Below are positions 1 to 64,000 of a stretch of 64,000 bases of DNA, in pieces; positions within the stretch are counted from its first letter, which is position 1, and the number at the start of each line of letters is the position of its first letter. Made by a program: the position numbers and the translations under genes. The stretch lies in IMG/VR virus record IMGVR_UViG_3300025319_000005, positions 1 to 64,000 of that record, one strand, 5' to 3'. The notes under the pieces were generated by a model. That model did not search any database. It was not told the DNA's origin and was given only the letters and a program-made list of their open reading frames with translations.

Positions 1-666
1 TTATTGATTCTTTCATATTAAACGTTTTTATTAATGTATTTGTTTAAACCATCCGGCATTTTCCGCATTTGTGAAATCCATATCCGGATGATAAGTATGG
101 AAAACACATCCATAAATGATAGACTTTACCCTGAGTCTATGTTGAATTTCGTACAAAGACCTATCTTGTGATTGACATCTCTTCTTCCTAAGGTTACGAT
201 AGCTGGCACTAAACTCTTTTCCAGACATAGGAATAGCCTGCAGGTAGATAATTGTCTTTTCTTCTTTAGTTAGTGTTATGACCTTATTCATAAGTAAAAA
301 CAAATGTGTTATTTTTTATTTTAGCCTCAACAAGTCCATATGGCTCTTCATGAAAATAAGAATCACCGAGCTTGACATAATTTTTTTCATTTAATCCCAT
401 AATTAAAGACACAACTGATGTATTTGATAAAGCTGTAATTGTTTCTTTAATACAGATTCCTTCTTTATTAAATTCAAACAAACAAATGCAACCACTAACA
501 TTATTTAAAAGAATGTATTTATCTTCTTCATATGAGAAATCCACCTTTTGATTTTTTAAAACAGTGGATATATATTCTTTTGACTGGCTCAAATATTGAG
601 CTGATACATTCAAAGATATTAGCAAGAAAAAGATTATTGTTTTCATAATAATTATATTTAAAGTTG

Positions 667-999
667 CTATTGAATTTTTATTTTTTTATTTCCTTTTGTA
701 TCAATATGAGGTTTTAGAATGTCTAATGATTTGTCGCGCAATCCGATTCTTATTGCTGTATCCATTTCTCCTTCGCTAATTTTAGAATGGTTACAACTTT
801 TATCAGTACATCTCCACCTTATCCAAGCACGTTTCTTTAAAGAGCCTTTTATGTGTTTTTCAATAATCATCGGTTGTGAACAAACATCACAAGGCGTTTC
901 TAAATGAACTCTCGTAATTGGCTTCGTAACACCATTTTTACATAGTGTTGGAGTTGTTACATAAACTTTTTCTGTTTTCATTATTTTAGTATTTTTCAA
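667..999 (-). CDS. Hypothetical Zn-ribbon protein
   Basis: CDVC...CTDKSC Cys pairs. Confidence 0.4.
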   Translation of the reverse strand: MKNTKIMKTEKVYVTTPTLCKNGVTKPITRVHLETPCDVCSQPMIIEKHIKGSLKKRAWIRWRCTDKSCNHSKISEGEMDTAIRIGLRDKSLDILKPHIDTKGNKKIKIQ

Positions 1000-1233
1000 T
1001 CATTACTATTTTTGTTGACAAATTATTAGTTTGACGTCTCCAAAAATACATTTTGCTTTTATCAACATTAAGTGTTCCATCATATGAATAGTAATTTCCG
1101 CATCCTAAATATTCAATATTTTTAACATCTTCATAAGAATTTTTATACTTAGATGCATAATCTATTTCTAATATTTCCCCTTTTATTGTGGCGAATACTG
1201 GCCGTTTAGTTGAGATAAGTTCAAATACATTCA

Positions 1234-1554
1234 TTATTTTAATTTTCTTCTTTTCTTTTGTTTTACCTTTAAAAAATTAATTTCTTCCTTGAGAGATATA
1301 ATTAAATTGCTTTTATTTTCAATTAAAATAGAAATATCATTTACATCGTTCCACGCTTTTATTATTCCGCCTTCTGTGGTATTTTGCTTTATTTCATTAT
1401 TACACTTTTTACAAGTTGCAGTTGATATAAAGCCATATTTATCTTCATATTCTTCTATTTTTATATCATCATTGTCGCATTTTATACAGCTCGAAACAAA
1501 TAGCTCTACTATTTTTTCAGAAGATGGAATGTGTATTTTTTGTTTGTGTATCAT
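1234..1554 (-). CDS. Lar (restriction alleviation)-like Zn-finger protein
   Basis: CIKC...CKKC...IIKAWN pattern resembles the Lar family CxxC/CxxC/AWN signature. Confidence 0.35.
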   Translation of the reverse strand: MIHKQKIHIPSSEKIVELFVSSCIKCDNDDIKIEEYEDKYGFISTATCKKCNNEIKQNTTEGGIIKAWNDVNDISILIENKSNLIISLKEEINFLKVKQKKRRKLK

Positions 1555-1585
1555 TTTCCAAAGATAATAATATTTTCTTTATTTA

Positions 1586-1864
1586 CTAATTTTTTTCATT
1601 AAATTTATCAGTATTTTTTAAAAGGCTTATACTTTCATAGCTAAATTTTTCAGGTGAGCTCTTTTCAATTAAAACGCTACGAGTTAAAACATCTACACCT
1701 AATCTTTTTCTGTAATTGCATATTTTATAACCCATCTCACATTGTTCTTCTGTGTAATCATAAAACAATCCAAAAATATTATAAACATCATTTTTAAAAA
1801 CCGAATTATTTCCACAAATAGGACATTCTTTACCAGTGGATGATATTTTTTGTAAAGTTATCAT
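1586..1864 (-). CDS. Small Cys-rich protein carrying the TRxVLxEK tag
   Basis: CPIC...C...C and LTRSVLIEK. Confidence 0.6.
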   Translation of the reverse strand: MITLQKISSTGKECPICGNNSVFKNDVYNIFGLFYDYTEEQCEMGYKICNYRKRLGVDVLTRSVLIEKSSPEKFSYESISLLKNTDKFNEKN

Positions 1865-1873
1865 TTTTTACAA

Positions 1874-3007
1874 TTAAACGGATTTTTTATTTATTTGTTT
1901 GCAGTGCTTTTTTAGAATTACATAATTTTTGTGTTTGACTTCATCCACAACTGTATAAAAATCTGAAAACTTATAATATAAAAGCCAACTATATTCTGCA
2001 AATTCTCCATTATAACACTCTCTTACATGAAATATTTTTCCTATAAAATTTGTATACCACCAAGAAACGACCACCTCAACATCATTTTCAAATCTAAAAT
2101 CAGCGATTTCTATTCTGATGGGATATTTTTCTATTAATACACTTCTTGTTAAAATGCTGTATGATAAAAATTTATTCATATCTTCTTTGTACAATGTCTT
2201 TTTAAAATTACAGCTCCTATTATATTTCTTCCATAAAATTCTTCCAGAAATATTTGTTCTCCAATAAATTTTTTAAAAATATAAAGTTCATTATCATTCT
2301 GATAATCAGCAACCTGAAAAACCTCTCCAACAAATTCAGAATACCAATATAAGTTTAATAAATGAAAATCATCATGCGGTAATATTCTTACCTTTATAAA
2401 AGCTTTTTCAGTTAAAACTTCTCTTGTTGCTATATTGTTTTTCATACTGGTTTTTTGCAATGTTTCTTTAAAATATAGTCTCCTTCATTTTTTCCTTTTG
2501 TTGATACTGTATAAAAGTTGTTATAATTTGTTTTTGCAATCCATTCTTTATTAAAACTTGCAAAATCTTCTTTTGTACAATTATTCACATGAAAAATCAT
2601 TCCATTAAATTTTTCTTTAACATACCACCAAGTTCTAAATGGATGCTCAATATCTTCTCTGTTTGGTAAATATATTCTAATCCTAATTGGATATTTTTCA
2701 ACTAATACCTCTCGAGACGCTACATCTTCGTTTTTCATACCGGTTTTTTGCAATGTTTTTTTAAAATGATACTACCTTCTTCGGCTCCTCCTGAAACTTT
2801 ATAAAAATCTAAAGTGTTCCTACCTGTCCATGCTACACGTTTTGTGTCACTCAATTCTGTGACATGAAAACTTTCACCAATGCGTAGTTGATACCACCAA
2901 GATATATTGGCATCTGCATCACTTTCTAAAGAATAGTCAGACACGGTTATTCTTTTAGGGAATTTTTCAAACAACACTTCTCTATTTAAGGAGGGAGAAT
3001 TATCCAT
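1874..3007 (-). CDS. Four tandem paralogs (1874-2194, 2176-2460, 2442-2753, 2735-3007) with N-terminal RxVLxEK tag
   Basis: Shared REVLxEK(Y/F)P, W(W)Y..G..FHV and ILK(K/R)HC motifs; overlapping ends. Confidence 0.8.
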
Positions 3008-3084
3008 GAGCCTTGAGTATGTTTAAATTAATTTTAGGGAGAATTATACCAAAAGGTATGTATACCACTTGGTATAAAAATATT

Positions 3085-3825
3085 TCACAATTCATTAAGT
3101 TCTCTGTTTAAATTATTCTCTTTATTCATTTCTCCCCACATTCCTTTGTTATACATTGAAACGTATGTTTTGAATATATCCAATTCTTCTCTATGACTCA
3201 TTGAAAGTAATTTGCCAGCAGTTGTATATGAAAGTGCTTTAAATTTTGGATTTAATTCTTCTAAAAAAGTCCCATCTTCTAATTTATTCTGACTAAAATA
3301 TCCAGGAAATTTAAAAACAGGGAAAGACTCCATACAAAGACCATTCCTGTCTAATAAATCATAATTTAAACATGATTTAATAAATTCGTGCTTTGCACTT
3401 GCGGGTATTGCCAATAGCATAGAAAAAGAAAATTGATTACCGGAAACAAAAAGTTGATTATAATGACTTTTATTAATAAGTGGATTAATGTTGTAGACGT
3501 TATGAAAAATTTCTGATGATTCATTTAATATTATTTGAAGAATAATTATTCTTGCTATTATAATATTTGAAGACTTTTTTCTAAATATAATAGAAGATAG
3601 CTTTTTGCTTTCTTGATAAACTAAAACTATATTTTTATTTTCTTTAAAAGAAGTGCCAATGTATTTCTTTTCCTCTTTTGATAATGGTATTACCTCAGTT
3701 GATAAAAATTTTGTACGAGTTATAAAACCCATAATTAAATCCAGTCTTCTATTTGATTTTTCGACAAGAACAACTCTTGAAGAAGTATAATCATTATTTT
3801 TTATATGTGAGCTGGGCTTTTTCAT
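3085..3825 (-). CDS. Hypothetical protein with N-terminal SRVVLVEK tag
   Basis: 246-aa ORF with a tag variant. Confidence 0.6.
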   Translation of the reverse strand: MKKPSSHIKNNDYTSSRVVLVEKSNRRLDLIMGFITRTKFLSTEVIPLSKEEKKYIGTSFKENKNIVLVYQESKKLSSIIFRKKSSNIIIARIIILQIILNESSEIFHNVYNINPLINKSHYNQLFVSGNQFSFSMLLAIPASAKHEFIKSCLNYDLLDRNGLCMESFPVFKFPGYFSQNKLEDGTFLEELNPKFKALSYTTAGKLLSMSHREELDIFKTYVSMYNKGMWGEMNKENNLNRELNEL

Positions 3826-3844
3826 CTTATATATTAAACGAAAA

Positions 3845-4264
3845 TTATGATTTGAAGTTGTATTTTAAATCTGTAGCATCAATTAATTTAAAAAATTTTT
3901 CATCAAAAGTTGAACGTCCAAAATATAATTTTTTTTTAGTTGTAAATTCTTTTAACTTTTCAATGTGCTTTATTCCATTTAAAAATTTGATCACTTCCGT
4001 ACGCTTCATTTTAAACTTTCTTTCAAAGCCAATCCATATTAAATCATCAAACCAAAATATATCACCATAGTCTAAATTTGGCTCTCTAATTTCATATTGA
4101 AACAGAATCTTACCAGCCTTAACATAAAAATAAAAGTTTGGATATTCTTCACATGTATTAATTTCACATCCTTCCAAAAACGAAAGAAAAAACACTTCCA
4201 TATCATTTTTTAGTGAGAATTTTTCAGTTAGTACTTTCCGAGTTATGGACAATTTTACTTTCAT
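3845..4264 (-). CDS. Family A paralog (MKxEL.ITRKVLxEK family), no array
   Basis: ITRKVLTEKFS...FFLSFLEGCEI...YPNFYFYVK...IW..FE.K shared with the array-bearing paralogs. Confidence 0.8.
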   Translation of the reverse strand: MKVKLSITRKVLTEKFSLKNDMEVFFLSFLEGCEINTCEEYPNFYFYVKAGKILFQYEIREPNLDYGDIFWFDDLIWIGFERKFKMKRTEVIKFLNGIKHIEKLKEFTTKKKLYFGRSTFDEKFFKLIDATDLKYNFKS

Positions 4265-4270
4265 AATTTA

Positions 4271-4278
4271 CAAATATA
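4271..4278 (-). promoter_or_regulatory. Bacteroidota housekeeping -7 promoter box TAnnTTTG
   Basis: TATATTTG on the - strand 6 nt before the 4264 start. Equivalent boxes at 14664-14671, 38687-38694, 44600-44607, 49044-49051, 56166-56173 (-) and 50127-50134 (+). Confidence 0.6.
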
Positions 4279-4281
4279 GCA

Positions 4282-4307
4282 AAAAACCTCAATTAAGAGG
4301 GTTTTTG
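4282..4307 (-). terminator. Intrinsic terminator
   Basis: AAAAACCCTC-TTAATT-GAGGTTTTTT hairpin with U tract just after the 4316 stop. Confidence 0.65.
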
Positions 4308-4315
4308 TTTGAAAT

Positions 4316-4843
4316 TTATATCGTTCTCCCCTTCACCAATCGCTCTTTAGCTTTGAGCTTATTAAGCTTCTTAGCTTCAATTAAAAGGAACACGTTTCCA
4401 TCTTGTGTAACGTAATTCTTATTTGCGTACTGTATTGTTCCAACTCCTCCTGCCCATTCTTTTGACATTAAACTATAGCAACCCTCCCCACCATTATTTC
4501 CAAATAGAATAAACTTTCCATCGCCAACCTCAAAACTGAATAAAAATCTATTATCATCAAGAACTTGTTCCACAATACATTTTGTGTTTCTGGGTATAAT
4601 GACAGTTTCTATGTCATTTTTATTTATCATAAGGAGCATGCCATCAGAAATTTTTGCCTCGCCATCTTGATTGGCTTTTACTAAAACGATTTTCCCAGAA
4701 GTATAGAATTGTATCTTCTTTAGTTTTTCTTCAGAAAATTGGTATTCCTTTTGAATGCTTGACGTGTAGGCTATTTTCTTCGAAACACAAGAAGAAAATA
4801 AAAGGGAGATTAATACTGACAATATTAAAATTAAATTTTTCAT
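4316..4843 (-). CDS. Lipoprotein of unknown function
   Basis: Hydrophobic N-terminus with LFSSC lipobox. Confidence 0.55.
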   Translation of the reverse strand: MKNLILILSVLISLLFSSCVSKKIAYTSSIQKEYQFSEEKLKKIQFYTSGKIVLVKANQDGEAKISDGMLLMINKNDIETVIIPRNTKCIVEQVLDDNRFLFSFEVGDGKFILFGNNGGEGCYSLMSKEWAGGVGTIQYANKNYVTQDGNVFLLIEAKKLNKLKAKERLVKGRTI

Positions 4844-5823
4844 AACGTTGTTTTTAAGTGAATTTATGTTTTATTGAATTGCTCCAGCTGCTTTTGTGGT
4901 TTTGACGTATATTACTCCGGCAATAGCCGTCATAAATATTCCCACAACCATTCCAATATTCCTTTTGACTTCCTGGGTTATTGGACCGGCTACTTTATTT
5001 GAAACTTGATTATTACTTTTATTTCTGAATATGGGCTGTGAAATTCCATTTCCATAACTTGATGAACTTCTCCAGTTTTCTGCTGATTCTGGAGAGGCTG
5101 TATAACTTTCGTAAGTTTTCTTGTTATCTTCCCTGATGTTTTTTTGAGCAAAACAAAAAGTTGAGATACAAATAATTGATAAAATTAAAATTTCTTTTTT
5201 CATGGCGTTTGTTTTGTGGTTTTTAACTTACTTTTTTCTTTTATTTCACCCATAGCTTGATAAATATACAATTTACCAAAATAACTTCTTGGCATCTTAT
5301 CAACAAGATTACTCAGTCCTTTTTCGTCTTTTCGTTTTAAACAATCGGAAATATAATCTTTAATTAAATTATCCATTTTACGCTCTTCTTTAATTTGAGC
5401 CAAATGTGCTTCCTCTATCTTTTTGGATAGGTTTTTAATTTTTAAATCTGAAGGAGGTTCCATGTTGCTTGTTTTTATAATGTTAATTTAATCTACCTGC
5501 ATCATCCTATTCATCACATGTTCAACAAATTTCTTCCTATTTGCTGTTTTTTCTATGAGAGTAGCTTTACTCTCTCTTTGTTCTGTTAAGTGAAGCTCTC
5601 TTACTTTACAAAACCATTCTTCAAAACCTCCAGCAAATTCCTGTGGACGTTGACGGGTTGTTTTTGAGTGTTTAGCTATAACATATTTTGGATCATAGTA
5701 AGCATCTCGTTTGATATCAAGAATGTCTTTTATTAATTTTTCTCTATCTTCATCATATAAAACTATGATTGGTTCTGAACTTGTTCTGTCTGCTAACATT
5801 TTGTGTGTTTTATTGTTGGTTTA

Positions 5824-5860
5824 TAATGTACTATACGAAATATAAAATTAAGGTGTTACA
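5824..5860 (-). promoter_or_regulatory. ECF-type phage promoter copy 1
   Basis: TGTAAC-N17-CGTATAGTACATTA upstream of 5799. Confidence 0.8.
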
Positions 5861-5923
5861 AAAATGATATATTTATTGATAATTTTTTATTAAAAACTTA
5901 TATTTATAGGAAAGCACAAATAT

Positions 5924-6901
5924 ATGAAAAAAATAAGACAAATAATAAGAAAGTTTCTTTTTGAAGCACATGGAATTCAAATTAGCGTTCACGAATTTTC
6001 AAAAGAGATAGCAACTGATATGTTAGGTGTTATAGAAGATAATTTTATAAGAATGAATAATGGAAGAGAATGGAAATTTGAAGTAGATTTTCAGTCTCCA
6101 GAAACCATAAAAAAAGACACAAAAATAAATATAGTTAAAATTGGATTTACTTTTATTTCTTCTGAGGTGTTTAAGGTGAGTGGAAGTTTTGATCCAAATA
6201 GAACAGTGCTTTTAACTGATGATAATTATAATGTTTTTATAAAATTAGAAATAGAAACAAATACAATAGAAAACGTTTTACAACAAATAGAATCAGTTGT
6301 TTCGCATGAACTTAATCATGCATTTGTTCATATAAAAGGACTGTCAGGTAAATTAAAAGCAAAAAACTTAAATTACTCAAATAAATTCACACGAGGAGAA
6401 TTAAAAACCTTAATAGATAAAACTCCAGCACTTAAGGAATTTACAAAAATGATTTATATGGCAAATCCTTATGAAGTGCAATCAAGAGTGCAACAATCAG
6501 CGTTAGAACTTAAATATATAGACAAAAAAGAAGCAAAAGATACTATAGATGCACTACTTCAGTACGCACCATTAAGAGATGCTAAAATGATGATTTCTTA
6601 TAATTTGGATGAAATAAATAAAGTTGATGGCCAGATATTAGAAAATTTCGTTAAAAAGTTTAATGACAACATTAAGTCAGCTTCAAAAGAAGAAAATCCA
6701 AAAACAATTTATAAAGTAGATAAGTTTTTTGATTATTGGAAAGATGTAATAAATAATGCCGGCGATAAACTTGCAAGGAAAATATATAAAATTGTCGCAG
6801 ATAAACATCAAATACACGAGGGTTGTGTTTATGAATTAACGGATGGAGGAGCTTATAACATAATATTCGGAGAATCATACGGATATAATAGCCATGGCTA
6901 A
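5924..6901 (+). CDS. HExxH-containing protein, possible late/virion gene
   Basis: SHELNHA motif; one of only two credible + strand genes; two TATATTTAT boxes upstream. Confidence 0.5.
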   Translation: MKKIRQIIRKFLFEAHGIQISVHEFSKEIATDMLGVIEDNFIRMNNGREWKFEVDFQSPETIKKDTKINIVKIGFTFISSEVFKVSGSFDPNRTVLLTDDNYNVFIKLEIETNTIENVLQQIESVVSHELNHAFVHIKGLSGKLKAKNLNYSNKFTRGELKTLIDKTPALKEFTKMIYMANPYEVQSRVQQSALELKYIDKKEAKDTIDALLQYAPLRDAKMMISYNLDEINKVDGQILENFVKKFNDNIKSASKEENPKTIYKVDKFFDYWKDVINNAGDKLARKIYKIVADKHQIHEGCVYELTDGGAYNIIFGESYGYNSHG

Positions 6902-6904
6902 CAT

Positions 6905-6941
6905 AAAAAATCCTGCCCAGAATATCTGAAACAGGATTTTT
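6905..6941. terminator. Bidirectional terminator between convergent genes
   Basis: AAAAAATCCTG...CAGGATTTTT inverted repeat. Confidence 0.6.
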
Positions 6942-6959
6942 AAAAATCACTTTTGAATT

Positions 6960-8066
6960 TTAAGACAACACAGATTCAAATACATTCCTATTAGCTTTGA
7001 TAATGGATTTAAGCTCTGATTTTCCACGATGTATTGTTGCTTTTATTGTTCCCAAAGGAATATTAAGCTCTTCTGCGATTTCGTTATAGGATTTCTCTTC
7101 AACAAAACGTTTATTCATAATAATACGGCAATTTTCTCCCAGTTTATTTACCGCCTTATTTATTAAAGATTTTTTTTGCTCTGTAATTAATATTTCTTCT
7201 GGATTAAGTGTTCCATCATCTTTCACATCAAATGAAGAATATTCATCCCCTTCGTTTCTCATTTTCTCAGAAGAAACTCCAGCACTCAAAGAAATTGTTT
7301 CCAATCTTTTTTTACGTGTGTAATCAATTAAAAAATTAGAAGCAATACGGCTTATCCAGCTATTAAACGTAAACGTCGGTTTGTACTGGTGAAGTTTTTC
7401 GAACACTCTAACGAATAACTCTGCAGTTAGGTCATCTGCCAAATCTTTATCAAATTTTAAACTTGAAGTATATTTATAATTTATTATAGCATAATAACGT
7501 TTATATAAAACAGAAAATTTTTCTTTTTTTCCAGATAAAATTTCATTTACAGCGTTAATATCTTCTTGATCTATTTTAGAAAAAACTTTTGTAGCAACAG
7601 AATTTTCTTTCGTTGCGACTTCTTTAATTATTTGTTCAACTTCTGTTACGGTTAAAACTTCCTCTGGTTTAGTTAAAACTTCTTTAAGAACCGGTTTAAC
7701 TTCTTTTTCAGGAGTAACAGTGCTGGATTTTGCAGGTTTAACCAATTTATTGATTTTATAATTTTTTTCTTTAGAAGAAGCAAATGTAACTTCAATCAAT
7801 TTATTTAATGAATTAATTCCTGACTTTAAACAATAACCCAAAAAAACTATGTTTTCTCCACTTAAATTTAAAATATCAACTATTCCAATTCTATCATTCG
7901 ATATTTTTTTAGCACCTGATTTTGATGGGTATGACCAATCTTTCCCTTTTCGCATAGCTTTGGTAAGTGGAAATACTCTTACGTTTAACTTATCATTTTT
8001 TACTTTCCCCATTAAAGAATATAATGGAGCCAATTTGATTGCTGAAATTTTTCCTGTGTTTTTCAT
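6960..8066 (-). CDS. ECF (sigma-70 group 4) RNA polymerase sigma factor with ~160-aa N-terminal extension
   Basis: Region 2 (DLTAELFVRVFEKLHQYKPTFTFNSWISRIASNFLIDYTRKK) and region 4 (KRFVEEKSYNEIAEELNIPLGTIKATIHRGKSELK), SigW/RpoE-like. Confidence 0.9.
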   Translation of the reverse strand: MKNTGKISAIKLAPLYSLMGKVKNDKLNVRVFPLTKAMRKGKDWSYPSKSGAKKISNDRIGIVDILNLSGENIVFLGYCLKSGINSLNKLIEVTFASSKEKNYKINKLVKPAKSSTVTPEKEVKPVLKEVLTKPEEVLTVTEVEQIIKEVATKENSVATKVFSKIDQEDINAVNEILSGKKEKFSVLYKRYYAIINYKYTSSLKFDKDLADDLTAELFVRVFEKLHQYKPTFTFNSWISRIASNFLIDYTRKKRLETISLSAGVSSEKMRNEGDEYSSFDVKDDGTLNPEEILITEQKKSLINKAVNKLGENCRIIMNKRFVEEKSYNEIAEELNIPLGTIKATIHRGKSELKSIIKANRNVFESVLS

Positions 8067-8629
8067 TTTTTCCGTTTTTTAAAGGTTTGTTTGCTCTTAT
8101 TTATAGTTCTTCTTCAAGTATTTGTTTATTATCTAAATCAGCCAAAGCCATTGCAATATTGAATTCTCCAATCAAAACCGCTTTTGCAAAATTTCCATGA
8201 TTTTTATCCCATTCTTGAGAAATTGTGCTTTCCTTATTAATAATACGTTTACACATATCTGCTATTACTAAGTTTTTAGAAAGCTGAAGCCTTTCTATCA
8301 TTTCCATGGCTGTTAACCAAATTGTTTTTGTTTTCACGTTATCTTTTTTTAAATTAAATGTTAATCTGGGTTTTATTTCTTTAATTTCTTTTTTTCCAAA
8401 TTCAAAATCAAAATAGTCTAAATCGTTAACATCATAAGAGTATTCATTATCTGCATCTAATTTTTCTTCAAGACGAACATCATTATCCTTTTTGATAACT
8501 GTTCTACGAATGCGAGAAGTTGATTTTTTCATATCTTTTTTCACATGAGTAGCCCATTCTCCATTGAGTGCTGAATTTAACTTATTTCCCGGTCTAACTT
8601 TTCCCATTACTTTGTGTTTATTTGTTTTA

Positions 8630-8666
8630 TAATGTACTATACAAAATTTAAATGACAGGTGTTACA
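8630..8666 (-). promoter_or_regulatory. ECF-type phage promoter copy 2 (heads the unit containing the sigma gene)
   Basis: TGTAAC-N17-TGTATAGTACATTA upstream of 8607. Confidence 0.8.
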
Positions 8667-8671
8667 AAATA

Positions 8672-9058
8672 TTAAAATAATTCCTTAACTGACTTTCCTC
8701 TATTAGAAAGTATGCCATGTTTAACTTTAGCTATTTTATCATCAGCATCAAGAATGTCATCAACATGCCTTAATCTTAATTTTTCAATAAAAGATTCCAC
8801 ATCTTCTTTAAGACAAAAACCAAAATACTTATTAAACAAAGTGTCAGATTTAAATCTTTCATCATCTATTTTGCCTAAATCTTCAATCCATACATGCCTA
8901 AATCCAACCATTATTTGTTTAGGAAATGACCAGATTTTTTCTTTCTTAACTGCAAGCGGTAGAGCTTTTACTTTAATACTAATTCCAGACTTTACATCTA
9001 AAGAACTGGAAACTAAATAAAGCTGAGCGTCTGTTATATCTAAATCGTCGATTTTCAT
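8672..9058 (-). CDS. Hypothetical protein resembling the N-terminal extension of the ECF sigma
   Basis: I.V..LPL...K.K.WS(F/Y)P...G(F/Y)CLK pattern shared with the sigma N-terminus. Confidence 0.45.
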   Translation of the reverse strand: MKIDDLDITDAQLYLVSSSLDVKSGISIKVKALPLAVKKEKIWSFPKQIMVGFRHVWIEDLGKIDDERFKSDTLFNKYFGFCLKEDVESFIEKLRLRHVDDILDADDKIAKVKHGILSNRGKSVKELF

Positions 9059-9463
9059 TTTAGATTGTTTTGAAGTTTACAATTTATAATTTCTCTTGTT
9101 TCTACATTTTTTTGAACAATTTGTATATGAATTCTTGCGTTATCCTTTCCATTCCATTTAACCTTCAAACCATTTCTTTCAAGTACATCAACAATTTCTT
9201 TACCTTTACCAGACCAAGATAGATAACATCCTTGACTTTCTTTTAAAGAATCTAAATCTTGATTATGATAAAAAATCACTTTATCATATTGTACATCTGG
9301 GACATCTGACCACCCACAAGAATTACAACAAGTATGATTCTCTTTAGCAAAATAACCCAAAGCTCTTAATTCATTAAAAGCATTTTTAATTGGAGCCCGG
9401 AATGAAAATTCTTTTTTTTCTGATTTAACTTTACCTTTTTTAATGATGTATAATTTCTGTTTA

Positions 9464-9500
9464 TAATGTACTATACAAGAAAAAATTGAGAGGTGTTACA
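9464..9500 (-). promoter_or_regulatory. ECF-type phage promoter copy 3
   Basis: TGTAAC-N17-TGTATAGTACATTA. Confidence 0.8.
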
Positions 9501-9518
9501 AATTCACTAATTTTTTAA

Positions 9519-10001
9519 TTATGCTATTGATAATTTGCCATTCATTGTTTTTACTATTTGTTCCAACGGAGATTCTATTTTTTGAATTATAGTATTATTA
9601 ATTAAACTTTGAGATTTTATGTAATCATTCTTTTTATTTTGATAATATATTTTTTGCTTATTATTTAAAATTAATCTTTTTTCTTTAATTTTTTCTCTTT
9701 GTTGTTTTAATACTAATCCACAAACTCCTTTGTATAATAAATTTAATCCACTATTTAAACAATCAAATAATTTTATGTAATATGATTCAGCATCATCCAA
9801 TTTTTCTTTTTCGCAAATATGTATTATTTCAAAAATGTGGTTCTCGTATTTATATTTTTTTAAAGAGTTATATAGTTGCCTTTGACCTTTACAATTATAT
9901 AACTTATAAGCATTCCATCTTTTTTCTATATTTATAGATTTACCTATATAAATTTTTCCGTTTGGTGATGTTATTTTATAGATTCCACAAGTTTGTTTCA
10001 T
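9519..10001 (-). CDS. GIY-YIG endonuclease
   Basis: CGIYKITSPNGKIYIGKSINIEKRW; E..YI..F; start overlaps the recombinase stop (ATGA). Confidence 0.85.
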   Translation of the reverse strand: MKQTCGIYKITSPNGKIYIGKSINIEKRWNAYKLYNCKGQRQLYNSLKKYKYENHIFEIIHICEKEKLDDAESYYIKLFDCLNSGLNLLYKGVCGLVLKQQREKIKEKRLILNNKQKIYYQNKKNDYIKSQSLINNTIIQKIESPLEQIVKTMNGKLSIA

Positions 10002-10855
10002 AAATGAATATTACTAATAGGAGACGCAATTTTACTTATTAAATTATGTGAAATATGAGTGTAAATTGAAGTTGTTTTTACAGAAGAATGACCTAACAAT
10101 TTTTGAATAAGATTTATATCGACACCATTTTCAACCATATGAGTAGCTGATGTGTGTCTCATTAAGTGAGTATAAACTCTTTTGTTATCTATCCCGGCTT
10201 TCTTTGCCAATTGTTTAATTACATTACCAACGCTGTGTTCGGAATATTGTTCAGCATTATTTTGTCCAGTTAAAACATAAACAAACTGGTCTTTTTTTAT
10301 ATTGTACTCTTTGCAATAGTCTTTTAATATTATAATCAATTGTTCATTTAATCCAACTTGACGGTCTTTATTTCCCTTTGCTTGAATTACATTTATAATC
10401 ATTCGGCTCCGGTCAATGTGTTCCCATTTTAAATTTAATAATTCTGAAACCCGGAGGGAACAAGAATAAAGTAGGGCAAGAATCACTTTATGCTTTTTGT
10501 TTTCGCAGGCGTCAAACATTCGTTGGATTTCATTTACAGATAAAACAATCGGCAGTTTTTTGTTTTTCCTTGGACGTTCTATGTATTTGAATTTTTCAAT
10601 TCCGACCCTTGCAATTTTTTCATAATAAATTTTAATAGCTGAATGGTATCCTGAATGTGTTGATGGTTCCTTAAACTGACCAAGAAACTCAATTATCATT
10701 GTGGTATTAATTCTGTCTGGGTGCGTTACCCCTTTCTTTTCAAAATAAGCAAGAAATCCAGTGAAGTTGCTACAATAGTTAGAAACTGAATTTGGCGAGT
10801 AATTTCGGAACTCCATATAATTTCGGAGCTTCTGTACTGGGTCTGAAATTTCCAT
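9998..10855 (-). CDS. Tyrosine recombinase/integrase (XerD-like, N-terminal SAM-like domain)
   Basis: Catalytic R (SLRVSE), K (AKGNKDR), HxxRH (HLMRH), LLGHS and Y (TSIYTH) all intact. Confidence 0.95.
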   Translation of the reverse strand: MEISDPVQKLRNYMEFRNYSPNSVSNYCSNFTGFLAYFEKKGVTHPDRINTTMIIEFLGQFKEPSTHSGYHSAIKIYYEKIARVGIEKFKYIERPRKNKKLPIVLSVNEIQRMFDACENKKHKVILALLYSCSLRVSELLNLKWEHIDRSRMIINVIQAKGNKDRQVGLNEQLIIILKDYCKEYNIKKDQFVYVLTGQNNAEQYSEHSVGNVIKQLAKKAGIDNKRVYTHLMRHTSATHMVENGVDINLIQKLLGHSSVKTTSIYTHISHNLISKIASPISNIHL

Positions 10856-10908
10856 GTCTAAATGTATTGATTTTATTAATACTTCAATAAGTGTGCCACA
10901 TATATAAT

Positions 10909-10915
10909 GTTATGT
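10909..10915 (-). mobile_element. Lone attC R''-like half site / attI-like junction
   Basis: ACATAAC on the - strand, preceded by the same GAGTGCGGTGGC-TTTT flank seen before the full hairpins; no matching arm. Confidence 0.4.
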
Positions 10916-10964
10916 TCAATTGTTTGTTGTTTAATTTTAAAAGCCACCGCACTCCTTTGTTTTT

Positions 10965-11795
10965 TCAAAACAATAAAAGGTTTGGTTTGTACTCATTAAT
11001 TCTGTTTGTCGCTAATTCAAAATATTCCTGTTTCTTTTCCATAATAATATAATTCCGCTTTAAGTTTTTACACACAACTCCAACCGTTCCACTTCCGCCA
11101 AACGGGTCCAACACAACATCGTTTTCATTAGTAAATGTTTTCACAAAAAACTCAACCAACTTTTCGGGGAATACTGCACTATGTTCCATCTTTGAAGTAA
11201 ATTGGTTTGTTACATTATTTGCGTTAATAACATTTGAAGGTCGTGCAAATTCAATGTCCTTAAAATTATCTCTATCCACTACCATTCCGCTTCCGTTGGT
11301 TGGTGTTTTACAATTCTTTCTAAATGCCCTGCTTTTTGTTTCCTCACTTACAGTTGTTCCACAAGCAAGTGCATTAAATGTAATTTGGTTTGGATTGTCT
11401 TTTGTAAAATGATACACAGGCTCAAATCCGTTTTTCATTCTCCCTTTCGTTCCAGTTGGGAAAGCATTTTTTGTCCAACAATATTCTTCCACAAACATAA
11501 ATCCCGTTTCTCTTTTCAGTCGGCAAATCAAATCATAAACATACAGGCTTCGTTCTCCTTTATTGGTGTGTGGCTTTATATTTAAAAAGAAACTTCCAGT
11601 AGGTTTTAAAATCCTTTTTATCTCTGCTCCAATAGGTAAAAACCAATCAATATATTCATTCTCGTTTGTACCTTCGTATGTTGCCTTTCTGCGTTCAGCA
11701 TAAGGCGGTGATGTAAAAACCAAATCAATACTATTAGTATCAATGGTTTTCATCAATTCTAAACAATCTCCTAAATAAACTTTATTGCTTTCCAT
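10965..11795 (-). CDS. N4-cytosine/N6-adenine DNA methyltransferase (beta class)
   Basis: FTSPPY catalytic motif, H.AVFP, VLDPFGGSGT SAM motif. Confidence 0.92.
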   Translation of the reverse strand: MESNKVYLGDCLELMKTIDTNSIDLVFTSPPYAERRKATYEGTNENEYIDWFLPIGAEIKRILKPTGSFFLNIKPHTNKGERSLYVYDLICRLKRETGFMFVEEYCWTKNAFPTGTKGRMKNGFEPVYHFTKDNPNQITFNALACGTTVSEETKSRAFRKNCKTPTNGSGMVVDRDNFKDIEFARPSNVINANNVTNQFTSKMEHSAVFPEKLVEFFVKTFTNENDVVLDPFGGSGTVGVVCKNLKRNYIIMEKKQEYFELATNRINEYKPNLLLF

Positions 11796-12140
11796 TAATC
11801 AACCGATATTGAAAGTATGCCCTTTCTTCCGTGTTTCACAAGTTCTTCTCCATCTTCATAAGCAACGGATAAGTGATGATTTTCATCAAGTATTTCTTCC
11901 TTATCAAAATCAATTATTCCATCAGGCAATTCATAAATATCATCTTCTTTGATAATATCTAACTGTTCCTGAGTTAATGGTTCTTTCAATTCGTAACGAA
12001 CCTTTACTGTTTTTGTAACATCAATGTAATTTTTCATATTATATTTATTTTATAGTTATTAATAAAAAGCCAACACACGCCACCTTTTTTTAAAATTAAA
12101 CAACAAACAACTGCCCCTCGCTCGAAAACCCTACGCACCA

Positions 12141-12221
12141 ACATAACACAGGCTACACGCAATAGCCCCACAAGCCCTCACACATCCAAAGCTACTGCAA
12201 GTGTAGCCCCGTCCGTTAGTT
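12141..12221 (-). mobile_element. attC-like hairpin 1
   Basis: - strand AACTAAC...GTTATGT ends; GCTACAC/GTGTAGC and GCA(A)TAGC/GCTA(C)TGC arms. Confidence 0.7.
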
Positions 12222-12288
12222 GCTATTTGTTTTCTTAAAATTAAAAGGCTCACGCTCGCTTAATTTTTTGCAAAAATTTAAAAGGTTA

Positions 12289-12819
12289 CTAACCTCCACT
12301 CATTGGTGTTGTATCAACTGAATAAAATCTCGGATAAGGTGATGTGTTCAAATCTAGCATGAACTTTAAATCAACTAATTTGTCTGGCAAAGTGGAAGGT
12401 ATAATTAAATAAAATTTCCATTTATCTTCTTCATTTATACTTCCTCGTTGCAAAAATAACTCACGTAAATTCCCAATATTTATAAATTGTATTTCTGTAA
12501 TAATTAACTTTTGGTCAATTTCTATTTTAAATTTTGTTTTAAATTTTGTATTCTTTATGTTTTTTTGAACACATACAAATTCCAAATTTTGACAATCTGG
12601 CTGAGAAAGGTCTATAAATTCATTCTCAGCAACTACTTTATCTTCCCACCTTTTAGGACGATTAATGCACTCTATTGTGTAATAGTCGTTATCAGCACCT
12701 ATTATTCTTTTCAATTGTGCAATCGTTATAATTGGCTTCACAAAGTAATTATTTCCATCAATTTTTATTCTAATATCCATAGTATCTTTTCCATCCTTTA
12801 ATTTGTTTATAATTATCAA
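12289..12819 (-). CDS. Tandem multi-ubiquitin (Ubl beta-grasp) domain protein ending in Gly-Gly
   Basis: Two repeats of I.ID...ITxAQL...D..V...E.IDLS.P..F / FKIEID...LREL...PDKLV..DL...RFYS; C-terminus SGG. Confidence 0.7.
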   Translation of the reverse strand: MIIINKLKDGKDTMDIRIKIDGNNYFVKPIITIAQLKRIIGADNDYYTIECINRPKRWEDKVVAENEFIDLSQPDCQNLEFVCVQKNIKNTKFKTKFKIEIDQKLIITEIQFINIGNLRELFLQRGSINEEDKWKFYLIIPSTLPDKLVDLKFMLDLNTSPYPRFYSVDTTPMSGG

Positions 12820-13006
12820 TGTAGTGAAATCCGTTATCTCGTTTTTTCACTAACTGTTTTTTTTCGTTTCCATTTTCATAAATAGCTATAAACTCAAACC
12901 CTTCATCGTTCGGTAAATAACTAACTGGATAAAATTTGCTAACACACGCCATCTCTTTTTGTTTATTTATTTTTTACTGCCTCACGCTCGAAGGGCTTAC
13001 GCACCA

Positions 13007-13084
13007 ACCTAACACCATGTTGGTCGTAAGTTTGCAACGTACTAACCGCTTAGGCAAACCTACGCCAACATTTGTACGTTGTAC
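13007..13084 (-). mobile_element. attC-like hairpin 2
   Basis: - strand GTACAAC...GTTAGGT (perfect GTTRRRY); ATGTTGG(T)CGTAAGTTTGC pairs with GCAAACCTACGCCAACAT, one extrahelical base. Confidence 0.75.
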
Positions 13085-13735
13085 GCAAGGTTTAAAAATA
13101 AAGGATCACGCACTTCTTAAAGTTTTTCAAACTTTTAAGAGATTTTAATCCGTTTACGTTTTGTTTCCCAATCTTTCTCTCCAATTATTTTAGCCGATTT
13201 ATAAATTCGGTTTTCTTTGTCAGCGCAAACATACATTCTGCAATGTGGTTTATCCGAATAATGCCCCTTTACAGCCATCACAGGAAAGTATTGCGTTTCT
13301 TCCATTACAACAACGTGATACATATATTGTTTTCGTTTTCCAATCATAAAATGAAACACTTTTAATAAATCACCAATCAATATCTGTTTACCAGTTTGGT
13401 CGTAGTACGTATTATCTTTCAACTTTTCTAAATATTCTTTCATAATTAGTTCCATTTAAAAGGGTTTGTATAATCAATCTCTTTCCAAAAACCAACAACG
13501 CCAAACATCACAATACCTACTATTATTATCAAAACAATAGTAATGTAACTAAGTGGATTATATGGATTAAATCTTCTTGCTGTTGAATATCCTTTACCTA
13601 AGTGAGGTGTTCTTTTTTTATTTGATACTTCCTGTAGAATGAAAAGGAATTTTAATATATTTTTCATAATTTGTTTTAAAATGTAAGTACTATGTTTTCT
13701 GCCTCCACACGCCACCATTTATTTTTAAACCCAGC

Positions 13736-13823
13736 GTACAACACCAAATAGGACGCAAGGCTACCTAACTGCTTACTATTCATTACGCTTATACGCCCTG
13801 TCGCCTATTTTTGTACGTTAAAA
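13736..13823 (-). mobile_element. attC-like hairpin 3
   Basis: - strand TTTTAAC...GTTGTAC; AAATAGG/CCTATTT arms; shares the TTTGTACGTT end with hairpin 2. Confidence 0.6.
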
Positions 13824-14017
13824 ATCTCCAACTCATTATTTATATGGTGTTTTCGCCAATACTCTTTTTATCATTTTAATACTTTTCATCACTTGCCTGT
13901 CTGCACAAGTTTGTCCTTCAACTTTTCTGCTTCCAAGAATATTGGCAACTATCCTCAAAGTATCTTCTATTTGTTCGGCTTCAAACTTGTGTATTATTAA
14001 TTCTTCCATTTTTTGTT

Positions 14018-14383
14018 TTAAATCAATCCAGCTTTCTTTTTTGTTGAATATAACCATGATTCAAAATTGTTTTCCGCATTTATATCACGCTTAATCAGAT
14101 ATTCAACATATTGCCTTTTGCTCATTGCTGTAGTTTCAATTTTTTGATCTTTATTTTTAAAGTAACCTTCAGTCAAATAATGAACTTCTTGACCCCATTT
14201 CGCATCAAATATAAATACTAATTTAGTATCTAAATAATTTCGTATTTCATCTGATAGCTTCCAGTCTTTACTAACTCTCGCTTCTTTTCTGTCCTCAATC
14301 AATTTATCAATATATTTACCTTCAAAGTCCATAGTTATATATTTTGTTAAGTTGAGCAGTATTATTGAAGTTTCTATGAACAA
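14018..14383 (-). CDS. Stand-alone protein resembling the C-terminal anticodon-binding helices of cysteinyl-tRNA synthetase
   Basis: IDKLIEDRKEARVSKDWKLSDEIRNYL resembles the CysRS LI..R..AR..KDW..AD.IR..L motif. Confidence 0.5.
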   Translation of the reverse strand: MFIETSIILLNLTKYITMDFEGKYIDKLIEDRKEARVSKDWKLSDEIRNYLDTKLVFIFDAKWGQEVHYLTEGYFKNKDQKIETTAMSKRQYVEYLIKRDINAENNFESWLYSTKKKAGLI

Positions 14384-15561
14384 CTCTCATGCAAACAAGA
14401 GGGAAATAATTAGTATTAATATTATACCCAGTATCTTTACCATCTTCAAAAATAATTTGACCGGTTTCAATTTCTCCATTTGTACCATACGCCATTCCGT
14501 CAGAATCAAAGCCAGCTGGATATATTTGTCCACTTTCATCGTATACGCCTTTAACTAAATCAACAAATCCGTTTTTATACAGGATTTTCCCATTTTCAGA
14601 TAATAATCTGACCAATTTTTTCTTACTGTTATCTATTTTCGTAGCCATAATGTTAATTTTTCACAAATGTAGAAAAAAAGTAGAAATTGTATATTTTTTC
14701 TTTAAAAAGTTATTAACAATTATTCATCATCTTTAATTCCATCAAGTCTTTCTCCTGTATTATCCCAATATGGAGCCGTTGTAGAGTCATAAAAACCAAC
14801 ATATTCTGAATCTATACAATAATCCACTGTTTCAAGTAGAATTTTTTTCATTTGCTCAGTAGATAGTGTTTCAATCCATTTTTTTAATCTTTCTGTCCGA
14901 TTCATTTTTATTGAGATTTGTTGATTAGTTAATGATTATAGCTAATTGTATTATAAGCTGCATCAATCGCAAGTCCTTGTTCAATCCAACCATTGACATC
15001 TATGTGTAAAAGTGTTAGAAAGTCAATTATTTCAGCATCTAATTGAATACTATCGAATAATGTACGCTTGATATTTTCTTTAGGCCAAAGTTTGTTTAGT
15101 TGCTCTATTTCGTTTCTGGATAAACTGTCAAATTTTCTCAATATTAACTTGACTAAACTTGGGTTATAGTTTATTTTATTGATGACAACCACATTTAGTT
15201 TAATATCAATACCTTCAATAATTGAAAAGTCTGAGTTACCTTTAATATGGCAGGAACATCCAATAAAGAACCTGAAATCAATTGCACTTAATGTGGTTTT
15301 CATGTTGTTAAGCGTCTAATTCTTTGTCGGCTTGCAGTAATTTTTCTCCAAGAGCATTTTTATCAAGCTCCTTATTTAATAATGAAGTAGTGTAACATCC
15401 AGCAGAACAATATCCTAGATAAAAAGGATTTCCTTCTCCATATACACGTTTTACTTCTTTTGCTGAGTGGATTTTACCACATTCTTGGTTTTTACATACT
15501 CTTTTGTCTGTATCTACTTTTGATTTTTTCATGATGTTTTAATTTAATGTTAAATTTCTTA

Positions 15562-15598
15562 TAATGCACTATACAAGAAAAAAATGAGAGGTGTTACA
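15562..15598 (-). promoter_or_regulatory. ECF-type phage promoter copy 4
   Basis: TGTAAC-N17-TGTATAGTGCATTA. Confidence 0.8.
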
Positions 15599-15605
15599 GA
15601 TTCAA

Positions 15606-16343
15606 TTATCTTTTATTAATTACAATAATCACAGATGCAGTGTTTGTTCCACTTTCTTTAAATTCACCTTCAGGCAATTCCTGTATTTCTGCACCAACTT
15701 CTTTGAGCCAATTTTGAAAGTTCACTTCTTTTTTGTTGGTTGATATTTGAGAATGCTTTGAAGCAATGGTTACAATTCTTCCTTCATCTTTCAGACAATC
15801 CCACATTTTCATAATGTGCTGGATATCTTGGTTTTTATTAAAAGGAGGATTTGCAACTATTTTATCGAATTTTTTCGTGCAAGTTAAAAAATCTTCACCA
15901 AGCAAAACAAAATTTTTTATATCTTTTAGAACTTTTTGATTTTCAGGCATTAATTCATAGCCAAAAACTTTTTTATCGTTACCCAAAACTCTTTGAATGG
16001 ATTTTATTATTGAACCTTGTCCGGCTTCTGGTTCGCAAATTTCATCATCTTTTTGTACATCTGCCAATTCAACAAGTCTATCAGCCAAACCTGCAGGTGT
16101 AGCATAAAATTGAAACTCTTTTTTGATATTGCGTTTTTCTCCGCCGGCAATTTGAGTAAGTAACTCAGTTGGGTCTTCGTTGAAGGTGAAACCCTGGATT
16201 TTGCCACCTGTCCATTTTCCTCCAATCAAATTAAGTGATTTCGCAACATCCATGTAAAGTTTGCGGTCAAGAGGAATAGAAGGTAGTTTTACTATTTTTC
16301 CTTCTACTGTGCACTTTTGTAGTATTTGTTCTTTCGTTTCCAT
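15606..16343 (-). CDS. N6-adenine DNA methyltransferase-like protein
   Basis: FQFYATP, EPEAGQG SAM motif, IVANPPF. Confidence 0.85.
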   Translation of the reverse strand: METKEQILQKCTVEGKIVKLPSIPLDRKLYMDVAKSLNLIGGKWTGGKIQGFTFNEDPTELLTQIAGGEKRNIKKEFQFYATPAGLADRLVELADVQKDDEICEPEAGQGSIIKSIQRVLGNDKKVFGYELMPENQKVLKDIKNFVLLGEDFLTCTKKFDKIVANPPFNKNQDIQHIMKMWDCLKDEGRIVTIASKHSQISTNKKEVNFQNWLKEVGAEIQELPEGEFKESGTNTASVIIVINKR

Positions 16344-16363
16344 TATATATTTTGTTTTGGTTA

Positions 16364-16400
16364 TAATGTACTATACAAAAAATAATTGAGAGGTGTTACA
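16364..16400 (-). promoter_or_regulatory. ECF-type phage promoter copy 5
   Basis: Consensus match upstream of 16343. Confidence 0.8.
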
Positions 16401-16412
16401 AGTAAAGCGTAA

Positions 16413-16700
16413 TTAAATTTTTGAAAAATATTTTTTAGCTTTCGTTTTCACAATTCGCCTTTTCACAATCTTACTTTTCAATCGTATTGAAGTAACTGGC
16501 GGGAATAAATTTGTCGGTCTGCATTTAAACACTCGGCACAAATTATATAAGTAAATTGTTTGCCAGTTTTGCCTTCCCGCTTCCATATTTACATAATTCA
16601 CCCTTGTTACACCAAGCATATCCGCAATATTCTCTTGTGAGTATTTCAGTTGCTTGCGGTATTTTTTCGCTCTTATTCCTATTTCTTTATTTATGTTCAT
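16413..16700 (-). CDS. XRE-family helix-turn-helix regulator
   Basis: IG.R.K.YRK....SQENIADMLGVTRVNYVNMEAGR. Confidence 0.85.
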   Translation of the reverse strand: MNINKEIGIRAKKYRKQLKYSQENIADMLGVTRVNYVNMEAGRQNWQTIYLYNLCRVFKCRPTNLFPPVTSIRLKSKIVKRRIVKTKAKKYFSKI

Positions 16701-17902
16701 CGTAAAATATTTTTCAAAAACTTAACTGACATTTAACATAGTATTGTAGACTGTACGAAAAGCACAGCTACAATACTTTTTCGTTATTTTTTTAATTTAC
16801 AAGACATTTTTTCCTTCAACACTACAGCAAGTCTATTTCTATCATCATCGTCCGGAACTAATCCATTCCATAATTTAAGTTCATTACAAGTTTTTCTTAC
16901 TGCTTCGTTCCAGATTTCTTTTTCTTTTTTAGTTAAAATTTTCATAATTTATATTTTTTAATTTTAGAACCACGTTCCCCTTTTAATGCTATTCCGAGAG
17001 ATTTTGCCACAGATTCTATTGGTGCAACATGGTGATGATTATCACATTTATCCCACATATCCTGTAATCTTTCAGTATACACATCAATAGATTCTTCAAT
17101 GGGTTCGATAGTAACTTTGTATTTTTTGATTTTTACCATTCCGTTAAAACATGTTGGAATAGTTCTTGTCATATTGGTTATTTCGTGAGCTCCAAATGTA
17201 TTGAACGTTTCAAATGAAATAGTCTTATTTGTTTCTTCCGGTATTTTTTTATTTTTGGCCATTGTATGTGTTTTTTATTTAAAGTATTTTTTAAATTCTG
17301 GAACTTCTCTTTCTGCATCAGAAATTTCTGCCCATTTAATCACAAAACAAGATTTTGGATCTTTATCCATAATCAACCACCTTCCTTCATCTAAAAAATG
17401 TTTTCCCATTCTATATGAACCATAGTATTCATTTTCCGTTGCGGTTAATACATGGACAGCACCACATCCATAAGGAAGTTTTTCCTCTACTGAAATCCAG
17501 TTTCTATCTTTTTTCATTGATAATTTCAATCAGTTAACATTTCAGCAAGAACTCTGTATCTTCCTGTTAAATCTATGCTTCTTATTGACAGGTCTGTCGC
17601 TTTTAGATTTCTATTGAATTTTAACTCTCTTGAATAAAAAGCTTCAAGCGATACATCACCTATGATATAAGCACATTCATCATTCAAAATAAACTGAGCA
17701 CAACGCCTGGCTATATCCATAGCTGTTTCCCTATCGCACTCTAAAATTTCCAAGATAGTTTTATATCCTTTCTGTAATCTATTCGCAGGAACCGGATTTC
17801 CCATTGCGTTCCATCCAGAAAGATTTTGTTTATTAATGGATGTTGGAACGATTGGTCTTTGTCTTTCAATGTGTTTATTGTTTCTCATGATGTTTTGTTT
17901 TA

Positions 17903-17939
17903 TAATGTGCTATACGAAATTTAAATGGGAGGTGTTACA
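17903..17939 (-). promoter_or_regulatory. ECF-type phage promoter copy 6
   Basis: TGTAAC-N17-CGTATAGCACATTA. Confidence 0.8.
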
Positions 17940-18192
17940 AATATACTAAAAAACCGTAAACTTCAAATCAAATAAATCTGATTGGTTGATTTTTTCAAAT
18001 GTTTTTAAGTTTTCAAACATTTTAATAGCATCACTTTCTTTTTCAAAATCACGGCCAATACCAAAATCATCAGTACTCCAGACAGCTACTCGAAATTTAC
18101 CATCACTTAGCTCGCCAATGTATTTTAATTCTAATTGGCTATTTCCGTACAAACCATCATCGGTATTTTTTGAAATATTTGTTCTTTTCATT

Positions 18193-18972
18193 TTAATCCT
18201 CCGTTTCTTCTTGTCCTTGTTTGTAAATAATTTGGCTCATTAAACATTCTTCAACATCTACGTCTGTACGCTCTTCTTTGAATACAGGCTGTGCAATAGC
18301 ACCTCCCAAGTACGCATATAAATATTTCACCTCAACAACAGCTCCAATTTCCGGCAATTTTTTATTGGTAGGCACAGAGCATTTTCCCATAAAAATTCTA
18401 TTTCCATTGGTATCAATCAATTCTAAGCCGATAGAACGTTTTGATTTCGTATGATCTTTTACAATGAAAGATGCCTCCTTGATGAATTTGAATTTGACCT
18501 GGTTCCCGCCAGAATTGGGACGACCGGCAGCATATTTACCATCTTTTCTTTTGAAAACAATTCCCTCGGCATTGCTTTTAACTAACTCATCATACATCTT
18601 TTGTTTTTCTTCTTTGGTATAAGCTGTCTTAACAACTTCAAGTGCAGTTCCAAAATGTAATGAATCAAGAACTTTTAATCTTTCCACAAGTGGAATGTTA
18701 GTTAAATCTTTTCCATTATTAGAAAGGATATCAAAGATATACACTTTTTCTCCGACACTCTCTCCGTCAATGATACATTTAAAATATACAATTGCATCAT
18801 TAATAATTTCAGAAAGCTGTATTACTATTCCTTTCTTATTTAGTCCTACAGGTTTTATGGAAGTATCCCCTTCTGATTTAATCATTCTTCTAACGCCGTC
18901 AAATTTCATTTGTCCAACCCATTCATCATCATTAATATACTTTTGAACTTCACTTTCTTCAATTACATTCAA
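18193..18972 (-). CDS. ATP-dependent DNA ligase (catalytic + OB domains)
   Basis: MKFDGVR (KxDG), YIFDIL, EGIVFK, KFKF, VVEVKY motifs. Confidence 0.9.
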   Translation of the reverse strand: MNVIEESEVQKYINDDEWVGQMKFDGVRRMIKSEGDTSIKPVGLNKKGIVIQLSEIINDAIVYFKCIIDGESVGEKVYIFDILSNNGKDLTNIPLVERLKVLDSLHFGTALEVVKTAYTKEEKQKMYDELVKSNAEGIVFKRKDGKYAAGRPNSGGNQVKFKFIKEASFIVKDHTKSKRSIGLELIDTNGNRIFMGKCSVPTNKKLPEIGAVVEVKYLYAYLGGAIAQPVFKEERTDVDVEECLMSQIIYKQGQEETED

Positions 18973-19028
18973 AAGTTGAGGATAAATCCCAAGTGTCTTT
19001 TTTTCAGTTATTACCGGACCTGAAAAAT

Positions 19029-19289
19029 TTAATTTTTTTTTTCATTAGGGAGTTCTTTTTCTTTATAGCCCTTTCCCTTTTTATCTTTTATAAGTTTATC
19101 GTAAACTTTATTTGCTTCTGCTTCATCTACCGGGATCAATGTTTTTGTTCCGGATGTTAGCGTATTCCCAACACGACCGTATTGAAATAGTACAGAAAAT
19201 TTGTCCGAGAATTTCACAATTTGAACGTTGTATTACTTATCGCTCGTCCCTTCTTTAAAAAATAACGAAATTGATTTTACTGTTTCCAT
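19029..19289 (-). pseudogene. WGR domain, interrupted; probable N-terminus of the ligase
   Basis: ATG at 19289 gives METVKSISLFFKEGTSDK*YNVQIV...QYGRVG; TAA at 19233-19235; an A10 run at 19033-19042 separates it from the ligase frame. Confidence 0.7.
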
Positions 19290-19329
19290 GATGTTTAATT
19301 TTTAAATTTATAATTAAATTGTTTGTTTA

Positions 19330-19366
19330 TAATGTACTATACGAAATTTAATTGATAGGTGTTACA
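19330..19366 (-). promoter_or_regulatory. ECF-type phage promoter copy 7
   Basis: Consensus match; the TAA of TGTAAC is the stop of ORF 19362-19760. Confidence 0.8.
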
Positions 19367-20264
19367 AATTATGTGTTTTAGCGAATTTTTCATTTTGTTC
19401 TTTCAATATATCACCTGTACGGCTTTTTGAATTTTTTAAATACCAATCAAATTGAGATTTTAATTTTTCCTCAAATGTTTTAGAAACTTCATCATCACAA
19501 CAATTTGGGTACATTTCTTTTTTAATATATTCATGATTAGTTACTCCAGTTGTTGACCAAACTTCATATTTTCCACCTACATTAAACTTGAATTCGGGTT
19601 TATTAAAAGTTACTCCAGCATATGTGTTTACTGCAAAATGATGAGATTTTACTTCATCGCCCTCCTTAAAGCGAGTTCCAAAAAAAGGTCTTGAAATCCA
19701 ACTTCCTGCCGTAACATACAAACCTAAGTGGTCTTTTTTTATTTTAGTTTTCTGTGCCATAATTACAAATTATTTACAAAATTTGAACTTTTCTCCTTTT
19801 AAATTGTATTCCTTATCATGTATTACTTTAATTGAATCAGCTATGGATTTTTGTTTTGCATATTCTTTTTCTTGAATTGGCGCTAATATGTTTAAATTTA
19901 TAGCTTTATAAACCTCATATGAATCATCTAAATTAAGCAGGAGTGTATCTTTTAAATTAAATAAAGAAACAGATACAGCATTATCACAACGAATTTTCAC
20001 ATTACATGTTTTATTCTCTATTGTTATTTTGTATAAATCTATTACACTGAAAATAAGCGAATCTGGAGTTTGAATTCTTTTCCAATCGCTTGAGTGCCAT
20101 ACAATGTTTTGACATATAGACTCTACAAATGTAAGAGGTTCATTTTTTAAGGATTTTAATTGTCCATTGTAATATAACACAAAAATTATGGTAGAAGGAA
20201 TTGAAATTGCGATTATAATTAATCTTATTAGAGGTATGCGTTTCATGGTTTTAAGTTTTGATTA

Positions 20265-20301
20265 TAATGTACTATACGAAATTTAAATGAGAGGTGTTAC
20301 A
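20265..20301 (-). promoter_or_regulatory. ECF-type phage promoter copy 8
   Basis: TGTAACACCTCTCATTTAAATTTCGTATAGTACATTA. Confidence 0.85.
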
Positions 20302-20308
20302 AAAATCA

Positions 20309-20542
20309 TTAAGACAATACAATAATACTTCCGCGATGAAATCCGCCATCAGAAAATTTGTAATCATGTCTTTCTAATACTTTTATAACAATATCCTTCA
20401 TTGTTTTTGAATGACCTGTTATTATTACAATAGGAGGAGTTCTAAGTAAAACAAATTCTTCAACAAGAACTTCTGCATCTGCATGTTTTATTCCATGCAA
20501 ATCTAACTCTGGCGTTGAATTATTTGATTTATGTTTTTTCAT
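20309..20542 (-). CDS. Smr/MutS2 C-terminal domain protein
   Basis: LDLHG...IITGHS...G. Confidence 0.8.
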   Translation of the reverse strand: MKKHKSNNSTPELDLHGIKHADAEVLVEEFVLLRTPPIVIITGHSKTMKDIVIKVLERHDYKFSDGGFHRGSIIVLS

Positions 20543-21361
20543 TTATAATTTAAAAACTAATTACTTTATCAAATTCTAATGTTGCTCCAGTAATTTTCAT
20601 TTTGTCCATAATTCCTTCAGCAACAATTATATTGGGAGCTGTAATTTTATCATAAAGACTTCCTTCTCGGATTACTCTATAAATATTTTTTCCTTCATCT
20701 GATGCTGGAACAAATTCACTGTCAAAATAAACATGTTTTACTCCACCGATTAACTGAATAATTTCTTCAGGTTGTGCGTTGAATCCACTTCTATTTTTTT
20801 TAATGAATTTTGCAAGGTTAGCCATTTTTTGAATATACTTAGCATTATCCGTATTGACGACGAAGTTCATTGCATACCAAAGATAATTGTCTTTATCTAC
20901 GACATTCATTTGGAAAGTTATTTCACCTATAGGTTCAAGGTATCTTGCACCTTTATAACGTTCAGTTAAAATTTGGATACACATGTGCTTGTATACTTCA
21001 TTTTTATTGGTCGATTCCTGAATTCTGATTTTAGTTTTCATCTGTAAGTTTTTTAATTTAATCCCGCAACAGGAATATATATTTTAATCATATCCTCAGA
21101 AATAATCACCGGCATCATTTTATGTTCTTTGTACCATATGTTTGTAATGTAAATCTTTTTATCTTCAATTTCTTCTATAGAAACAATTTTATATGTTTCG
21201 GATGGCAATTCATAAGGAACGCTAACTGATTTTCCATAAGAAACCTTCATTTTTATAACCTTAGTTATGAGGGTTCCAATTACCGGCATTTTTGTTACAT
21301 CCTTGTTTTTCATAAGTAATTATTTTGTTGTAATGTACTGCCATTAGGCATATGTTATTTA

Positions 21362-21398
21362 TAATGTACTATACAAAAAATAATTGGAAGGTGTTACA
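21362..21398 (-). promoter_or_regulatory. ECF-type phage promoter copy 9
   Basis: Consensus match upstream of 21313. Confidence 0.8.
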
Positions 21399-21411
21399 CT
21401 TTTTAAAAAGT

Positions 21412-21556
21412 GGTAATAAGATTGCTGTTAATTGCGGCGTCGAACCGCCCCTCTGAACTTATGAAACGTCAAAACAGAAGAAAAAACGTTAGGCTTATAG
21501 CGACAAACTCTCAGCGGAAACCTACCCCTTTCCTATCTCAACAGCAACTTATTACC
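21412..21556 (-). ncRNA. Candidate structured RNA with a tRNA-like T arm
   Basis: 17-bp terminal inverted repeat GGTAATAAG(A)TTGCTGTT/AACAGCAACTTATTACC; GCGG-TTCGACG-CCGC hairpin; GC-rich intergenic island. Confidence 0.4.
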
Positions 21557-21608
21557 GATATCTTTGTTTAATTGTTTAAAAGTACGTTTAAAATACAAAA
21601 TCAGCATT

Positions 21609-21872
21609 TTATTGCTGTTTTAAATGCTTCAAATTCCAATTTCTGCAAAATGAACAATTTCCTTTGTGCGTTAATGAACGTATGTCAGAACTTAGCATAA
21701 GATATTCACAACTATCTACAGTAATCACATCAAAACCCATTCCAGAGTACAAGTCACTTTTTACTCTTTTGTTTGGAACATTTGTTTCACAAGACATAAA
21801 TAATGAAGAGTACAAAACAATGCTTGCGAGAATTTTAAATTTAATTTTCGTTTCAATTTTTATAATTTTCAT
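21609..21872 (-). CDS. Small lipoprotein-like phage protein
   Basis: LFMSC lipobox; DSCEYL...THKGNCSFC. Confidence 0.4.
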   Translation of the reverse strand: MKIIKIETKIKFKILASIVLYSSLFMSCETNVPNKRVKSDLYSGMGFDVITVDSCEYLMLSSDIRSLTHKGNCSFCRNWNLKHLKQQ

Positions 21873-22695
21873 ATTATTTGTTTGTTTTTATTATTTTATT
21901 GATTGTATTATTTAAATCATTAATGTCAACATTTTTTTGAGCCAAAATATAAAATTCATAATCTCCAGAAACTTTGCTTTCGTAGTTATATTTATATTTT
22001 CTCCTTATTTTGTTGCAAAATCTATCATAAAATATTTTCCTTGAAGTTGAGCTATCTAAAGCACAAAACAAAAAAGCTTCCGGCATTGTTTCTTTTATAA
22101 AATTCTCCGCAGCTTTATCAATTGTTGGAATAACTGTAAACGCCTTTTTTAAATCATTTTTTAAGTTAAAGCTATTATCTGCAGTAAATTTAAACAGAAA
22201 ATGTCTTTGTTTCTTTGAAAAGTTTTTTATAAAAATTTCATATTTTATTGTTTCAATATTAAATTTTCCAACCCATTTATTTGGTTTTTTATTCCACAAA
22301 ATTGAAGCAGGCTTATTTAACCCTTCAAATATTTTCTTCATAAAATTTTGTTCTTCGTTCATAATTATTTTTCTAATATTTTTATTGTTGCAAGTTCGTC
22401 ATTCCAAATACGTTTTTCTAATTCTCCGGGCGTTCCATCTTTTTTAATTGAACGATAATATGGATAAGAAACTTCATGGTCGTAGCTATTAAAATCTAAT
22501 TTTGAAAAAATACCAATGATTTCTTTTTTCCCAGAGGTGAAAGATATTTTATCGCCAATAGTAAGTCCGTGCTCTTTCTGCCACTCTTCAGAATGAAAAT
22601 TTTGTTGAGCTTCCTGGTTTTCCAATAAAGATTTTTTTAAAGAAATCTCTTCGTTTTTCAATCCTTCAAGTGTTTTCATTTTATGTTTTTTAATG

Positions 22696-23118
22696 TTAAT
22701 ATTTTTTATATTCATCCAAATCAAAACAAACTAACTTACCTTCTTTTGTCCATCCAACTTCGTTTCTACAAGAAGAAGCAAACATCATTTGAGGAATTGT
22801 TAATTTTCTTTCATCAAACTTTATTGGATTACAAAATTCCTGTTCAATTATTGAACCATTATAAGTAAGCTCTGTTTTTGCTAATTCTTTTCTCTTTTCT
22901 TCAGAAGCGTTTTTGTAAATTTGTTCTTCTTCCAAGTTATAATCAACAGAATCTTTATTAATAAGCAACTTAATCACTTTTGTTTTATCCTTATTAGTAA
23001 AAACAAATCTTGTTAGCCCAGTGTCAAAGAAAGTGAAAGCCTCACCCTTGTATATAATAGCTTGTTTCGTTATAGACGAATCAATTTTATCTTGTTTTAT
23101 GACTTGCTCGATTTTCAT
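22696..23118 (-). CDS. Reduced protein-kinase-like fold protein
   Basis: G.TR.VF, KVIK, N.EE..Y, N.G....G.LV..D order resembles the kinase N-lobe and DFG region; catalytic HRD not seen. Confidence 0.3.
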   Translation of the reverse strand: MKIEQVIKQDKIDSSITKQAIIYKGEAFTFFDTGLTRFVFTNKDKTKVIKLLINKDSVDYNLEEEQIYKNASEEKRKELAKTELTYNGSIIEQEFCNPIKFDERKLTIPQMMFASSCRNEVGWTKEGKLVCFDLDEYKKY

Positions 23119-23726
23119 AATTCTATTTTTTGTACACTTTTAACTATACTTAAACAGTGTTTGCAATCAACTTTTTCATCTGTTGGTTCTGTATCTCCAG
23201 CCATGCTTCCTTCAAATAGAATACTACACAAAGCATAATCAGAATTGATATTTGATACAATATGAACACTTTTTTCTATTTCGCTGGTACCAAGTATTTT
23301 TATTTTGTCAGTTTTATATGTCTTTTTTACTTTTGTTTGAACAACTTTTGAAGATTCAATAGATGAGTGATTAATATTTCTAAACCGGTTAAAAGCCAAA
23401 TTTAACAATGCTTGTTTTATACCGTCAATCATTTCTCTTTGACTCCCGGAAGATTTTAACCACATTGCGTCAGCTCCTCTTACATAATCAATCATATAAT
23501 TACAATAAGCAAGTTCTAATTCATTATCTTTTAAGAATTTTTCAATTAATTTGCTTGTGTTTGAATTTCTATCAGTTATTGGTTGATGATAAACAAATGA
23601 TTCAATAAACGCAACGAGTGTTTTATTATCAGTATCTTTAAAATACTCAATTATAAGGTCTTGTAGCATTTTTTGCTGTGATTGCTCTTTTGCTTTTATT
23701 GGTTTCATTTGTTTGTTGTTTGTTTA

Positions 23727-23763
23727 CAATGTAAAATACGAAATTTAAATGAGAGGTGTTACA
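23727..23763 (-). promoter_or_regulatory. ECF-type phage promoter copy 10
   Basis: TGTAAC-N17-CGTATTTTACATTG variant. Confidence 0.75.
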
Positions 23764-24635
23764 TTTTTAAACACGGTTAAATTCAGCTCTAATTTTATCG
23801 CCAACGTTTTTTTCATATCGCTCCAATCCTTCTTTGTAAACGCTTTCATTTTTTGTGGTTCCAAAAAGATGTAGCAATAATTCCTTTGCAAATTCATCAG
23901 AAGAAATCAATCCACAAAAATCAATGCTTGTTTTACCTTGAATTTCAGATATTGCTGACCTTCTTGTATCGTGTGAGCCGGAAAGAATTTTAACTCTATC
24001 ATCACCGGCTGGACCAACACTTAATGTAATTGCAGAATACCAATAAACCAATCCGCCATAATTTCCATAACAAATTGGTTTAATAAACCAAATATCATCT
24101 ATAATAGGAAAATGATATGATAACTCCGGATATTTTGATATTGGTTCATATCCGTGTTTTAAAGGATCAAATTTATATTTTGCCATCTGCTGTATTGTTT
24201 TTTTGTTTAATGTCTGAAAATTTTCTTTCAAACTCTTCTTCATCAGCTATGTTGATTAATGTTTTTTCTAAAGACAAAAGCTCTTCTTCTATTTCTTGTC
24301 TATTCAATGCACCTTTTATTTGTAGCGCAAGTTTTCGCTGAGCTATTTCTTGCTTTATTATTTTTTTTGCTTTTTCCATTTTTGTTTAAATATTGTTTTT
24401 ATTCAGCATAGTCACGGCAAACACATTCATAATCATACATCGTTGCATATAGAAGTTCAAACTTCTCTGGATCTTCGTTTGTTTTACCTGTTTCAAGATA
24501 TGAAATAGTTATATCATGTTCAAAAGTATCTTGATTTCTTTTCGAAAACAAATCCCTTTCTTTTTTTAAAGCAATAATCAATTTTGCTTTTTTTTCGTCA
24601 ATTACTGAGTTTTCCATAATATTGATTTGATGTTA

Positions 24636-24672
24636 TAATGTACTATACGAAATTTAAATGAGAGGTGTTACA
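24636..24672 (-). promoter_or_regulatory. ECF-type phage promoter copy 11
   Basis: Consensus; encodes the VTPLI* end of ORF 24654-25052. Confidence 0.85.
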
Positions 24673-25955
24673 ATTTTTGCTTTCTCATGATTAATCTGAA
24701 AATAAGTTGTTAAAAGAAGTTCTATTTCTTTTGCCTTGTCGAGTATTTTTTCTTGAATAATTTGTTGAAATTTATCATAATTTTCCGGAATAACTTCATT
24801 ATGCCAGCTATGCTTCCACTGACCCATATCAATAGCCATTTTAATTAAATCTTTTAATGGGTCACTATTATTTAATTTGTTGGAATAACTCAATTTAAAA
24901 CCATCAATTATAAGTTCATCTTTACCAGTAAAAAAAATATTTATCTCAATTTTCTTTACCTTTCCTTCAACGTTGTTACTTCTGATAGAAATTCCAAGCT
25001 CGTTAAGTTTGTCTGTGAATTCTAAGTGTTTCATAAATTCTGGATTTTTCATAATTATTTTTTTAAATCAAAATGATTTACAAAAAATTCTGTACTTAAT
25101 ATTCCTTTAGCAATATCGTAAGATTTTTTCGGACAAATTAATTTACCGTTTCTTTTTATGCAAACCTCTGCTGTGCTTTTCCAACCAAAAACTCCACCCT
25201 CACCAAGAACATTAATAACTTGCTGAAAATATTTCTCATTTTCTTTAATTTGTTGCGTAGTTAAATTCATGATTTTTTGTTTTTAGGATTATAGTGAGTC
25301 CCATCAACCAAAGACACGCCATGCTTTATTCCGGCAATAAAATCATCAAGACTATAACCCATCTTTTTTTTTACTTATGTGCTTTCCAATTAAAAAGCCT
25401 ATTTCATTACCAATGTCCGATAAGTCCAGATTGACGTCACCATCAAATTTTTTATTAAAAGCAGATAGTCCCTTTATTATTTCTGTTGTTGTATCTTTGT
25501 GATTTTCCATGTTTATTCTTTTTTTGACATTAATTTCATATTGTCGTTTATTGCCTCAGTCATATCCAGAATAGCCTGGTTATAAGCAATGCACGCTCTA
25601 CGATATTTGATGTTGTTCTCGATTATCTTATCAGAGTTATCAGCTACGTTCTTAAAAGCCTCCATTATCTCAAAAGGATTATTGAACATATTCATGTTGC
25701 TGAATTTTTCGAAAGTATTTTCCATGGTTAATTATTTTTTGTTTCTATATTTTATTTGTTTTATGTTCTTTAGACTTTAAACGTTCCAGCTTTTGAGCAA
25801 TTTCAATACAATCGTCATTTAAGATGTTATAATACATAGCACCTCCCATTTTATTCCTTTGTAAAATAGCTTCAGCCAAGTTTTTTTCACCATCTTCTAC
25901 AGTCGTAAAGTTGGCCAAATTTTGTAAGTAGTTCATGTCGTTTAGTTTTAAATAA

Positions 25956-26944
25956 TTATCTATAATATCGTAATGCGTGTGCGGCAAATAAAAATTGATT
26001 CCCTTCTTTATCTTCAATTCCACATATTAATTCTCCTGTAATATCATGAAGAGATCTTGAAAAAACTTCAAATTCCAACAATTTTCTATCTACATATTCT
26101 CCATATAAACCATAAGTAAAATAGTGTCTTTTTGTTGGTTCTCTAAACTCCATTTCATGAAATTTAACATTATAAGTTGAATAATGAAATCCAGAATTTG
26201 TAATATTTACAACATCTCCTATGTTTATCAATGTATATTTCTCTACGAGAACCCGGCGTGTTAATTTGTTTTTTTCAACAATTTCCATGCTATTCAATAT
26301 AACTTAATGCGCTTTGGTTAAATAAAAATTGATTTCCTTCTTCATCTTCAATTCCGCACAATAATATATCCTCTCTTTGAAATCCAAGTATATTACTGTG
26401 AAATTCAGATTTAGAAAAAATTTTAAATTCTTTTTTTTTAAAAAATTTGGGTGAAATTCTACCTTGTATTTCACAGTTTTTAAACATCATTTCTTTGAAT
26501 TTTTGTGTATAACTCGCATATCTCTCACCTGGATATTTAACTTTCACTATAGTGCCAATTCCCATAAATTCAAATTTTTCTACGAGAACCCTGCGTGTTA
26601 ATTTTGTCTTTTCAACAATTTCCATATTATTAAATATAACTTAACCCAGTTTGACCAAACAAAAACTGATTCCCTTCCTCATCTTCAATTCCGCAAATTA
26701 ACTCTCCGTTTCTATGGTTAGTAGATTTGGAAAAAATTTCAAATTCTTTATCATAAAAAATTAGTGACGAATAATTTAATCTTGATGCAATCGATTTAAA
26801 ACCCATTTCTATAAATTTAACACGATAATTTGAATAATGCATTCCAGAATGTACAACTTTTACGACAGCTCCAATCCCCATAAATTCAAATTTCTCTATG
26901 AGAACCCGGCGTGTTAATATGGTTTTCTCCTTATCATTCACCAT
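25956..26944 (-). CDS. Three tandem paralogs (25956-26297, 26290-26625, 26630-26944) with N-terminal LTRRVLxEK tag
   Basis: Shared IG..V.V..SG..YS.Y..KF.EM.F and LICGIEDxEGNQFLF. Confidence 0.85.
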
Positions 26945-27666
26945 TTACAACTTTAATAAGTTTAGTGTCGTTATTTCCATAAGTTGAGCCTCTTTCTCCG
27001 CTTTTCTTTGGAGTTAAATCCTTTCTTAGTTCAAATCCATGATAAACCGGATCAACCACACCAAAAGAAACAGAAACAGTAATTTTATCAATTAACATTG
27101 TCCTTATGGTATCATTAATTATATCACCAACTTTATAAATGGCTTTGCTTAAACCATACTCTTGATAAAGAGCTCTCTTAGCCGATTCGTAATCAACATT
27201 AATCTGTTGTAATTTTTTATTATATTCTGCTTCTTCCATTTTTAACTAATTAAAATTATTCCTGCTATTAAAATATATAATCCTTGTAACCACATTGGGA
27301 TGAAACAGGTTGGAGTATCCTCATTAATAGTGAAAATGTTATAACCGAACACAATCCAAAGTAAATGAATTATAAATCCTACAAAAGGAATGAATGGTGA
27401 ATAATAAAGTAATTTTTTCATGTTTTAATTTTTCTATTTTATGTGTAAATGATTTAAAGCAAATTCTAAATCATCGTACAAATACTAATTTATAGCTCAT
27501 TACCTTCGGTACAGAAACATATTTATTATCAGGACCGGAAACGACAATTTTCTCTCCATATCTCCTTTTATGTTCTGCTTTAAGTGCAAGTATGATTTTT
27601 TTAACCAATTCCTTATCTAAAGGCTTTGGCTCAGTATTTTCAGGATTTTCCATGGTATTTGGTTTA

Positions 27667-27703
27667 TAATGTACTATACAAATTAAAATCGAGAGGTGTT
27701 ACA
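27667..27703 (-). promoter_or_regulatory. ECF-type phage promoter copy 12
   Basis: Consensus match. Confidence 0.8.
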
Positions 27704-28622
27704 ATTATTTCTTCTTTGCAGGTTTTTTCTTCTTTAATTTTGCATCTATTTCACTTGAGGTCATATATAAATAAATTCGCCTTACAAATTCACCATGTCG
27801 CACTTGTCCGTGTTTATCTACTGGACAAGTCAAATCAATTAGTCTTGATATTAAATCCCTATCTTGATTTTTTAAAGCTATCTTATTGTATTTATCCATC
27901 TTATCGCCCAACTTAACTGATAAGGCTTCAAATACTGCATAAGCATCTGCCACCGCATTTACTTGTGAAATGATACTGGCTTCCGTTTTTTTAGATAGTT
28001 TCATAGTTTTCATTTTATTGTTAAGCATGTCGTTTTTGATTTTTAGAAGGAGTTTTAGAATTTTCAGTTAAAAATTGCTCCAACTCATTAAGTAGTTCAT
28101 CACAATCGCATTTGTCTGATAATGCATCGTCTAATTCTTTCTGAGCATATTTTTCATCCTCGTCACTCTCTGGCTCTGCCAATGTTTTTATAAAAGGCAT
28201 AGTTGTTTCATCAAGCTCAGTATTGAGCTCTTCTCTTTTGTTTTTAATAAACGAAAGAATTTCTTCGTGCAAGTCTTCTACTTCCATATTTTTAGGATTT
28301 TATAGTGCTTCAAATTTTTTAATCCACTCTGCTTGTCTTTTCCTATCAACCTCATCTATACCATCTTTGTCAAGCGTCAATAATTCTTCAAGAGTATATC
28401 TTAATTTTCCATTTTTTTCGTCAATTTTGCATTGACATACAGACACTTCAATCGCTTCTTCAATACTCCTCGGATTTAAAGCTTGCAGTGTAGGTTCATA
28501 CTTGCCGGTTTTCTTATTAAAATAAGTCAAACCTTTTTCCCAAACAATTTGACGCTCAGCATTAAGCTTTATCCAAAGCTGCCGGTCAGATTCTGAATTA
28601 AAAAGTGATTTCTCTGTTTCCA

Positions 28623-28659
28623 TAATGTACTATACGAAAAATTAATATCAGGTGTTACA
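28623..28659 (-). promoter_or_regulatory. ECF-type phage promoter copy 13, abutting a start codon
   Basis: The last A of ...TACATTA is the A of the ATG at 28623. Confidence 0.8.
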
Positions 28660-28661
28660 AA

Positions 28662-29087
28662 TCACTTAAAGTATATTTTTTTTGCCACTTTACCAAATGA
28701 TTTTTGTACTATACAAGATGTATAATCAGATATCAAGCCAACTTCTAATTCATCTAAATAAATACCGAATAGTAAACAAACATTTTCAACTTTAAAATTT
28801 TTATTAATAAGATTTTTTATAAAAGTTTGTATCTGCATATTTGATATTAAATATTTTTCTTTAAACATAAGCCATACTAAATTATATCTAACTCTAAAAA
28901 TATTTGGGACACATTCATATGTAAATAATATTTTATCATTTTTCAAATAAAAAATAGAGCCTGGATATGAATCTAATATTTTAATATCACATCCATCAAG
29001 AATTGAAAGAAAAAAATATTCTATTTCATTCTGAATAGAATATTTTTCAAACAATACTTTCCTAGTTATATGTAATTCTATTTTCAA
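28662..29087 (-). CDS. Family A paralog, no intact array
   Basis: MKIELHITRKVLFEK...FFLSILDGCDIK...YPGSIFY. Confidence 0.8.
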   Translation of the reverse strand: MKIELHITRKVLFEKYSIQNEIEYFFLSILDGCDIKILDSYPGSIFYLKNDKILFTYECVPNIFRVRYNLVWLMFKEKYLISNMQIQTFIKNLINKNFKVENVCLLFGIYLDELEVGLISDYTSCIVQKSFGKVAKKIYFK

Positions 29088-29089
29088 TA

Positions 29090-31084
29090 TTAAATGCCAC
29101 TTAAATTTTTAAATTTTGTTATCTCTGCCCAGTTATTTTCATCTAAATAATACTTTAAAGCTCTATTTTCCGTGTATTTTTCAACCAACACTCTACGGGT
29201 TTCTTTTCTCATTTGCTCTTTAAGACGTTGAGTATTATAGAATTCCTCATCTTTTCGCCAATATCCATATACACAGTAATCACAAGCACATTCATCATAT
29301 CGTTCTTTTGTACATGAAATAGCACTTATGCCATAACGTTTACCTTTTTTCATTTTATGAATTCCAAGGAAGCATAAAATCCTTCCTATTATTTGCAATA
29401 ATCTATTCATCATTTTTCGTAAATGTAACGTTTTCATCAACTATGTAATGAATTCTCAATAACTTCCCATCATCATGCACTGTATTAATACGTTTTAATG
29501 ATTTAACACGATTTTGCTGAAAAACATCAGAATAATCAGATATGTCGTATTTTTCTGGTTTTGATTTTTCTACCAACACTTTCCGGCGCTCTTTATTTAT
29601 TCTTGATTGGAATTTCATTAGATTATATCCATCTTCATCAGGAACCCATTCTGTATAATTAAACTTACCGCGAATACATACATCGTATCTATTATGTTTT
29701 GACCACGCGACACCTTTAAGCTTTTTGTGATAACCAAAAAAACATAAAATTTTGTTATACAAATATACTATTTTTTTCATTATATTTCTTAAATTTCGTA
29801 ATGATTCCAAGCTCTATTAATTCCGATTTTTCTTGCAAAACGCCTACTACTTTCTCTTGCTATTTCTTTAAAATCACCATTTATATGTTTGACACTTCGA
29901 CATTCATTATGCATCTTCTCAAATAATACCCGGCGAGTTTCATCTAAAGTCTGTATTTTAAATAACCAAAGTTTATATCCTTTATTGTCTTCTTTATAGC
30001 GAGAATAGGTACAGTTTTTACATACGTCATATCTCATTTCAGCACACCAAGAAATTCCTTTAATCATGTTATGGATACCATGATAACATAAAAACTTGTT
30101 CCAAAATTTATTAAACCGGCTTTTCATAATCCAATTAAAAATATTCTATTCTATTTGCTGTTTCTTTAAAGGATATTGCTCCAATAGATTTCATCGCTTC
30201 TTTATATTCCAAAAAAGATTTAATATCATCTTTCATTTTAGGAGCCTTTTCAAACAACACTCGTCTTTTCTCTTGAAATAATTTAAGCCTAAATTTTATT
30301 AATTTTGAATGTTCTAAATCAAGAACCCAATAACTAAATTTACAACCCTTACGCTTACAAGCATCATATCTCATATCGTTTGACCAGGTTATACCCTTTA
30401 CAATGTCGTGCTTTTCATAATGACATAAAATCATATAATATAAACTCTTGCCCCAAAGAAATATTTTAAAAAGTAGTTTTATCATGTTTTTTAATGATAA
30501 TCAATTTCCCAATCAGGTTCTTTAAATTTTTCAATTAAAACCTTTCTTGTTTCACGCTGTATTTGTTCTTGGTAAAGTATTAAATTATGCCCTTTAATAT
30601 CTAATTTCCAGAACGTTTTACCACATTTTATACATAAATCCTGTCTGGAGTGAATATACCAATAACAACCTTTCTGTATCTTATGAATACCAAAGAAACA
30701 TAAAATATTTTTTATGTTTAATCTATATAAAAAATTGATTCTCATATTTAAAATTTACCAACATATTTCCCATTCAGAACTTTCATTTAAACCTTGCATT
30801 TTTCTTACTTTTCTTAATATTATATCCTCGTTAATTTGTTTTACAAAAACACTTAATGAATTATCGGTTTTTTCAATTAACACTTTCCTGGTTTGCCTTT
30901 GTGCATTCACACTATACCAAAAAACCTCATATCCATCTTTATCAAATACGTATACCGGCATACCACAATGCTTACACATATCTTTTCTTTGAAATTCGCT
31001 ATTCCAAATATAACCTTTTTTAATATTATGTATGTTGAACCAATAGCACTTAATCCAAAGAAAAATATTTCGAATACGTTTCAT
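29090..31084 (-). CDS. Six tandem Cys/His-rich paralogs (LCFxGxH type) with the tag after the domain
   Basis: 29090, 29403, 29789, 30135, 30491 and 30755 share LC(F/Y)xGxH..KG..W...R.D.C..C followed by (T/R)R(K/R)VLxEK; a seventh, diverged copy at 32801-33184. Confidence 0.8.
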
Positions 31085-31092
31085 TATATGTT

Positions 31093-31605
31093 TTATATGT
31101 CAAATACAATATTTTCTGGAAAATCTTTTTCTATTAGAGTGTGCAATCCTAAATAATTATACTCTTCCCATTCTGATTGAGCCAATTTTGCACAAGGTGT
31201 ATATTCTTTTAATCTACAATTCTGAAATTCTTTTTCCAATGTTGAATTCGATTCAGTTAAACTTTCATCAAGTCCCTTCCAGCCAATATAAGGCATGTAA
31301 TTATTCAAATTAATGTAGTTATATATTATACTTTTTATAAACTCTTGAATTTCTTTATGAGCCATTTGATACTCTTTTTCAAAAACAAACCAGATCATTT
31401 TATACCTTACATAAAAATTCTTGGTTGCTGTTCCTTGTTGAAAAAATATAAAACCATCCTTTATATAAAAAATATTACCCGGATACATATCAGAAACTTT
31501 AAGCTCACATCCATCCAAAAAAGAAAGAAAAAACCCTTCCATATCACTTTTAATGGAAAACTTCTCCGTAAGGACTTTCCTGGTTATAATTAATTCTACT
31601 TTCAT
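31093..31605 (-). CDS. Family A paralog with eroded repeat remnants in the C-terminal tail
   Basis: INLNNYMP and RLKEYTP remnants of LETHxKLEGYTP. Confidence 0.75.
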   Translation of the reverse strand: MKVELIITRKVLTEKFSIKSDMEGFFLSFLDGCELKVSDMYPGNIFYIKDGFIFFQQGTATKNFYVRYKMIWFVFEKEYQMAHKEIQEFIKSIIYNYINLNNYMPYIGWKGLDESLTESNSTLEKEFQNCRLKEYTPCAKLAQSEWEEYNYLGLHTLIEKDFPENIVFDI

Positions 31606-31624
31606 ATATTTTTAATAAAAATGT

Positions 31625-31921
31625 GGTGTATAGCCTCTAATTTTATATATGTTTCCAACTTACCGCCTTTTTTACCTACAACAGCGTTTGGTGTATAGCC
31701 CTCTAATTTTATATGTGTTTCCAATTGCCACACAATAAGCACCTCATCAACTTGGGTGTATAGCCCTCTAATTTTATATGTGTTTCCAATCAGAAAGGGT
31801 TTTACTTTTTTGTGTAATGGGTGTATAGCCCTCTAATTTTATATGTGTTTCCAATTTAAAAAGGTGTACGGAATCACCAAAGCATGGTGTATAGCCCTCT
31901 AATTTTATATGTGTTTCCAAT
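31625..31921 (-). CRISPR. CRISPR-like array A: 5 repeats, 4 spacers, fused to the 3' end of gene 31774-32199
   Basis: Repeat ATTGGAAACACATATAAAATTAGAGGGCTATACACC at 31886, 31820, 31755, 31690 (identical) and 31625 (35 nt, degenerate); unique spacers of 30, 29, 29, 30 nt. Confidence 0.7.
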
Positions 31922-32199
31922 ATATCCTTTATAAACAATTGTGTTTCAGCATAGTTAAGCTCATATTTACTTTCAAAAACTGACCAAATCAAGTCATATT
32001 TAACCCAGAAATACCTATTTTTTAATTCCTGCTGAAATAAAATTAAGTCATTTTTTACATAAAAAACAAAATCCTGATACTTGTCTGAAATTTTAATTTC
32101 ACATCCCTCAAGAAAAGAAAGAAAAAATACATTCATTTCGTGTTTGATGTTAAATTTTTCAAACAACACTTTTCTTGTTATAATTAGTTCTATTTTCAT
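31774..32199 (-). CDS. Family A paralog reading into array A
   Basis: Ends ...LETHIKLEGYTP-CFGDSVHLFK-LETHIKLEGYTP-ITQKSKTLSDWKHI*. Confidence 0.85.
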   Translation of the reverse strand: MKIELIITRKVLFEKFNIKHEMNVFFLSFLEGCEIKISDKYQDFVFYVKNDLILFQQELKNRYFWVKYDLIWSVFESKYELNYAETQLFIKDILETHIKLEGYTPCFGDSVHLFKLETHIKLEGYTPITQKSKTLSDWKHI

Positions 32200-32217
32200 A
32201 TATTTTTAACAGAATGT

Positions 32218-32520
32218 GGTGTATAGCCATCATCTAATTTTATATGCGTTTCCGGCTCGTTTTTGGTGTCATAAAAATAAAAATCAGGTGTATAGCCCTC
32301 TATTTTCACATGTGTTTCCAGCCCGTAAGCGTTATTTTTTGTATAAGCTGAAGGTATATAGCCCTCCAACTTTACATGTGTTTCCAATCAATTGCTATTT
32401 CTTTTATAAACATCAAACGGTATATAACCATCTGACTTTACGTGTGTTTCCAATTTTGTTGTGACGGCTAAGAGAGCAGCTGAAGGTGTGTAGTCTTCTA
32501 ATTTCACATGTGTTTCCAAC
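32218..32520 (-). CRISPR. CRISPR-like array B: 5 diverged repeats, four 30-nt spacers, at the 3' end of gene 32388-32819
   Basis: Repeats at 32485, 32419, 32353, 32287 (36 nt) and 32218 (39 nt, in-frame 3-nt insertion); translate as xETHxK(L/S/I)(E/D)(G/D)Y(T/I)P. Confidence 0.55.
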
Positions 32521-32819
32521 CTATCTTTTATAAAAGATTGAATATCATTATGGTTAAATTTGTATTTCATTTCAAAAACTGACCAAATTAAGTCATACCT
32601 TACATAAAAATGCCTATTTTTTATTTGCTGTTCGAATAAAATCAAGTCATTTTTTACATAAAAAATTGAATATATATATTTTTTACTTAATTTTATTTCA
32701 CATTCATCCACAAAAGAAAGAAAAAAATCTTCCATTTCGTGTTTTATGTTGAATTTCTCAAAAATAACTTTTCTGGTGATTATTAATTCTACTTTCATTT
32801 TTATCTTACCTTTTGACAA
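32388..32819 (-). CDS. Family A paralog reading into array B
   Basis: Stops at a TGA formed at the spacer2/repeat3 junction; track ORF 32196-32387 is the in-frame remainder of the array. Confidence 0.85.
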   Translation of the reverse strand: MSKGKIKMKVELIITRKVIFEKFNIKHEMEDFFLSFVDECEIKLSKKYIYSIFYVKNDLILFEQQIKNRHFYVRYDLIWSVFEMKYKFNHNDIQSFIKDRLETHVKLEDYTPSAALLAVTTKLETHVKSDGYIPFDVYKRNSN

Positions 32820-33152
32820 TACCTTTCATCATCAGCAAATTTTTCAATTAAAACAACCCTTTTTTCTAAACTGATTTTATAAACCTTTTTTAAATGCAAA
32901 ATTCTCTGCAACGTTTCTTTACTTATTGGATTATAAGAGCTAACATGAAAAGAATCGCAATTTTGGCAATCGTAATAACTACATATATCACCTAATGAAT
33001 CATTGTCCCAATTTATCGTGTAACCTTCTAATCCTGAATTTTCAGATTCTTCCTCCAGCCCATAGTTATTTTTAATATACACATGCCGGTTAAAGATATG
33101 ACATTTTATCCACTGTAGAATTTTTTGAGCTTTAGATTTCATTTGTTGTTTT

Positions 33153-33311
33153 TTACCAAAAATTCCATTCATGACCTTTAACAATCCAATTAGGCATAGG
33201 AATGTATTTCTCTATAAGCACTTTTCTTGTATTTTCTGCTATAATTTTTATCTTTTTAGTTGCTTCAATTTCTTTTATTGAGCTATAAAATGGTGAACAT
33301 TTTCTTAACAT
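33153..33311 (-). CDS. 52-aa tagged microprotein (below track cutoff)
   Basis: MLRKCSPFYSSIKEIEATKKIKIIAENTRKVLIEKYIPMPNWIVKGHEWNFW*. Confidence 0.75.
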   Translation of the reverse strand: MLRKCSPFYSSIKEIEATKKIKIIAENTRKVLIEKYIPMPNWIVKGHEWNFW

Positions 33312-33332
33312 AGTTTTTTTAATTAGATGAAG

Positions 33333-33509
33333 TTAATTTATATACTTTTCTATTAACACTGTTCTGGTGTTCTCTTTTATAATTTTATTTCTTTCTATAA
33401 ATTCCATAATAAGTCTTTTCTTGAGCCTAAACTCTTCTATGCGTTTCAAAGAGGCTTCTTTGTTTGATTTTCTAAAATCTAACGAATTATAATATGAATT
33501 TTTTCCCAT
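33333..33509 (-). CDS. 58-aa tagged microprotein (below track cutoff)
   Basis: MGKNSYYNSLDFRK...IIKENTRTVLIEKYIN*. Confidence 0.75.
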   Translation of the reverse strand: MGKNSYYNSLDFRKSNKEASLKRIEEFRLKKRLIMEFIERNKIIKENTRTVLIEKYIN

Positions 33510-33524
33510 TGGATTTCTTATTTT

Positions 33525-33671
33525 TTAACTTTGCATTTTTTCTACCAGAACTTTACGAGTATTCTCTTCTAAAAATTCTTCTCTTAGTTTATTCTTTTTC
33601 CATTTGTATATCTCCGACCTCTTTTGAGCTGCATATTTCTGTTTATCAGGATTATAATTTCTTTGTTTCAT
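33525..33671 (-). CDS. 48-aa tagged microprotein (below track cutoff)
   Basis: MKQRNYNPDKQK...EFLEENTRKVLVEKMQS*. Confidence 0.75.
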   Translation of the reverse strand: MKQRNYNPDKQKYAAQKRSEIYKWKKNKLREEFLEENTRKVLVEKMQS

Positions 33672-33682
33672 TTATTTTCTTT

Positions 33683-33844
33683 TTAAAAATAAATTGAAAT
33701 CAATTTCCATTTTTCTATTAGGACTTTACGTGTGTTCTCTTCTATAAATTTTCTCTGAGCATGCCTTTCTTTAGCAATTTTTCTATAATATTCAATATAT
33801 TCATCAAAAGAAATATCAGAAGCGGTTTTAATTCCAGTTTTCAT
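33683..33844 (-). CDS. 53-aa tagged microprotein (below track cutoff)
   Basis: MKTGIKTASDISF...KFIEENTRKVLIEKWKLISIYF*. Confidence 0.75.
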   Translation of the reverse strand: MKTGIKTASDISFDEYIEYYRKIAKERHAQRKFIEENTRKVLIEKWKLISIYF

Positions 33845-34705
33845 ATAAATTTAATGTAATTTTTTTTTAATTTAAATTTTTCTATTAAAACCGTTCTCGT
33901 ATTCTCTTCTATGAATTTTTTCTGCTTTTCCTCTGCTTCTTTTTCAAATCTACACTTTTTTAACCATAAATAAGCTTCATCAGCTCTGGTTCTTCGTATC
34001 TGAGCATCGCTTTTTTCATTAGTGAACATGGTTGTAAAATATGCTATTTTTGGCTCTTCCATTTTTCTATAAGGACTTTACGTGTATTTTGAATTTTGTA
34101 CCAGGCTTTCTCATTTGGATAAATTGGAACCCATTCTAATATTTCTCCTTTAAATCTCAAATTCAATTCTCTTTCAGCTACACCCATAAGAAATAAAAAC
34201 TTATTTGTCAATTCTAATAATACAGGTTCATCAATTTCATCATCCCAACGAATAAACTCATAGTGCTTCTTACTAGTTTCAAATATGTACCGGTGATACC
34301 AATAAATATTTGACCAATGTTGTTGTGTTACCTGAGAAAATGGAATTTTAACCCCATCTTTAGTTGTCCAAACTTCCTCAAATACTCCAGCCTCAGTTTC
34401 TTCTAAAAACGGCTTATATTCGAATATCGTCTTTAAATTGTTTTCAACTTTTTCCATGACTTAATTCATTGTTATATCACTATACGAGAAATAATTGATA
34501 CGTGTTACAACTTTATTGGTATTCGACACAATTTTAGCAATTTTTGACTCAAATATGTTTTTTCTATTAAAACCCTCCTAATGTATATTATATCTGGCAC
34601 AGTCATCATTGCCCGACCGTACTTAATAATATCAAATGCCTCTTCTTCGCTTATTCTAAAACGAGCCAGCATCTCTTTTATCTCAAAATCATATAGATAC
34701 CTCAT
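33841..34705 (-). CDS. Three small proteins with C-terminal tag (33841-34062, 34044-34457, 34505-34705)
   Basis: EENTRTVLIEK, IQNTRKVLIEK, YIRRVLIEK. Confidence 0.75.
34473..34509 (-). promoter_or_regulatory. ECF-type phage promoter copy 14 (variant)
   Basis: TGTAAC-N17-CGTATAGTGATATA; the TAA of TGTAAC is the stop of ORF 34505-34705. Confidence 0.7.
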
Positions 34706-35210
34706 TTTTCTTTGAAAGTTCTTTAAATGATGTTGTAGCTAAATTTAAGCTAGAAGGATGATATTCACCTAAACTTTTAAATTCTATTATTTCTTTAGCA
34801 AGTATAAATGAACCTCTTACCGGCATACAATCATTTTTTATTTCATTTTCCAATATCATCCAATCTTTAGAATTCTTAATAGAACCCATTGAATATGGTG
34901 AATAACCATTAAGTTTTATACTGTTCTTTAGTAAACCTTTTATAAGTATTTGTGTTTTAGCATAGCTAAACCCAAATTTCATTTTAAAAACTGACCATAT
35001 GATGTCATATCTGACATAAAAAAACTTATATTTAATTTGTTGATGAAATAAAATCATATCTTCTTTTACATAAAAATAAAGCTCCGGATATTCTTTACTC
35101 GTTTTAATTTCACATCCTTCGATAAAAGACAGAAAAAACTCTTTTGCACCTTCTGTAGAAGAATATTTCTCGGTTAGGACTTTTCTCGTTATGACTAATT
35201 CTATTTTCAT
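34689..35210 (-). CDS. Family A paralog with a fossil 22-aa-period tail
   Basis: LKNSIKLNGYSP...ILENEIKNDCMP-10aa-IIEFKSLGEYHP-10aa. Confidence 0.75.
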   Translation of the reverse strand: MKIELVITRKVLTEKYSSTEGAKEFFLSFIEGCEIKTSKEYPELYFYVKEDMILFHQQIKYKFFYVRYDIIWSVFKMKFGFSYAKTQILIKGLLKNSIKLNGYSPYSMGSIKNSKDWMILENEIKNDCMPVRGSFILAKEIIEFKSLGEYHPSSLNLATTSFKELSKKNEVSI

Positions 35211-35767
35211 TTATCAAATAAGTTTATAGTGCTCCATAAATCACCAAGTATTACTGGTGTATAACCCTCCAATTTCACATGTGTTTCCAACAAAGATTTA
35301 GGACTAGGAAATACTTCTTTAGGTGTATAACCCTCCAATTTCACATGTGTTTCCAACCAAGCCCAGGATTGTATTGCACCACCAACAGGTGTATAACCCT
35401 CCAATTTCACATGTGTTTCCAACTTTTTTTGCAGAATATTAATTCTCCCAACAGGTGTATAACCCTCCAATTTCACATGTGTTTCCAACCTATCCTTTAT
35501 AAAAGATTGAATATCACTATAGTTAAGTTTATATTTGTTCTCAAAAACTGACCAAATTAAGTCAAATCTCATATAAAAATACTTAATTTTTGTTTCCTGT
35601 TCAAACAAAATCAAGTCATTTTTTACATAAAAAATAAAATTCGGGTATTTTTTACTTAATCTTATTTCACATCCATCAATAAAAGAAAGAAAAAAATCTT
35701 CCATTTCGTGTTCAATGTTAAATTTCTCAAAAATAACTTTTCTGGTTGGAATTAATTCTATATTCAT
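35207..35767 (-). CDS. Family A paralog fully translating array C
   Basis: Four exact LETHVKLEGYTP modules separated by unrelated 10-aa peptides. Confidence 0.9.
   Translation of the reverse strand: MNIELIPTRKVIFEKFNIEHEMEDFFLSFIDGCEIRLSKKYPNFIFYVKNDLILFEQETKIKYFYMRFDLIWSVFENKYKLNYSDIQSFIKDRLETHVKLEGYTPVGRINILQKKLETHVKLEGYTPVGGAIQSWAWLETHVKLEGYTPKEVFPSPKSLLETHVKLEGYTPVILGDLWSTINLFDK
35256..35489 (-). CRISPR. CRISPR-like array C: 4 identical 36-nt repeats, three 30-nt spacers, entirely inside the ORF
   Basis: GTTGGAAACACATGTGAAATTGGAGGGTTATACACC at 35454, 35388, 35322, 35256. Confidence 0.7.
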
Positions 35768-36015
35768 TTTTATAATACTTAAACGAAAAATCCTGTTATT
35801 TGTTCATATTTTGTCTCCTGTTTTCTGTCCAGATTCGTCATTTATTTTATTAAAAACAAGCAACTGGCCATTTATATTAAACCCAAATTCAGAAAAATGA
35901 CAATCATTGCATTGATAAATCTCATGTATTGTTCCTTGGTTTATACATAAACCATTATCTTTCGGTGTAATTTCATAATCACATTGAAAACATATTTTAT
36001 GCCCGGTTTTGTCTT

Positions 36016-38716
36016 TCAATGTTTTATTTTTACCAAATTTAATATTCTCCTATTATTATTTAATGTTCTCCTATTATTCCATGTTCTACATACAAATTCT
36101 CTAAACTCAATATAATTATCCAATTCCTCATAAGAAATATAAAATTCTGATACATCATAAAATATGATTTTTCTCATAGGAATAAATGTTGTCGGGTGAT
36201 AAAGATTTTCACCTATAACATAATTCGTGTTGTTTCCCATCATTGGAGATAGAACTTTACTGGCTATGTAATTAATGCCGTTTATATTTTCTGTTCCCCA
36301 AATACAAGACTTTTGATTTATAACAAACATCTCTTTATAAGCCTTTTTCCATAACTCATAAGAAATAAGCATCAAAAGACCATGCTCTGAAAAATTAGAA
36401 AAGGATAAATACTTTTCAGTTAAAACCCGGCGTGTTAATTTCATTAAAGTATTCGTAAATAATTAACTAATCCAAGTGTATGCAAATAATCAATTACAAG
36501 TGTTCTTAAATTAACACCATTCTTTAAAAAAGAAGAAATATCTTCAGTGTAACAATAAGTTGTAATGTGATAAAATGGATTCAGCTCACCCATATTTTTA
36601 TTTTTTAAAGTTAAAGTTATTATCCTGTTTTCCATGCTATCACCAATTCTATTTAATTCGCTTATGTGATATAAATCAATTTTTTGTCCAGTAACAGGAC
36701 AAATAATTTTTGAAACAATGAATACAATCCGTTCTAAATTATTTTTATTCTCAATTCTTTTAAACGTAATATCCCATAATTTATCCGGAACATCTTCTAT
36801 GTTCGTATATCTCCAAAATGGCGAGGATTTCTCTATCAGGACTTTACGAGTTAAAGTATTGCTCATCTTGTATTTTCCATTAAGATGTTTTGTGCTTGTT
36901 CCTCCAGAATATGTCAATAATATCTCTTAAAAATTCACCAGTTGAAAAATCAGATACCATTGTGTTTAACGTTGAAAATGGCATGTTAAAATAATAGTGG
37001 TTGAAAATTATCTTTCTTTTGCTATCAGAAAGTGATAAATATAACATTTCTACTTCTGAAATTGTAAAATCCTTTTCATGCATTAGTGGCGATAAAATTT
37101 CATAAGCCAGGTATTCTATTATTTTATCCGCTCTTTGAGATTCTACTACAGTATCCGATATTTTAAGCATAGAATCTCTAACCTTATTCCAGATATGCTC
37201 CGGAACCTCAAGTGGGAAATTGTATTTCCAAAAAGGTGAGGATTTTTCTGTCAAAACTCGACGTGTTAAACTTTGATGTTCCATTTAAATCATTAAATTA
37301 CAATTGTTTAGCTCAACATTACATTACTACATTCTATACATAATCCCATGTCAGGATTATTAGGATAGTCTTTTTCATATCCTATTTTCGTAAACGTCTT
37401 TTCTCCACAACAATCACAAGAAGTTAAACATTCACTCACAAACATACTACCTGAAATCCTAATATGATAACCTTTCTTTTTTAATGTACCTATAGAGCTG
37501 CCTTTTTCTATTAAAACATGACGTGTTAATGTGTTGTTCATGTTATTTCTCTCCTTAAAAATTTTGAACTACATTTCATTGAATATTCCCACAGTATCTC
37601 AATAGTTTCTTTTAACATAAAAGAACTCTGATAGTGACGCTTATTACATAACAAATTCATAGACACTTCAAAATAACAATCGTTGTCGAAAATTATATCC
37701 CTATAAGAATAAGCGAAATTGTTATTTACGAATTTTATAGGTGAAATAGTAAAATCCTCTTTTATGAGCGGTGATAGAATTTGACCGGCAATGTAGTGTA
37801 TTAATTTATCAGCTATTTTTGTTTCACCCGTATCATTAAACATGTCTTGAATTATATTAAAATGCTTCAGCCACAATTTCTCTGGAACCAAACTTGGATT
37901 CGGATATCTCCAAAAATGTGAGGATTTCTCTATCAGGACTTTACGAGTTAAAGTGTTCATGTTATTTTCCATTTAAAATATATTCTATATTATACTTTAA
38001 TCCAATGTAACTATATATATCTGATAAGTCTACTAATGTTTCACGCTCAACTTTTAACGACTTTATTTTTCTATTGATTCCAGCAAACTCTATTAAATGA
38101 TGTGCCGGACGAATCATAGTTGTGGGTCGTATATTTGGATGTTTTGTTGTTGTTATTGCATAAGGAACATAAGTTATATTGTAATTTCTCATTTTTAGCA
38201 TAGGAGATATGATTTTTTCTATAACGAATTCCAATACTATGATACCATTATTTAAATTTCCTTTACTGGCTAAAATTTCAAAATTAAGTTCTTCTGCGAC
38301 TTTTATCCACATAATCCAAGGCACGTCATCCACATTTGAATAACGCTCGAAAAGTGAGGATTTCTCTGTAAGGACTTTCCTGGTTAAAATATTATTCATC
38401 ATAAAGATAAAAATTTATCAAATCCCATACTACATCTTTCACATAATCCAATATCGGTAATTCCAAAAAAAAATGACTCATAACCAATTTTTACTTGTGT
38501 TCTTCTTTTGCAGAAATCACAAAATTCCAACTCAGCTCTTGAAAAAATTTTTGTACCAAAAGGATGTATTTTTTGAAAATAACCTCTATTCTTTAATTCA
38601 CCTACAAAAGAATAAGATTTTTCAATTAAGACTTGACGTGTTAAGGTGTTGCTCATTTTTATGTTTCTATGCGTGTTTTTTAAATGCAAAGGTAGAAAAA
38701 TTATTGCACAAAACAT
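36016..38716 (-). CDS. Cluster of seven tagged proteins: five SSPFWRY-type paralogs (36016, 36444, 36880, 37538, 37962) and two Zn-finger paralogs (37308, 38399)
   Basis: LTR(K/R/H/Q)VL(I/T)EK near each N-terminus; VP..LW...ILSP in the first group; CD.C...KIGYE...GLC..CS in the second. Confidence 0.8.
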
Positions 38717-39538
38717 CGAAAATAACCCAGCAAATTTATATGAAATATATCCGGTTTTTTGGGAGCGCTGGAGTAACAGGAGAGTGGTAGGATTTTATAT
38801 TAAATAAAAATTAAACCCAAGTTGATGTTGTGGAAAATGTTATATAGTTAAAATGATATAAAACTACATTTATTAATGAAAACATATATATTTAGCAAAT
38901 TCATCGCCATAAAATCCGGTATCCATACACTTTTTACACTCTATATGGGAAGTACTATTGCTAATGTTTTTTAGATTATGTTTCTCATTAAAATATTCTA
39001 AACTTTCTAAACTTTTCTGTAAAAATTCTTTTATCGGAACAATATTTTCTCTCATTTCTTCTAGTTCTTCCTGTAAAATTATTTTCACTTTTTCGGTATC
39101 ACTGTTTTGGCAATTAACGTAATGCCTTCCATAGCAATTTGAATCGCTAAAACAAGTATTATTTTCTCCTATTTCTAATGGTAAAATTTCATGAATAATT
39201 GTCATTAGGTGATTTAGCAACTCTGTTTTAGTGTCGCAAATTATTTCAATTTCTGTTTTCATAATTTTTTAGTTTTTATAATTGTTTTTTAGTTAGCAAA
39301 CGCTAAATTTATTTCACCAGTTAAGTAACACCACGTATCATCAATTATTTCTATTGAATAAGTGTATAAAAACTTCTTACACATCATTTCTATTTGCTCC
39401 TTATTGTTAATATGGAACAAATATTTATCAAACTTCTTGTTTGATTTCATTTGTTCCCAAATTTGACCACATTCAAATCCGTGTGTGAACGAATTAGATT
39501 GGTCATTAAATGACATTACAAGATTAAAGTCTTCCATA

Positions 39539-40099
39539 TTAGTGAAATCTTTTTTTGTTTGTTCTTATTGTTTTATTTTTTTCGTTAATTATTTCATTAT
39601 ACATAGGCAAATCCACCACTTTGCAATACATGAAATATGATTGTTCATTCTCGTTTTTAAAATCAAATGAATGTTTGAAATTTAACGCTTCAAAAAACTT
39701 TGGTCTTCTTGATGATGTGACAACTACTGAATCAGAATTACTTTTTTCAATAATTTCTTTCAATCGTAAATACGTTAGATACTTTCCAATACCTTTTCTT
39801 TGATAATCATGGTGAACTGTGCCAAATGATAATTCTAATACATTAGAAGATGTATGCGACCATAGCCAGCTCCCGCATCCAATTATTTTACCGTCAAGTA
39901 ATGCAATGTAATATGTTGGTCGATAATTAATATTCGTGAACGAACAGATTAATTCTTCTTCAATATCTGCTTTCGAATAAGTAAGCCAAATACCTTCTCT
40001 TTGGTATGTATTCCATATTAAATCAGTTAACTCATTTATTTTTCTTATTGTAAGTTTTTCAAAATTAACATCTCCTACATTTTTAAAATTCTTTGTCAT
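39539..40099 (-). CDS. GNAT-family acetyltransferase
   Basis: IIGCG, VHHDYQRKGIGKYL (motif A), FFEALNF. Confidence 0.85.
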   Translation of the reverse strand: MTKNFKNVGDVNFEKLTIRKINELTDLIWNTYQREGIWLTYSKADIEEELICSFTNINYRPTYYIALLDGKIIGCGSWLWSHTSSNVLELSFGTVHHDYQRKGIGKYLTYLRLKEIIEKSNSDSVVVTSSRRPKFFEALNFKHSFDFKNENEQSYFMYCKVVDLPMYNEIINEKNKTIRTNKKRFH

Positions 40100-40741
40100 A
40101 ATAAAAACTTTTATTTATTCCTTGATTCGCCTTTTCCATCGTATTTACCATTAGACGAATTGAGAGCCCAGCCAACTCGTTCAATTTCATTAAATTCCCA
40201 AGGCCTATTTATCTTACCATCTTCTGATATTGTCAAGTATTCTCCATTACGTCTCATCGGTGCTTCTATTAACCAAGGAGTAGGTTCCGGCTCACAAACA
40301 AAAAAATCATTTTCATCCATACCTATAGGATTAGTTCCAGACATTGTTATTGCTCCTTCTGGTATTGGTCTTAGGTTTTCTGGTTTTTCCCATTTAATTC
40401 GTGTATCTTTAAATAATTCATTAACGACACTAATATCTTTATTTGACCAAGGCGTTAATTCTTTTTGATGTTCATATCTTTTTGATAACCAGTATTCATC
40501 ATTATTTGTTTCTAATACATATTTTTGATGGAGAATTTTTTTACATGCCGTGCTGTATTCATCTATAGTGTTTTGAGTATCTTGCTGTGCTGATTTATAT
40601 TGTTCTTCGCCAACATAACGACCGTGTCGTGTTTCATGAACATTTTTTTGAATATCTAAGTATGCTAATAGTGTTTTGAATGAATTTTCGGAAATAATTA
40701 TATTACCAGTACCGTCTTTTATTGCTTCTATTTTTTTCATT

Positions 40742-41707
40742 TTATATTTTATTTAAATTTATGTTTTTCATTATTACAAAGTCATTTTTATCTTCAAAAT
40801 CACCGCCATCTATATTGCCAAGACAATTTTTATCACAATATTCACCAACTGTTCCTATTATTTCAAATCCTTCTCGCTTATAAAAATTAAGAGGCCTACC
40901 ATCTTTATCTACATATGAATAAATTCGTTCACAACCAACACTTTTAGCAAATGCATATAAATGTTCCATCACCTGCGTTCCTAATTTAAGGTTTCTTAAT
41001 TCAGGCACAATTCCCAACCATCCAAGCCATAACTCCTTAGTATCGGTTGCTCCATTAAGTGTATATAAACCACAGACACCAACTTGTTTGTTTCCAAGTT
41101 TGATTAACCATACTTCCCATAGTCTATCGCTTTGTGCGTTATCAGATGGGATAATTTCACACCAAACAAGCATAGTTTGATAAAATATTGGGGTAAAATC
41201 TTCTGCAAGAGGCTTTAACACCTGAGAGTAATCGTAAATATTTCTTGTTTTAAAAAAAGATAGTTTATTATTCAGAACTTTTTGCATTATTGAATAGTTT
41301 TCGCCATTGTGCGTTAATTTTTTATTCAGAATCCACCCTCTTTTATTATGATAATCGTAAGCATCTATTGTATCTAAGTAAATTACTTTATAATTATGGT
41401 CAATAGCCCATTTATATCGTATTTTAGATAAAAGTTCACCATATCCGTTCCCCCGATATTGTGGCTCAACCCAAAGGAGTGTATTATAAGGGGATATATC
41501 TAATCCTTCTCCATCTCTTTCTGTATCAAATACACCAGTCGCCATTGGCATATTATTAATTAATCCGACATAACAAATAGAATCTTTGTCATTAATTAAC
41601 CATCTATCAAATTCAACATTAGCTTCTTCGTTCTGCACATTCCAACGCAGTTGAATTATAGAAGTAACATATGACCTATGAGATTCGTTTATTTCAATTA
41701 TTTTCAT
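40742..41707 (-). CDS. Tandem two-domain GNAT acetyltransferase
   Basis: VEPQYRGNGYG...YHNKRGW and IVPELRNLKLGT...FYKREGF. Confidence 0.85.
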   Translation of the reverse strand: MKIIEINESHRSYVTSIIQLRWNVQNEEANVEFDRWLINDKDSICYVGLINNMPMATGVFDTERDGEGLDISPYNTLLWVEPQYRGNGYGELLSKIRYKWAIDHNYKVIYLDTIDAYDYHNKRGWILNKKLTHNGENYSIMQKVLNNKLSFFKTRNIYDYSQVLKPLAEDFTPIFYQTMLVWCEIIPSDNAQSDRLWEVWLIKLGNKQVGVCGLYTLNGATDTKELWLGWLGIVPELRNLKLGTQVMEHLYAFAKSVGCERIYSYVDKDGRPLNFYKREGFEIIGTVGEYCDKNCLGNIDGGDFEDKNDFVIMKNINLNKI

Positions 41708-43113
41708 TTTTTATAAATTTTAAAATATAATCTGGTTTTGGTAAATCATTGTAATTTCTTATTCTGAGCTTCGTTCCTTCGTCATTATACCAACCATTAT
41801 CTGATACCATATTATTTTTTTCAAAAACACCACAATGTCCATAGTCAAACCGCTTAATACTTATTATTTGACCGTCTTCTGTTATTTTATGTGGTTGCCA
41901 ATACCCTTCAGTTGAGCTTTTACCTTTACCTGTCCAAATTAATATACAACCTATTTCTGGCTCTTTTAAATGTTCAAAATCTTTGCTTTCATATAAATCT
42001 TTTATTGTTGGAGTTGCATTGTCCCAATTGATTAAATGAGCCAGACCAATCCTTTTTAATGGATATGTTTTACAACTATCTCTATGAGTTATGGTTACTT
42101 CAAATAATTTCATTAATTATTAGTTTTTAATAGGTGTTATTATTCCATCTTTAATTTCAAACTTATGATTTTCTTCTTTTGAAACTTCAATATACACTGA
42201 TTCATAATTTAATATTTGTCCTTGTTCATTAACAGGTGTGAAATATTTTGCATCGTAACCTACTAAATTACCATGATTTAATTCTTCAAAATGCATTGCA
42301 TATTTGCAATCTTTGATTCTATATCCGACATGATAGAAACACTTTGCCAGCGTGTATATCGTACCATGCTGCGGAACATCAGCTTTATTACATAATAAGT
42401 TAACATCAATCTTTCCTATGTTTGTATTACATATAAATTTGTTTATTTCTTTCATATTGTTTTATTTAATCATAGAAGTGATTTTGCTAGTTCTTTGAAA
42501 TAATTATATTTTTCACAATAGACATAAATATAACTTAAACAGCCAGAAATATAAAAAATCAAAAGTTCAATATTATACATTCTGTGTCAGTCATTTGTTA
42601 TTTTTGAATAGTTCTTATGTATTGTACTATCTCTTCTTCAAAAGAAGGTTGTATTGTTGTATATATATTCATTGATAGTCCGGTTGTGTTTAAAAAATCT
42701 ATAAAATTTAAAAAATCTTTATGTAATTCGGTTGGATTACTTTTTAAATTATAAAAATAAATTCCGTCGCCATTTTGAGAATCCTTATGAATAAATTCTA
42801 CTCCTTCAGAAACAATATCTGGTGCTATAATTTTTAACGTTTTTAAAATATCTGGGAAGTTATCATTAAATTTATCATTAAATTCATATAATTTTGTGTA
42901 ATAATCATTATTAATAATTTTAATAACAATATTTGCTCCACTAAGAATACGATTAACGTATGTCTTTAATGATTTTTCATTTTTAACAACACTGTTTTCT
43001 CTTGTTTTAAAAGAAAAATAATCAGAAAAATTATTATAGAATCTTCCATTTTTTAGATAAATTACATCTGTTTTCATTTTATTTCTATATTAGTTAATAC
43101 TTTTTTCTAAATT

Positions 43114-43911
43114 TTACATTTTTCCATCAATAAGATTTTTATCTTTTTCTGAATTCAGCTCTCTATATGTTTCAAATATTTGAAAATTCATCCAAGCCAT
43201 TATCTCTAGTAAATTACATATTCCATATTTTTGAATATGCTTTTTTAATTCAATAGAGTTGAAACCACCTTCAACATCACCTATTTTCTCTTGTCCTGTT
43301 TCAGTATCAATCACAATAGATATTTTATTTGTTTCTGTATTATATTTATATTGTAATAATTCTTTCATTTTATTTTCAATAAATTTAGATTTATTAATCG
43401 CCAGTTTATCAGCTAAAATATTAAATTTTTCAAAAATTTCTTCTGTTATTGTAAATGTAACTTTTTTCTTCCTAAGATTACATTCCATAAATGATAACTC
43501 AATAACACGATATGGTTCAGAAAGTGTTTTAACCCATAAAACACAAACAGAAACAATATACAAAAATGGAAAACTTTGTATTTTTTCTAAATCATATGGA
43601 CAAGTAATAGTCATAGTTCTAATAGGTGATAATTTATGACGAGTTGCATCATCAGCCTCTTCTTCGTAAATATCTAACTCACCCCTATCATTAACTGATC
43701 GATTTTCAGTAGACCCTAACCATATTGTTTGTTTTAAGTCAAATAATCTTTGAATATTATTTCTAATAGAATCTGACTCTTCTAAGTTGTAAGAAGTGTC
43801 TTTATGTATTTCTGTATAACATTCTCTGTCTTCAAGTATATTAAGTAATTTTTCAAAAGCTTGTTCTTTTTCATTTGAATCTTTATAAGGTTCGTGTTTT
43901 TCTGTTTTCAT
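43114..43911 (-). CDS. Hypothetical multi-domain protein with an internal ribbon-helix-helix-like segment
   Basis: KKKVTFTITEEIFEKFNILADKLAINKSKFIENKMKEL. Confidence 0.4.
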   Translation of the reverse strand: MKTEKHEPYKDSNEKEQAFEKLLNILEDRECYTEIHKDTSYNLEESDSIRNNIQRLFDLKQTIWLGSTENRSVNDRGELDIYEEEADDATRHKLSPIRTMTITCPYDLEKIQSFPFLYIVSVCVLWVKTLSEPYRVIELSFMECNLRKKKVTFTITEEIFEKFNILADKLAINKSKFIENKMKELLQYKYNTETNKISIVIDTETGQEKIGDVEGGFNSIELKKHIQKYGICNLLEIMAWMNFQIFETYRELNSEKDKNLIDGKM

Positions 43912-44029
43912 TTTTTTTTCTAAGTAATATAATTATTTATTTGCAAGTATATATATTATTTATATTATTGTCAAGTAAATTTATAATTATTTTTAATAAT
44001 ATTAGTAAATTCCAAAATCCAGTTGAAAG

Positions 44030-44581
44030 TTATTTGATTTGTAAAAAATTTGTGAGCACTGGATGGTCAAGGTTTGGTTTTACCAATTTTAGATGTGCGT
44101 TAGATAAACGACCCATTCTCCATTTACCAGCACCAGGTGTATAGTCCTTAAGTTTTATATTTGTTTCCGATATGTTTACACCATTACCAGAAGATGTATT
44201 TGGCGTGTATCCATTCAAATTTATAAGTGTTTCCAACGTTTGTGCCGCATTGGCGATTGGAATTATTGGTGTATATTCATCCAATCTTATATGTGTTTCT
44301 AATACGTCTTTTATAAACGACTGAGTTTTAGAATAACTAAATTTATATTTGTCCTCAAAAACCGACCAAATTAGATCGAATCTCACATAAAAATACCTGT
44401 TTTCTGTTTCCTGTTGAAATAATAATAAGTCATTTTTCACATAAAAAATATAATGTGGATGTTTGTCTGAAATTTTTAATTCACACCCCTCTATAAAAGA
44501 CAGGAAGAAATCCTCCATTTCGTGTTTGATGTGAAATTTCTCAAATAGGACTTTCCGAGTTATGGATAGGGTCGTTATCAT
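44030..44581 (-). CDS. Family A paralog translating degenerate array D
   Basis: LETHIRLDEYTP-10aa-LETLINLNGYTP-10aa-SETNIKLKDYTP-10aa; TACATTTG host promoter box upstream. Confidence 0.85.
   Translation of the reverse strand: MITTLSITRKVLFEKFHIKHEMEDFFLSFIEGCELKISDKHPHYIFYVKNDLLLFQQETENRYFYVRFDLIWSVFEDKYKFSYSKTQSFIKDVLETHIRLDEYTPIIPIANAAQTLETLINLNGYTPNTSSGNGVNISETNIKLKDYTPGAGKWRMGRLSNAHLKLVKPNLDHPVLTNFLQIK
44136..44303 (-). repeat. Degenerate CRISPR-like array D: 3 repeats, two 30-nt spacers, in frame
   Basis: 36-nt repeats at 44268, 44202, 44136 with an exact 66-nt period. Confidence 0.6.
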
Positions 44582-44851
44582 ATTTTATCATATTACCAGC
44601 AAATGTAAGAAAATTATGTTAATATCTTGGATTTGTGGAGACAGAAAAAACCATACTTGAATTTTGTGACAGGATTTTACGTTTTACGTGAAATAAATAA
44701 AAGTGGACATTATTAGAATTTTTTGTGTTAATGTTTACTTTTCTTATTACTGTTTTCAATATTCTCAATAGTCTTTGAATAATTTCATTTGTTTTGAGTT
44801 TTAAATTCTTTTTTCTTTCGTTTCTTTAATCCCATAAATTACTTGTTCTAT

Positions 44852-46375
44852 TTATAAATTTTTTAATAGGAATTCTTTTTTAGATAATTTTGCATTTAAC
44901 TCACTTTCAATTTCAGCTTCCAATCCTTGAATTAATTCTCCGATATTAGGTAGTTTATCTTTAATGACATTCAAACTACCCAATTCTTCTATCTCCGGAA
45001 TTCCGTTTACCATAGATGAGGAAATAATGTCTTCAGATGGATTAAAACCATATTGTCTTAACTCTGTAATTAATTGAATTAGATTTTGCTTGTCATCCTC
45101 ATTGTCGTGTATGATATTTGGAATAATAATATAAGCATATGGCTTGTTCAATTTTTCCAATTCATGAGGTAGAATTTCACCAGACTCAATTCTTTTTCTA
45201 TCTTCCTTGTCAAGTCTAGCAGCTCTTCCAAAAGTTTGTAAAAACTTGCTCTTATTTAAAGTACGTAAAGGCATAATTCCGGTAAAACCACTAACATCTA
45301 TTCCTTCGGCCAATATATCATAATGTAATACAATAAGCTCTTTTTCAATATCTGAGCCATCTGATTTCAAACGCTTTAAAAATTCTTGCCTACTTACTTT
45401 TTCACCATTAATATCATTACCAATTTCGTCATTTGAAGCAACAGCATAAACATTAACTCCACTATTTCTCAAATTTACATACTCAACACTTTCAAGAAAT
45501 TTCTTAATATCTTGAGTTCCTTTTACTGAAATAAGAATTTTTGGTTTTAATTTCGTTAATACTTTTTTATGCTGGTAAAATGATTCCGATATAATCAAAC
45601 TCAAACTCTTATTATAATCATCCGAATGATAAAACCCATCTGTTTTTACAACATGGAGCCTCGGTCTAACCATTTTACCAAGTTCTATAGCTTCTCTTGG
45701 AGTCATTGAATATAAAACATTCCCATATAAGTCTATATTATTCATTCCACGTCCTTTATCTGAAGGAGTGTGAATAGTTGTAGCTGTAAAGAAATAACTC
45801 CTTGGAGAAGTTAAAGTATGAAGAATATCGTGAAACTGCTCTTGGACAAGATAGTGTGCCTCATCATTTAAAACTATTGAAATAGGTTGTTTTTGACTTT
45901 TCCTCGCATCTTCTATCTTGTCGGCTGAATTATATGTAGAAAAGAATATAAGCGGTAAATCTTGCGATTTTGATTTTTCTATCATGTATTTAATTCCTTG
46001 AACAGATGTTCCGGAACCAATCTCTGAAAAAGGAATGTTGTTTCCATCTAAATTAGAATGAATACGCATTTCTTCTAATTCATTTTCTTCTGTCTTTCCT
46101 CCTGAGTGTACAAACATATAACGAGCTTCAATACCATTAGAAATTAAGAACCCATACACTTCTTTTAATAATTGATAAGTAAGAATAATGCGCGGAGCAT
46201 TTACAACATACATTCTGAACTGATTAGGGTTCATTATTATATCATTTGCTATAATTGCAGCTTCACAATAAGTTTTTCCTACTCCAGTAGGTAAACAGAT
46301 AATTCCTTTTGAATTATAAAATGTCATCGTTACTGAATCTTTTTGATATCCATATAGTTTCTCTAATACATTCAT
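44852..46375 (-). CDS. SF2 (DEAH) helicase/ATPase, restriction-Res-subunit-like
   Basis: LPTGVGKT Walker A, NDEAHY, TAT, ILAEGIDV, QTFGRAAR. Confidence 0.9.
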   Translation of the reverse strand: MNVLEKLYGYQKDSVTMTFYNSKGIICLPTGVGKTYCEAAIIANDIIMNPNQFRMYVVNAPRIILTYQLLKEVYGFLISNGIEARYMFVHSGGKTEENELEEMRIHSNLDGNNIPFSEIGSGTSVQGIKYMIEKSKSQDLPLIFFSTYNSADKIEDARKSQKQPISIVLNDEAHYLVQEQFHDILHTLTSPRSYFFTATTIHTPSDKGRGMNNIDLYGNVLYSMTPREAIELGKMVRPRLHVVKTDGFYHSDDYNKSLSLIISESFYQHKKVLTKLKPKILISVKGTQDIKKFLESVEYVNLRNSGVNVYAVASNDEIGNDINGEKVSRQEFLKRLKSDGSDIEKELIVLHYDILAEGIDVSGFTGIMPLRTLNKSKFLQTFGRAARLDKEDRKRIESGEILPHELEKLNKPYAYIIIPNIIHDNEDDKQNLIQLITELRQYGFNPSEDIISSSMVNGIPEIEELGSLNVIKDKLPNIGELIQGLEAEIESELNAKLSKKEFLLKNL

Positions 46376-46398
46376 AATGATTGTGTTTTTAAATGAAT

Positions 46399-47010
46399 TT
46401 AAGGTTTTACTTCTTTTAACTTATTATCAATGGATTTTACCAATTCACGAACTTTGTTCCAAAATGGTAGATTATTATCCAATAGTCCTTTTAAATCTTT
46501 ATACCCGATACACTTAACTTTCCTTTTAAACATTTCCTGGTCAGTGTAAAAATGTAAACCATCTGCAGTTGTAAAAACAAAGTGCCGGTAGTTATTAGAA
46601 TCTGTATTGTCGGTTATTACGTTATGCGTTAACATTCCATCTGAAAACATATTTGATAAACTGTCCTTACTGGCCGTTAAAAGTTCTGACGTGTCTGTTC
46701 TGTATTTTACCTGAACAACACATTTTTCCATTTTGATGTTTAATCCGGTCCCGTCCACACCATTATCGTTTTCTTGTACAGGAACATAATCATAAACTCC
46801 AACACGATTATCACAAGGATGCAAAGAAAGGAATATTTCAATAAAGAACTCAAATCCATCACCCAAATACTTAAGAGAGTCATAACGTGTTGGGTCAATA
46901 AGAGATTGACGCTCAAGACTACGCATAAACTTTGACATGGTATTAACTTTATCACTGAATAGGTCAGATAGATTGTGACATTTTGTTTGAAACTGGTGAT
47001 GGATTTTCAT
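46399..47010 (-). CDS. PD-(D/E)xK restriction-endonuclease-like protein (Mrr-like)
   Basis: G..FE, DNGVDG, VQVKYR, FVFTTA. Confidence 0.7.
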   Translation of the reverse strand: MKIHHQFQTKCHNLSDLFSDKVNTMSKFMRSLERQSLIDPTRYDSLKYLGDGFEFFIEIFLSLHPCDNRVGVYDYVPVQENDNGVDGTGLNIKMEKCVVQVKYRTDTSELLTASKDSLSNMFSDGMLTHNVITDNTDSNNYRHFVFTTADGLHFYTDQEMFKRKVKCIGYKDLKGLLDNNLPFWNKVRELVKSIDNKLKEVKP

Positions 47011-47022
47011 GGCTTTTGTTTT

Positions 47023-47430
47023 TTAATGTCCAAATTTTATTTTTCCAGTAAAAGTATTTTTTAATTTTTCTATAGTTTCTGCCGAAAAATACCAATAACA
47101 GTTTTCTTGTCCGTTTAATCCTGCGTTTCTTAAAATTTTAATATCAGGTCTCATTACTGGTCCAGCTAATGTTTGATTTTCATTATCTGCGACTGCATTA
47201 ATTTCAATAGCTGGGTTATTTACTATTGCAATGGCAGTAATTTTACCGCCTATTGATTCATAAAGAGGCAAGCCTTCGTGTTCACCTCTTAATTCTAAAA
47301 AATTTTCAATTAATTCAATAGAAAATCCCACTTCTGTGTTTATTAGCATTTTTTTGTTTTTTAAAACAACTGAATTGTTGTCTTTAATTATAGATATGCT
47401 TTTTTGTCTAATTAATAAATTATTTTTCAT
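47023..47430 (-). CDS. Protein resembling the XkdF-like/putative head-protease domain of Bacteroidota phages
   Basis: ITAIAIVNNPAIE...LAGPVMRPD..I.R...Y.YFSAETIEK pattern, recognised from memory. Confidence 0.4.
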   Translation of the reverse strand: MKNNLLIRQKSISIIKDNNSVVLKNKKMLINTEVGFSIELIENFLELRGEHEGLPLYESIGGKITAIAIVNNPAIEINAVADNENQTLAGPVMRPDIKILRNAGLNGQENCYWYFSAETIEKLKNTFTGKIKFGH

Positions 47431-47448
47431 TTTGTTTGAAAATATTCT

Positions 47449-48924
47449 TTAATCTAAAAACTCTTTCCAAAAGTCTTTGCGGAATGTGGATATGACCTTA
47501 CGCTTATATCTATGTCCCATTGTTCCGTCACAAAAACTCATTAATTTAATAAATTTCTCATTTAACATAGATTTCTGGATGTTTTCAAAATTTATAGGTT
47601 CATCAACAATGGCATAAGCAAATTGAGTTAAACCGTATTCTCCTGTTTTATCTATTATTGGTTTTGAAATTCCATTACTCCATATTACCTTAGGTGTATT
47701 AAAATGACCATTTTTAGATAATGACCAAAATAGATTTACCGTTCCATCTTTTAATATAGTATAGACACAAGGGTATTTAAAATCTTCTGTTTTTTCTTTT
47801 GACATGTGTTTTTTGTCACTACCATAAGCAGACCGACTATACAACACCTCAACTTTTTCTTCTCCCTCTTTTGCTATTAACTTTTGTATTTCATTAAACA
47901 TTCCATTAGGAATAAATTCCATATTTGAAATATCTAATTTTTCAATAATTCCATCTTGACATTTAATTGTTGTTATTGTATTATTTGAGGGAGAGTTTTT
48001 AATGCAATAAAAATCAAAAGTAGTTTGTACGCCAAACATTTTAACACCATCTTCTCTGTTGTGTAAATTTAAACTTAATATTTTCTTTGACCTTAATAAA
48101 GTTTGAATTGTTTTAAATCCACCATCAAAATCTCTCCAATTGCTAGGGTGAACACCAACAAAATAACCAGCTTCAACCAAACAACTTTCAATTGATTTTT
48201 TAACGAATTTATCCCAAAGTGGTTGTGACTTTTTATTTCCTTCTTTAAGCTCTTGATACGGAGGATTCATCACAATAACATCAAATTTTTCAATTCCCCA
48301 TATCTCTCTCGTGTGTTCATCAAATTTTTCATCCAAAAACGAACCATTATATATATTCAAAGAATATTCATCATTAGGATCAAAAGCACAAAGGAATAGA
48401 AACATATTTTTAGCTTGAAGTTCACCAACGTATAATTGATTTTCTACTATGTGTTTATATCTTAATTCCTCATCTGGTTCAAATTCCTTAAGACCATACA
48501 TAAGTCTATTTACAATAACACTTGAAAAAATACCACAACCGTTACAAGGGTCTAAGAATTTCAATTTAGGATTTGACCAAACTTCTTTAGGTAAAGTATC
48601 AAGCATATCCTGTACAAGAGAAATTGGCGTCATAACCTCTCCGAAGGCTTTTTTCTCCACTTCTCCTACTTTAACGTATTCACGTAGCATTTTGACTATT
48701 TCTTTGCTGTAATGATATTTTCCAATACTTTCATCCTTCATCATGTTTTTTACCTTGATGAATAAATCTCTATCACCATCCAAAATAGATAAAATAGCCA
48801 TTCTTTTCTTGCTGGTACTTAAACCCTCAAGTGTTATTTTAATGTCTTTATCAATTCCTGACACTTCATCAATCATCATTTGGTCGATTAATGTTTCAAA
48901 TTGATTTTTCTTTGCGTTTGTCAT
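47449..48924 (-). CDS. N6-adenine DNA methyltransferase (Eco57I/type IIG-like M+TRD)
   Basis: GEVMTP, FLDPCNGCG, FDVIVMNPPY. Confidence 0.9.
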   Translation of the reverse strand: MTNAKKNQFETLIDQMMIDEVSGIDKDIKITLEGLSTSKKRMAILSILDGDRDLFIKVKNMMKDESIGKYHYSKEIVKMLREYVKVGEVEKKAFGEVMTPISLVQDMLDTLPKEVWSNPKLKFLDPCNGCGIFSSVIVNRLMYGLKEFEPDEELRYKHIVENQLYVGELQAKNMFLFLCAFDPNDEYSLNIYNGSFLDEKFDEHTREIWGIEKFDVIVMNPPYQELKEGNKKSQPLWDKFVKKSIESCLVEAGYFVGVHPSNWRDFDGGFKTIQTLLRSKKILSLNLHNREDGVKMFGVQTTFDFYCIKNSPSNNTITTIKCQDGIIEKLDISNMEFIPNGMFNEIQKLIAKEGEEKVEVLYSRSAYGSDKKHMSKEKTEDFKYPCVYTILKDGTVNLFWSLSKNGHFNTPKVIWSNGISKPIIDKTGEYGLTQFAYAIVDEPINFENIQKSMLNEKFIKLMSFCDGTMGHRYKRKVISTFRKDFWKEFLD

Positions 48925-48956
48925 GAGAAATGGTTTTTGTTTAATTAATTATGTTA

Positions 48957-48993
48957 TAACGTACTATACGAATTTTAAAAGAGAGGTGTTACA
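48957..48993 (-). promoter_or_regulatory. ECF-type phage promoter copy 15 (heads the MTase-nuclease-helicase cluster)
   Basis: TGTAAC-N17-CGTATAGTACGTTA. Confidence 0.8.
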
Positions 48994-48994
48994 A

Positions 48995-50066
48995 ATTTCA
49001 TTGGTCTTCGGCACAAGTTAATGATAAATCATAATATAAAACACAAATATATAAATTTCTGATTGGTTTTTACTGGATTTTACTATAGTATATTTTTACA
49101 CTTTTTTAAACATAAACAGAAGTATGATTTACTATCATTTTCCATGAGAGAAAAGTAGATACTTTTATTGAGCTTTTTAATACTAAAATTAAAGAGGATG
49201 AAATGGGATTTATGTAGGATTTTACGTGAATGTCTACTTTTTCTAAATTTGTAAGAGGTTGGTTGTCAGGATTTTACATATAATTATATAACTTTAATAA
49301 AAACACGTAAAATAATATTAAAACATTGATACTGGTTCGGTTCACATTGTGAGGTTGTAGCTCTGTCCATTTATCAACCAACGAAATTGAACTGATTTAT
49401 GGGATTTAATAGAAATACGATAAATCGTATAAGTAAAATCCTGACATACTTTTCACAAATCCTATCACACTCCACAACGTCCTATCTAAAGACATTTCAG
49501 AACATTTAAAAAAATTTTAAAAATATAAACGTTAAAAGTGGGTTTTTGTGGTAAAAAGTGGGAGCCATAATTTAGCAGGACAATAGTAGGATTTTACTTG
49601 AGCTGAAAGTGAATAAAAGCTCTGGTCGGTAAAATCCTAATTATCCTCGTGTAGTCGTTTGTTGTCGGATAGCACAGTACTTTCCTTTCGTACCATAGGA
49701 TTTTACCATTCTGGGAGAAATTATTTACTTGTAGTCGGATAAATTGTTGATAACTTTATTTTTATCAATATCGGTAGGATTTTACGAGTACAAAATTGTT
49801 GATAACTATTTCTATTAAACAAAATGCTGGTTATAAGACAAGTAAAATCCTGGCACGATTTTATCTGGCACGTAAATTGATATTAGTAAAATCCTGCTAC
49901 CAATTCCCAAAGTGAATCTTATTCGTTTTCTTGTGATAAGTGTTAATAACTTTGTTAATAGAATGCAACATTTTGTAGGATTTTACGTTTAACTGTATAT
50001 GAACGTGTTTCCATCGCGTTTGGTTTTGGCCTACTGAGTTTAAATTAAAGAGGTTCCTGGTTTTGT
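48995..50066. repeat. 1.1-kb non-coding island with 10 exact AGGATTTTAC copies in both orientations; candidate origin or protein-binding platform
   Basis: Forward at 49216, 49268, 49588, 49697, 49776, 49977; reverse at 49433, 49629, 49842, 49886; TTGTTGATAACT twice (49744, 49796). Confidence 0.75.
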
Positions 50067-50139
50067 TTTGTTTGCTCCTTCACCGTGTCCGCTACTCTTA
50101 ATTTACTCAGTGGGCTTTTTTATTGTTATATTTGTGAAA

Positions 50140-50550
50140 ATGATAAAAAGTCTTGAATATATTAAAATTCACATATTAAAAGAAGGAGAAAAGCCTGTTT
50201 TATTATCTGAGTTAGAAAACAAGATAGTTGCTTGGGCATTACATCTCCCTGAAAAAATACAAATTTCTCATTGCAACTCTAAAGAAAATTCAAATCCAAT
50301 AAAATTCATTGGAGGGAGAGAATACCGTTCCCTTGGAGATACCTGCAGAATGTTTTGTAAAATGAGACTACAAAATAGAATGTTTGATTACTTTTTCTGG
50401 GATGGAATTGTAAAAGTAATACATAATGATTATGATTACTTTAGTGAAGAATACTATGCTTTTAAAAATAGTTTTTATTATTATATTGTCACAGGAAGTT
50501 ATAATCACCGGATGGTGTTAATAGAAAAATTCAATAGGGAGAAATGGTAG
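50140..50550 (+). CDS. Hypothetical protein with C-terminal HRMVLIEK tag (start revised from 50068)
   Basis: TATATTTG box at 50127 then ATG at 50140; divergent from the non-coding island. Confidence 0.6.
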   Translation: MIKSLEYIKIHILKEGEKPVLLSELENKIVAWALHLPEKIQISHCNSKENSNPIKFIGGREYRSLGDTCRMFCKMRLQNRMFDYFFWDGIVKVIHNDYDYFSEEYYAFKNSFYYYIVTGSYNHRMVLIEKFNREKW

Positions 50551-52380
50551 GATTTTACCGGTTAATAATTATAAAACTTATTTTTGGGATATCTTAAAAA
50601 CTACCAGCATCATGTAAGTGATTACCAGAATCGTCATAAACGTGTGTCTTCAACATTGAGCCACCTTTTGTATTTGCTTCTTTAAATGCTTCTTCTTTGG
50701 TTTTAAAATCTCCCTCTATCCAATCTGAGCCATCGAATGTATCAACTCCTACAACTCTGAATTTACCTTTTGGTGCTTTGAAATCTTTTATAGTTAACAT
50801 AAGGATAAGTTTTAAATTTATGATATATATTATATTTTATTTAAGGAATCAGGATTTTGCCCAGAGGAAAATCCTTTTTATCTATCTCAACTATGATACA
50901 TGTCATTATAATCAGATATTTACCACCGTACAAAAAACAAGTCCCTCACAATCATTAAGATGATGTAGAACATTGGCTGAAGATTCTTCTAACAATGACC
51001 TGGTTCTTCCAACTGAAAGATGAGGTAAAGTACATAAAGTGGTTGTAAAAGAAACCTTTTTCCCAATTGAATGCATTTCATCCCAATCATTGGGGCATTT
51101 CTTTTTTAACTTAGTTACTGCACTAAGCATTTGTTTCTTTTGTGTAAAATGAGCTGTTACGCGAATTGCTTCCATGTTATTCCAAGTTTAAGGTTCCTAA
51201 CAATGACAGGTTTTTACATACCTCTTCTGTTTTAATGTAAAATCCATCTTTACCTTTTTTAAATATCCCAAGTTTTGTGGACATCTTATTTATTAAATCA
51301 ATGAAGACCGGCTTTTTAATGTCGTCATATAAGCTCTCTAATAAAACAATCCCTTCTTCATTATTTGAAATTGAAATTACATCTTCGATATTGTTATATT
51401 TAAATTTCATAGTTAAGAATATCTAATTTAAAAATATTGGATACAAATCATTATCTGACTCAGGGATATATAAAAACACATTTTGCATGCCAGTATCTTT
51501 ATTTATCTCGTCGATGTCATTATCAATACATTTATATGCTTCTTTGGTACCTTCTCCGGTTCTATCAAAGAACCTTTCGGCATTTTTGATATCTCTTACT
51601 AATTCGATTTCAATTTTTTTGTTTTCCATTTGTTTTAATGTTTTTGTTCTTGTCGTTTTTATTTTCAGTTCTGCCGGACCATTGAGTCGTTCCATCGTTT
51701 CTTTGTGTGAATTTTGGTTTTGTATCAAGACTGGTCATCTCACCTAGGTGAAAATCGTTATATTTATCATCCAGAACCTGGTTCTTTCTCTCATCCGCTT
51801 TTCGAATTCGTCTAGAAATTAACACACCGACTAATCCTGCAATAGCCATCATTGCGATTAATATTATATTTGTGTTCATTACATGTTCTTGATTTGGTTG
51901 GTTTATATATTAAACGTATTGTACCAGGTTGAATGTTGCATAAATATAAAAAGTTTTTTATTGAAGTTAAAAAATAATATTTATGACCCGCTGGACATTC
52001 GTTTCAATAATAGCGAATTGTCAACCATAAAAGACTGAAAATCAGAAGTATCAAAGTCATCTTTCAATTGTGGTATATCATAAGTGTCATTCACGTTGTT
52101 TTTGATGTAATCAATCAACACTTCGAATGTATTTGATTGACATGTTGCCTTAATTGCTGTCAGTCGTTGTTCAACTTCTAAAAACCATTTAGGTTTCTTT
52201 TCTTTTAAATAGTTCATAGCTACAGGTAAGTGATGTGTCATCAAGTTGTCATCGCAAATATGATTTAACATTAAATAGACATCATCTATTTTTGTTGATA
52301 ATCTCCCATCTACTATGGAAAATAATTGAAGTAAATTAAATTGTTTTGTCATTTTATTGTTGTTTTTAGGTTTATATATT

Positions 52381-52827
52381 CTAATTTATGTTTTCACGTC
52401 CTGTTTTTTCCAATTGCTCAGCGAAATGTCCTGAATAGGTTCCATCCTTGGCCGGTAAAATAATCCGAATAACGTTCCGGCCAAGTTCTCTAGCTAAAAT
52501 TGCTTTTACTTTGTATCCGGTTAGGATATCATTATATTCTTTTCCGGGTTCTAATTTTGTCCCGGATTTGATAAGTCTGAAAGCTGCCCACATTATTCCA
52601 TTAGCTATTTCTGGAGATACTCTCATACAAAACTGTAAATCGAGATGATCAAAGTTTTCAGCAATACCATGGGTATGGATGTTGGTACCATATGGGAATT
52701 CATCCGGACTTTCATTAAAAACGAAATGAGTATACCATCCAACTTTTTTGATTGAGTCACTCTCAAGTTTATTAAAGATTCGCTGGTCACTTGGGAATTT
52801 ATATACTTTCTCTTTTTTCTTTTTCAT
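52381..52827 (-). CDS. DUF4262-like protein
   Basis: GW..HFV....F.Y..THG....FDH.DL pattern. Confidence 0.45.
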   Translation of the reverse strand: MKKKKEKVYKFPSDQRIFNKLESDSIKKVGWYTHFVFNESPDEFPYGTNIHTHGIAENFDHLDLQFCMRVSPEIANGIMWAAFRLIKSGTKLEPGKEYNDILTGYKVKAILARELGRNVIRIILPAKDGTYSGHFAEQLEKTGRENIN

Positions 52828-54101
52828 GGTTATATTTTTTCAGTTAAAGTTATTCTTCAATAAGCTACTTTAAAATCAAATAGTTATGAATTTAATTATA
52901 CTACAATCAATTCAAACATATCAAATAACTCAATTTCTGCCATGCTCCATTCTATATCAAATTTTTCTAATATTGATTTAGGAATGCTAATATTTTTCCC
53001 ATTAAAATATTTTAACAGTTTATCTCTAAAGTTTTTATCTTTTATTAAGTCAAAAGATAAATTTGGTACTAATGCAGCTGTTTTTTTAAGTGCATCATTT
53101 TTTTTCGATTTAGGGAGAAATAATAATTTTTCACGATTGTTTAAGGATTTATTTTCTTTGTTAAAAATTAAATTTTCGTCAATATCTGTTATAATGTAGC
53201 TATCTTCTCCAGATAATTTCAAAAACAACTTTGTTTTATTTGTTGTGCTCTGTTTTTGAACTCCAATTAGTCTTTCTAAATAACTTATTTTAAAAGTTTT
53301 GATTTTGTTATTTAATTCTATAATTTTTTTTTCAACTTCTTTTGTTATTAATAATCCGTCAAGATAAAACGAACTTTCTTTCTTTGTAACTAAGTGAAAT
53401 CCCATTAATTCAAAGTCTGTGAGTGTTCCATCTTCGAGAAGTGTTCCGGCTCCAAGTGGAAGTAAAGAAAATTCATCAAGTTTTTCTTTCGTTATGTTAT
53501 TTTTTGTAATGTAATCATTATTTATCTCAACTTCAAGGATTAAAATATCTTCTTTGGATAAGTGGGCAGAAATGATTTCACCAACTACATCTCCTATAAA
53601 TTTAACTTCTTCCTGAACTTCACCAGCATCTTCAAAAATAGATGTGTTTAGTTTTCTTTGATTTATATTATAAATAAATTTCTCAACTTCATTTTTAGGA
53701 AATTTCCTTTCGTTTAAATTAGCAACATCACATGTTAAAACTTCAAAGTAATGAAGTAAAACTTGAGTTTGTGTTTCTTTTGCTGAGTTTTTCATGGTTA
53801 TATTTTTTTTAGTTAAAGTTTTACTTTAAGTTACCCTCCTCTTGACCCGTTAGAAATCAATAGATTATCAGTTTTAATTTCCTTCGCTTAGTAAAATGTA
53901 AAATCCTAATTATATGCAAGTTCAGGTACCTTCAATATCAAGTAGTTATAAAGAAGTTGTAAAAATGAATACTCATTATCAATTAGTTACGAGCTAAAAA
54001 TTTTCAATAATCATTCCTATGTTAAAAATCAATTAGTTACGCAACACTGCCAGCTGTACATTCATCATATTGTTTTATTCATAATGTGATATTTTGTTCT
54101 A

Positions 54102-54138
54102 TAACGTACTATACGAATTTTAAATCTTAGGTGTTACA
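54102..54138 (-). promoter_or_regulatory. ECF-type phage promoter copy 16
   Basis: Consensus match within the 53800-54387 non-coding island. Confidence 0.8.
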
Positions 54139-54183
54139 AGAAAAGGATATGTTAAATATTTAAGGTAAAACCCTAAGTATTTA

Positions 54184-54240
54184 GATATACGTAAAATCCA
54201 ATTGAATTTCTGTCACGAAAAAGAATTAAATTAGTGACAG
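54184..54240 (+). repeat. 57-bp hairpin element, near-identical inverted copy at 61227-61281
   Basis: GATATACGTAAAATCCAATT...CTGTCAC-GAAAA(A)GAATTAA(A)TTA-GTGACAG in both copies. Confidence 0.75.
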
Positions 54241-55174
54241 GATTTTAGATTTATATTTCGTATATCAATAATTTTTAAAAAACGGTTTGAGAAACGCCAG
54301 GTCAAAAAAAATCCCTGGCAGAAATTACCAGAGAAAAAGTATCATATATCAGGATTTTACATTTAGATTAGTATGAGTATCAGGATTTTACGCTCTTGAG
54401 TCGAGTTCCTTTTTAATTTTAGCAGCTTCTTCGAAGGCTTCAGTTGAGACCATTATGTTCATGTGACGTATTAGTTTGTCTGTGGAAATGTTTTTATAAT
54501 CAAATGCGTTGATTTGTAATTGGTCGGTATCACGATATAATAGATTATCTATTTCATTATCTTCCGGGTCTTCGTCATCATAATACTCATCTTCTTCGCT
54601 TCCATCTTTAGAAGGTTCACCTGGTTGTAATCCAAAGTTTATCTCCTTCATACCTATATCTATAAGTATTTGGCGTCCTAATTGTGGTTCTTTATTATAT
54701 TCGTATGTAGACTCAGCGAGTTCAGAAAAACCTTCCGGAAGTATTCCGTCAGCTATTCCGGATTCGTCTGATAGGCATCCTTGGGAATCGTAATAGGTAC
54801 GTGGAGTGATTAGAAAAAAATAATCTCCATCATTATTTGATAATTGAAAATAAAAATCTGATGCTTTCATGTAAGATTAAACGGAAAATCCTGCAATTTG
54901 TTTCTTTAGCTTTTCCTCTCCCTTAGTTTTAATATCGCTTCTCCCTATAAATTTCCTATTAGTCATTGTTTTATTTTCTTTCTTTTCAGATTGTGTAACT
55001 TTTTTGCTTGGAGTGAGGTTGTTATTAAACTTATCTTCTGCAGGCGTTTCTGGTTTATGTTTCTTATTATCAATGATATAACAGTCCCAACAACAGTATA
55101 AGTTTCTCCCTGATTTAACCGGTTTTCCACAAGCTGAATTGTGACAGGTTGGAATTATTTTGTCTAATGCTTTC

Positions 55175-56158
55175 TTATATTTTTTTGAGTTCTTCTGTTT
55201 GGTTTTGGTTTCCATTGTCGGTGGTAATAATTGGTTTTTTGGTTATATTAAATAGGAACTTGGTAAAGTTTTCCATGTCTGTCCCATTACATTTTTCTAT
55301 AGTATCATCTATTGAGTGACAGATTCTCCATGTGTCATGTTTTTTCATATCGTATTCAGGAAGGATTCCTATACAAAGTACTGGATATTTGTATCTACGA
55401 AATGCGATAGCATCACTTGGTGGGGTTCTTAATTTTTGGATGTTATGTCCTAGGGTTGTTTCTAATGAGATATGAAGCTCGTCTTCTGATTTATTTTTCT
55501 CACAGTCTGACCAGATTATTGTCCCGTTACCGGTAAGCTCTAAATTAATAACAGCGGATATTTCTCCGTATATTTCATGAGAAATGTTTCTACTTCCTTT
55601 TATAGATGAAGATTTTTTAGCGAATCTGTTGGCTCCTTTTGCACTTATCTCTTCGGAATCTGAGAAAAGTATAATGGTTCTTTGATGTTCATCTTTGGAT
55701 GTTTTAATTAGAGATGAGAGCCTGAGAAGATTACAGACGCTGGCAGAATTGTCTTGTGCGTTTTGGCTATGAACGTTCATGACGTCATGGTGTGCACAAA
55801 AAACAATAGCTGGACCGGTTACTTGAGGATTTGGTTCAGCAATTATATTAACAAGCTTGTGACTCGAGTAGCTACTATTTCCCCAAGTGATGTCGTTCCC
55901 TCCTTGGGCTTCGAAAATATCTAATGAGTATTTTACACCAAGTTTGTTAAGTGTGTCTATAATATACATCGCACGGTTAGTTATAGGATTGGGCTGAGGT
56001 ATATTAGCAGAATAAAGATTATGAACTGATGATAAGTCAACCAAAAATTCATATGATGTGTTAGATTTCTCGAGTGCAGCTAATTGCTGGAGAAAAAACA
56101 GATTTCTCCAGTTTTCTTCGAATTCATAATCATCATATTTATATTCCTGGTCTTTCAT
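55175..56158 (-). CDS. M28-family metallopeptidase
   Basis: AHHD, AQDNSASV, FSDSEE, INLE, SD, H...D Zn-ligand order; host-type promoter box upstream. Confidence 0.85.
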   Translation of the reverse strand: MKDQEYKYDDYEFEENWRNLFFLQQLAALEKSNTSYEFLVDLSSVHNLYSANIPQPNPITNRAMYIIDTLNKLGVKYSLDIFEAQGGNDITWGNSSYSSHKLVNIIAEPNPQVTGPAIVFCAHHDVMNVHSQNAQDNSASVCNLLRLSSLIKTSKDEHQRTIILFSDSEEISAKGANRFAKKSSSIKGSRNISHEIYGEISAVINLELTGNGTIIWSDCEKNKSEDELHISLETTLGHNIQKLRTPPSDAIAFRRYKYPVLCIGILPEYDMKKHDTWRICHSIDDTIEKCNGTDMENFTKFLFNITKKPIITTDNGNQNQTEELKKI

Positions 56159-57236
56159 ACGTTTGCAAATGTAGTAAATAATTATTTAGTTTAAACAAAA
56201 AGTCCAGTGATTATAATTTTTCACTGGACTTTCGTAGGGAGAATTAATCCTTCATCTTTTTGACTTTAACCTTTTCTTCGTCATCGTCATTTAAATAATC
56301 TTCCGCATCTTCGGTGTCATGACCATGTTTGTTCAGGCAGAAGAATTCTGGACCAGAACCAACTGCGAATAATCTTTCTACACAGGTTTTTACATCCATT
56401 ATTTCACTATCTGTTGTGATTGTAACGTCTCCAACATTATGACCTTCAGTTATGTCATAATTGATTTTTTCAAGGTCAGTTGAAGAATAAGGCTCCTCAG
56501 ATAAAATTTCAATTTGAACTACCGTCCGGTAGAATTTACGTTTACTTAATGACATGATGTTTTGTTTATTTGTGTTTAATTTATTTTTCTACTTCCTGTT
56601 TATAAATTTCAAGCATTTTATCTATTGCTTTATTCTCAACAGCATTTTTATTTGAGGATTTGTCAAAAATTCCTTTCAGAGCTATCTCTCCAACTTTTTT
56701 GCAAGGATAATATGTATCTTCACCTTTCGCAAGTTTTTCTCCGAACCGGTTTCCTTTTTGAGGCTCTTTTTGAAATCCTTTATACAATTCAAGAACCATT
56801 TTATCAAGATCAATTACATATGCGTATTCGCAAAAAAGAGAGTCTTTAATAAAATTAGTTCCATCCAGCATATGCTCAACTTTTCCTGACATTATTTCCG
56901 GTATATATTTTGCACCTTGTAATTCTCTTAATAAGGCATACCATTCTTCTGATTTGCCGGTTGATACACCACTATTAAAAAACTTATTGTATTTTTCCTG
57001 AATTAACTTTGATGGCTTTTTATTTTCATCTACAAGTTCAACTTTTTTACAATTCTTTTTGAACTGGTCCCAGCCATTGATTTCATCAATTTTCTGCAAT
57101 TCTATTACAACTTCTTCACCAACACCGCCGTCTGGATATCCATCAAATTGATTGTAAAATCCTTTGGCTTTTTCATCCTCAATGATTATAACTGCGCTTC
57201 TTGTTCCCATTTTATTTATGTGTTTTGGTTTATTTT

Positions 57237-57273
57237 ATAATGTACTATACGAAAATTAAATTAAGGTGTTACA
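57237..57273 (-). promoter_or_regulatory. ECF-type phage promoter copy 17
   Basis: Consensus match upstream of 57210. Confidence 0.8.
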
Positions 57274-57941
57274 AAATCAGAAGTAATGGGTGCGATTTTT
57301 TTGGTTATCGTTATCATTTATTTTGTGCAGTGAACCACTACTACATCTCACGTACTTCTTTTTTTAGTTGTTATTAAATTGATACTCAACATCTTCCTCG
57401 TCATAGAAAAATCCTTGATGTTCACAATCTTCCGGGTAAGGTAAAGAATCCCAAACTTTCTTCCAATTTTCTTTTGAAGGGAGATTCTCGACAAGTTTAG
57501 GAACTTTAAAGCCTCTATTTGCTACAACTGTTAAATTACATCCTCCATAGTCTTTCCATCCTTCTTTTATAAGTTGGTTTGCGGTTTTTCCTCCTTGAGA
57601 TGAAATTGGAGTCTCATAATTGTGAAAATCTTTTATATAAGCCAATTTAACTTTTCCATCTGTGATACCTCTTTCTGTAATTTTGCCGGAGAACACTTTT
57701 TTTCTTATATCGTCTGAGTTTTTACCGGTGATTCCATTCATTTCTCCAATGAGTGTATAAATATCTTTACCTCCAAACTCACCATAACCTCCATAATCTT
57801 CTTCTGTAAAAACCTGACCATCTTCTGTGATCATATGAACTTTAAAAGTTTCTCTAATTGATCCGGCATTAGGAATACTCTTTTGAGTATCCGATGTTTT
57901 AAAACTGAAATATCCCATAATATGTTTTTGTTTTTGATTTA

Positions 57942-57978
57942 TAATGTGCTATACAAATTTTAAATGAGAGGTGTTACA
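57942..57978 (-). promoter_or_regulatory. ECF-type phage promoter copy 18
   Basis: Consensus; encodes the VTPLI* end of ORF 57960-58967. Confidence 0.8.
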
Positions 57979-59193
57979 ACTTTGGATAATTTATTCGCAA
58001 ATACTTCATTGATTATTTCTTCAATGTATTCTTCTTCTTTTGTTAATGTTTCTTTACCGGATAGTTTTTGTTTGGCAACAATAAGCTTTTTTAAGTGTTC
58101 TTTGCTATTGTATTTTCCACCAATAGGGAGAAGTATGCCGAATCCTCCAAAAAGTATTTCTAATTCGTGTGTTGAACTCATTGTTCCTTCGTGAAATGAA
58201 GCTCCGTAAAGAATACAACAATTATATATTCCATTTAGATAATTCTCAATAGAAATCTTTTGTTCTTTTTTTGTACTTCCCTCAAGAGAATCTCCAAAGT
58301 GTCTTCCGTCAGAAGATGAAATCCAATTAAACATTCTATGGGAAGGAATCCCTCTTTTTCTTAATCCGGCTTCAATTTGTTTATCATTTACTGCAGTTCT
58401 CCCTGAAGAATGTCCAATCCATCCGTGAGCATATCCTTTTGAAACGTATTCTTTTAATTTTGGTGAGTTAAAAACTTCATCTGAAAACCCACCTTGATAT
58501 AATTTCGGATTTGCCGTTAAAATATCTAAATCCATCCAAAGAACCAATTTTTGTTTCTTTGCTTCCTTTTGAGATTTAATTTTTTCTCTTTCCCAGAAAG
58601 CTTTTTGTGCTGGTATGTTTCTGTCTTTTTTAAAACCTTTATCGTAATAGGATTTTACAAGAGAAATGAACTCTGAAGTGCTTTGAAACTCAGCATCCCG
58701 TCCGAATATCTTATTACTATGTAACCCTTTGTTATAGAACGTTTTATCAGCCTCAAGGTAAAATCCTACATATTTTGAGTCACCGTATATTTCAGCTATT
58801 GTTTCTCCGTTAAGTCCTGGAAATTTTTTGGATACGATTATTGAATTCAGTTCTATTTTGAAATCAATTTCTTTTGTATCGGTAACAATAACAAGAAATT
58901 CATCCATAGATGATGAAGACGCGAAACAAGAGTGAATGTGTTTAGTTATTACGATTGGCTTTTTCATTGTGTTTAGTTTTTAACCGGTTTGAATTCACAA
59001 AAATCTTCAAGGTCTCTTAAATCAATTCGACCAAATTTGACTGAGCTATAATAGCCTTGTCTTTCAAATCTCTTAACCCAATTTTTAAAAGCTTCAAGAG
59101 TTGCTTTTAACCCTGTGTATGTTTTACCCATATCAATAGAGATTCCATCTGGGGAGATTACATCATATTTTTTTGAGTTTTCCATTGTTTTCA

Positions 59194-59230
59194 TAATGTA
59201 CTATACGAATTTTAAATCTTAGGTGTTACA
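59194..59230 (-). promoter_or_regulatory. ECF-type phage promoter copy 19, abutting a start codon
   Basis: The motif's last A is the A of the ATG at 59194. Confidence 0.8.
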
Positions 59231-59531
59231 CTTTTAATGAATGTTTGTAACAAAATAGTTATAAACTTGTTACAAAACTACAACCAACCTTCTTTAAATT
59301 TTTCAGGCTTACCTTCTGTTATTCTCCATTTTTCAAACCATTCACCCCATTCTCCCCTTCTTGTTCTTGTGATTGTTACTTCATTATCATCCACAGTATT
59401 TTCCTCAATAAGACTTTTTAAATTCTTTTTGAGCTCTTGGTATGTTTTGAAGCTTTTATATTCTGCTGAAACATAGAAACTTTTTCTTACCCAGCAACCT
59501 GGTTTTTTACCTCTTCTTCTTTGTTGTGCCA

Positions 59532-60326
59532 TTATGCTGCTTTTTTAAGTTTAATGATAATTGACTTTGAAACTTCATTGGATTTTACGTTTGTTTTAAT
59601 TGCAAAGCCAGTTTTAAAAGCAAGTGAATTATCAAATCCTTTGAAAATTACTTTCTTATATCTCAAGCCAACAATAACTCCTTTTGGATCTAAGTGTCTT
59701 AAGTCATTTATATCGCCATCAATTACTTTATATCCCAAATGTGATTTAGGAACAACATCAAACACCATTGCAACATTCACTTTATTTCTAAGCATATCCA
59801 TAGCAATGGAATCATTTGTTTCTGACCGGCTGAAAACTAAGTTATAGTTTTTAGGGAGAACTGAATTAAACCTTGTATGATTTTTTGTATAATCATAGAA
59901 AATTACTTTTGGAAACAATTGAAAAATGTTTTTCCCATCTTTGATTTTAAGTTTTTCATAAGGGATATCAGAAGTTCCATTTAGCCGAATGACAAAGTTT
60001 CCTCCTTCAATTTTGTGTTTTACTTCTATCTGAGCTATTTCAGAATAAAGCGTTTTAAGAAATAGGGGTTGGTCGTGTAGAAATAATTCAGTTTTATTCG
60101 TTCTCCCCTTTTGAACTTGTGTTAATCCACCTTTACCGGAACCATATAAACACGACTTTGAACATCCTGCCGTTGCCATAGGACAAACAGTTTTACCTAA
60201 ACTATTTTGTTTATGGGGAGAAAGATATAAAATATATGTTTTCCAACCTAATTTTTCTCCCTTCATCGTTTTTATGTTTCGGGTAGTTAATAAAGAATTT
60301 GGAATGTAATATGGCAAAGTTTCCAT
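59532..60326 (-). CDS. Gp88-like phage protein
   Basis: ILYLSP...CPMA..GC...CL..SG.G; RLNGTSDI; FYDYTK; GD.NDLRHLDP.G.IVGL.YK. Confidence 0.75.
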   Translation of the reverse strand: METLPYYIPNSLLTTRNIKTMKGEKLGWKTYILYLSPHKQNSLGKTVCPMATAGCSKSCLYGSGKGGLTQVQKGRTNKTELFLHDQPLFLKTLYSEIAQIEVKHKIEGGNFVIRLNGTSDIPYEKLKIKDGKNIFQLFPKVIFYDYTKNHTRFNSVLPKNYNLVFSRSETNDSIAMDMLRNKVNVAMVFDVVPKSHLGYKVIDGDINDLRHLDPKGVIVGLRYKKVIFKGFDNSLAFKTGFAIKTNVKSNEVSKSIIIKLKKAA

Positions 60327-60372
60327 AGATAAATAGTTTAATTGGTTTGTAATGTGATATTTTGTTTATTTA

Positions 60373-60409
60373 TAATGCACTATACAAAATTAAATTGAGA
60401 CACGTTACA
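60373..60409 (-). promoter_or_regulatory. ECF-type phage promoter copy 20
   Basis: TGTAAC-N17-TGTATAGTGCATTA. Confidence 0.75.
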
Positions 60410-60600
60410 ATTATTTAAACAAACGTAATGTTTTATATAATTCTCCAATCTGAGCTTTTAGAATACGTTGTTCGTGTGCAATAGTATTTATTTGACGCTT
60501 ATTTGCGGAAAGTTTATTCTGAGCAGTTAATAACTCTCTGGAAACCATTTGCTTACACTTGTCGAAAACTTCTTTCTTTACATTCATTTTGTTCAGGATT

Positions 60601-61068
60601 TTACCGGTTTATTTTTGGTGGAGTTGTTTTAAAAGCTTTTTTATATATTTCTTTTGCTTGTTTCCAATCCTCTGCACCTCCGTCACATGAAATTTCAGTT
60701 TGTGGAAAATGGTGTTTTAATCTTAACATTGAAATTTTAACCATTAAATCGTATGGTTTACGTGCACTTTTACAGAACTCAAATATTAGTCCATTTTCTG
60801 CACGTCCTTCACTCTGTCTTTCTATCACAAAAGTTTCGTGGCTCATATCATCTTTGTTTTCGCCGTTGAATATAATAATATCATCGGTAAATTTAGGTTC
60901 TCCGGTTCCATCTCCGCCGGCCAATACAATTGATTTATCAATTTGATAATCAGCTGATTTTGAGCGGTCTGGTAAAAGTCCGGCTACTGTTTTTAATTCC
61001 TCTGATAGAATTTTGAATTTTTCGCTGTCCAGTTTTGCTGGAGTTTTGTAGTAGTTCGTATATCCGAT
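60601..61068 (-). CDS. Conserved-looking phage protein, probably longer than the track ORF and beginning at an ATC
   Basis: Frame open from ATC-GGA-TAT-ACG (xGYTNYY) to ...FCKSARKPYD; no in-frame ATG before the TTG at 60924. Confidence 0.5.
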   Translation of the reverse strand: MGYTNYYKTPAKLDSEKFKILSEELKTVAGLLPDRSKSADYQIDKSIVLAGGDGTGEPKFTDDIIIFNGENKDDMSHETFVIERQSEGRAENGLIFEFCKSARKPYDLMVKISMLRLKHHFPQTEISCDGGAEDWKQAKEIYKKAFKTTPPKINR

Positions 61069-61118
61069 AATTTCTAACGCCCTTTTGGGTGCGCCCTCAT
61101 TTAGTTAATACTGATTTA

Positions 61119-61155
61119 TAATGTACTATACAGAATTTAATTGATAGGTGTTACA
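61119..61155 (-). promoter_or_regulatory. ECF-type phage promoter copy 21
   Basis: Consensus match. Confidence 0.8.
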
Positions 61156-61226
61156 AAAACAGAAAACAAACATATCTGGTGTAAAATCCTAAAGCAAATA
61201 TATATACGCAAATTAAAACTATATTT

Positions 61227-61281
61227 CTGTCACTAATTAATTCTTTTCGTGACAGGAAATGAATTGGATTTTACGTATATC
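61227..61281 (-). repeat. Second copy of the CTGTCAC/GTGACAG hairpin element
   Basis: Reverse complement matches 54184-54240; flanked by GTAAAATCCT at 61181 and 61290. Confidence 0.75.
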
Positions 61282-61399
61282 CTTATTAGGTAAAATCCTT
61301 CAGCTGGTGCCTGCTGGCCAGGGATTTGGATTTGAGTTAAAAAGAAAAGAGCCGAACATTTAATGCCCGGCTCTAAGCTCGTCGTGTTTAAATAGGATT

Positions 61400-61591
61400 T
61401 TACTTCTTTGCAGATGTAGTATCCACTTTTACTTTAGTAGAATCAACAGCACCAGTGCTACCTGTTGATACAGGAGCTACAATAATGGTGCTATCAACTG
61501 CTGTTGCTGTTACTTCTTCAGTCTTAGCGGTGTTGCAAGAGGAAAAAATAAACGCTGCTAAAACGGCTGTTAATATCAATGTTTTTTTCAT
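61400..61591 (-). CDS. Small Thr/Ser/Val-rich lipoprotein
   Basis: MKKTLILTAVLAAFIFSSC lipobox. Confidence 0.6.
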   Translation of the reverse strand: MKKTLILTAVLAAFIFSSCNTAKTEEVTATAVDSTIIVAPVSTGSTGAVDSTKVKVDTTSAKK

Positions 61592-61914
61592 GGCTGTAAA
61601 TATAGATTAAAAAACAAAAAATCCAAGATTAACTCCCGGATTTTTTATTAACAATTTGTTCGATAAATTAGAATATTTCTTTTAAGGTTTTAAATCCAAG
61701 ACTATCATCAACTTTGATAGATATTTCTTCGATTTCACTATCTGGATTTATTTCAGCTTTTACGTGGTACATGAACTCGATAAGAGCTGTGAACGTATCC
61801 AAGTCCATTTGCTTTACATCATTAATTATGCGTTCTTCCATTTCTGCCACCGAAGTAGTTGCGCTTGCAGTGTCTACACTTAGTTTGTCCATGAGATATT
61901 TTGTTTTTGATTTG

Positions 61915-61949
61915 TAATGTACTACAAAATTAAATTCTTTGGTGTTATA
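61915..61949 (-). promoter_or_regulatory. ECF-type phage promoter copy 22 (degenerate, 2 nt short)
   Basis: TATAACACC...GTAGTACATTA. Confidence 0.5.
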
Positions 61950-62435
61950 TTTTAATTCATCGTTATCATTACATAATCAGTATCAACCAATTGAGCGAGC
62001 TCATTTATTTGATTAATTACTTTTTTAGGAACAAGCTCATACAATTTGCCTTTTAATTCACTTTTTTCTACTTCTGCAATTTCTCCTGAAATTTCTGCAA
62101 ATATATCACCCTGAAATATACGCTCACTCATATCGGTAACATCTTTAAATGCTTCACGACCTTTTAAAAGTTTAACTACATCATCCAGTAAAACATTTTC
62201 CGGCATGGTCATAATTGACATTTTGTGCATTGATTTTAATATATTATGCTTAACAAGTTCTATTTCCCCGCCAAATGCTCTTGCTTTTTTAATAGCTTCT
62301 CCCCTTGTGTATTCTTGTATTACTCCATAAGATGCTAAATATCCATTTCGTTTTTGGTCAGCTCTTGCATGGTTGTTTTCTTTTAAAACAACTCTGTATA
62401 ATTTCTTTTCCATGAGATATTTTGTTTTTTGGTTA

Positions 62436-62472
62436 TGATGTACTATACAATATTTAATTCTTTGGTGTTACA
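62436..62472 (-). promoter_or_regulatory. ECF-type phage promoter copy 23
   Basis: Consensus; the TAA of TGTAAC is the stop of ORF 62468-62704. Confidence 0.8.
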
Positions 62473-63134
62473 AGGCAGTTATTAAAAATTTAGCTATGGC
62501 TTCCAATTCTTCTGCATGAATTAAAATCGAGCCATTACCTTCTGCTTTATCTACTTCCAAGCCAGTAGAACTTAAATGTCCTATTCGACTTCGTTGTCCA
62601 TCAATTGTTCTGAATATCCAGAAGTTTCCAACACCATCATCAATAAATTCAAGTTTATGATTTTTGAATACAGGGTTTTCTATTATTTTGGTTATTGTTT
62701 TCATGGCTTATTTTCTTTCGTTGATTACCTGATAAATTAAATCCTCAACCACAAGACTCCAATTTGCTGTTTCATCCTGGTTTTGAGCTGCCGGATACCT
62801 TTTTAATACTTCTTGAATTTCCGCGTCAGTCAGTTCTTTTTTTAATGAATCGGCGATTGTTTCGACATCTAAGTCAATTATTTCGTTTTCCATGTTGTTA
62901 AGGTATTGAAATTATAACTTTTGCTTCAGGGAGAAACTGAGGCGTTACTTCAACTTTGGTTGTGTAAAATTCAGCATCATCAGGAGCAAGTCCTTGATGG
63001 TCAGCAACATCCTGCAACCCTCCTGCAATGTTGTTAGTAATTGTTTTTATATCTTCATCAGATGTGATTTTATCTGAAAAGGTAAGTGTTACTAAAAATG
63101 TGTGTGTCTTACTCATGGCGTTATGTTTTGTTTA

Positions 63135-63171
63135 CAATGTACTATACAAGAAATAATTGAATGGTGTTACA
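63135..63171 (-). promoter_or_regulatory. ECF-type phage promoter copy 24
   Basis: Identical to copy 25 over more than 40 bp. Confidence 0.8.
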
Positions 63172-63378
63172 AATATTATTCGACTTGTAAAATCCTATCA
63201 AGAATCATTCTCTCAACATTCCCATTCTTTATTTTGTTCGCCCACATACCGGCAATTGCTATAAACTCATCCAATGTATCGGCTTCATCAATTTCTTCTG
63301 TTATTTGTTCTAAATCATCTCCCTCTAAGGTGATGGATTTTTTGTATTCTGATTTCAATTTGTCTAATGTCATAGCGT

Positions 63379-63555
63379 TTAGTTTTTTACGTTAATTTCA
63401 GTCATTAATATAAAGTCTTCAAGTTCAGCTCCGTCAAGTGATTTACCACCGTCAGCATAAAATGAAGCAAGCATCATTTCACTTAACTCTTTGAGTTTTG
63501 TTGCAATTTCAACGGCTGTTCCACTTCCTGTTATTTTAATTTCTAATTCTTCCAT
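63379..63555 (-). CDS. 58-aa protein (below track cutoff)
   Basis: MEELEIKITGSGTAVEIATKLKELSEMM...INVKN*, directly after promoter copy 25. Confidence 0.6.
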   Translation of the reverse strand: MEELEIKITGSGTAVEIATKLKELSEMMLASFYADGGKSLDGAELEDFILMTEINVKN

Positions 63556-63574
63556 GATATTTTGTTTTTGTTTA

Positions 63575-63611
63575 CAATGTACTATACAAGAAATAATTGA
63601 ATGGTGTTACA
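63575..63611 (-). promoter_or_regulatory. ECF-type phage promoter copy 25
   Basis: TGTAACACCATTCAATTATTTCTTGTATAGTACATTG. Confidence 0.8.
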
Positions 63612-64000
63612 GATACGTGAATATATTTGTTACGCTTCCACCGCAATTTTACTGTTTTCTATTCGGGCGTTTTTCATTTCCTCCCTGTTTTGTGGGAAAA
63701 TATCCCCAAGTTCCTCAACAGTTAAAGTTTTAAATCCTTTAAAACGTTCAAGAAATTTTTTATTGATTGAAATGTTTTGTTCAAATTCAATTGGTTTTTT
63801 ATCTTCTTTTGCACTCTTCAATTCATCTTTTGAACAATCGTTTTTGCTTTCAGGATAGTATGCTTTCAAATAAGTAGAAGCATCAACAGGTGTCATACGT
63901 TTTAGTTTTTCAACTGTGCTATCTCCACCGATATTAACAAAGCAGTATTTTGGATTTTTAAGTGTAAAATCCATAATTAACACGCCATCATTATTATCTC

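Follow-up and report, generated by a model that had tools for sequence, protein, structure and literature searches.

The question raised by this locus is which factor reads a bipartite motif that recurs, almost unchanged, at the head of gene after gene in a phage genome of about 500 kb (503 kb), and whether that factor is the ECF-type sigma encoded among those very genes.

The motif array

The window, i.e. the whole stretch of 64,000 nucleotides that was analysed, contains 24 clear copies and one degenerate copy of TGTAAC-N17-YGTATAGTACATTA, where none is expected by chance. The count of 25 given in the initial annotation thus holds if the degenerate copy is included and understates the array, as a PWM scan of 96.6 kb of the contig, a check which that annotation had proposed, returned 71 copies within the stretch from 5.8 to 93.3 kb, with scores of 21 to 57 as compared to 11.5 for the best shuffled sequence. 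Sixty eight of the 71 lie on the gene strand, and the three on the opposite strand are found just beyond a divergence point at 92.3 kb. An exact search of the window for TGTAAC-N15-19-YGTATAGTA yielded 18 matches against 0.00 expected from 100 shuffles, all of them on the minus strand as had been claimed for every copy in the window. If at most two mismatches were allowed, the -10 block YGTATAGTACATTA occurred 24 times (1.26 expected), and a looser regular expression recovered 23 copies, the PWM scan 24 clear ones. A -10 block match at 28702-28715 was rejected as a copy, being without a -35 block. No motif copies occurred in 12 kb past the array and 10 kb before the window, and no strict matches in contig positions 96.7-212.6 kb. 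The motif copies share 31 or more identical bases, which is enough to break metagenome assemblies and to create false copy-to-copy joins. A second repeated word, GTAAAATCC, points to further repeat families in the genome.

TGTAAC and YGTA are separated by 17 nucleotides in 23 copies and by 16 in the copy at 57273, which had been described as two nucleotides short and is only one nucleotide short. The description of the copies as lying just upstream of gene starts applies to 20 of the 24, where a reading frame of at least 30 amino acids with an ATG begins 0-49 nucleotides past the predicted start site; the remaining four lead into a reading frame without start codon or into non-coding leaders. 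Among the array genes are three DNA methylases, one ligase, many tiny genes, and one tRNA, along with some non-coding leaders. The copies in the window, with predicted transcription starts, are the following.

5820-5860, minus strand: copy, start 5824, before gene 5488-5799; the array ends with this copy
8626-8666, minus strand: copy, start 8630, heading the partner-sigma operon
9460-9500, minus strand: copy, start 9464, before a reading frame to 9055 with no ATG near its 5' end
15558-15598, minus strand: copy, start 15562, before gene 15308-15532
16360-16400, minus strand: copy, start 16364, before gene 15606-16343 (N6 DNA methylase)
17899-17939, minus strand: copy, start 17903, before gene 17526-17888
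19326-19366, minus strand: copy, start 19330, with the DNA-ligase region 18193-18972 downstream
20261-20301, minus strand: copy, start 20265, before gene 19770-20246
21358-21398, minus strand: copy, start 21362, before gene 21053-21313, whose 49-nt leader contains a small hairpin
23723-23763, minus strand: weaker copy with -10 block CGTATTTTAC, start 23727, before gene 23115-23708
24632-24672, minus strand: copy, start 24636, before gene 24399-24617
27663-27703, minus strand: copy, start 27667, before gene 27471-27653
28619-28659, minus strand: leaderless copy, predicted start at the ATG of 28300-28623
34469-34509, minus strand: weak copy, start 34473, before gene 34044-34457
48953-48993, minus strand: copy, start 48957, before gene 47449-48924 (Eco57I-like methylase) and the helicase behind it
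54098-54138, minus strand: copy, start 54102, then about 300 nt without a reading frame
57234-57273, minus strand: copy with 16-nt gap, start about 57238, before gene 56581-57210
57938-57978, minus strand: copy, start 57942, before gene 57364-57918
59190-59230, minus strand: leaderless copy, predicted start at the ATG of 58973-59194
60369-60409, minus strand: copy, start 60373, before gene 59532-60326 (GP88 family)
61115-61155, minus strand: copy, start 61119, then a conserved structured 60-nt leader that recurs at contig position 64523
61915-61951, minus strand: degenerate copy with TATAAC, spacer and -10 block both shortened, before gene 61668-61892
62432-62472, minus strand: copy, start 62436, before gene 61952-62413
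63131-63171, minus strand: copy, start 63135, before gene 62898-63116
63571-63611, minus strand: copy, start 63575, before gene 63379-63555

Motif geometry and predicted transcription start

Counted from the T of TGTAAC, the ATG of the first reading frame lies exactly 36 nucleotides away in 10 of 69 copies of this phage, in 28 of 59 copies of a 519-kb relative, and in four of 34 copies of other relatives. Distances of 37-45 nucleotides do not occur in this phage and occur twice in each of two sets from relatives, and the other distances in this phage are mostly 48 nucleotides or more with a mode at 55-56. As the ATG is thus either at 36, which would make the transcript leaderless, or mostly at 48 and beyond, the transcription start could be placed at the A 36 nucleotides along from the T of TGTAAC. 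With this start, about one in seven transcripts of the phage and about half of those in a relative would be leaderless. A tRNA-Phe gene at contig position 73119 begins six nucleotides after the position so deduced. The data support a promoter function of the motif, with transcription beginning at a set position. In the resulting numbering TGTAAC occupies -36 to -31, G-T-A -12 to -10, and T/A -1/+1, with the T found in 56 and the A in 53 of the 58 copies; a pyrimidine-purine pair is expected at this position of start sites (PMC7776599).

The alternative that the repeats are no promoters at all, but recombination or packaging sites, operators, or a mobile cassette between genes, could draw on the 31 or more identical bases per copy and on the other repeat families such as GTAAAATCC. 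It is nevertheless barely credible in view of copies strictly oriented like the genes, ATG distances that fall into two groups with a spike at exactly 36, the copy six nucleotides ahead of a tRNA, the T/A at the presumed -1/+1, and a sequence logo which in the 519-kb relative consists of two blocks separated by a spacer without conservation.

The consensus -35 element of sigma-W promoters, T-36 G A A A C-31 (PMC6713349), has the same numbering as the phage TGTAAC. The -10 A is the base flipped out by ECF sigmas, and CGTA is the -10 sequence selective for sigma-W (PMC5758882, PMC7776599). The sequence supports a motif geometry matching ECF promoters, specifically those read by sigma-W, as the AAC/CGT architecture proposed initially had implied. 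Two details of that proposal did not stand: the first base of the "CGT" is variable (C, T, or G, with C in only 22 of 58 copies), and the conserved -10 block, composed of (C/T/G)GTATAG and a conserved TACAT(T) stretch, spans -14 to -3 and exceeds in length that of known ECF promoters.

Host-type promoters in the same genome

The primary sigma factor of Bacteroidota reads TTTG/TAnnTTTG rather than TTGACA/TATAAT. The host of the phage is Bacteroidota-like: among 220 genes only seven show a Shine-Dalgarno-like word, and TTTG/TAnnTTTG boxes are correctly spaced relative to other phage genes.

56166-56199, minus strand: host-type sigma-A promoter, TTTG-N22-TACATTTG, 7 nt before the ATG of an M28 peptidase
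44607, 38738, 14671, 4278, and 1566, minus strand, and 50127, plus strand: similar -7 boxes

These Bacteroidota primary-sigma promoters (-33 TTTG, -7 TAnnTTTG) reside in the same genome as the motif and differ from it in consensus; they often lie 4-7 nucleotides before the ATG, so that the genes behind them would be leaderless. Within motif copies TAnnTTTG occurs only by chance in a few T-rich spacers, and position -13 of the motif is C in the 519-kb relative, where the sigma-A consensus is not contained. Since the phage carries host-type sigma-A boxes as well, the motif forms a separate promoter class.

One might also read the motif as a sigma-70-like promoter, GTAACA-N18-TATAGT, used by a primary-type sigma of the host or the phage and not by an ECF protein. 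Several copies do reach 9 of 12 positions of the canonical sigma-70 consensus, and TATAGT ends five nucleotides before the presumed start site. This is very unlikely, however, as the primary sigma of a host of the type indicated by the Shine-Dalgarno count and the correctly spaced TAnnTTTG boxes reads a different consensus, sigma-70-type matches are not enriched (111 against 106 expected), a spacer of 18-19 nucleotides is poor for sigma-70, and the invariant G-12 and the AAC of the -35 element are hallmarks of ECF promoters.

The sigma factor and its operon

The sigma gene was correctly described as the second gene behind a motif copy, as gene 8101-8607 lies between the copy at 8666 and the sigma.

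8101-8607, minus strand: partner gene, first of the sigma operon, N-terminus MGKxRPGNKxN..LNGEW
8067-8100, minus strand: conserved leader before the sigma start codon, GAGCAAACAAAC...AAAACGG
6960-8066, minus strand: phage ECF-type sigma, 368 amino acids, Pfam Sigma70_r2 and r4_2, PHROG 1740 (sigma factor)
7767-8066, minus strand: encodes the N-terminal domain of the sigma, modelled by AF2 as seven beta strands and a C-terminal helix
8672-9058, minus strand: stand-alone paralog of this domain, 128 amino acids (hhalign probability 97.9%, E 6e-13; hmmsearch E 5e-15)

The partner gene matched nothing in Pfam, NCBIfam, or PHROG. Its N-terminal sequence is found just upstream of the sigma also in the relatives L001, L120, L122-L124, L129, and L130, and the leader aligns in 10 of 11 lineages with sigma identities of 33-60%. 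No sigma-A box was found within 2.5 kb upstream of the sigma in this phage.

By sequence comparison the 6960-8066 protein is a real group-4 (ECF) sigma closest to B. subtilis SigW. It scores 88.9 bits with TIGR02937 (cutoff 42.9), and SigW is the best match both in the PDB (5wuq, E 9e-18) and in NCBIfam, where its 99 bits fall below the equivalog cutoff of 209, so that it is not a SigW ortholog. In SigW, R175 reads G-35, K170 the G paired to C-31, and T171 A-34 (PMC6713349). The equivalents R347 and K342 are invariant in the phage family, and the position of T171 is occupied by alanine, serine, or valine, the phage motif having T at -34. A recognisable anti-sigma partner was not found.

While the assignment as ECF sigma stood, the protein is not a plain ECF due to a folded N-terminal domain of 100 amino acids and a linker of 60. 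The AF2 model and Pfam give an N-terminal domain at residues 11-100, a disordered linker at 101-159, sigma2 at about 160-252, a linker at 253-288, and sigma4 at about 289-365. Modelled alone, the N-terminal domain reached a pLDDT of 84 and a pTM of 0.73; it had no significant match in the PDB, its best match in AFDB was an uncharacterised protein (TM 0.63), and among 1.84 billion representatives only 17 matches were obtained, mostly of the same sigma family. The domain is specific to this phage clade. It is absent from the sigmas of L129 and L130, where it is, judging by sequence, apparently dispensable; L130 has seven motif copies and the short L129 contig none.

Relatives, cellular homologues, and a possible early reader

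In ten related metagenomic phage sequences with sigmas 33-60% identical, the motif is present in all that have enough flanking sequence, and it is present in none of four contigs with distant ECFs (24-29% identity). At eight loci the sigma is co-directional with a motif copy and 66 nucleotides to 2.5 kb downstream of it; three short or partial sigma loci have no copy within 2.5 kb. The motif is almost invariant across the clade despite the divergence of the sigma down to 33% identity, and there is therefore no covariation to exploit. Among the matches listed, the nearest cellular relatives are an ECF family of Bacteroidota with at least about 600 species representatives and a recognition helix similar to that of the phage sigma (TVKAQLFR versus TIKATIHR). 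Phage sequence was present in none of the RNA runs looked through.

These findings bear on a further reading, in which the motif marks a class of early promoters recognised by something already there when the phage infects. This could be a SigW-like ECF of the host, perhaps set free by envelope stress during infection, or else a polymerase or sigma delivered with the virion. The phage sigma would then be one product of the class and would reinforce the same promoters or direct a later, different class elsewhere. The methylases, the ligase, and the many small genes look early, in all relatives with an upstream copy the sigma itself belongs to the regulon, as phage middle-gene sigmas belong to early units, and the abundance of cellular ECFs with a similar helix as well as the constancy of the motif while the phage sigma drops to 33% identity would fit. 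In 273 kb around 80 cellular relatives, however, TGTAAC-N16-18-CGTA was found zero times (1.6 expected), nor did the loci of this family share a common upstream motif. A second conserved bipartite motif was not seen in about 25 kb outside the array, where only sigma-A-type boxes occur. The roughly 115 kb examined of the 503-kb genome contain one sigma-like reading frame and none above 522 amino acids or of polymerase size; this coverage leaves room for an early reader, as the other 380 kb or so could encode other sigmas or a polymerase. Phages with their own RNA polymerase usually lack sigma-70-family genes (PMC7824862). On balance an early reader of this kind is a possible but rather unlikely explanation.

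Comparison with known systems

B. subtilis sigma-W (TGAAAC-N16-CGTA) is a group-4 sigma like that of the phage, with its -35 element at -36 to -31 and CGTA as -10 (PMC6713349, PMC5758882). In both cases the sigma gene lies behind its own promoter type, and the contacts to G-35 and to the G opposite C-31 are kept. The phage sigma differs by its additional 100-residue folded N-terminal domain with linker and by having no recognisable anti-sigma such as RsiW, and the phage promoters differ by T instead of A at -34, a gap of 17 instead of 16, the variable C of CGT, and the -10 block extending to -3. While sigma-W governs a stress regulon, the phage has at least 71 near-identical promoters. N-terminal extensions of ECFs (BldN/ECF121, SigC/ECF36s4, SigR'/ECF12) are rare and regulatory where studied (PMC7826278); these are short or pro-sequences, whereas the phage protein has a self-contained, beta-rich domain, of which a stand-alone paralog is encoded nearby.

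T4 gp55 and phiEco32 gp36 are phage sigmas which redirect the host core RNA polymerase to a non-host promoter class and thereby define a temporal class of genes. SPO1 gp28 and gp33/34 do likewise (PMC13401047), and such jumbo phages recruit the host polymerase via sigma factors of their own (PMC7824862). The sigmas of SPO1, T4, and phiEco32 are highly diverged, not clear ECF members, and made from early promoters of the host sigma instead of their own type. In contrast, the sigma studied here is a well-conserved ECF with sigma2 and sigma4, its promoter keeps both -35 and -10 elements, and positive feedback is implied. The "sigma-W factors" of crAss-like and Prevotella phages are ECF-type sigmas of Bacteroidota phages with 27-31% identity over the core; they have no N-terminal domain, the motif is absent at L003 and three other contigs with distant ECFs, and in the literature found no promoter set is described for them.

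A probable self-amplifying switch

The reading favoured here, at a probability of about 0.6, is that the phage's own sigma reads the motif. The motif copies would constitute one phage promoter class of ECF (group 4) architecture, from which the host core RNA polymerase would transcribe together with the SigW-like sigma of 6960-8066. Both this pairing and the autoregulation are deduced. What weighs against it is that the methylases, the ligase, and the many tiny genes look like immediate-early functions, for which a reader would be needed at the moment of infection; the extended -10 block, the variable C of the "CGT", and the motif-free cellular ECF loci are also counted against it, as are the absence of a sigma-A box in the 2.5 kb upstream of the sigma, the near-constancy of the motif despite the divergence of the sigma, the 9 of 12 matches to a sigma-70 promoter, and the room for other sigmas or a polymerase beyond the roughly 115 kb covered.

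The first sigma molecules might come from read-through of a sigma-A promoter (e.g., the box at 14671), from a host ECF, or from delivery with the virion. Once they are present, more sigma would be made from its motif-headed unit, and as the gene lies within such a unit the sigma would amplify its own synthesis until the whole block is on. In this way at least 71 promoters would control about 88 kb that comprise small accessory genes, DNA-modification genes, a single tRNA, and some leaders without coding capacity. Their activation would not depend on the host sigma-A, whose TAnnTTTG promoters make up a class of their own in the phage. Most likely the array and its sigma are a self-amplifying switch by which about 88 kb of accessory genes run independently of the main sigma of the host.

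The motif array and its source

The two-block motif has the form TGTAAC-N17-(C/T/G)GTA. In the window a strict pattern for it, TGTAAC-N15-19-YGTATAGTA, is matched 18 times against 0.00 matches expected, and its -10 block alone 24 times against 1.26. A PWM scan of the window gave 24 clear copies, all on the minus strand as had been described, and one degenerate copy near 61951. Copies are named here by the coordinate of their TGTAAC end. The gap is 17 nt in every copy except 57273, where it is 16 nt; the one copy initially reported as 2 nt short is thus 1 nt short. The initial annotation had spoken of a regulon of about 25 members, which describes the window well but is too small for the contig: when the PWM scan it had proposed was run over tiled contig pieces, 71 copies were found, 68 of them (-) at 5,860-92,125 and three (+) at 92,493-93,323, just beyond the divergence point. 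No further copy was found in the next 12 kb past the array or in the 10 kb beyond the window start, and the strict pattern had no match at 96.7-212.6 kb of the contig. As the flanks searched on either side are free of copies, the array appears to be confined to one block, about 87.5 kb long, in which the mean density is one copy per 1.2 kb.

The contig, IMGVR_UViG_3300025319_000005, has a length of 212,632 bp. The window sequence is also contained in NCBI CACVIJ010000001.1 (assembly GCA_902731165.1; 503,412 bp) and is present in about 20 metagenome runs from groundwater, sediment, and soil; the reference phage collection gave no match to near-identical DNA. The element, with a G+C content of 27-33%, is treated as a huge phage on the grounds of its IMG/VR listing, the PHROG matches of several proteins, and its size class (PMC7162821). 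Three lines of sequence evidence suggest a Bacteroidota-like host: a Shine-Dalgarno-like word precedes just 7 of 220 genes, with upstream regions being 49% A; TAnnTTTG boxes lie 4-50 nt 5' of several phage genes; and the closest cellular relatives of the sigma factor encoded in the window are, among the matches listed, all from Bacteroidota. TAnnTTTG is the -7 element of the Bacteroidota primary sigma factor, and promoters of this phylum are unlike those of the E. coli or Bacillus type.

A search for RNA runs containing the window stretch found none. DNA from four other samples contains near-identical contigs, which are broken at repeats and show no variation inside the promoter copies. These contigs end at or falsely join copies 57964-57983, 59193-59237, and 63171-63175 (window 57241-63240), and they also break at a hairpin repeat element at 61239-61281. 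Promoter and hairpin repeats have a length sufficient to break up assemblies of this phage from short reads.

Start site and promoter geometry

Each copy is co-oriented with its downstream gene, and the ATG of the first open reading frame follows the T of TGTAAC at distances that have a sharply bimodal distribution. A spacing of exactly 36 nt is seen for 10 of 69 copies in this phage, for 28 of 59 in the 519-kb relative (a separate large related contig), and for 4 of 34 in other relatives. Distances of 37-45 nt do not occur in this phage and occur twice in each of the two relative sets; a single copy across all three sets lies closer than 36 nt, at 34, and the remaining distances are mostly at least 48 nt, with a mode at 55-56. 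This pattern is the signature of predicted leaderless mRNAs, which would start at the A of AUG, beside mRNAs with leaders of about 20 nt. In one copy outside the window position 36 falls 6 nt 5' of a tRNA-Phe gene.

Predicted leaderless genes in the window
28300-28623, (-), ATG at the predicted start site
58973-59194, (-), ATG at the predicted start site

When position 36 from the T of TGTAAC is taken as +1, TGTAAC occupies -36 to -31, A/G stands at -30 and C at -29, and T(C/T/G)GTATAGTACA extends from -14 to -3. T and A are found at -1 and +1 in 56 and 53, respectively, of the 58 aligned copies used for the consensus. Among these seeded copies TGTAAC is invariant, as are G-12, T-11, and A-10, and the PWM score exceeds 30 in 67 of the 71 hits. 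Before GTA this phage has C in 22 copies, T in 36, and G in about 11; almost every copy in the 519-kb relative has C there. The logo is bipartite, and the fixed spacer (17 nt, in one copy 16) carries zero or near-zero information in the 519-kb relative. AAC thereby comes to lie where ECF-type -35 elements have it, at about -33 to -31, a position that depends on the start site inferred from leaderless ATGs.

Spacers of ECF promoters range from 14 to 17 bp (PMC5758882). Their start sites are assigned by counting 10 nt from the base that is flipped at -10, pyrimidine-purine is favoured at -1/+1, and A starts leaderless mRNAs (PMC7776599). The independently inferred +1 puts the A of YGTA at -10 and TGTAAC at -36 to -31, an agreement which was not built into the analysis and which is in keeping with the ECF architecture pointed out at the outset. 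For sigma-W of B. subtilis the -35 consensus reads T-36 G-35 A-34 A-33 A-32 C-31 (PMC6713349), and the sigma-W-selective -10 is CGTA, the last base of which distinguishes sigma-W from sigma-M/X promoters (PMC5758882). Compared with sigma-W promoters the phage motif has T instead of A at -34 and a gap of 17 instead of 16 nt; unlike known ECF promoters it varies, in this phage, at the base that precedes GTA and is strongly conserved from -9 to -3. From sequence, the promoter nature of the motif and its ECF geometry are well supported.

The sigma factor and its locus

Sigma and neighbouring features
6960-8066, (-), sigma, 368 aa, Pfam Sigma70_r2 and r4_2
8067-8100, (-), conserved non-coding leader GAGCAAACAAAC...AAAACGG, roughly 40 nt, abutting the sigma start codon
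8101-8607, (-), partner gene, small basic protein with the N-terminus MGKxRPGNKxN..LNGEW, always preceding sigma in relatives
8672-9058, (-), separate gene for a paralog of sigma's N-terminal domain, two genes upstream

The ECF sigma factor annotated at 6960-8066 was confirmed. Pfam places r2 at residues 190-254 and r4_2 at 302-352 with no r3, the sigma2 plus sigma4 composition of ECF factors, and the sigma70-ECF model TIGR02937 is matched with 88.9 bits against a cutoff of 42.9. The closest models are those of SigW, although the scores stay far under the equivalog cutoffs (NF007223, 99 against 209 bits; TIGR02948, 71.9 against 243.1), and the best solved relative is SigW as well (5wuq, E 9e-18). 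At 368 aa, with an N-terminal domain and a 60-aa linker, the protein differs from compact ECF factors of about 170-220 aa with no extra domains. In an AF2 model residues 11-100 make up the N-terminal domain, with seven strands and one long helix, and residues 101-159 a disordered linker; sigma2, a second linker, and sigma4 follow, the two sigma domains being helical and joined by disordered sequence. The N-terminal domain had no Pfam or NCBIfam match and only weak PH-like look-alikes among PDB folds, none significant; its matches in AFDB and Atlas are uncharacterised proteins, and among 1.84 billion representatives searched it was found almost solely in this sigma family. The free-standing paralog is related to it with an hhalign probability of 97.9%.

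The partner gene is the first gene of the sigma operon. When an anti-sigma factor was sought, neither it nor the other neighbour, 5924-6901, matched Pfam, NCBIfam, or PHROG; the partner product is a candidate co-factor or anti-sigma. The leader before sigma is kept at the same place in 9 relatives, at sigma identities down to 33%, and may be a translational or processing signal.

Full-length sigma homologs, 33-60% identical, were found on about a dozen contigs from metagenomes, and each of these with enough flank carries the motif with the same core. Sigma and motif thus travel together in L001, L120-L122, L124, L126, L127, and L130-L132 (fetched related loci) and in the 519-kb contig; in four contigs with more distant ECFs the motif is absent. 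In 8 loci a copy of the same direction lies upstream of sigma, at 66 nt to 2.5 kb, with sigma as the first gene behind a copy in L120, and three short or partial loci showed no copy within 2.5 kb of sigma. The co-occurrence could also reflect common descent. The sigmas of L129 and L130 comprise 219-220 aa and lack the N-terminal domain; L130 has seven motif copies and the short L129 contig shows none. If sigma reads the motif the domain would therefore be accessory, as the L130 sigma does without it.

Recognition of the motif

Host-type sigma-A boxes in the window; more lie outside the array
1566, (-), TAnnTTTG box
4278, (-), TAnnTTTG box
14671, (-), TAnnTTTG box
38738, (-), TAnnTTTG box
44607, (-), TAnnTTTG box
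50127, (+), TAnnTTTG box
56173, (-), TAnnTTTG box

Recognition by the host's primary sigma factor was considered among the alternatives. A Bacteroidota sigma-A promoter has TTTG at -33 and TAnnTTTG at -7, a pattern which the motif consensus lacks and which in full is not enriched in the window (7 against 6.0 expected). The phage carries sigma-A boxes at other genes, so that reading of the motif calls for another specificity factor; a phage sigma and 71 copies of a promoter distinct from the host-type TAnnTTTG class are present side by side. A scan for sigma-70-type promoters showed no enrichment. The boxes at 56166-56199, 4271-4278, and 1559-1566 (-) and at 50127-50134 (+) lie just 4-7 nt 5' of an ATG, which suggests that promoters of the sigma-A type give rise to leaderless mRNAs too.

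A phage-encoded polymerase of the T7-like or virion type would read one contiguous block and have its own gene. The logo is bipartite, and no polymerase-sized frame, none above 522 aa, was found in about 115 kb of the 503-kb genome. Jumbo phages with sigma genes are thought to use the host core RNAP (PMC7824862). No second sigma-like frame was found in 105.7 kb of the same genome, the one at 6960-8066 being the sole one.

On the simplest reading the motif is recognised by the phage sigma, which, as its gene sits behind a copy, would feed back on itself; to this we assign a probability of roughly 0.6. An alignment of the sigma was compared with the structure of SigW sigma4 bound to -35 DNA (PMC6713349), in which K170 contacts the G paired with C-31, R175 contacts G-35, and T171 contacts A-34. 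K170 and R175 correspond to K342 and R347 of the phage protein, both invariant across 11 family members; T171 is replaced by A, S, or V in the phage family, and -34 is the sole -35 position at which the phage motif departs from that of sigma-W. This match is consistent with the pairing and no proof of it, since such contact residues are common among ECFs. The constancy of the motif while sigma diverges counts as a doubt on the pairing; with the same motif core in all lineages there is no covariation to correlate.

Genes of different function inside the block
9519-10001, GIY-YIG protein
9998-10855, tyrosine recombinase
10965-11795, (-), DNA methyltransferase
15606-16343, (-), DNA methyltransferase of another family
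18193-18972, ATP-dependent ligase
47449-48924, (-), DNA methyltransferase of a third family

Besides the three methylases, the ligase, and a recombinase the regulon contains a helicase, GNATs, and many tiny genes. It looks early, so something must act first. The 2.5 kb upstream of sigma proved free of sigma-A boxes in this phage. Transcription from the box at 14671 could read through, as a single weak terminator-like site lies between. In L120, L123, and L130 a sigma-A-like box upstream of the partner-sigma operon is perhaps a diverged motif copy and so does not settle how expression starts.

A start by a host ECF factor is part of a wider scenario, in which the array would be an infection-triggered, self-locking switch, started by a host SigW-like ECF sigma and taken over by the phage copy; we regard this as improbable. 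Envelope stress at adsorption or DNA entry would free the conserved SigW-like ECF sigma of the host, which would fire the ECF-type promoters of the phage first, including that of the operon of the presumably anti-sigma-free phage sigma. The phage sigma would then capture core RNAP irreversibly and express about 88 kb of takeover genes, many of them leaderless, and the N-terminal domain, its free paralog, and the partner gene would tune the process, e.g., by reading an extended -10/discriminator or by displacing host sigma-A. In 80 loci of the nearest cellular ECF family neither a shared upstream bipartite motif nor TGTAAC-N16-18-CGTA was found. Reading of the motif by the phage sigma, with autoregulation, is the best inference from the sequence for an observation which was itself confirmed and enlarged.

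Further repeats and non-coding elements

Against an expectation of 1.07, the window contains 33 copies of the 9-mer GTAAAATCC, eleven of them (49075-49986) in a 1.2-kb stretch free of open reading frames at 48925-50139; L001 has about 28 in 21 kb. As it is found on both strands and within genes it is not promoter-like and was rejected as an alternative sigma target; it may represent origin iterons or binding sites of a phage regulator. A candidate for a second ECF-type motif, 'GGAAAC...GGCTATACACC' at 31.6-32.4 kb, turned out to be a coding repeat for LETHxKLEGYTP. These repeats (31606-32400 (-), about 65 nt, in tandem) form the ends of two paralogous small genes, with stops between some of them.

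Intergenic repeat of about 60 nt, ATATACGTAAAATCCAATT..., followed by the inverted repeat TGTCACGAA...TTCGTGACA
54192-54250, window
61239-61281, window
66866, 75371, 77848, 80194, 83345, 87020, 89323, 92190, and 93756, contig (ATATACGTAAAATCCAATT repeat)

This element is placed between transcription units, contigs of other samples break there, and it may be a terminator or operator. At window 60847-61119 (-) and at contig 64440-64523 one and the same 60-nt leader comes after a motif copy; it has a small hairpin, GGG-CGNA-CCC within a 5-bp outer stem, and no ATG frame of at least 30 aa was found within about 160 nt of the start site of the window copy (61119). Behind copy 9500 the reading frame (9360-9464 (-)) stays open from close to the start site onward, lacks ATG, GTG, and TTG around its 5' end, and may use an unusual start codon. 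Two GC-rich non-coding islands at 12038-12288 and 13719-13840 (-), in a genome of 29% G+C, may be non-coding RNAs; Rfam gave no family in the window, and the islands had no match at E up to 1.

Two observations come from L136, a fetched piece of the same contig. Between divergent genes at L136:16071-16759 (contig ~100.9-101.6 kb) a 690-nt intergenic region holds four TTGTGTAAC and two near-variants, about 34-58 nt apart; TTGTGTAAC is the -35 word of the motif without the -10 block. At L136:18767-19888 (contig ~103.6-104.8 kb, outside the window) an intact-looking gene of 373 aa matches Pfam Thiol_cytolysin, the family of cholesterol-dependent cytolysins, one not expected of a phage; a sigma-A-type box lies upstream of it.

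Significance

A literature search found neither this motif described nor any ECF regulon for huge phages or phages of Bacteroidota. The reclassification of ECFs did not capture phage ECFs and found N-terminal extensions to be rare (PMC7826278), and the huge-phage paper mentions phage sigma-70 genes just in passing. A phage sigma with cognate promoters is a known kind of system; what stands out here is the scale, the predicted leaderless transcripts, and the fusion of a new domain to an ECF core that is well conserved, and the phage adds a natural case of such a sigma.

As none of the clade has been cultured, regulation in huge phages (>200 kb) is almost unknown. Here one sequence rule predicts at least 71 transcription units together with their start sites, and the sigma is the probable master regulator of about one-sixth of a 503-kb genome. 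Sigma and promoter would form a compact, probably orthogonal pair for Bacteroidota, and a concrete question has become testable, namely how a regulon is started whose sigma gene sits behind its own type of promoter.

Follow-up and report, generated by a model that had tools for sequence, protein, structure and literature searches.

Can a giant bacteriophage carry an integron-style gene shuffler that lacks the integron's own enzyme? The question is raised by a locus in the 64,000-nt stretch of DNA analysed here (the window), which belongs to a phage of ~0.5 Mb and in which three two-gene blocks, separated by hairpins, lie upstream of an intact tyrosine recombinase gene. The initial annotation, made from the sequence alone, interpreted this arrangement as a non-canonical integron-like shuffling system paired with a recombinase that lacks the IntI signature. 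All the sequence features on which that reading was based are present, and the reading itself is supported by our analysis, although catalysis by this recombinase and single-strand folding of the hairpins are inferred. The features of the locus are collected in Table 1.

Table 1. Positions of the features of the locus within the window. The vertical bar marks the crossover; the sequences of E0 and E1 are given on the gene strand.
Feature	Position	Strand	Description
GIY-YIG gene	9519-10001	-	Homing-endonuclease-like; overlaps the recombinase stop codon
Recombinase gene	9998-10855	-	Xer/XerA-like tyrosine recombinase, 285 aa; candidate cassette recombinase
Simple site E0 (attI-like)	10893-10917	.	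No hairpin; ...GAACATAAC|ATTATATATGTGGCAC; crossover within 10908|10909 to 10912|10913
Half site in E0	10909-10915	+	GTTATGT, reads ACATAAC on the gene strand; 53 nt upstream of the recombinase ATG
Cassette 1	10910-12215	-	Tail, N6_N4 DNA methyltransferase (10965-11795), 80-aa ORF (11795-12037), leader with TGGCGTGTG (12074-12082), 40-nt box (12110-12149), hairpin E1
Inverted repeat of cassette 1 ends	10917-10942 / 12088-12113		26 nt, 96%
Hairpin E1 (attC-like)	about 12129-12223	-	CAACTAAC|GGACG-stem-loop-stem-CTGTGTTATGTTGG
Cassette 2	12216-13078	-	Tail ending ...GCAACTAAC, 176-aa ORF (12289-12819), 60-aa ORF (12770-12952, its ATG inside the ATGGCGTGTG motif), box (12976-13015), hairpin E2
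Hairpin E2	about 12995-13086	-	Loop TAAGCGGTTAGTACGT
Cassette 3	13079-13817	-	Tail ...GCGTACAAC, 106-aa ORF (13135-13455), about 73-aa ORF (13446-13667), leader with TGGCGTGTG (13706-13714), hairpin E3; no 40-nt box
Inverted repeat of cassette 3 ends	13078-13102 / 13718-13742		25 nt, 92%
Hairpin E3	about 13730-13825	-	Outermost detected site of the array

The three hairpins are about 90 nt long and closed by AAC...GTT. They fold with z-scores of -2.4 to -3.6 against dinucleotide shuffles on both strands (-3.2/-3.6 for E1), and the folding is better on the minus, gene-sense strand. The hairpins are the three highest 80-nt GC peaks of the whole window (0.56, 0.53 and 0.48 against a mean of 0.296, sd 0.06). 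The GC enrichment of the region as a whole, noted in the initial annotation, holds only weakly at 1-kb scale (0.31-0.34 vs 0.29), the effect coming from the intergenic elements. A covariance model built from the hairpin family finds exactly these three copies in the window and no others, with 76.6, 60.9 and 37.6 bits for E1, E2 and E3, respectively. The motif TGGCGTGTG occurs exactly three times in the window, all three in these elements; if at most one mismatch is allowed, 10 matches are found against 2.5 expected. The 40-nt box TGGTGCGTA.G...TTCGAGCG.G.GGCAG is shared by hairpins 1 and 2.

The structure of the hairpins is conserved across many phage contigs. In an alignment of 19 hairpins from the window and at least 14 other contigs the AACG and GTGTT feet are invariant while the stems covary: 95.9% of cells are paired against 29–49% when the partners are slid, eight of 18 pairs show compensatory changes, and the covariation score is 0.41 against at most 0.10. 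G.T wobbles sit on the gene strand, the one that also folds better. The loop of E2 is shared with L053, whose stem differs, and a copy 88% identical to E3 sits in an alternative array path, contig L071 (3395-3491). It should be noted that the feet match the integron consensus RYYYAAC/GTTRRRY only at AAC/GTT.

The recombinase belongs to the tyrosine recombinases (PF00589, 4.9e-39) and has an intact catalytic set, with conserved R135, H230, R233, H256 and Y265 in A3. With the NCBIfam models XerA_Arch (195 bits), XerD (180) and IntI (166, in two stretches) all scores are below the cut-offs. The absence of the IntI-specific I2 insertion, as stated in the initial annotation, is confirmed by alignment with structures from the PDB: where VchIntIA has 65 residues (181-245), this protein has 27 (181-207). 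IntI1 spans 314 aa for 277 query residues at 26% identity. Since I2 is used by IntI to read the extrahelical bases of attC (PMC4792948), recognition of the hairpins would need another mode, or the reaction may be double-stranded. The recombinase subfamily is widespread in metagenomes (at least 120 clusters with at least 62% identity), but has no close relative (35% identity at most) among 50,697 deposited phage records. The GIY-YIG gene (PF01541, 1.2e-08; TIGR01453, 3.7e-19) is a neighbour and not part of the conserved module, as no homologue lies next to the recombinase in any relative for which this was compared.

Do the cassettes move as units? Natural strain variants with flanks 99.8–100% identical to the window show joints after ...AGCAACTAAC (window position 12215), where different sequences follow. 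In the window this is cassette 1. In the assembled empty-site contig L077 and in a contig of run X19 the same position is joined directly to ATTATATATG... of the recombinase leader, so that cassette 1 is missing as one 1306-bp unit; this joint (10908|12215) has 4 shared letters. The contigs L071, L090 and L039 carry a DUF1643 cassette series, contig L070 a further sequence, and a contig of run X1 an E3-like hairpin after 10 nt. Four different sequences follow the terminal TAAC of cassette 2 in different assemblies, and the partners share only 4–8 nt. Unitigs and a 63-kb contig end exactly at 12215 and 10912 (a unitig of run SRR3972141 starts at 10912), and contigs break at both feet of E1, 12215 and 12151. 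Cassette boundaries in strain variants and in relatives fall at the G|TT (AAC| on the gene strand) of the hairpins and of the half site. An exception is variant L061, which has the same methyltransferase cassette with a different hairpin, its breakpoint being at the other foot or within the shared box; homologous recombination in the box can explain it. The circle junction (cassette tail ...AACATAAC joined to GGACGGGG...) and the empty-site junction are absent from IMG/VR, and there is no biochemical evidence of an excised circle, nor any at the level of reads, only assembled contigs having been compared.

The simple site is conserved together with the recombinase. All 11 recombinase relatives examined (51–78% identity) have the same YAAC|ATWATATATGT site, which lies 50–53 nt before the ATG in 10 of 11. 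The neighbouring genes tested (the GIY-YIG, sigma-factor and cassette proteins) have no homologues in the eight of ten relatives covered by this comparison, and the site is nevertheless present. Ten have hairpin arrays on that side only. The AAC/GTT-closed hairpins counted on the recombinase's strand number about 27 upstream (23 in seven relatives, one more in L012 and the three in the window) against 3 downstream. However, the tails of the first cassettes also share a CAATTG motif, so conservation alone does not pin the crossover, and hairpin elements also occur on contigs where no recombinase was seen in the part retrieved.

The ends of the cassettes show the circular-permutation signature of integron cassettes. 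The 16 nt after the GTT of a hairpin are complementary to the tail of the same cassette rather than to the adjacent tail: the mean is 10.2 vs 7.0 matches, own exceeds neighbour in 17 of 21 cassettes from 7 arrays, and values reach 15/16. This is expected if cassettes cycle through a circular form. Joining the own ends roughly doubles the fold energy for 2 of the 3 cassettes of the window: -33.5/-36.2 against -16.5/-21.0 kcal/mol in the array for cassette 1, and -27.1/-32.3 against -16.0/-19.9 kcal/mol for cassette 3, whose R''/R' 9-mers match 9/9. Cassette 2 does not show own-end complementarity.

These data are, with moderate confidence, best explained by a phage-borne, integron-like cassette platform. 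It consists of the recombinase gene and a simple double-strand site about 50 nt upstream of it, with an array of cassettes on that side. On the gene strand each cassette comprises a hairpin (about 75–95 nt), often the conserved 40-nt box, an AT-rich leader, one to three small ORFs and a tail ending in (Y)AAC. We propose that site-specific recombination at the AAC| step, between two hairpin feet or between a hairpin foot and the simple site, excises a cassette as a circle in which its tail pairs with the flank of its own hairpin, and that the same reaction re-inserts circles and swaps cassettes between co-infecting phages. It is inferred that the adjacent Xer-like enzyme is the catalyst, that the hairpin acts as folded single-stranded DNA (gene-sense strand, cleaved in its 5' arm as in attC bottom strands), and that the box is the cassettes' own promoter or an accessory binding site. 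Such a system would supply and shuffle accessory genes, very often orphan DNA methyltransferases, which are probably anti-restriction cargo. DNA methyltransferases recur in the arrays, as reported for attC cassettes in phages (PMC9892861). The other cargo named in the initial annotation, a Ubl protein, rests only on a weak language-model lead (Multi_ubiq, score 0.73). The initial annotation also regarded the position of the recombinase, co-oriented and downstream of the array, as a departure from integrons. Relative to the polarity of the sites, however, the layout is the canonical one: the recombinase gene reads away from the array, the simple site sits next to it, and the hairpin of each cassette lies at its distal end. 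What is inverted is the ORFs inside the cassettes, not the platform.

It is possible, although unlikely, that the hairpin, box and leader are regulatory modules (a terminator or RNA-stability hairpin plus promoter and leader) analogous to the PeSLs of T4-type phages, that genes are shuffled by homologous recombination between them, and that the neighbouring recombinase is unrelated. Indeed, the modules lie between co-directional genes and extend to the start codon, the same ~190-nt module precedes unrelated genes in different contigs, and G.U wobbles on the sense strand fit an RNA structure equally well. Variant L061 can be made by a crossover inside the shared 45-nt box, a contig of run X10 has the ORFs of cassette 3 missing or replaced between the flanking G-rich motifs, and PeSL-mediated deletion and mini-circles are documented (PMC2839356, PMC4122927). 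On the other hand, no sigma-70-like promoter is found in the modules, promoter-like hits in the region are at chance level (14 vs 15.0 expected), and the ordinary ~45-nt promoter-like repeat of the phage is absent from the array. The hairpins have 20–30-nt loops and are not short GC terminators, and the repeated joints at TAAC| have only 4–8 nt of shared sequence. This view predicts neither the conserved simple site, nor the one-sided arrays, nor own-end complementarity.

Also unlikely is that the recombinase is an ordinary phage function, either an integrase with attP or a Cre/Xer-like multimer resolvase with a dif/lox-like site at E0, while the hairpins are unrelated palindromes which, with the 25–26-nt inverted repeats, stimulate replication slippage or illegitimate recombination. 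The enzyme is closest to XerA/XerD resolvases, the E0 region looks like a simple core site, and the 1306-bp deletion lies between short direct repeats at the base of a structure formed by E1 and the 26-nt inverted repeat, a geometry that favours slippage. But slippage explains one deletion and not several different sequences joined at the same phosphodiester window, nor the invariant feet with covarying stems, own-end complementarity across 7 arrays or the consistent co-location of arrays with this recombinase on one side. No integrated (prophage) form was found, the closest genome-collection hits being short MAG contigs with the same array layout. Least likely, the hairpin units may be non-autonomous single-strand transposable elements (IS200/IS605-, PATE- or MITE-like) that insert 3' of TAAC and are mobilised by an HUH or other transposase encoded elsewhere. 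The empty and filled sites do differ by an element that starts right after a flanking TAAC and ends in TAAC, as IS200/IS605 elements generally do with their target tetranucleotide, and a hairpin sits next to the cleavage point. However, no HUH/Y1 transposase was found in the cassettes or the region, only one end carries a hairpin, no copies occur elsewhere in the 64 kb, and the elements form ordered, one-sided arrays next to a tyrosine recombinase with a dedicated hairpin-less site.

Among known systems, integrons, in particular sedentary chromosomal ones, share with this locus a tyrosine recombinase of the Xer/IntI group next to a hairpin-less site with an array on one side, one imperfect AAC...GTT-closed hairpin per cassette with conserved structure and variable sequence, joints at G|TT (within 4 nt), cassette ends that are circularly permuted halves of one site, and sites homogeneous within a lineage, as VCRs are in Vibrio. 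In contrast to integrons, the recombinase lacks I2, the ORFs are antisense to the usual cassette orientation and read toward the recombinase, cassettes often hold two ORFs, most of them carry the conserved box, which together with a leader lies between hairpin and ORFs, outer stems of 16–26 bp extend beyond the crossover point, and the host replicon is a phage; the locus is thus not a canonical integron. It is nevertheless relevant to published speculation on a viral, Xer-like origin of integrons. attC clusters without integrase (CALINs) and integron fragments were described previously in virulent phage genomes, with several cassette-borne DNA methyltransferases including N6_N4_Mtase (Qi et al. 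2023, PMC9892861). Those sites were found with the bacterial attC models and were recombined by bacterial IntI1, and no phage-encoded non-IntI recombinase or attI-like platform was described, while here the sites come with a dedicated phage recombinase subfamily.

CTX-phi and other IMEX elements provide the published precedent that I2 is not required for hairpin substrates, as a Xer-type enzyme without I2 recombines a folded single-strand hairpin with a double-strand site (PMC4792948, PMC7790495). IMEXs hijack host XerCD to integrate a whole element at dif, whereas here the enzyme is phage-encoded and the substrates are many cassette sites within one replicon. The PeSL cassettes of T4-type phages likewise are repeated intergenic stem-loop modules that bracket small accessory ORFs in a plastic region of a large virulent phage and are associated with insertion, deletion and replacement of ORFs, but they are sigma-70 promoters plus short terminator stem-loops and recombine by homology. 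Finally, the pdif modules of Acinetobacter plasmids (PMC7399989) are bounded by Xer-type sites and are thought to move by Xer recombination. They use 28-bp double-strand dif-like sites in alternating orientation and host XerCD, and have no hairpins, no dedicated recombinase and no ordered array beside it.

The window is the first part of the IMG/VR contig 3300025319_000005 (212 kb), and the same sequence lies in a 503,412-bp NCBI assembly record, GCA_902731165.1. Its GC content is 29.6%, nearly all genes are on the minus strand, and most of them are small and without family matches. The standard genetic code fits, an alternative code being rejected. It is therefore a "huge" phage known only from metagenome assemblies, and the sequencing runs that hold this stretch are sediment, soil and groundwater metagenomes. 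A DNA search of deposited phage genomes gave a single 240-nt hit to a 636-kb uncultured phage. ARAGORN found no tRNA in the window, and Rfam gave nothing at gathering score or, on the array, at E<=1. A tRNA-3'-end-like look of the conserved box (…ACGCACCA) did not survive inspection.

The features described in the initial annotation, namely three hairpin elements separating two-gene blocks, a lone half site and a tyrosine recombinase followed by a GIY-YIG nuclease, are all present. The three intergenic elements hold the three highest 80-nt GC peaks of the window and fold significantly better than shuffled sequences on both strands, the gene strand being the better of the two. They share TGGCGTGTG, which occurs exactly three times, all in these elements, as well as a G-rich motif after the upstream gene and, in two of them, a 40-nt box. 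They separate three two-ORF blocks, in which only one ORF has a family match (an N6_N4 DNA methyltransferase). The 285-aa tyrosine recombinase gene and the GIY-YIG endonuclease gene lie downstream. The coordinates of these and of additional features are collected in the table.

Coordinates of features of the cassette locus, of the rest of the window and of related contigs
Sequence	Position	Strand	Feature
Window	10909	+	Half site GTTATGT, 53 nt before the recombinase ATG
Window	12215		End of the tail of cassette 2 (...AGCAACTAAC); end of unitigs of run SRR3972141 and of a 63-kb contig
Window	10912		Start of unitigs of run SRR3972141
Window	9998-10001		4-nt overlap of the GIY-YIG homing-endonuclease-like gene with the recombinase stop codon
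Window	6960-8066	-	Gene of a 368-aa sigma-70-family protein (Sigma70_r2/r4), 2 kb downstream of the recombinase
Window	12069-12084, 12938-12953, 13701-13716 and 10945-10957, 12246-12258, 13100-13113		Imperfect direct repeats of a G-rich motif bracketing the ORFs of each cassette: GGTGGCGTGTG.. before the ORFs and GAG(T/C)GCG(G/T)TGA.CC after them
Window	13120 to 13704		Joint in a contig of run X10
Window	9455-9501, 16355-16401, 17894-17951, 19319-19372, 20262-20304, 21355-21398, 24622-24673, 27656-27704, 57204-57277, 57925-57979, 61112-61158, 63126-63174, 63554-63614		~45-nt intergenic repeat family (…GTAACACCT.TCAATTATTTTTTGTATAGTACATTATAA…)
Window	21440-21560	-	GC-rich, ~140-nt non-coding stretch bounded by an inverted repeat (AAGTTGCTGTT / AACAGCAATCTT)
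L009 (also L010, L011)	10430-10432		In-frame stop in the recombinase homologue, at the invariant Trp of NLKW
L005	7625-7772		tRNA-Gln(CTG) and tRNA-Ile(GAT) genes inside the hairpin array
L051	56-149 and 1194-1927		Hairpin element and a distant, frameshifted tyrosine recombinase gene
L067	1-165		RHS/YD-repeat-like coding sequence fused to the middle of the 80-aa cassette ORF
L003	5594-5650		Right foot plus box without a hairpin

A pattern from the conserved right foot retrieved copies of the hairpin from other viral and metagenome contigs with unrelated flanking genes, and copies from 14 of these contigs entered the alignment. On the gene strand the order of elements is the tail of the upstream gene ending in (Y)AAC, then G, a stem, a 20-30-nt loop, the return stem, GTGTTA(T/G)GTTGG, a box, an AT-rich leader, a G-rich motif and the ATG. 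Nineteen copies align with invariant AACG and GTGTT feet. Their stems covary: 95.9% of cells are paired against 29-49% in slid controls, 8 of 18 pairs show compensatory changes, and no shuffle in 500 reaches the observed values on four of the five measures (3 of 500 on the fifth). The loops fall into three sequence types that can sit on different stems, G.T wobbles lie on the gene strand, and conserved unpaired positions flank the AAC/GTT box. Compared with integron attC sites (imperfect hairpins of about 57-141 nt with R'' RYYYAAC and R' GTTRRRY), the length, AAC/GTT feet and stem covariation agree, but the RYYY and RRRY positions are not consistently matched. A covariance model built from the family finds only the three copies in the window. 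It does not reach the diverged hairpins of the genome-collection (MAG) loci with more distant recombinases and gave, among the IMG/VR relatives, only weak hits in L006. A folding scan constrained by AAC/GTT was used for these loci instead, although it is crude and at -14 kcal/mol misses E1 and E3, the hairpins of cassettes 1 and 3.

The core evidence comes from natural variants. Public assemblies of the same phage population hold alternative arrangements whose flanks are 99.8-100% identical to the window. The tail of cassette 2 is followed in the window by hairpin E1 and the methyltransferase cassette. In a Logan contig of sequencing run X19 and in the independently assembled scaffold L077 it is followed directly by the recombinase leader ATTATATATG..., so that the whole 1306-bp cassette 1 is absent. 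In the assemblies L071, L090 and L039, from three samples, a different series of cassettes is found at this place (DUF1643, then an E3-like hairpin, then a type-C hairpin), whereas scaffold L070 has a further sequence and a contig of run X1 has an E3-like hairpin after 10 nt. The ends and starts of the SRR3972141 unitigs are those expected if both forms coexist in that run. The partners share only TAAC, or AAC-N-TAAC (4-8 nt), and on the + strand every joint lies within GTTA, compatible with G|TT. As the flanks on both sides of the simple site diverge equally among relatives, conservation could not be used to map the platform boundary, and the position of the crossover rests on the strain variants. 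The joints 9695|12467 and 13333->9638 were considered dubious and set aside, as was the contig L067, whose fusion is probably an assembly chimera. A second kind of breakpoint lies at the other foot of the hairpin: variant L061 has the identical cassette 1 and recombinase, but a different homologous hairpin and a different upstream gene, and several contigs begin at CTGTGTTATG. It is possible that this is a crossover at that foot, or homologous recombination in the shared box.

Judged from HMM scores and PDB alignments, the recombinase belongs to the Xer/IntI group of simple tyrosine recombinases. Its best PDB relatives are XerA, followed by IntI4 and XerD, and the catalytic set is intact, with R, H-x-x-R, H and Y conserved in six homologues. 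Notably, the additional I2 alpha-helix domain that IntI enzymes carry between patches II and III is lacking, in agreement with the initial annotation. The alignment to VchIntIA splits in two, with 27 query residues opposite 65 of IntI, and IntI1 is 26% identical with about 37 extra residues. TIGR02249 scores 166 bits in two stretches against a cut-off of 265, while XerA_Arch and XerD score higher. The subfamily is large (at least 120 clusters at 62% identity or more, all about 280 aa), but a protein search of deposited phage genomes gave nothing above 35% identity, and in the genome collection only two MAG contigs are close relatives. In three contigs (L009, L010 and L011) the homologue reads NLK followed by a stop, which is either stop-codon recoding (stop read as Trp) in that phage lineage or a shared pseudogene.

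Eleven loci with 51-78% identical recombinases were examined. The neighbouring genes tested (the GIY-YIG, sigma-factor and cassette proteins) have no homologue in the eight relatives covered by this comparison, and the GIY-YIG gene is probably a recent free-standing endonuclease insertion. All 11 loci nevertheless carry (G)CTAAC|AT(T/A)ATATATGT-like sites (YAAC|ATWATATATGT), located 50-53 nt before the ATG in 10 of them. Ten of the 11 have AAC/GTT-closed intergenic hairpins on that side, co-oriented, and almost none lie on the other side. A hairpin-less, attI-like site thus sits next to the recombinase gene with the array on its far side. A degenerate attI-like pattern was too unspecific to be used in IMG/VR searches. 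The arrays repeatedly carry DNA methyltransferases, three of them within 6 kb in the contig L290. The leads for other cargo (Multi_ubiq and DpnD/PcfM) are weak.

If cassettes pass through a circular form and are cut at AAC|, the tail of a cassette and the flank just after its own hairpin are two halves of one site, and they should be complementary to each other and not to the tail that happens to lie next to the hairpin in the array. This holds in 17 of 21 cassettes from 7 arrays, with mean matches of 10.2 of 16 for own tails against 7.0 for neighbours and several at 13-15 of 16 (our two-sided sign test on the 17:3 split gives p of about 0.003). It explains the 26-nt and 25-nt inverted repeats that bracket cassettes 1 and 3. 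Joining a cassette's own ends nearly doubles the predicted stability for these two cassettes, cassette 2 being an exception. However, no circle junction (cassette tail ...AACATAAC joined to GGACGGGG... of its own hairpin) was seen in the assembled variants, and neither this nor the empty-site junction gave matches in IMG/VR.

Read on the + strand, the locus has the canonical integron order: the recombinase gene points away, the simple site sits beside it, and each cassette's hairpin lies at its distal end with the crossover in the distal foot. In contrast to integron cassettes, which are mostly promoterless and whose ORFs read away from attI under a platform promoter Pc, all cassette ORFs of this locus read toward the simple site and the recombinase and are preceded by a conserved box and leader. 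The better-folding strand is the ORF-sense strand, and the joint lies in its 5' arm at AA(C)|, which appears to be the geometry of attC bottom strands (PMC4792948).

Regulatory-module, slippage and TIR-transposon models do not predict the own-end complementarity, and the observed deletion unit includes the hairpin core, which a TIR-bounded element would leave behind. PeSL regulatory cassettes (PMC2839356, PMC4122927) join a near-consensus sigma-70 early promoter to a short terminator stem-loop, but no promoter-like site is found in the modules, the hits are at chance level, and there is only one partial terminator-like match. Moreover, the ~45-nt repeat common in this phage, which reads like a sigma-70-type promoter (-35 GTAACA, extended TG, -10 TATAGT) and precedes many genes of the window, is absent from the array. 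Exchange inside a shared motif by homologous recombination is true or possible for variant L061, but does not hold for the TAAC| joints, which share 4-8 nt. For elements of the IS200/IS605 type or PATEs, an HUH (Y1) transposase or at least subterminal hairpins at both ends would be expected, whereas no such domain occurs in the region's proteins and there is one hairpin per unit. Invertible switches (invertons, shufflons) are not supported either: inverted repeats exist, but no strand-changing joint was seen in four runs, and all variants are deletions or replacements.

The interpretation of the initial annotation, a non-canonical integron-like shuffling system, is supported. The locus probably works like an integron, and site-specific cassette exchange at the hairpin feet by the adjacent enzyme is more probable than not, although the role of the enzyme is inferred from natural variants consistent with such events rather than from an assay, and the reaction may be either single- or double-stranded. 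It is not a member of the integron family as defined by IntI. Qi et al. (PMC9892861) reported attC sites, CALINs and a few IntI genes in phages, with methyltransferase cassettes, recognised by bacterial IntI1, but did not describe a phage recombinase of another subfamily with its own platform. PeSLs and pdif modules (PMC7399989) are the nearest non-integron analogues, and they differ from the present system. Full-text searches for attC-like or integron-like sites in phages found no description of it.

The origin of integrons, the textbook device for capturing and reshuffling genes, is open, and a viral origin and a Xer-like ancestor that lacked the I2 domain have been the subject of speculation (PMC4792948, PMC7790495). 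The present locus offers a concrete, widespread system of exactly that make-up, with an attI-like site, hairpin-bounded cassettes and natural cassette gain and loss, so the question becomes testable at the bench. A bolder and rather doubtful possibility is that these arrays are a natural "I2-less integron", in which a phage-encoded Xer-like recombinase would recombine folded single-stranded hairpin sites with a double-strand site, capturing and reshuffling counter-defence cassettes. Such a system would be either a surviving relative of the proposed viral, Xer-like ancestor or an independent invention of the same device. Independently of this possibility, the locus would show that large virulent phages run their own site-specific exchange of accessory genes, notably orphan DNA methyltransferases, which bears on how phages keep pace with restriction and other defences. 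It suggests as well that integron-finding software keyed on IntI misses a class of cassette platforms.

The sigma-70-family protein encoded near the recombinase could recognise phage-specific promoters, possibly the cassette box. The G-rich direct repeats bracketing the ORFs of each cassette have a counterpart in relative L006, where the same arrangement is found with a different motif (GGCGGCTGT / GGCTGTGGCTGTTGCCC). In the contig of run X10 the ORFs between the two motifs are missing or replaced, and it is possible that this represents a second, ORF-swapping layer. The GC-rich non-coding stretch, which lies just upstream of a promoter-like repeat and has no Rfam match, may be a small structured RNA. 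In contig L005 the two tRNA genes lie upstream of the recombinase homologue, next to a hairpin with the GGGTTTTCGAGCGATGG box. In L051 the hairpin element is followed about 1 kb downstream by the distant (38% identical) recombinase gene, a second, degenerate recombinase-hairpin pairing. Finally, in contig L003 a copy of the right foot plus box (45 nt identical to E1) directly abuts a stop codon upstream of a YopX-like gene, a truncated site showing that the box can persist without the hairpin.

What the first reader, a model, noticed from the sequence alone, without database searches (positions are those of the whole stretch)
12289..12819. Phage-borne tandem ubiquitin-like protein with a free C-terminal Gly-Gly, with no E1/E2/JAB genes in the window
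Seen: two multi-ubiquitin-like repeats ending ...TTPMSGG*, carried as a cassette between attC-like sites. Established: bacterial Ubl conjugation defence systems (Bil-type and related E1/E2/DUB operons) use Ubls with a C-terminal Gly that are attached to phage proteins. Inference: a decoy or dominant-negative Ubl that jams host conjugation defence, or a captured defence fragment.
Basis: partly seen in the sequence, partly recalled or inferred. Interest (0 to 1): 0.68.

Follow-up and report, generated by a model that had tools for sequence, protein, structure and literature searches.

The report
Orphan ubiquitin-like protein in a phage
A large soil/groundwater phage carries a stand-alone, two-domain ubiquitin-like protein with a ready-to-use Gly-Gly end that lines up end to end with the modifier protein of bacterial "Bub" conjugation operons. 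The phage has none of the enzymes needed to attach it, so it is a testable candidate for a viral mimic of a bacterial ubiquitin-like system.

Summary
The core observation holds. Window 12289-12780(-) encodes a 163-aa protein (P0001) with two beta-grasp domains, a flexible tail and a free C-terminal GG. Domain 1 is a clear Multi_ubiq (PF14452) homolog. Domain 2 is only weakly so by sequence.

The whole protein aligns with a 158-aa two-repeat Ubl that ends in a free Gly. That Ubl sits in a complete Bub operon (Prok-E2_E, JAB-ThiF, BubE).

The GG domain is under purifying selection (dN/dS 0.21-0.27). All three known orthologs keep GG, with synonymous Gly-codon changes.

No ThiF, JAB, E2 or BubE gene was found in the 212.6-kb virus record (81% complete) or beside any relative. 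The family is very rare: 11 true hits among 1.84 billion representatives. It turns up in otherwise unrelated phages.

The flanking "attC-like" sites are real. They are two copies of a phage intergenic element: a variable hairpin followed by a conserved 34-nt box. They fail the integron tests.

A decoy or hijack of host Bub/Bil machinery is the best-supported reading (about 0.4), but it is untested and the host is unknown.

The parts
12289..12780 (-). Gene for the 163-aa tandem ubiquitin-like protein P0001 (ATG start at 12780; an in-frame TTG at 12819 would add 13 aa; stop TAG at 12289-12291)
   Evidence: The sequence is identical in contigs of independent runs X2 and X11 across the inter-domain linker.
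12562..12774 (-). Beta-grasp domain 1 (residues 3-73), a Multi_ubiq-type repeat
   Evidence: Pfam Multi_ubiq E 0.075 over residues 4-61. Homologs of this domain hit PF14452 (7 of 12 members, best 4e-26). hhalign to Bacteroidota Multi_ubiq proteins gives E 2.5e-5, probability 75%. Model pLDDT above 90.
12535..12561 (-). Inter-domain linker (residues 74-82, low pLDDT)
   Evidence: pLDDT below 50 for residues 76-79. Domain-1 relatives end here as the C-terminus of separate proteins. The stand-alone domain-2 ortholog P0005 begins just after this point.
12313..12534 (-). Beta-grasp domain 2 (residues 83-156), the GG-bearing domain
   Evidence: VIA Z 7.7, rmsd 2.7 A over 75 residues to Citrobacter BubA(155-229) in complex with BubCD. 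hhalign to the Multi_ubiq repeat gives E 1.5e-3. dN/dS 0.21-0.27. Alone with 3 sequences it folds at only pLDDT 50.
12292..12312 (-). Flexible C-terminal tail TTPMSGG with a free Gly-Gly
   Evidence: T-P-M-x-G-G is invariant in all three orthologs. The Gly codons are GGA GGT in the window and L002 and GGT GGA in L001. G162 aligns with the terminal Gly of the Bub-operon Ubl P0123.
12770..12952 (-). 60-aa ORF immediately upstream, overlapping the Ubl start by 11 nt (possibly co-translated). No known family.
   Evidence: The 63-aa ORF in the same position in L002 is unrelated by eye.
12100..12288 (-). Downstream GC-rich element B: an AT-rich hairpin, CTAAC, a long variable hairpin, then the conserved box GTGTTATGTTGGTGCGTAGGG..TTCGAGCGAGGGGCAGTT (box at about 12109-12150)
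   Evidence: fold z -3.2; z -5.9. The first 84 nt after the stop fall within the only nucleotide-level match to L002 (87.6% over 323 nt) and read as nearly identical to it.
12975..13134 (-). Upstream GC-rich element A: the same layout with a different hairpin sequence (conserved box at about 12980-13015)
9998..10855 (-). Context: Xer-like tyrosine recombinase, 1.4 kb downstream on the same strand
   Evidence: Pfam Phage_integrase 4.9e-39. NCBIfam best hit XerA_Arch at 194.9 bits, under the 220 cut-off. Integron integrase TIGR02249 at 165.8 bits, under the 265 cut-off.
10965..11795 (-). Context: N6/N4 DNA methyltransferase between the Ubl gene and the recombinase
   Evidence: Pfam N6_N4_Mtase 4.5e-44. 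Homologs lie near copies of the hairpin element in L013 and L016.

Best explanation
P0001 is an orphan, phage-encoded counterpart of the ubiquitin-like modifier (BubA/BilA, Multi_ubiq type) of bacterial Bub/Bil conjugation operons. It has two beta-grasp domains and is made directly in the mature form, with a flexible tail ending in free Gly-Gly.

The phage encodes no E1, E2 or peptidase. The most likely mode of action is therefore that the protein engages the host's own Bub/Bil-type E1-E2 machinery as a substrate mimic. The tail would enter the E1 adenylation site, and the protein would then do one of two things. It could compete with or titrate the host Ubl (decoy or dominant negative), or it could be conjugated in place of the host Ubl (hijack). 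Either would blunt a conjugation-based response to infection.

Shown: the fold, the homology of domain 1, collinearity with a genuine Bub-operon Ubl, a conserved and selected GG, the absence of conjugation enzymes in the record, and spread among unrelated phages.

Inferred: every step involving the host enzymes.
For: Fold and family:
- AF2 model at pLDDT 88.
- Best PDB matches are solved bacterial multi-ubiquitin proteins (Foldseek E 2e-8; VIA Z 9.2-9.9).
- Domain 2 superposes on BubA(155-229), the domain bound by BubCD, at Z 7.7.
- ESM Atlas neighbours are Multi_ubiq and Multi_ubiq + Prok-E2_E clusters.

Collinearity with a real Bub Ubl:
- P0001 residues 3-162 align with residues 18-158 of P0123 (pairwise E 2e-5), with terminal Gly on terminal Gly.
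- P0123 lies in the operon Multi_ubiq, Prok-E2_E, JAB-ThiF, BubE, surrounded by TIR-, Mrr_cat-, SocA_Panacea- and ArdC-domain genes.

Selection:
- dN/dS is 0.21-0.27 over 84 codons.
- GG is kept in all three orthologs with synonymous codon changes.
- The GG domain is the part retained when domain 1 is truncated (P0003) or absent (P0005).

Orphan status:
- No ThiF over cut-off, and no Prok-JAB, JAB, Prok-E2_A, Prok-E2_B, UQ_con or DUF6527/BubE in 212.6 kb.
- None beside the relatives either.

Setting:
- The gene sits among small early-type genes, DNA methyltransferases and a phage sigma factor.
- The nearest named cellular Multi_ubiq proteins come from soil Bacteroidota. The phage is found in soil, sediment and groundwater metagenomes.

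Literature:
- Bil conjugates its Ubl to phage tail proteins (10.1101/2023.09.04.556158).
- Bub conjugates through a C-terminal Gly and is inferred to be antiphage (10.1101/2024.11.21.623953).
Against: - No host is known and no interaction has been shown.
- Domain 2's sequence link to Multi_ubiq is weak. Its confident model depends on two distant alignment rows.
- The phage clade also contains GG-less forms. Domain-1 relatives end in ..KCVRK on varied N-terminal domains, and P0013 is a tandem form without GG. At least part of the clade therefore works without conjugation.
- In the commonest Bacteroidota Ubls (..SHVRDG-SSS), the reactive terminal domain is a different subtype from a Multi_ubiq repeat. 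An E1 of that type may not accept P0001.
- The record is only 81% complete.
- Identity to any cellular Ubl is low (about 22%).
Confidence: 0.4

Rival explanations
1. Conjugation-independent beta-grasp adaptor or inhibitor. The protein binds a host or phage partner non-covalently, for example a host Ubl filament, a peptidase, an E2 or an unrelated target. The GG tail would then be only a binding epitope, or incidental.
For: Domain-1 relatives occur as the C-terminal module of proteins with several unrelated N-terminal domains and no terminal Gly. P0013 is a tandem form without GG. Bacterial multi-ubiquitin proteins self-assemble into filaments (PDB 9d59 and 9d5b; 10.1101/2024.11.21.623966), so co-assembly is conceivable.
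Against: T-P-M-x-G-G followed directly by a stop is invariant at dS 0.67-0.93, with synonymous changes in both Gly codons. The tail length matches that of a Bub-operon Ubl exactly. That pattern is typical of E1 substrates.
Confidence: 0.25
2. Part of a phage-encoded conjugation system. The E1/E2 would lie in the missing ~19% of the genome or be too divergent to detect. The system would be used for phage purposes, such as superinfection exclusion or virion modification.
For: CheckV completeness is 81% and the gene lies 12 kb from the record's left end. Many ORFs have no family assignment.
Against: Known Ubl genes sit next to their E1/E2. Here the neighbours are unrelated, and no relative's neighbourhood holds such enzymes. 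Seven family searches of the whole record found nothing over threshold. The one weak ThiF-like stretch (11 bits) lies in an ORF with no Pfam match.
Confidence: 0.1
3. Sulfur-carrier-type beta-grasp protein (ThiS/MoaD/TtuB-like). Its GG end would be activated by the host ThiF/MoeB for thiocarboxylate chemistry, for example nucleic-acid or cofactor thiolation.
For: A GG-terminated beta-grasp is the hallmark of ThiS/MoaD. ThiS-family clusters appear among the Atlas structural neighbours at TM 0.34-0.40. ThiF/MoeB is nearly universal in bacteria (controls).
Against: There is no ThiS or MoaD Pfam hit even at E 10. The sequence and profile links go to Multi_ubiq. A tandem architecture is not known to me for sulfur carriers (own knowledge). 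No sulfurtransferase or thiolation gene is adjacent.
Confidence: 0.05
4. Functionless passenger: a fragment of a defence operon captured by recombination and carried along by the flanking mobile elements.
For: The family is very rare and patchy, with mosaic boundaries: truncated in L002, single-domain in L001, fused here. Recombinogenic-looking repeats flank it.
Against: dN/dS is 0.21-0.27. The ORFs are intact in three divergent phages. The sequence is identical across contigs of the independent runs that were laid (X2, X11), and 20 runs from 16 studies hold the stretch.
Confidence: 0.05

Closest known systems
BubA / type II BilA: Multi_ubiq (PF14452) ubiquitin-like modifiers of bacterial Bub and Bil operons (e.g. 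P0123 in locus L038; Citrobacter BubA, PDB 9d59/9ea8)
   Same: Tandem beta-grasp domains of the Multi_ubiq type. A flexible tail ends in a reactive-position Gly, with the same number of residues (10) after the last-strand F-Y as in P0123. Best structural and profile matches.
   Different: Encoded by a phage, and alone. There is no E2 (Prok-E2_E), no JAB-E1 and no BubE next to it or anywhere in the record. Identity is only about 22%. It scores below the Pfam gathering threshold. It is made already mature (GG then stop), whereas many cellular forms carry an overhang or an E2 fusion that a peptidase removes.
ISG15 and linear di-ubiquitin (eukaryotic two-domain Ubls)
   Same: Two beta-grasp domains in tandem with a C-terminal GG. 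Foldseek E about 1e-4 and VIA Z 6.6-7.3.
   Different: Lower scores than the bacterial multi-ubiquitin proteins, and no detectable sequence relationship.
Virus-encoded ubiquitins of eukaryotic viruses (giant-virus and baculovirus ubiquitin genes, BVDV ubiquitin insertions)
   Same: A virus carrying a copy of the host-type modifier without the full enzyme set. These are the only significant matches in the viral structure library. The idea that viral ubiquitin interferes with host ubiquitination comes from my own knowledge and was not checked here.
   Different: Those are close copies of eukaryotic ubiquitin. This one is a very divergent bacterial-type Ubl in a bacteriophage. No phage match in BFVD was significant (best phage row E 0.019).
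Integron attC sites and T4-type PeSL 'mobile regulatory cassettes' (PMC2839356, PMC4122927): comparison for the flanking elements only
   Same: Short conserved boxes bracket a hairpin whose structure is kept while its sequence varies (CTAAC ... GTTAT/GTTAG). Two copies flank a small accessory gene pair in a variable region. The elements lie at the 3' ends of genes in the sense orientation.
   Different: There is no IntI-type integrase and no intI-attI geometry. A 34-nt box that is highly conserved among the phage copies lies outside the hairpin. No promoter was demonstrated, so PeSL membership is also untested.

Membership tests
Bacterial Multi_ubiq-type Ubl (BubA / type II BilA) | [quoted passage not shown] | tested here: met
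   AF2 at pLDDT 88 shows two beta-grasp domains. Foldseek E 2e-8 and VIA Z 9.2-9.9 to solved multi-ubiquitin proteins. Caveat: domain 2 folded alone with 3 sequences reaches only pLDDT 50.
Bacterial Multi_ubiq-type Ubl (BubA / type II BilA) | Sequence match to PF14452 at or above the gathering score | tested here: not met
   P0001 scores 13.7 bits against a 24.5 cut-off, E 0.075. Indirect support comes from 7 of 12 relatives matching, hhalign E 2.5e-5 for domain 1 and 1.5e-3 for domain 2, and BLASTP E 2e-5 to P0123 over the full length.
Bacterial Multi_ubiq-type Ubl (BubA / type II BilA) | Conserved C-terminal glycine, exposed or followed by a short removable overhang | tested here: met
   The protein ends ..TPMSGG then stop. 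GG is invariant in the 3 orthologs with synonymous codon changes. It aligns with the terminal Gly of P0123.
Bacterial Multi_ubiq-type Ubl (BubA / type II BilA) | Encoded in an operon with E1 (ThiF), E2 (Prok-E2 / UBC) and a peptidase (JAB or BubE/DUF6527) | tested here: not met
   None found in the 212.6-kb record or next to relatives. The cellular comparators do have them.
Bacterial Multi_ubiq-type Ubl (BubA / type II BilA) | ATP-dependent activation and conjugation through the C-terminal Gly | not testable with these tools
   This needs biochemistry. The single complex prediction gave no answer.
Integron gene cassette (attC + IntI) | IntI-type integrase (integron-integrase model over cut-off, IntI-specific insertion) | tested here: not met
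   TIGR02249 scores 165.8 bits against a 265 cut-off, in two stretches. The best model is Xer-type. The protein is 285 aa.
Integron gene cassette (attC + IntI) | attC layout: R''(RYYYAAC)-L''...L'-R'(GTTRRRY) imperfect hairpin | tested here: inconclusive
   CTAAC/ACAAC ... GTTATGT/GTTAGGT boxes surround a variable hairpin. Each box departs from the consensus, which I recalled from memory. An extra conserved 34-nt box follows, which I do not know from integron attC sites (own knowledge).
Integron gene cassette (attC + IntI) | Divergent intI next to attI and a cassette array; excised or empty forms exist | tested here: not met
   The recombinase is on the same strand, 1.2 kb downstream of element B, with a methylase between. 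There are only two elements in the genome. No joints were seen in 4 runs (weak evidence from contigs only).
ThiS/MoaD sulfur carriers | ThiS/MoaD family sequence match and linkage to ThiF/MoeB or sulfur-transfer genes | tested here: not met
   No such Pfam hit at E up to 10. No ThiF in the genome.
PeSL-type mobile regulatory cassettes of T4-like phages | Composite early promoter plus stem-loop terminator motif flanking accessory ORFs | tested here: inconclusive
   The stem-loops and the flanking arrangement are present. No promoter is evident in the element. The genome's own repeated promoter motif is a different sequence.

The most novel reading that the evidence does not exclude
P0001 is a viral counter-measure against a bacterial ubiquitin-like conjugation system. 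It would be a pre-matured BubA/BilA mimic that the host E1/E2 charges, or that traps them, and so disables Ubl conjugation during infection. That a phage keeps such a mimic would itself be genetic evidence that Bub-type operons act against phages.
Probability: 0.3. Interest if true: 0.8.

Novelty: new variant of a known kind. Interest (0 to 1): 0.6.

Why it matters
Bacterial ubiquitin-like conjugation (Bil, Bub) is a recently recognised branch of antiphage immunity. For Bub, the targets and the biological role were still open in the literature read here. Five literature searches, only some of them aimed at this question, turned up no phage counter-measure against these systems.

A phage gene that copies the modifier but not the enzymes gives a concrete reagent. 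It can be used to test whether such systems can be jammed or hijacked, to probe E1 specificity, and to ask whether Bub operons really face phages. It also shows that Multi_ubiq domains circulate among unrelated phages as exchangeable modules.

Tried and rejected
- PHROGs, PADLOC and NCBIfam gave nothing for P0001.
- Megablast of the locus against isolated phages found no match.
- The word-based protein search found only 3 hits.
- Scans of IMG/VR with P0001, A5 and A4 found a single other viral contig, carrying a domain-1 relative.
- Scans of 185,579 species genomes with A4 and A5 found no relative.
- ESM Atlas feature searches gave no usable hit.
- Complex prediction of domain 2 with the E1 of the L010 operon returned 'no answer'. 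It is not evidence either way.
- AF2 on domain 2 with only its three orthologs gave a low-confidence model, so it was not used for fold searches.
- Phage-only profiles against PDB sequences were not significant: E 0.12 for domain 1 and no relevant hit for domain 2. The E 2e-8 of profile A3 partly reflects the cellular rows in that alignment.
- The two domains are not detectably similar to each other in sequence, so this is not a recent duplication.
- Rfam (E up to 1) and ARAGORN found nothing in or around the flanking elements.
- The sigma-70 promoter and terminator scans were at chance level.
- Host inference by tblastn of two large ORFs failed. One ORF is TnpB-like and the other had no match.
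- No RNA runs hold the locus, so expression could not be assessed.
- The weak ThiF-like stretch at 132190-132360 was rejected as an E1. It scores 11 bits, contains a stop, and its ORF has no Pfam match.

Full report
**What is at the coordinates.**
The window is the first 64 kb of a 212,632-bp IMG/VR virus record (CheckV 81% complete, about 29% GC, genes mostly on the minus strand). The ORF 12289..12819(-) is real.

The in-frame ATG at 12780 is the more plausible start. It overlaps the stop of the upstream 60-aa ORF by 11 nt, and it coincides with where homologous domains begin. It gives the 163-aa protein P0001, which ends ...RFYSVDTTPMSGG followed by a stop.

Contigs from independent soil and groundwater runs cover the gene, including the inter-domain linker, without a single difference. 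The two-domain reading frame is therefore not an assembly artefact.

**Fold and family.**
Family libraries alone leave the protein almost unannotated. There is a sub-threshold Multi_ubiq hit (13.7 bits, E 0.075) over residues 4-61 and nothing in PHROGs, PADLOC or NCBIfam.

An exhaustive phmmer search of 1.84 billion cluster representatives returned 12 proteins, one of them a spurious repeat protein. Seven of the 12 aligned members (the query plus its 11 true relatives) match PF14452, the best at 4e-26.

An AF2 model built on that alignment is confident (pLDDT 88.3). It shows two beta-grasp domains (residues 3-73 and 83-156), a disordered linker and a low-confidence 7-residue tail.
- Foldseek ranks the solved bacterial multi-ubiquitin proteins first (9cd2, 9d5a, 9d59, 9d5b, 8u38; E 2e-8 to 1e-6). 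Linear di-ubiquitin and ISG15 follow.
- VIA-align gives Z 9.2-9.9 across both domains for the same five entries. That is clearly above di-ubiquitin and ISG15 (6.6-7.3).
- VIA-align superposes domain 2 on BubA(155-229), the E1-bound terminal domain of Citrobacter BubA, at Z 7.7 and rmsd 2.7 A.
- ESM Atlas neighbours are Multi_ubiq clusters, including Multi_ubiq + Prok-E2_E fusions.

**How solid each domain is.**
Domain 1 is a Multi_ubiq repeat by sequence as well as fold. The evidence is hhalign E 2.5e-5 (probability 75%) to an alignment of Bacteroidota Multi_ubiq proteins, and hmmsearch E 2.8e-14 (single-target scale) to the Bub-type protein P0014.

Domain 2 is weaker.
- The phage-only profile finds no multi-ubiquitin entry in PDB sequences.
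- hhalign to the Multi_ubiq repeat gives E 1.5e-3 at 16% probability, although it covers the whole domain and shares the same motif positions.
- AF2 with only the three phage orthologs reproduces the beta-beta-alpha-beta-beta-beta order, but at pLDDT 50.
- The two domains are not similar to each other in sequence.

'Two multi-ubiquitin-like repeats' is therefore right for the architecture, firm for domain 1 and probable for domain 2.

**The best cellular counterpart.**
Relatives of P0014 are numerous, and where they carry names they come from Bacteroidota: Mucilaginibacter, Pedobacter, Spirosoma, Flavobacterium and Chitinophagaceae. Most end in ..SHVRDG-SSS after a distinct terminal domain.

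One of them, P0123 (158 aa), has exactly two Multi_ubiq repeats and ends in a free Gly ten residues after the last-strand F-Y, just as P0001 does. BLASTP aligns P0001 residues 3-162 with P0123 residues 18-158, terminal Gly on terminal Gly (22% identity, pairwise E 2e-5).

P0123 is the first gene of a complete Bub operon: Multi_ubiq, Prok-E2_E, JAB-ThiF, BubE/DUF6527. The operon sits among TIR, Mrr_cat, SocA_Panacea and ArdC genes. P0014 likewise precedes a small ORF and a ThiF E1.

[quoted passage not shown] It also says they are activated through a conserved C-terminal Gly, which a JAB peptidase sometimes exposes (10.1101/2024.11.21.623953; 10.1101/2023.09.04.556158).

**Is the GG meaningful?**
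Domain 2 has three orthologs: the window protein, P0003 (127 aa, with a truncated and decayed domain 1) and P0005 (83 aa, domain 2 alone). All end T-P-M-[ST]-G-G followed by a stop.

Pairwise dN/dS over the 84 codons is 0.21-0.27, at dS 0.67-0.93. The two Gly codons are GGA GGT in the window and L002, but GGT GGA in L001. So the GG-bearing domain is the conserved core, and the GG is selected.

Against this, domain-1 relatives (P0004, P0006, P0007, P0009, P0010, P0012) are C-terminal modules on unrelated N-terminal domains, and none of them carries a terminal Gly. P0013 is a tandem form without GG. Part of this phage clade evidently works without C-terminal conjugation.

**Orphan status.**
Searches of the whole record found no hit over threshold for ThiF, and none at all for Prok-JAB, JAB, Prok-E2_A, Prok-E2_B, UQ_con or DUF6527/BubE. 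The control genomes rang for ThiF and JAB. The only sub-threshold ThiF-like stretch (11 bits) lies in an ORF with no Pfam match.

There is no paralog of the Ubl in the genome. Neighbours in the window are two DNA methyltransferases, a Xer-like recombinase, a GIY-YIG protein, a sigma-70-family protein, a ligase-domain protein and many small unknown ORFs. No neighbourhood of any relative contains conjugation enzymes. The 19% of the genome that may be missing remains a caveat.

**Distribution.**
The phages that carry relatives are otherwise unrelated to this one. Only the Ubl module is shared at 72-81% amino-acid identity.

At the nucleotide level, the window and L002 share only 12205-12524, which is domain 2 plus 84 nt downstream. 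No relative was found in the 185,579 species genomes with the pattern-based scan, and only one other IMG/VR contig has one. The module is rare, restricted to phages as far as these searches reach, and horizontally exchanged.

In L006-L008 and L012 the domain-1 gene sits directly upstream of a Xer-like recombinase that is 35% identical to the window's. The meaning of this linkage is open.

**The 'attC-like' sites.**
Two GC-rich elements flank the ORF60 + Ubl pair, at about 12100-12288 and 12975-13134. They are the only two copies in the genome.

Read on the coding strand, they share four features in order:
- an AT-rich palindrome;
- a CTAAC/ACAAC box;
- a long hairpin whose sequence differs between copies while the pairing is kept;
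- a conserved box, GTGTTA(T/G)GTTGGTGCGTA..TTCGAGCG..GGCAGT.

The folds have z-scores of -2.7 to -5.9.

Pattern scans found about ten further distinct copies in AT-rich phage contigs. Each lies 3' of a different gene in the sense orientation. Each has its own hairpin, and two have none. No recombinase lies in those stretches, although a related methylase is nearby in two of them.

The window's recombinase scores best as Xer-type and falls below the integron-integrase cut-off. It also lies on the same strand, downstream. Laying contigs of four runs showed no excised or empty form. They did show variant elements in other contexts. Rfam has no match.

I therefore regard these as a phage intergenic element family of unknown role. 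It could be a terminator or RNA-stability element and/or a recombination hotspot, comparable in idea to T4-type PeSL cassettes (PMC2839356, PMC4122927). I do not regard them as integron attC sites.

**Mechanism and verdict.**
The most economical reading is that P0001 acts on, or through, a host Bub/Bil-type E1-E2 as a substrate mimic, either as a decoy or dominant negative or as a hijacked modifier. It rests on four points:
- the protein is a pre-matured BubA-like Ubl;
- its GG is under selection;
- the phage lacks the enzymes;
- the gene lies in an early, accessory region next to methyltransferases that plausibly counter restriction (my inference, not tested).

I put this reading at about 0.4. 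The rivals are:
- a conjugation-independent beta-grasp binder (0.25);
- an undetected phage-encoded enzyme set (0.1);
- a sulfur-carrier role (0.05);
- a functionless passenger (0.05).

Nothing here demonstrates an interaction. The single complex prediction was uninformative and no RNA data exist.

In five searches of the literature library, only some of them aimed at this question, I saw no phage-encoded Ubl mimic or anti-Bil/Bub factor described. That is not proof of novelty. I rate it a new variant of a known kind, with interest 0.6.

Noticed in passing
window, 23 copies, e.g. 9434-9501, 15532-15599, 16334-16401, 63545-63612 (motif read on the - strand): A highly conserved promoter-like motif of about 42 nt (TTGTAACACC, about 17 nt, TTGTATAGTACATTATAA) precedes minus-strand gene blocks. 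A sigma-70-family protein is encoded at 6960-8066(-). The Ubl gene lies in the roughly 6-kb block between the copies at 15568-15597 and 9470-9499.
   Followed up: partly
window 12100-12288 and 12975-13134; also L013:250-385, L014:5590-5660, L016, L019, L025, L029, L032, L033, L034: A family of phage intergenic elements: a variable hairpin between CTAAC and GTTAT boxes, followed by a conserved 34-nt box. Each copy lies 3' of a different gene. There is no Rfam match and the function is unknown.
   Followed up: partly
L006:5001-6325, L007, L008, L012; window 9998-10855: In another phage lineage, a gene for 'unknown N-domain + Multi_ubiq domain' (P0004) sits directly upstream of a Xer-like tyrosine recombinase that is 35% identical to the window's. 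The window's recombinase is followed by a GIY-YIG protein (9519-10001). The link between the Ubl domain and the recombinase is unexplained.
   Followed up: partly
window 28923-35766 and 44129-44580: Arrays of paralogous genes share 164-300-nt repeats and runs of 65-66-nt periodic repeats (31617-31920, 32280-32519, 35249-35488, 44129-44302). Further small paralog families lie at 25985-26929, 33180-33924 and 36787-38659.
   Followed up: no
L046 (G000:C1:116690-118426, outside the window): A 578-aa ORF whose phage matches include stretches annotated as IS200/IS605 TnpB or transposase in Campylobacter phages, along with unannotated matches in Lak megaphages. A GC-rich island at 116814-116986 overlaps its 3' part and could be an associated guide RNA.
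   Followed up: no
L042 and L043 (G000:C1:134354-136561 and 162462-164573, outside the window): Two large paralogous proteins (735 and 703 aa) each carry a PcfJ-like domain.
   Followed up: no
L038:6001-8624 and its flanks: A complete split Bub operon (Multi_ubiq Ubl with a free terminal Gly, Prok-E2_E, JAB-ThiF, BubE) sits between SocA_Panacea/ArdC genes and TIR-TPR/Mrr_cat genes. It would be a suitable test system for P0001.
   Followed up: partly
P0125, P0132, P0114, P0048, P0067 and relatives: The named proteins in this set come from Bacteroidota. These Multi_ubiq proteins end almost invariably in ..KGCEQFFSHVRDG-SSS. That is a conserved Gly with a 3-residue overhang on a terminal domain that differs from the Multi_ubiq repeat.
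   Followed up: partly

What the first reader, a model, noticed from the sequence alone, without database searches (positions are those of the whole stretch)
31625..44303. Protein-coding CRISPR-like arrays: each repeat+spacer adds a 22-aa module to a phage protein C-terminus
Seen: four of eight family A paralogs run into arrays of a 36-nt repeat with unique 29-30-nt spacers (A 31625-31921, B 32218-32520, C 35256-35489, D 44136-44303). The first repeat is the natural end of the protein domain (LETHxKLEGYTP; array-less paralogs have related residues there). The 66-nt period keeps frame, giving 12 constant + 10 hypervariable residues. Of 13 spacers, 12 are stop-free in the frame set by the preceding repeat; my rough expectation for random sequence is about 50% per spacer, so this looks selected. 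Established: 36-nt repeats with 30-nt spacers are the geometry of type II and VI-B arrays, and Cas1-Cas2 duplicates the repeat at each insertion. No cas or reverse transcriptase gene is in the window. Inference: a possibly undescribed system in which spacer acquisition (host or distant phage Cas1-Cas2, or another integrase) diversifies a protein tail, or a dual-function locus yielding both protein and guide RNAs.
Basis: partly seen in the sequence, partly recalled or inferred. Interest (0 to 1): 0.95.

Follow-up and report, generated by a model that had tools for sequence, protein, structure and literature searches.

The report
CRISPR-type arrays fused to phage genes
A huge phage carries real CRISPR-style repeat-spacer arrays whose first repeat is also the last 12 codons of a small phage gene, so new spacers lengthen the reading frame; this arrangement appears undescribed, and read-through looks mostly like a side effect, not a proven purpose.

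Summary
Four arrays of a 36-nt repeat with unrelated 29-30-nt spacers lie at the stated coordinates. Each starts inside the 3' end of one of eight paralogous genes, and 12 of 13 spacers are stop-free in the repeat's frame.

Related phage contigs show these are CRISPR-type arrays, not drifting tandem duplications:
- Near-identical genes carry different spacers. Distal spacers are shared and gene-proximal ones are new.
- The last repeat is truncated or degenerate.
- Spacer lengths are 29-32 nt, mostly 30.
- Spacers are richer in G+C than the phage.

The repeat is 70-73% identical to the Cas13b (type VI-B) repeat of Bergeyella and Capnocytophaga, but it lacks that repeat's terminal stem and shows no covariation. 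The first repeat encodes a structured part of the protein domain and evolves like coding sequence. No cas gene lies nearby, and no bacterial genome carries this repeat.

Reading through the arrays is not a general rule: one third of 99 spacers break the frame and about 30% carry an in-frame stop. It is nevertheless over-represented in this phage (13 of 16) and obligatory in one relative, a 760-aa five-domain polyprotein.

Most likely a Cas1-Cas2-type integrase adds spacers at a repeat-like gene end and selection filters the outcome. The function is open.

The parts
35207..35767 (-). Family A gene C (186 aa). The domain is residues 1-105. The ORF then reads through all of array C and ends in an ATGA overlap with the next family A gene.
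   Evidence: structure model
35256..35489 (-). Array C: four identical 36-nt repeats and three unique 30-nt spacers, all in frame and stop-free.
31774..32199 (-). Family A gene A (141 aa). The ORF ends inside the third repeat because spacer 2 is 29 nt.
31625..31921 (-). Array A: four identical repeats plus a terminal repeat with a 1-nt deletion; spacers 30, 29, 29, 30 nt.
32388..32819 (-). Family A gene B. The ORF stops at a TGA formed at the junction of spacer 2 and repeat 3.
32218..32520 (-). Array B: five diverged repeats, the last with an in-frame 3-nt insertion, and four 30-nt spacers. Its distal part is an ORF (32196-32387) that ends in an ATGA overlap with gene A.
44030..44581 (-). Family A gene D (183 aa). 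It reads through array D and 30 further codons.
44136..44303 (-). Array D: three diverged repeats and two 30-nt spacers, in frame.
34689..35210 (-). Family A paralog without an array. Residues related to the repeat (LKNSIKLNGYSP) sit at the domain end, followed by a 68-aa tail.
31093..31605 (-). Family A paralog without an array (IYNYINLNNYMP at the domain end).
28662..29087 (-). Family A paralog without an array.
3848..4267 (-). Most divergent family A paralog (HMM E = 1.7e-24), without an array. Coordinates are stop-to-stop.

Best explanation
These are CRISPR-type repeat-spacer arrays built onto the 3' end of a large family of small phage genes.

Shown:
- The 36 nt that code for the end of the last helix and the C-terminal tail of the family A domain act as the first repeat.
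- New units of about 30 nt of foreign DNA plus a copy of that repeat appear next to the gene. Older units are shared between strains, and the last repeat decays.
- Because 36 + 30 = 66 is a multiple of three, an insertion without a stop keeps the ORF open and adds 22 residues. Other insertions truncate the tail.

Inferred:
- The insertions are made by a Cas1-Cas2-type integrase. The most likely source is the host, of the type II-C kind that serves Cas13b arrays in trans. One encoded elsewhere in the 503-kb phage genome is also possible.
- It acts on a gene end that resembles a type VI-B repeat.
- Read-through translation is mainly a consequence that selection filters. It is kept in frame where the downstream tail, a translationally coupled gene or a fused domain matters, as in this phage.
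- Any use of the transcripts as guides or decoys for a Cas13b-like effector is possible but unproven.
For: - **Array anatomy and uniqueness of spacers:**
- **Always at a family A gene end:** 81 of 87 arrays in 918 kb of related phage DNA are preceded in frame by a family A domain. The other six are cut by contig ends or are chance hits. Every other 65-67-nt periodic array found also lies at a family A gene end.
- **Turnover at 99-100% identical genes:** L019 carries spacers 62,63,64,65 and L021 carries 66,67,64,65. L005 has 15,16 and L011 has 22,23,15. L025 and L026 share their two distal spacers. Protein variants P0011/P0036 and P0001 versus ORF C show the same pattern.
- **Terminal repeat:** truncated after about 22 nt in relatives.
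- **Spacer lengths:** 30 nt (66), 29 (22), 31 (3), 32 (8). This matches the 28-32 nt, mostly 30, reported for II-C/VI-B acquisition in Flavobacterium columnare, where VI-B acquires in trans (PMC8092290).
- **Foreign-looking spacers:** G+C 37.5% against 30.0% for random 30-mers of the same loci (sd of the mean 0.9%).
- **Link to type VI-B:** a pattern satisfied by the phage repeat finds arrays only in Bergeyella zoohelcum and two Capnocytophaga species, directly downstream of Cas13b (NF038190, E = 6.7e-252). Identity is 23-27 of 37-38 aligned columns, z = 3.6-6.5.
- **First repeat is protein:** first and second codon positions are nearly invariant and third positions vary across 37 diverse genes. 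Its residues have pLDDT 97 in a model with mean pLDDT 91.8.
Against: - No cas gene is among the 20 largest ORFs of the window, within 10 kb of any related array, or in the 10 kb beyond the window's end.
- The repeat is absent from 185,579 bacterial and archaeal species genomes.
- No protospacer was found for any spacer tested.
- Arrays with repeats only 56% identical (my hand count, arrays C and L031) coexist in one genome, which demands a tolerant integrase.
- The window's repeats do not fold, lack the CAAC-3' end and poly-U loop that define VI-B repeats (10.1101/092577), and show no covariation. Use by Cas13b is therefore doubtful.
- The strict tie to a single gene family, across 1,861 clusters, suggests more than accidental integration.
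Confidence: 0.55

Rival explanations
1. Protein-level purpose, the first reader's idea: spacer acquisition is used to diversify a C-terminal tail or an inter-domain linker. Each unit would add 12 constant and 10 hypervariable residues that matter for the protein's function.
For: - The first repeat is a structured, protein-constrained part of the domain.
- In this phage, 13 of 16 spacers (including the fifth array in L031) are both 30 nt and stop-free, against a null of 0.37-0.56.
- First spacers are stop-free in frame in 40 of 51 cases, against 30 and 26 in the other two frames.
- L019/L021, L020 and array C are fully open.
- P0088 is a 760-aa ORF with five domains joined through 13 diverged repeats, and domains 2-5 lack their own start codon.
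- Repeat divergence in arrays B and D is concentrated at third codon positions: 15 minimal changes against 6 and 6.
Against: - One third of 99 spacers break the frame, and 32% of the 87 spacers outside the window's contig carry an in-frame stop.
- Arrays of up to seven repeats continue after a stop in the first spacer (L066, L006, L071).
- Reading frames wander within single arrays (L026).
- Translated spacers show no shared pattern.
- Third-position bias in distal repeats is also expected if each repeat is a copy of the coding first repeat taken at a different time.
Confidence: 0.15
2. Functional phage mini-arrays at the RNA level: the family A transcripts are processed by a host Cas13b-like effector into guides against competitors, or into decoys that displace host guides.
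For: - Repeat similarity to Cas13b repeats, the same 36+30 geometry and the same gene-to-array orientation.
- Several arrays per genome.
- Viral mini-arrays and repeat mimics are known strategies (PMC11656645, PMC10651486).
- Huge phages often carry compact arrays without cas genes (PMC7162821).
Against: - The GUUG/CAAC terminal stem and the poly-U loop are missing.
- The window's repeats fold at -0.5 to -1.8 kcal/mol, no better than shuffles.
- The inner stem pairs in 68.2% of cells against 67.9% in shuffles.
- Repeats vary like codons.
- No identical host repeat was found.
- No targets were found.
Confidence: 0.2
3. Ordinary tandem duplication in a repeat protein, or a multi-core peptide precursor, with hypervariable inserts produced by point mutation.
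For: - Constant motif plus variable 10-residue inserts.
- In-frame spacing of 22 residues in 93 of 95 cases seen at the protein level. That sample can only see in-frame cases.
Against: - Repeats are identical at the DNA level while spacers are entirely unrelated.
- Spacer content is replaced wholesale between genes that are 99-100% identical.
- Spacer G+C differs from the genome.
- Frame-breaking lengths and stops are common.
Confidence: 0.03

Closest known systems
Virus-borne CRISPR mini-arrays (reviewed in PMC11656645) and the compact cas-less arrays of huge phages (PMC7162821)
   Same: Short repeat-spacer arrays in a viral genome without adjacent cas genes, presumably dependent on machinery supplied in trans. 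Arrays are compact: 1-7 repeats here.
   Different: - Known mini-arrays carry repeats identical to those of the host, and mostly spacers against related viruses. Here no bacterial genome has the repeat, and no target was found.
- Here the first repeat is coding sequence of a conserved gene, and every array is tied to one gene family.
- There are at least five arrays per genome.
Type VI-B (Cas13b) CRISPR arrays of Flavobacteriales, e.g. Bergeyella zoohelcum
   Same: 36-nt repeat, 30-nt spacers, a 5' GTTGGA start and an internal GAGGGT. The repeat is 70-73% identical, the array follows a gene in the same orientation, and adaptation genes are absent from the locus.
   Different: No cas13b. No CAAC-3' end or poly-U loop. 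No stable fold in the window's repeats. Spacer lengths are more variable (64% are 30 nt outside the window's contig, against 98% in the bacterial arrays). The leader is a protein-coding gene.
Solitary repeat units / RNA anti-CRISPRs (Racr; PMC10651486)
   Same: Phage-encoded mimics of CRISPR repeats without cas genes.
   Different: Racrs are non-coding single repeats next to promoters. That survey found none of type VI and masked predicted ORFs, so it could not have seen these. Here the repeats are coding and form arrays.
Spontaneous ('neo') CRISPR arrays from off-target Cas1-Cas2 integration (from my own knowledge of work in E. coli; not checked here)
   Same: Integration at a repeat-like site outside a canonical array, which duplicates that site.
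   Different: That is a rare laboratory event at scattered sites. Here it is recurrent, polarised and confined to one gene family across many phages.

Membership tests
CRISPR array (generic) | Direct repeats of constant length separated by unique spacers of similar length | tested here: met
CRISPR array (generic) | Polarised spacer turnover between strains, with the distal end shared | tested here: met
CRISPR array (generic) | Degenerate or truncated terminal repeat | tested here: met
   Arrays A and B; relatives. Array C has none.
CRISPR array (generic) | Associated cas genes | tested here: not met
   The rest of the 503-kb genome was not seen.
CRISPR array (generic) | Spacers match foreign genetic elements | tested here: inconclusive
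   No convincing protospacer. The G+C content argues for a foreign origin.
CRISPR array (generic) | Non-coding leader upstream of the first repeat | tested here: not met
   The upstream sequence is a conserved coding domain.
Type VI-B (Cas13b) array | 36-nt repeat and 30-nt spacers | tested here: met
   compared with bacterial arrays
Type VI-B (Cas13b) array | Repeat with complementary 5'-GUUG and CAAC-3' ends, a poly-U loop and a conserved fold (10.1101/092577) | tested here: not met
   GUUG is present, CAAC is absent, and there is no covariation.
Type VI-B (Cas13b) array | Repeat sequence similar to repeats next to cas13b | tested here: met
   (23-27 of 37-38 aligned columns identical)
Type VI-B (Cas13b) array | cas13b next to the array | tested here: not met
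Viral mini-array | Repeats identical to those of the host's CRISPR system | tested here: inconclusive
   No match in 185,579 species genomes. The host is unknown.
Viral mini-array | Spacers target related viruses | tested here: inconclusive
   One weak AT-rich hit, 23 of 25. Four 24-mers found only themselves in IMG/VR.
Repeat protein / multi-core peptide precursor | All units kept in one reading frame | tested here: not met
Diversity-generating retroelement | Reverse transcriptase and a template repeat related to the variable region | tested here: not met
   No reverse transcriptase among the ORFs scanned. Spacers are unrelated to each other and to the window.

The most novel reading that the evidence does not exclude
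A sequence-acquisition machinery of the CRISPR kind has been harnessed, or is at least exploited by selection, to write new peptide modules into proteins. Captured 30-nt DNA pieces would become hypervariable 10-residue inserts in the tails and linkers of a large phage protein family. That would be protein diversification by acquired DNA rather than by mutation.
Probability: 0.12. Interest if true: 0.95.

Novelty: new variant of a known kind. Interest (0 to 1): 0.75.

Why it matters
- **Dual coding:** a CRISPR-type array can be nested in a protein-coding gene, with one 36-nt element serving both as a structural part of a protein and as the array's first repeat.
- **Adaptation on phage DNA:** CRISPR-type acquisition appears to operate on phage genomes in nature, at rates that outpace point mutation.
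- **Type VI-like repeats in viruses:** a published survey found none (PMC10651486). Its method masks ORFs, which suggests such elements are systematically missed.
- **Experimental handle:** the locus offers a natural test of how tolerant the integrases that serve Cas13b arrays are.
- **Protein-level possibility:** if the protein-level reading proves right, it would be a new way of making protein diversity.

Tried and rejected
- **Rfam:** nothing at gathering thresholds on the window, and no CRISPR repeat family in permissive scans of two arrays. No tRNA genes.
- **Protein family libraries:** Pfam, PHROGs, NCBIfam and PADLOC on family A gave nothing consistent. A PDB profile search found nothing.
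- **Fold search:** no PDB match; in BFVD only uncharacterised proteins of uncultured phages, best TM-score 0.63.
- **Profile comparison with Cas13b:** no relation.
- **Repeat in cellular genomes:** the first genome scan, using the phage repeat pattern, gave no hit.
- **Literature search for the repeat sequence:** no paper.
- **Protospacer searches:** all spacers against about 1 Mb of related phage DNA; the arrays against 50,697 phage records and 72,556 plasmids; four spacers as 24-mers against IMG/VR. Only self-matches and one weak AT-rich hit came back.
- **tracrRNA-like anti-repeat in the window:** none.
- **Cas13b relatives in IMG/VR:** none found, though this method has low sensitivity.
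- **Bacteroidota promoter motif (TAnnTTTG):** not enriched upstream of genes, so uninformative about the host.
- **Walking the rest of the 503-kb genome for cas genes:** abandoned as too costly at 10 kb per look-up.
- **Decayed repeat copies in the array-less paralogs:** seen by eye but not significant by HMM.
Full report
**What is in the window**

The window is the first 64 kb of IMG/VR contig IMGVR_UViG_3300025319_000005 (212,632 bp) with identical coordinates. The same phage is in NCBI as a 503,412-bp record, GCA_902731165.1. G+C is 29.6%. Genes between 28 and 47 kb all lie on the minus strand and are tightly packed.

On the minus strand the repeat of array C is GTTGGAAACACATGTGAAATTGGAGGGTTATACACC. 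Array A differs from it at five positions. The repeats of arrays B and D have diverged from one another. The 13 spacers are unrelated to each other.

An HMM of the upstream domain finds eight paralogs in the window. Four of them run into arrays. A ninth paralog outside the window, on the same contig, carries a fifth array with a different repeat (56% identical to that of array C, by my hand count). Its three GC-rich 30-nt spacers are all in frame.

**The coding claim**

Twelve of 13 spacers are stop-free in the repeat's frame. The proper null is about 57-62%, not 50%. This comes from the other frames of the same spacers and from all six frames of 42 spacers in bacterial Cas13b arrays.

- ORF C reads through its whole array and ends in an ATGA overlap with the next family A gene.
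- The distal part of array B ends in the same kind of overlap.
- ORF D reads through its whole array.
- ORF A ends in its third repeat because of a 29-nt spacer.

Counting all five arrays of this phage, 13 of 16 spacers are both 30 nt long and stop-free, against a null of 0.37-0.56. That gives p between about 4e-4 and 0.03, depending on the null.

**Relatives**

The family is large: 87 homologs in a word-indexed search, and 1,861 clusters at 50% identity in a full HMM scan. Almost all are of unknown function and come from environmental phage contigs, several longer than 200 kb.

I collected 81 loci. In 918 kb of phage DNA, every array with 65-67-nt periodicity sits at the 3' end of a family A gene. 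Repeats are always 36 nt. The commonest type encodes LEETLKLEGYTP. Other lineages have variants such as VEEHYKLRVTTT or VETDLKLGSTTP. Arrays have one to seven repeats, and the last repeat is usually cut after about 22 nt.

Of 99 distinct spacers, 66 are 30 nt, 22 are 29 nt, 3 are 31 nt and 8 are 32 nt. Outside the window's contig, 59 of 87 are stop-free in frame, against 43-54 in the other frames. Many arrays continue after a stop in the first spacer, and frames shift within arrays. An open frame is therefore not a general requirement.

Some lineages are nevertheless entirely open: L019/L021, L020 and array C. In L082, five domains and 13 diverged repeats form one 760-aa ORF whose inner domains lack start codons.

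**Why these are CRISPR-type arrays**

- Genes that are 99-100% identical carry different spacer sets, with distal spacers shared and gene-proximal ones different. Examples are L019 versus L021, L005 versus L011, and L025 versus L026. At the protein level the same is seen in P0011 versus P0036 and in P0001 versus ORF C.
- Spacers average 37.5% G+C, against 30.0% for random 30-mers of the same loci.
- The length spectrum equals that reported for II-C/VI-B acquisition in Flavobacterium columnare. There the Cas13b array acquires spacers through the II-C Cas1 in trans, despite different repeats and leaders (PMC8092290).

**Relation to Cas13b arrays**

A pattern that the phage repeat satisfies finds arrays in only three genomes among 185,579 species: Bergeyella zoohelcum and two Capnocytophaga species. 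In those the array lies directly downstream of Cas13b in the same orientation. Phage repeats share 23-27 of 37-38 aligned positions with that repeat, and no shuffle does better.

The defining features given for VI-B repeats are complementary GUUG and CAAC ends, a poly-U loop and a conserved fold (10.1101/092577). Only the GUUG end is met:
- The window's repeats do not fold.
- Across 56 phage repeat variants, the inner stem pairs no more often than in shuffles.

**The first repeat is protein**

Over 37 diverse genes, its first and second codon positions are almost invariant while third positions vary. The exceptions are the end codons TTG and ACA, which are also fixed at the third position.

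AlphaFold gives a confident model (pLDDT 91.8) of a small alpha/beta domain. The repeat-encoded residues 94-105 complete the last helix and the tail at pLDDT 97. The fold has no match among solved structures.

**Interpretation**

The formation mechanism is well supported: polarised, ruler-like insertion of about 30 nt together with duplication of 36 nt. The only known process that does this is Cas1-Cas2 integration.

The enzyme was not found. It is absent from the window, from the 10 kb beyond its end, and from the neighbourhood of every related array. The host is unknown.

Function is open. I rank the possibilities as follows:
1. An integration hot spot whose products are filtered by selection on the reading frame.
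2. RNA-level use with a Cas13b-like effector.
3. A protein-level role of the inserts.

**Novelty**

Viral mini-arrays, repeat mimics and cas-less arrays of huge phages are known (PMC11656645, PMC10651486, PMC7162821). I found no description of arrays fused in frame to a gene family, nor of type VI-like repeats in viruses. The published survey of viral repeat units found none of type VI and masked ORFs.

Noticed in passing
window 29000-38720, minus strand: At least 25 small ORFs from several paralogous families share a peptide motif T-R-(K/R/T)-V-L-(I/T/F/V)-E-K. It is N-terminal in family A and in the 36016-38716 family, C-terminal in the ORFs at 33153-34705, and internal in the Cys-rich family at 29090-31084. 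Codons differ between copies, so it is conserved as protein, not as DNA. Relatives have MKYIITENKL at the start of family A genes and of neighbouring genes.
   Followed up: partly
L031:10205-10430 (same contig, about 199.3 kb): A fifth family A array of the same phage lies outside the window. Its repeat differs (it encodes LEELLKLQGYKT). Its three 30-nt spacers have G+C of 53, 53 and 37% and are all in frame.
   Followed up: yes
L082:6001-8283: A 148-kb phage contig (G+C 43%) has five family A domains and 13 diverged 36-nt repeats fused into one 760-aa ORF. The inner domains have no start codon of their own.
   Followed up: partly
L007:10942-11394: An ORF that looks like the tmRNA partner SmpB (judged by eye) lies between two family A arrays of a 75-kb phage contig.
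   Followed up: no
L061:3673-6498 and L036:4434-7181: An SNF2-type helicase and a DnaB/primase-like protein near family A genes carry intein or homing-endonuclease domains.
   Followed up: no
window 6960-8066, 9998-10855, 10965-11795, 47449-48924: A sigma-70-like factor, a tyrosine recombinase and two DNA methyltransferases are encoded in the window. None is a cas gene.
   Followed up: partly
L027, L029 and L030 (near positions 0-1400); L035 near 1400; L036 near 13200: Other tandem repeats with 60- and 63-nt periods occur in related phage contigs. They are not at family A genes.
   Followed up: no
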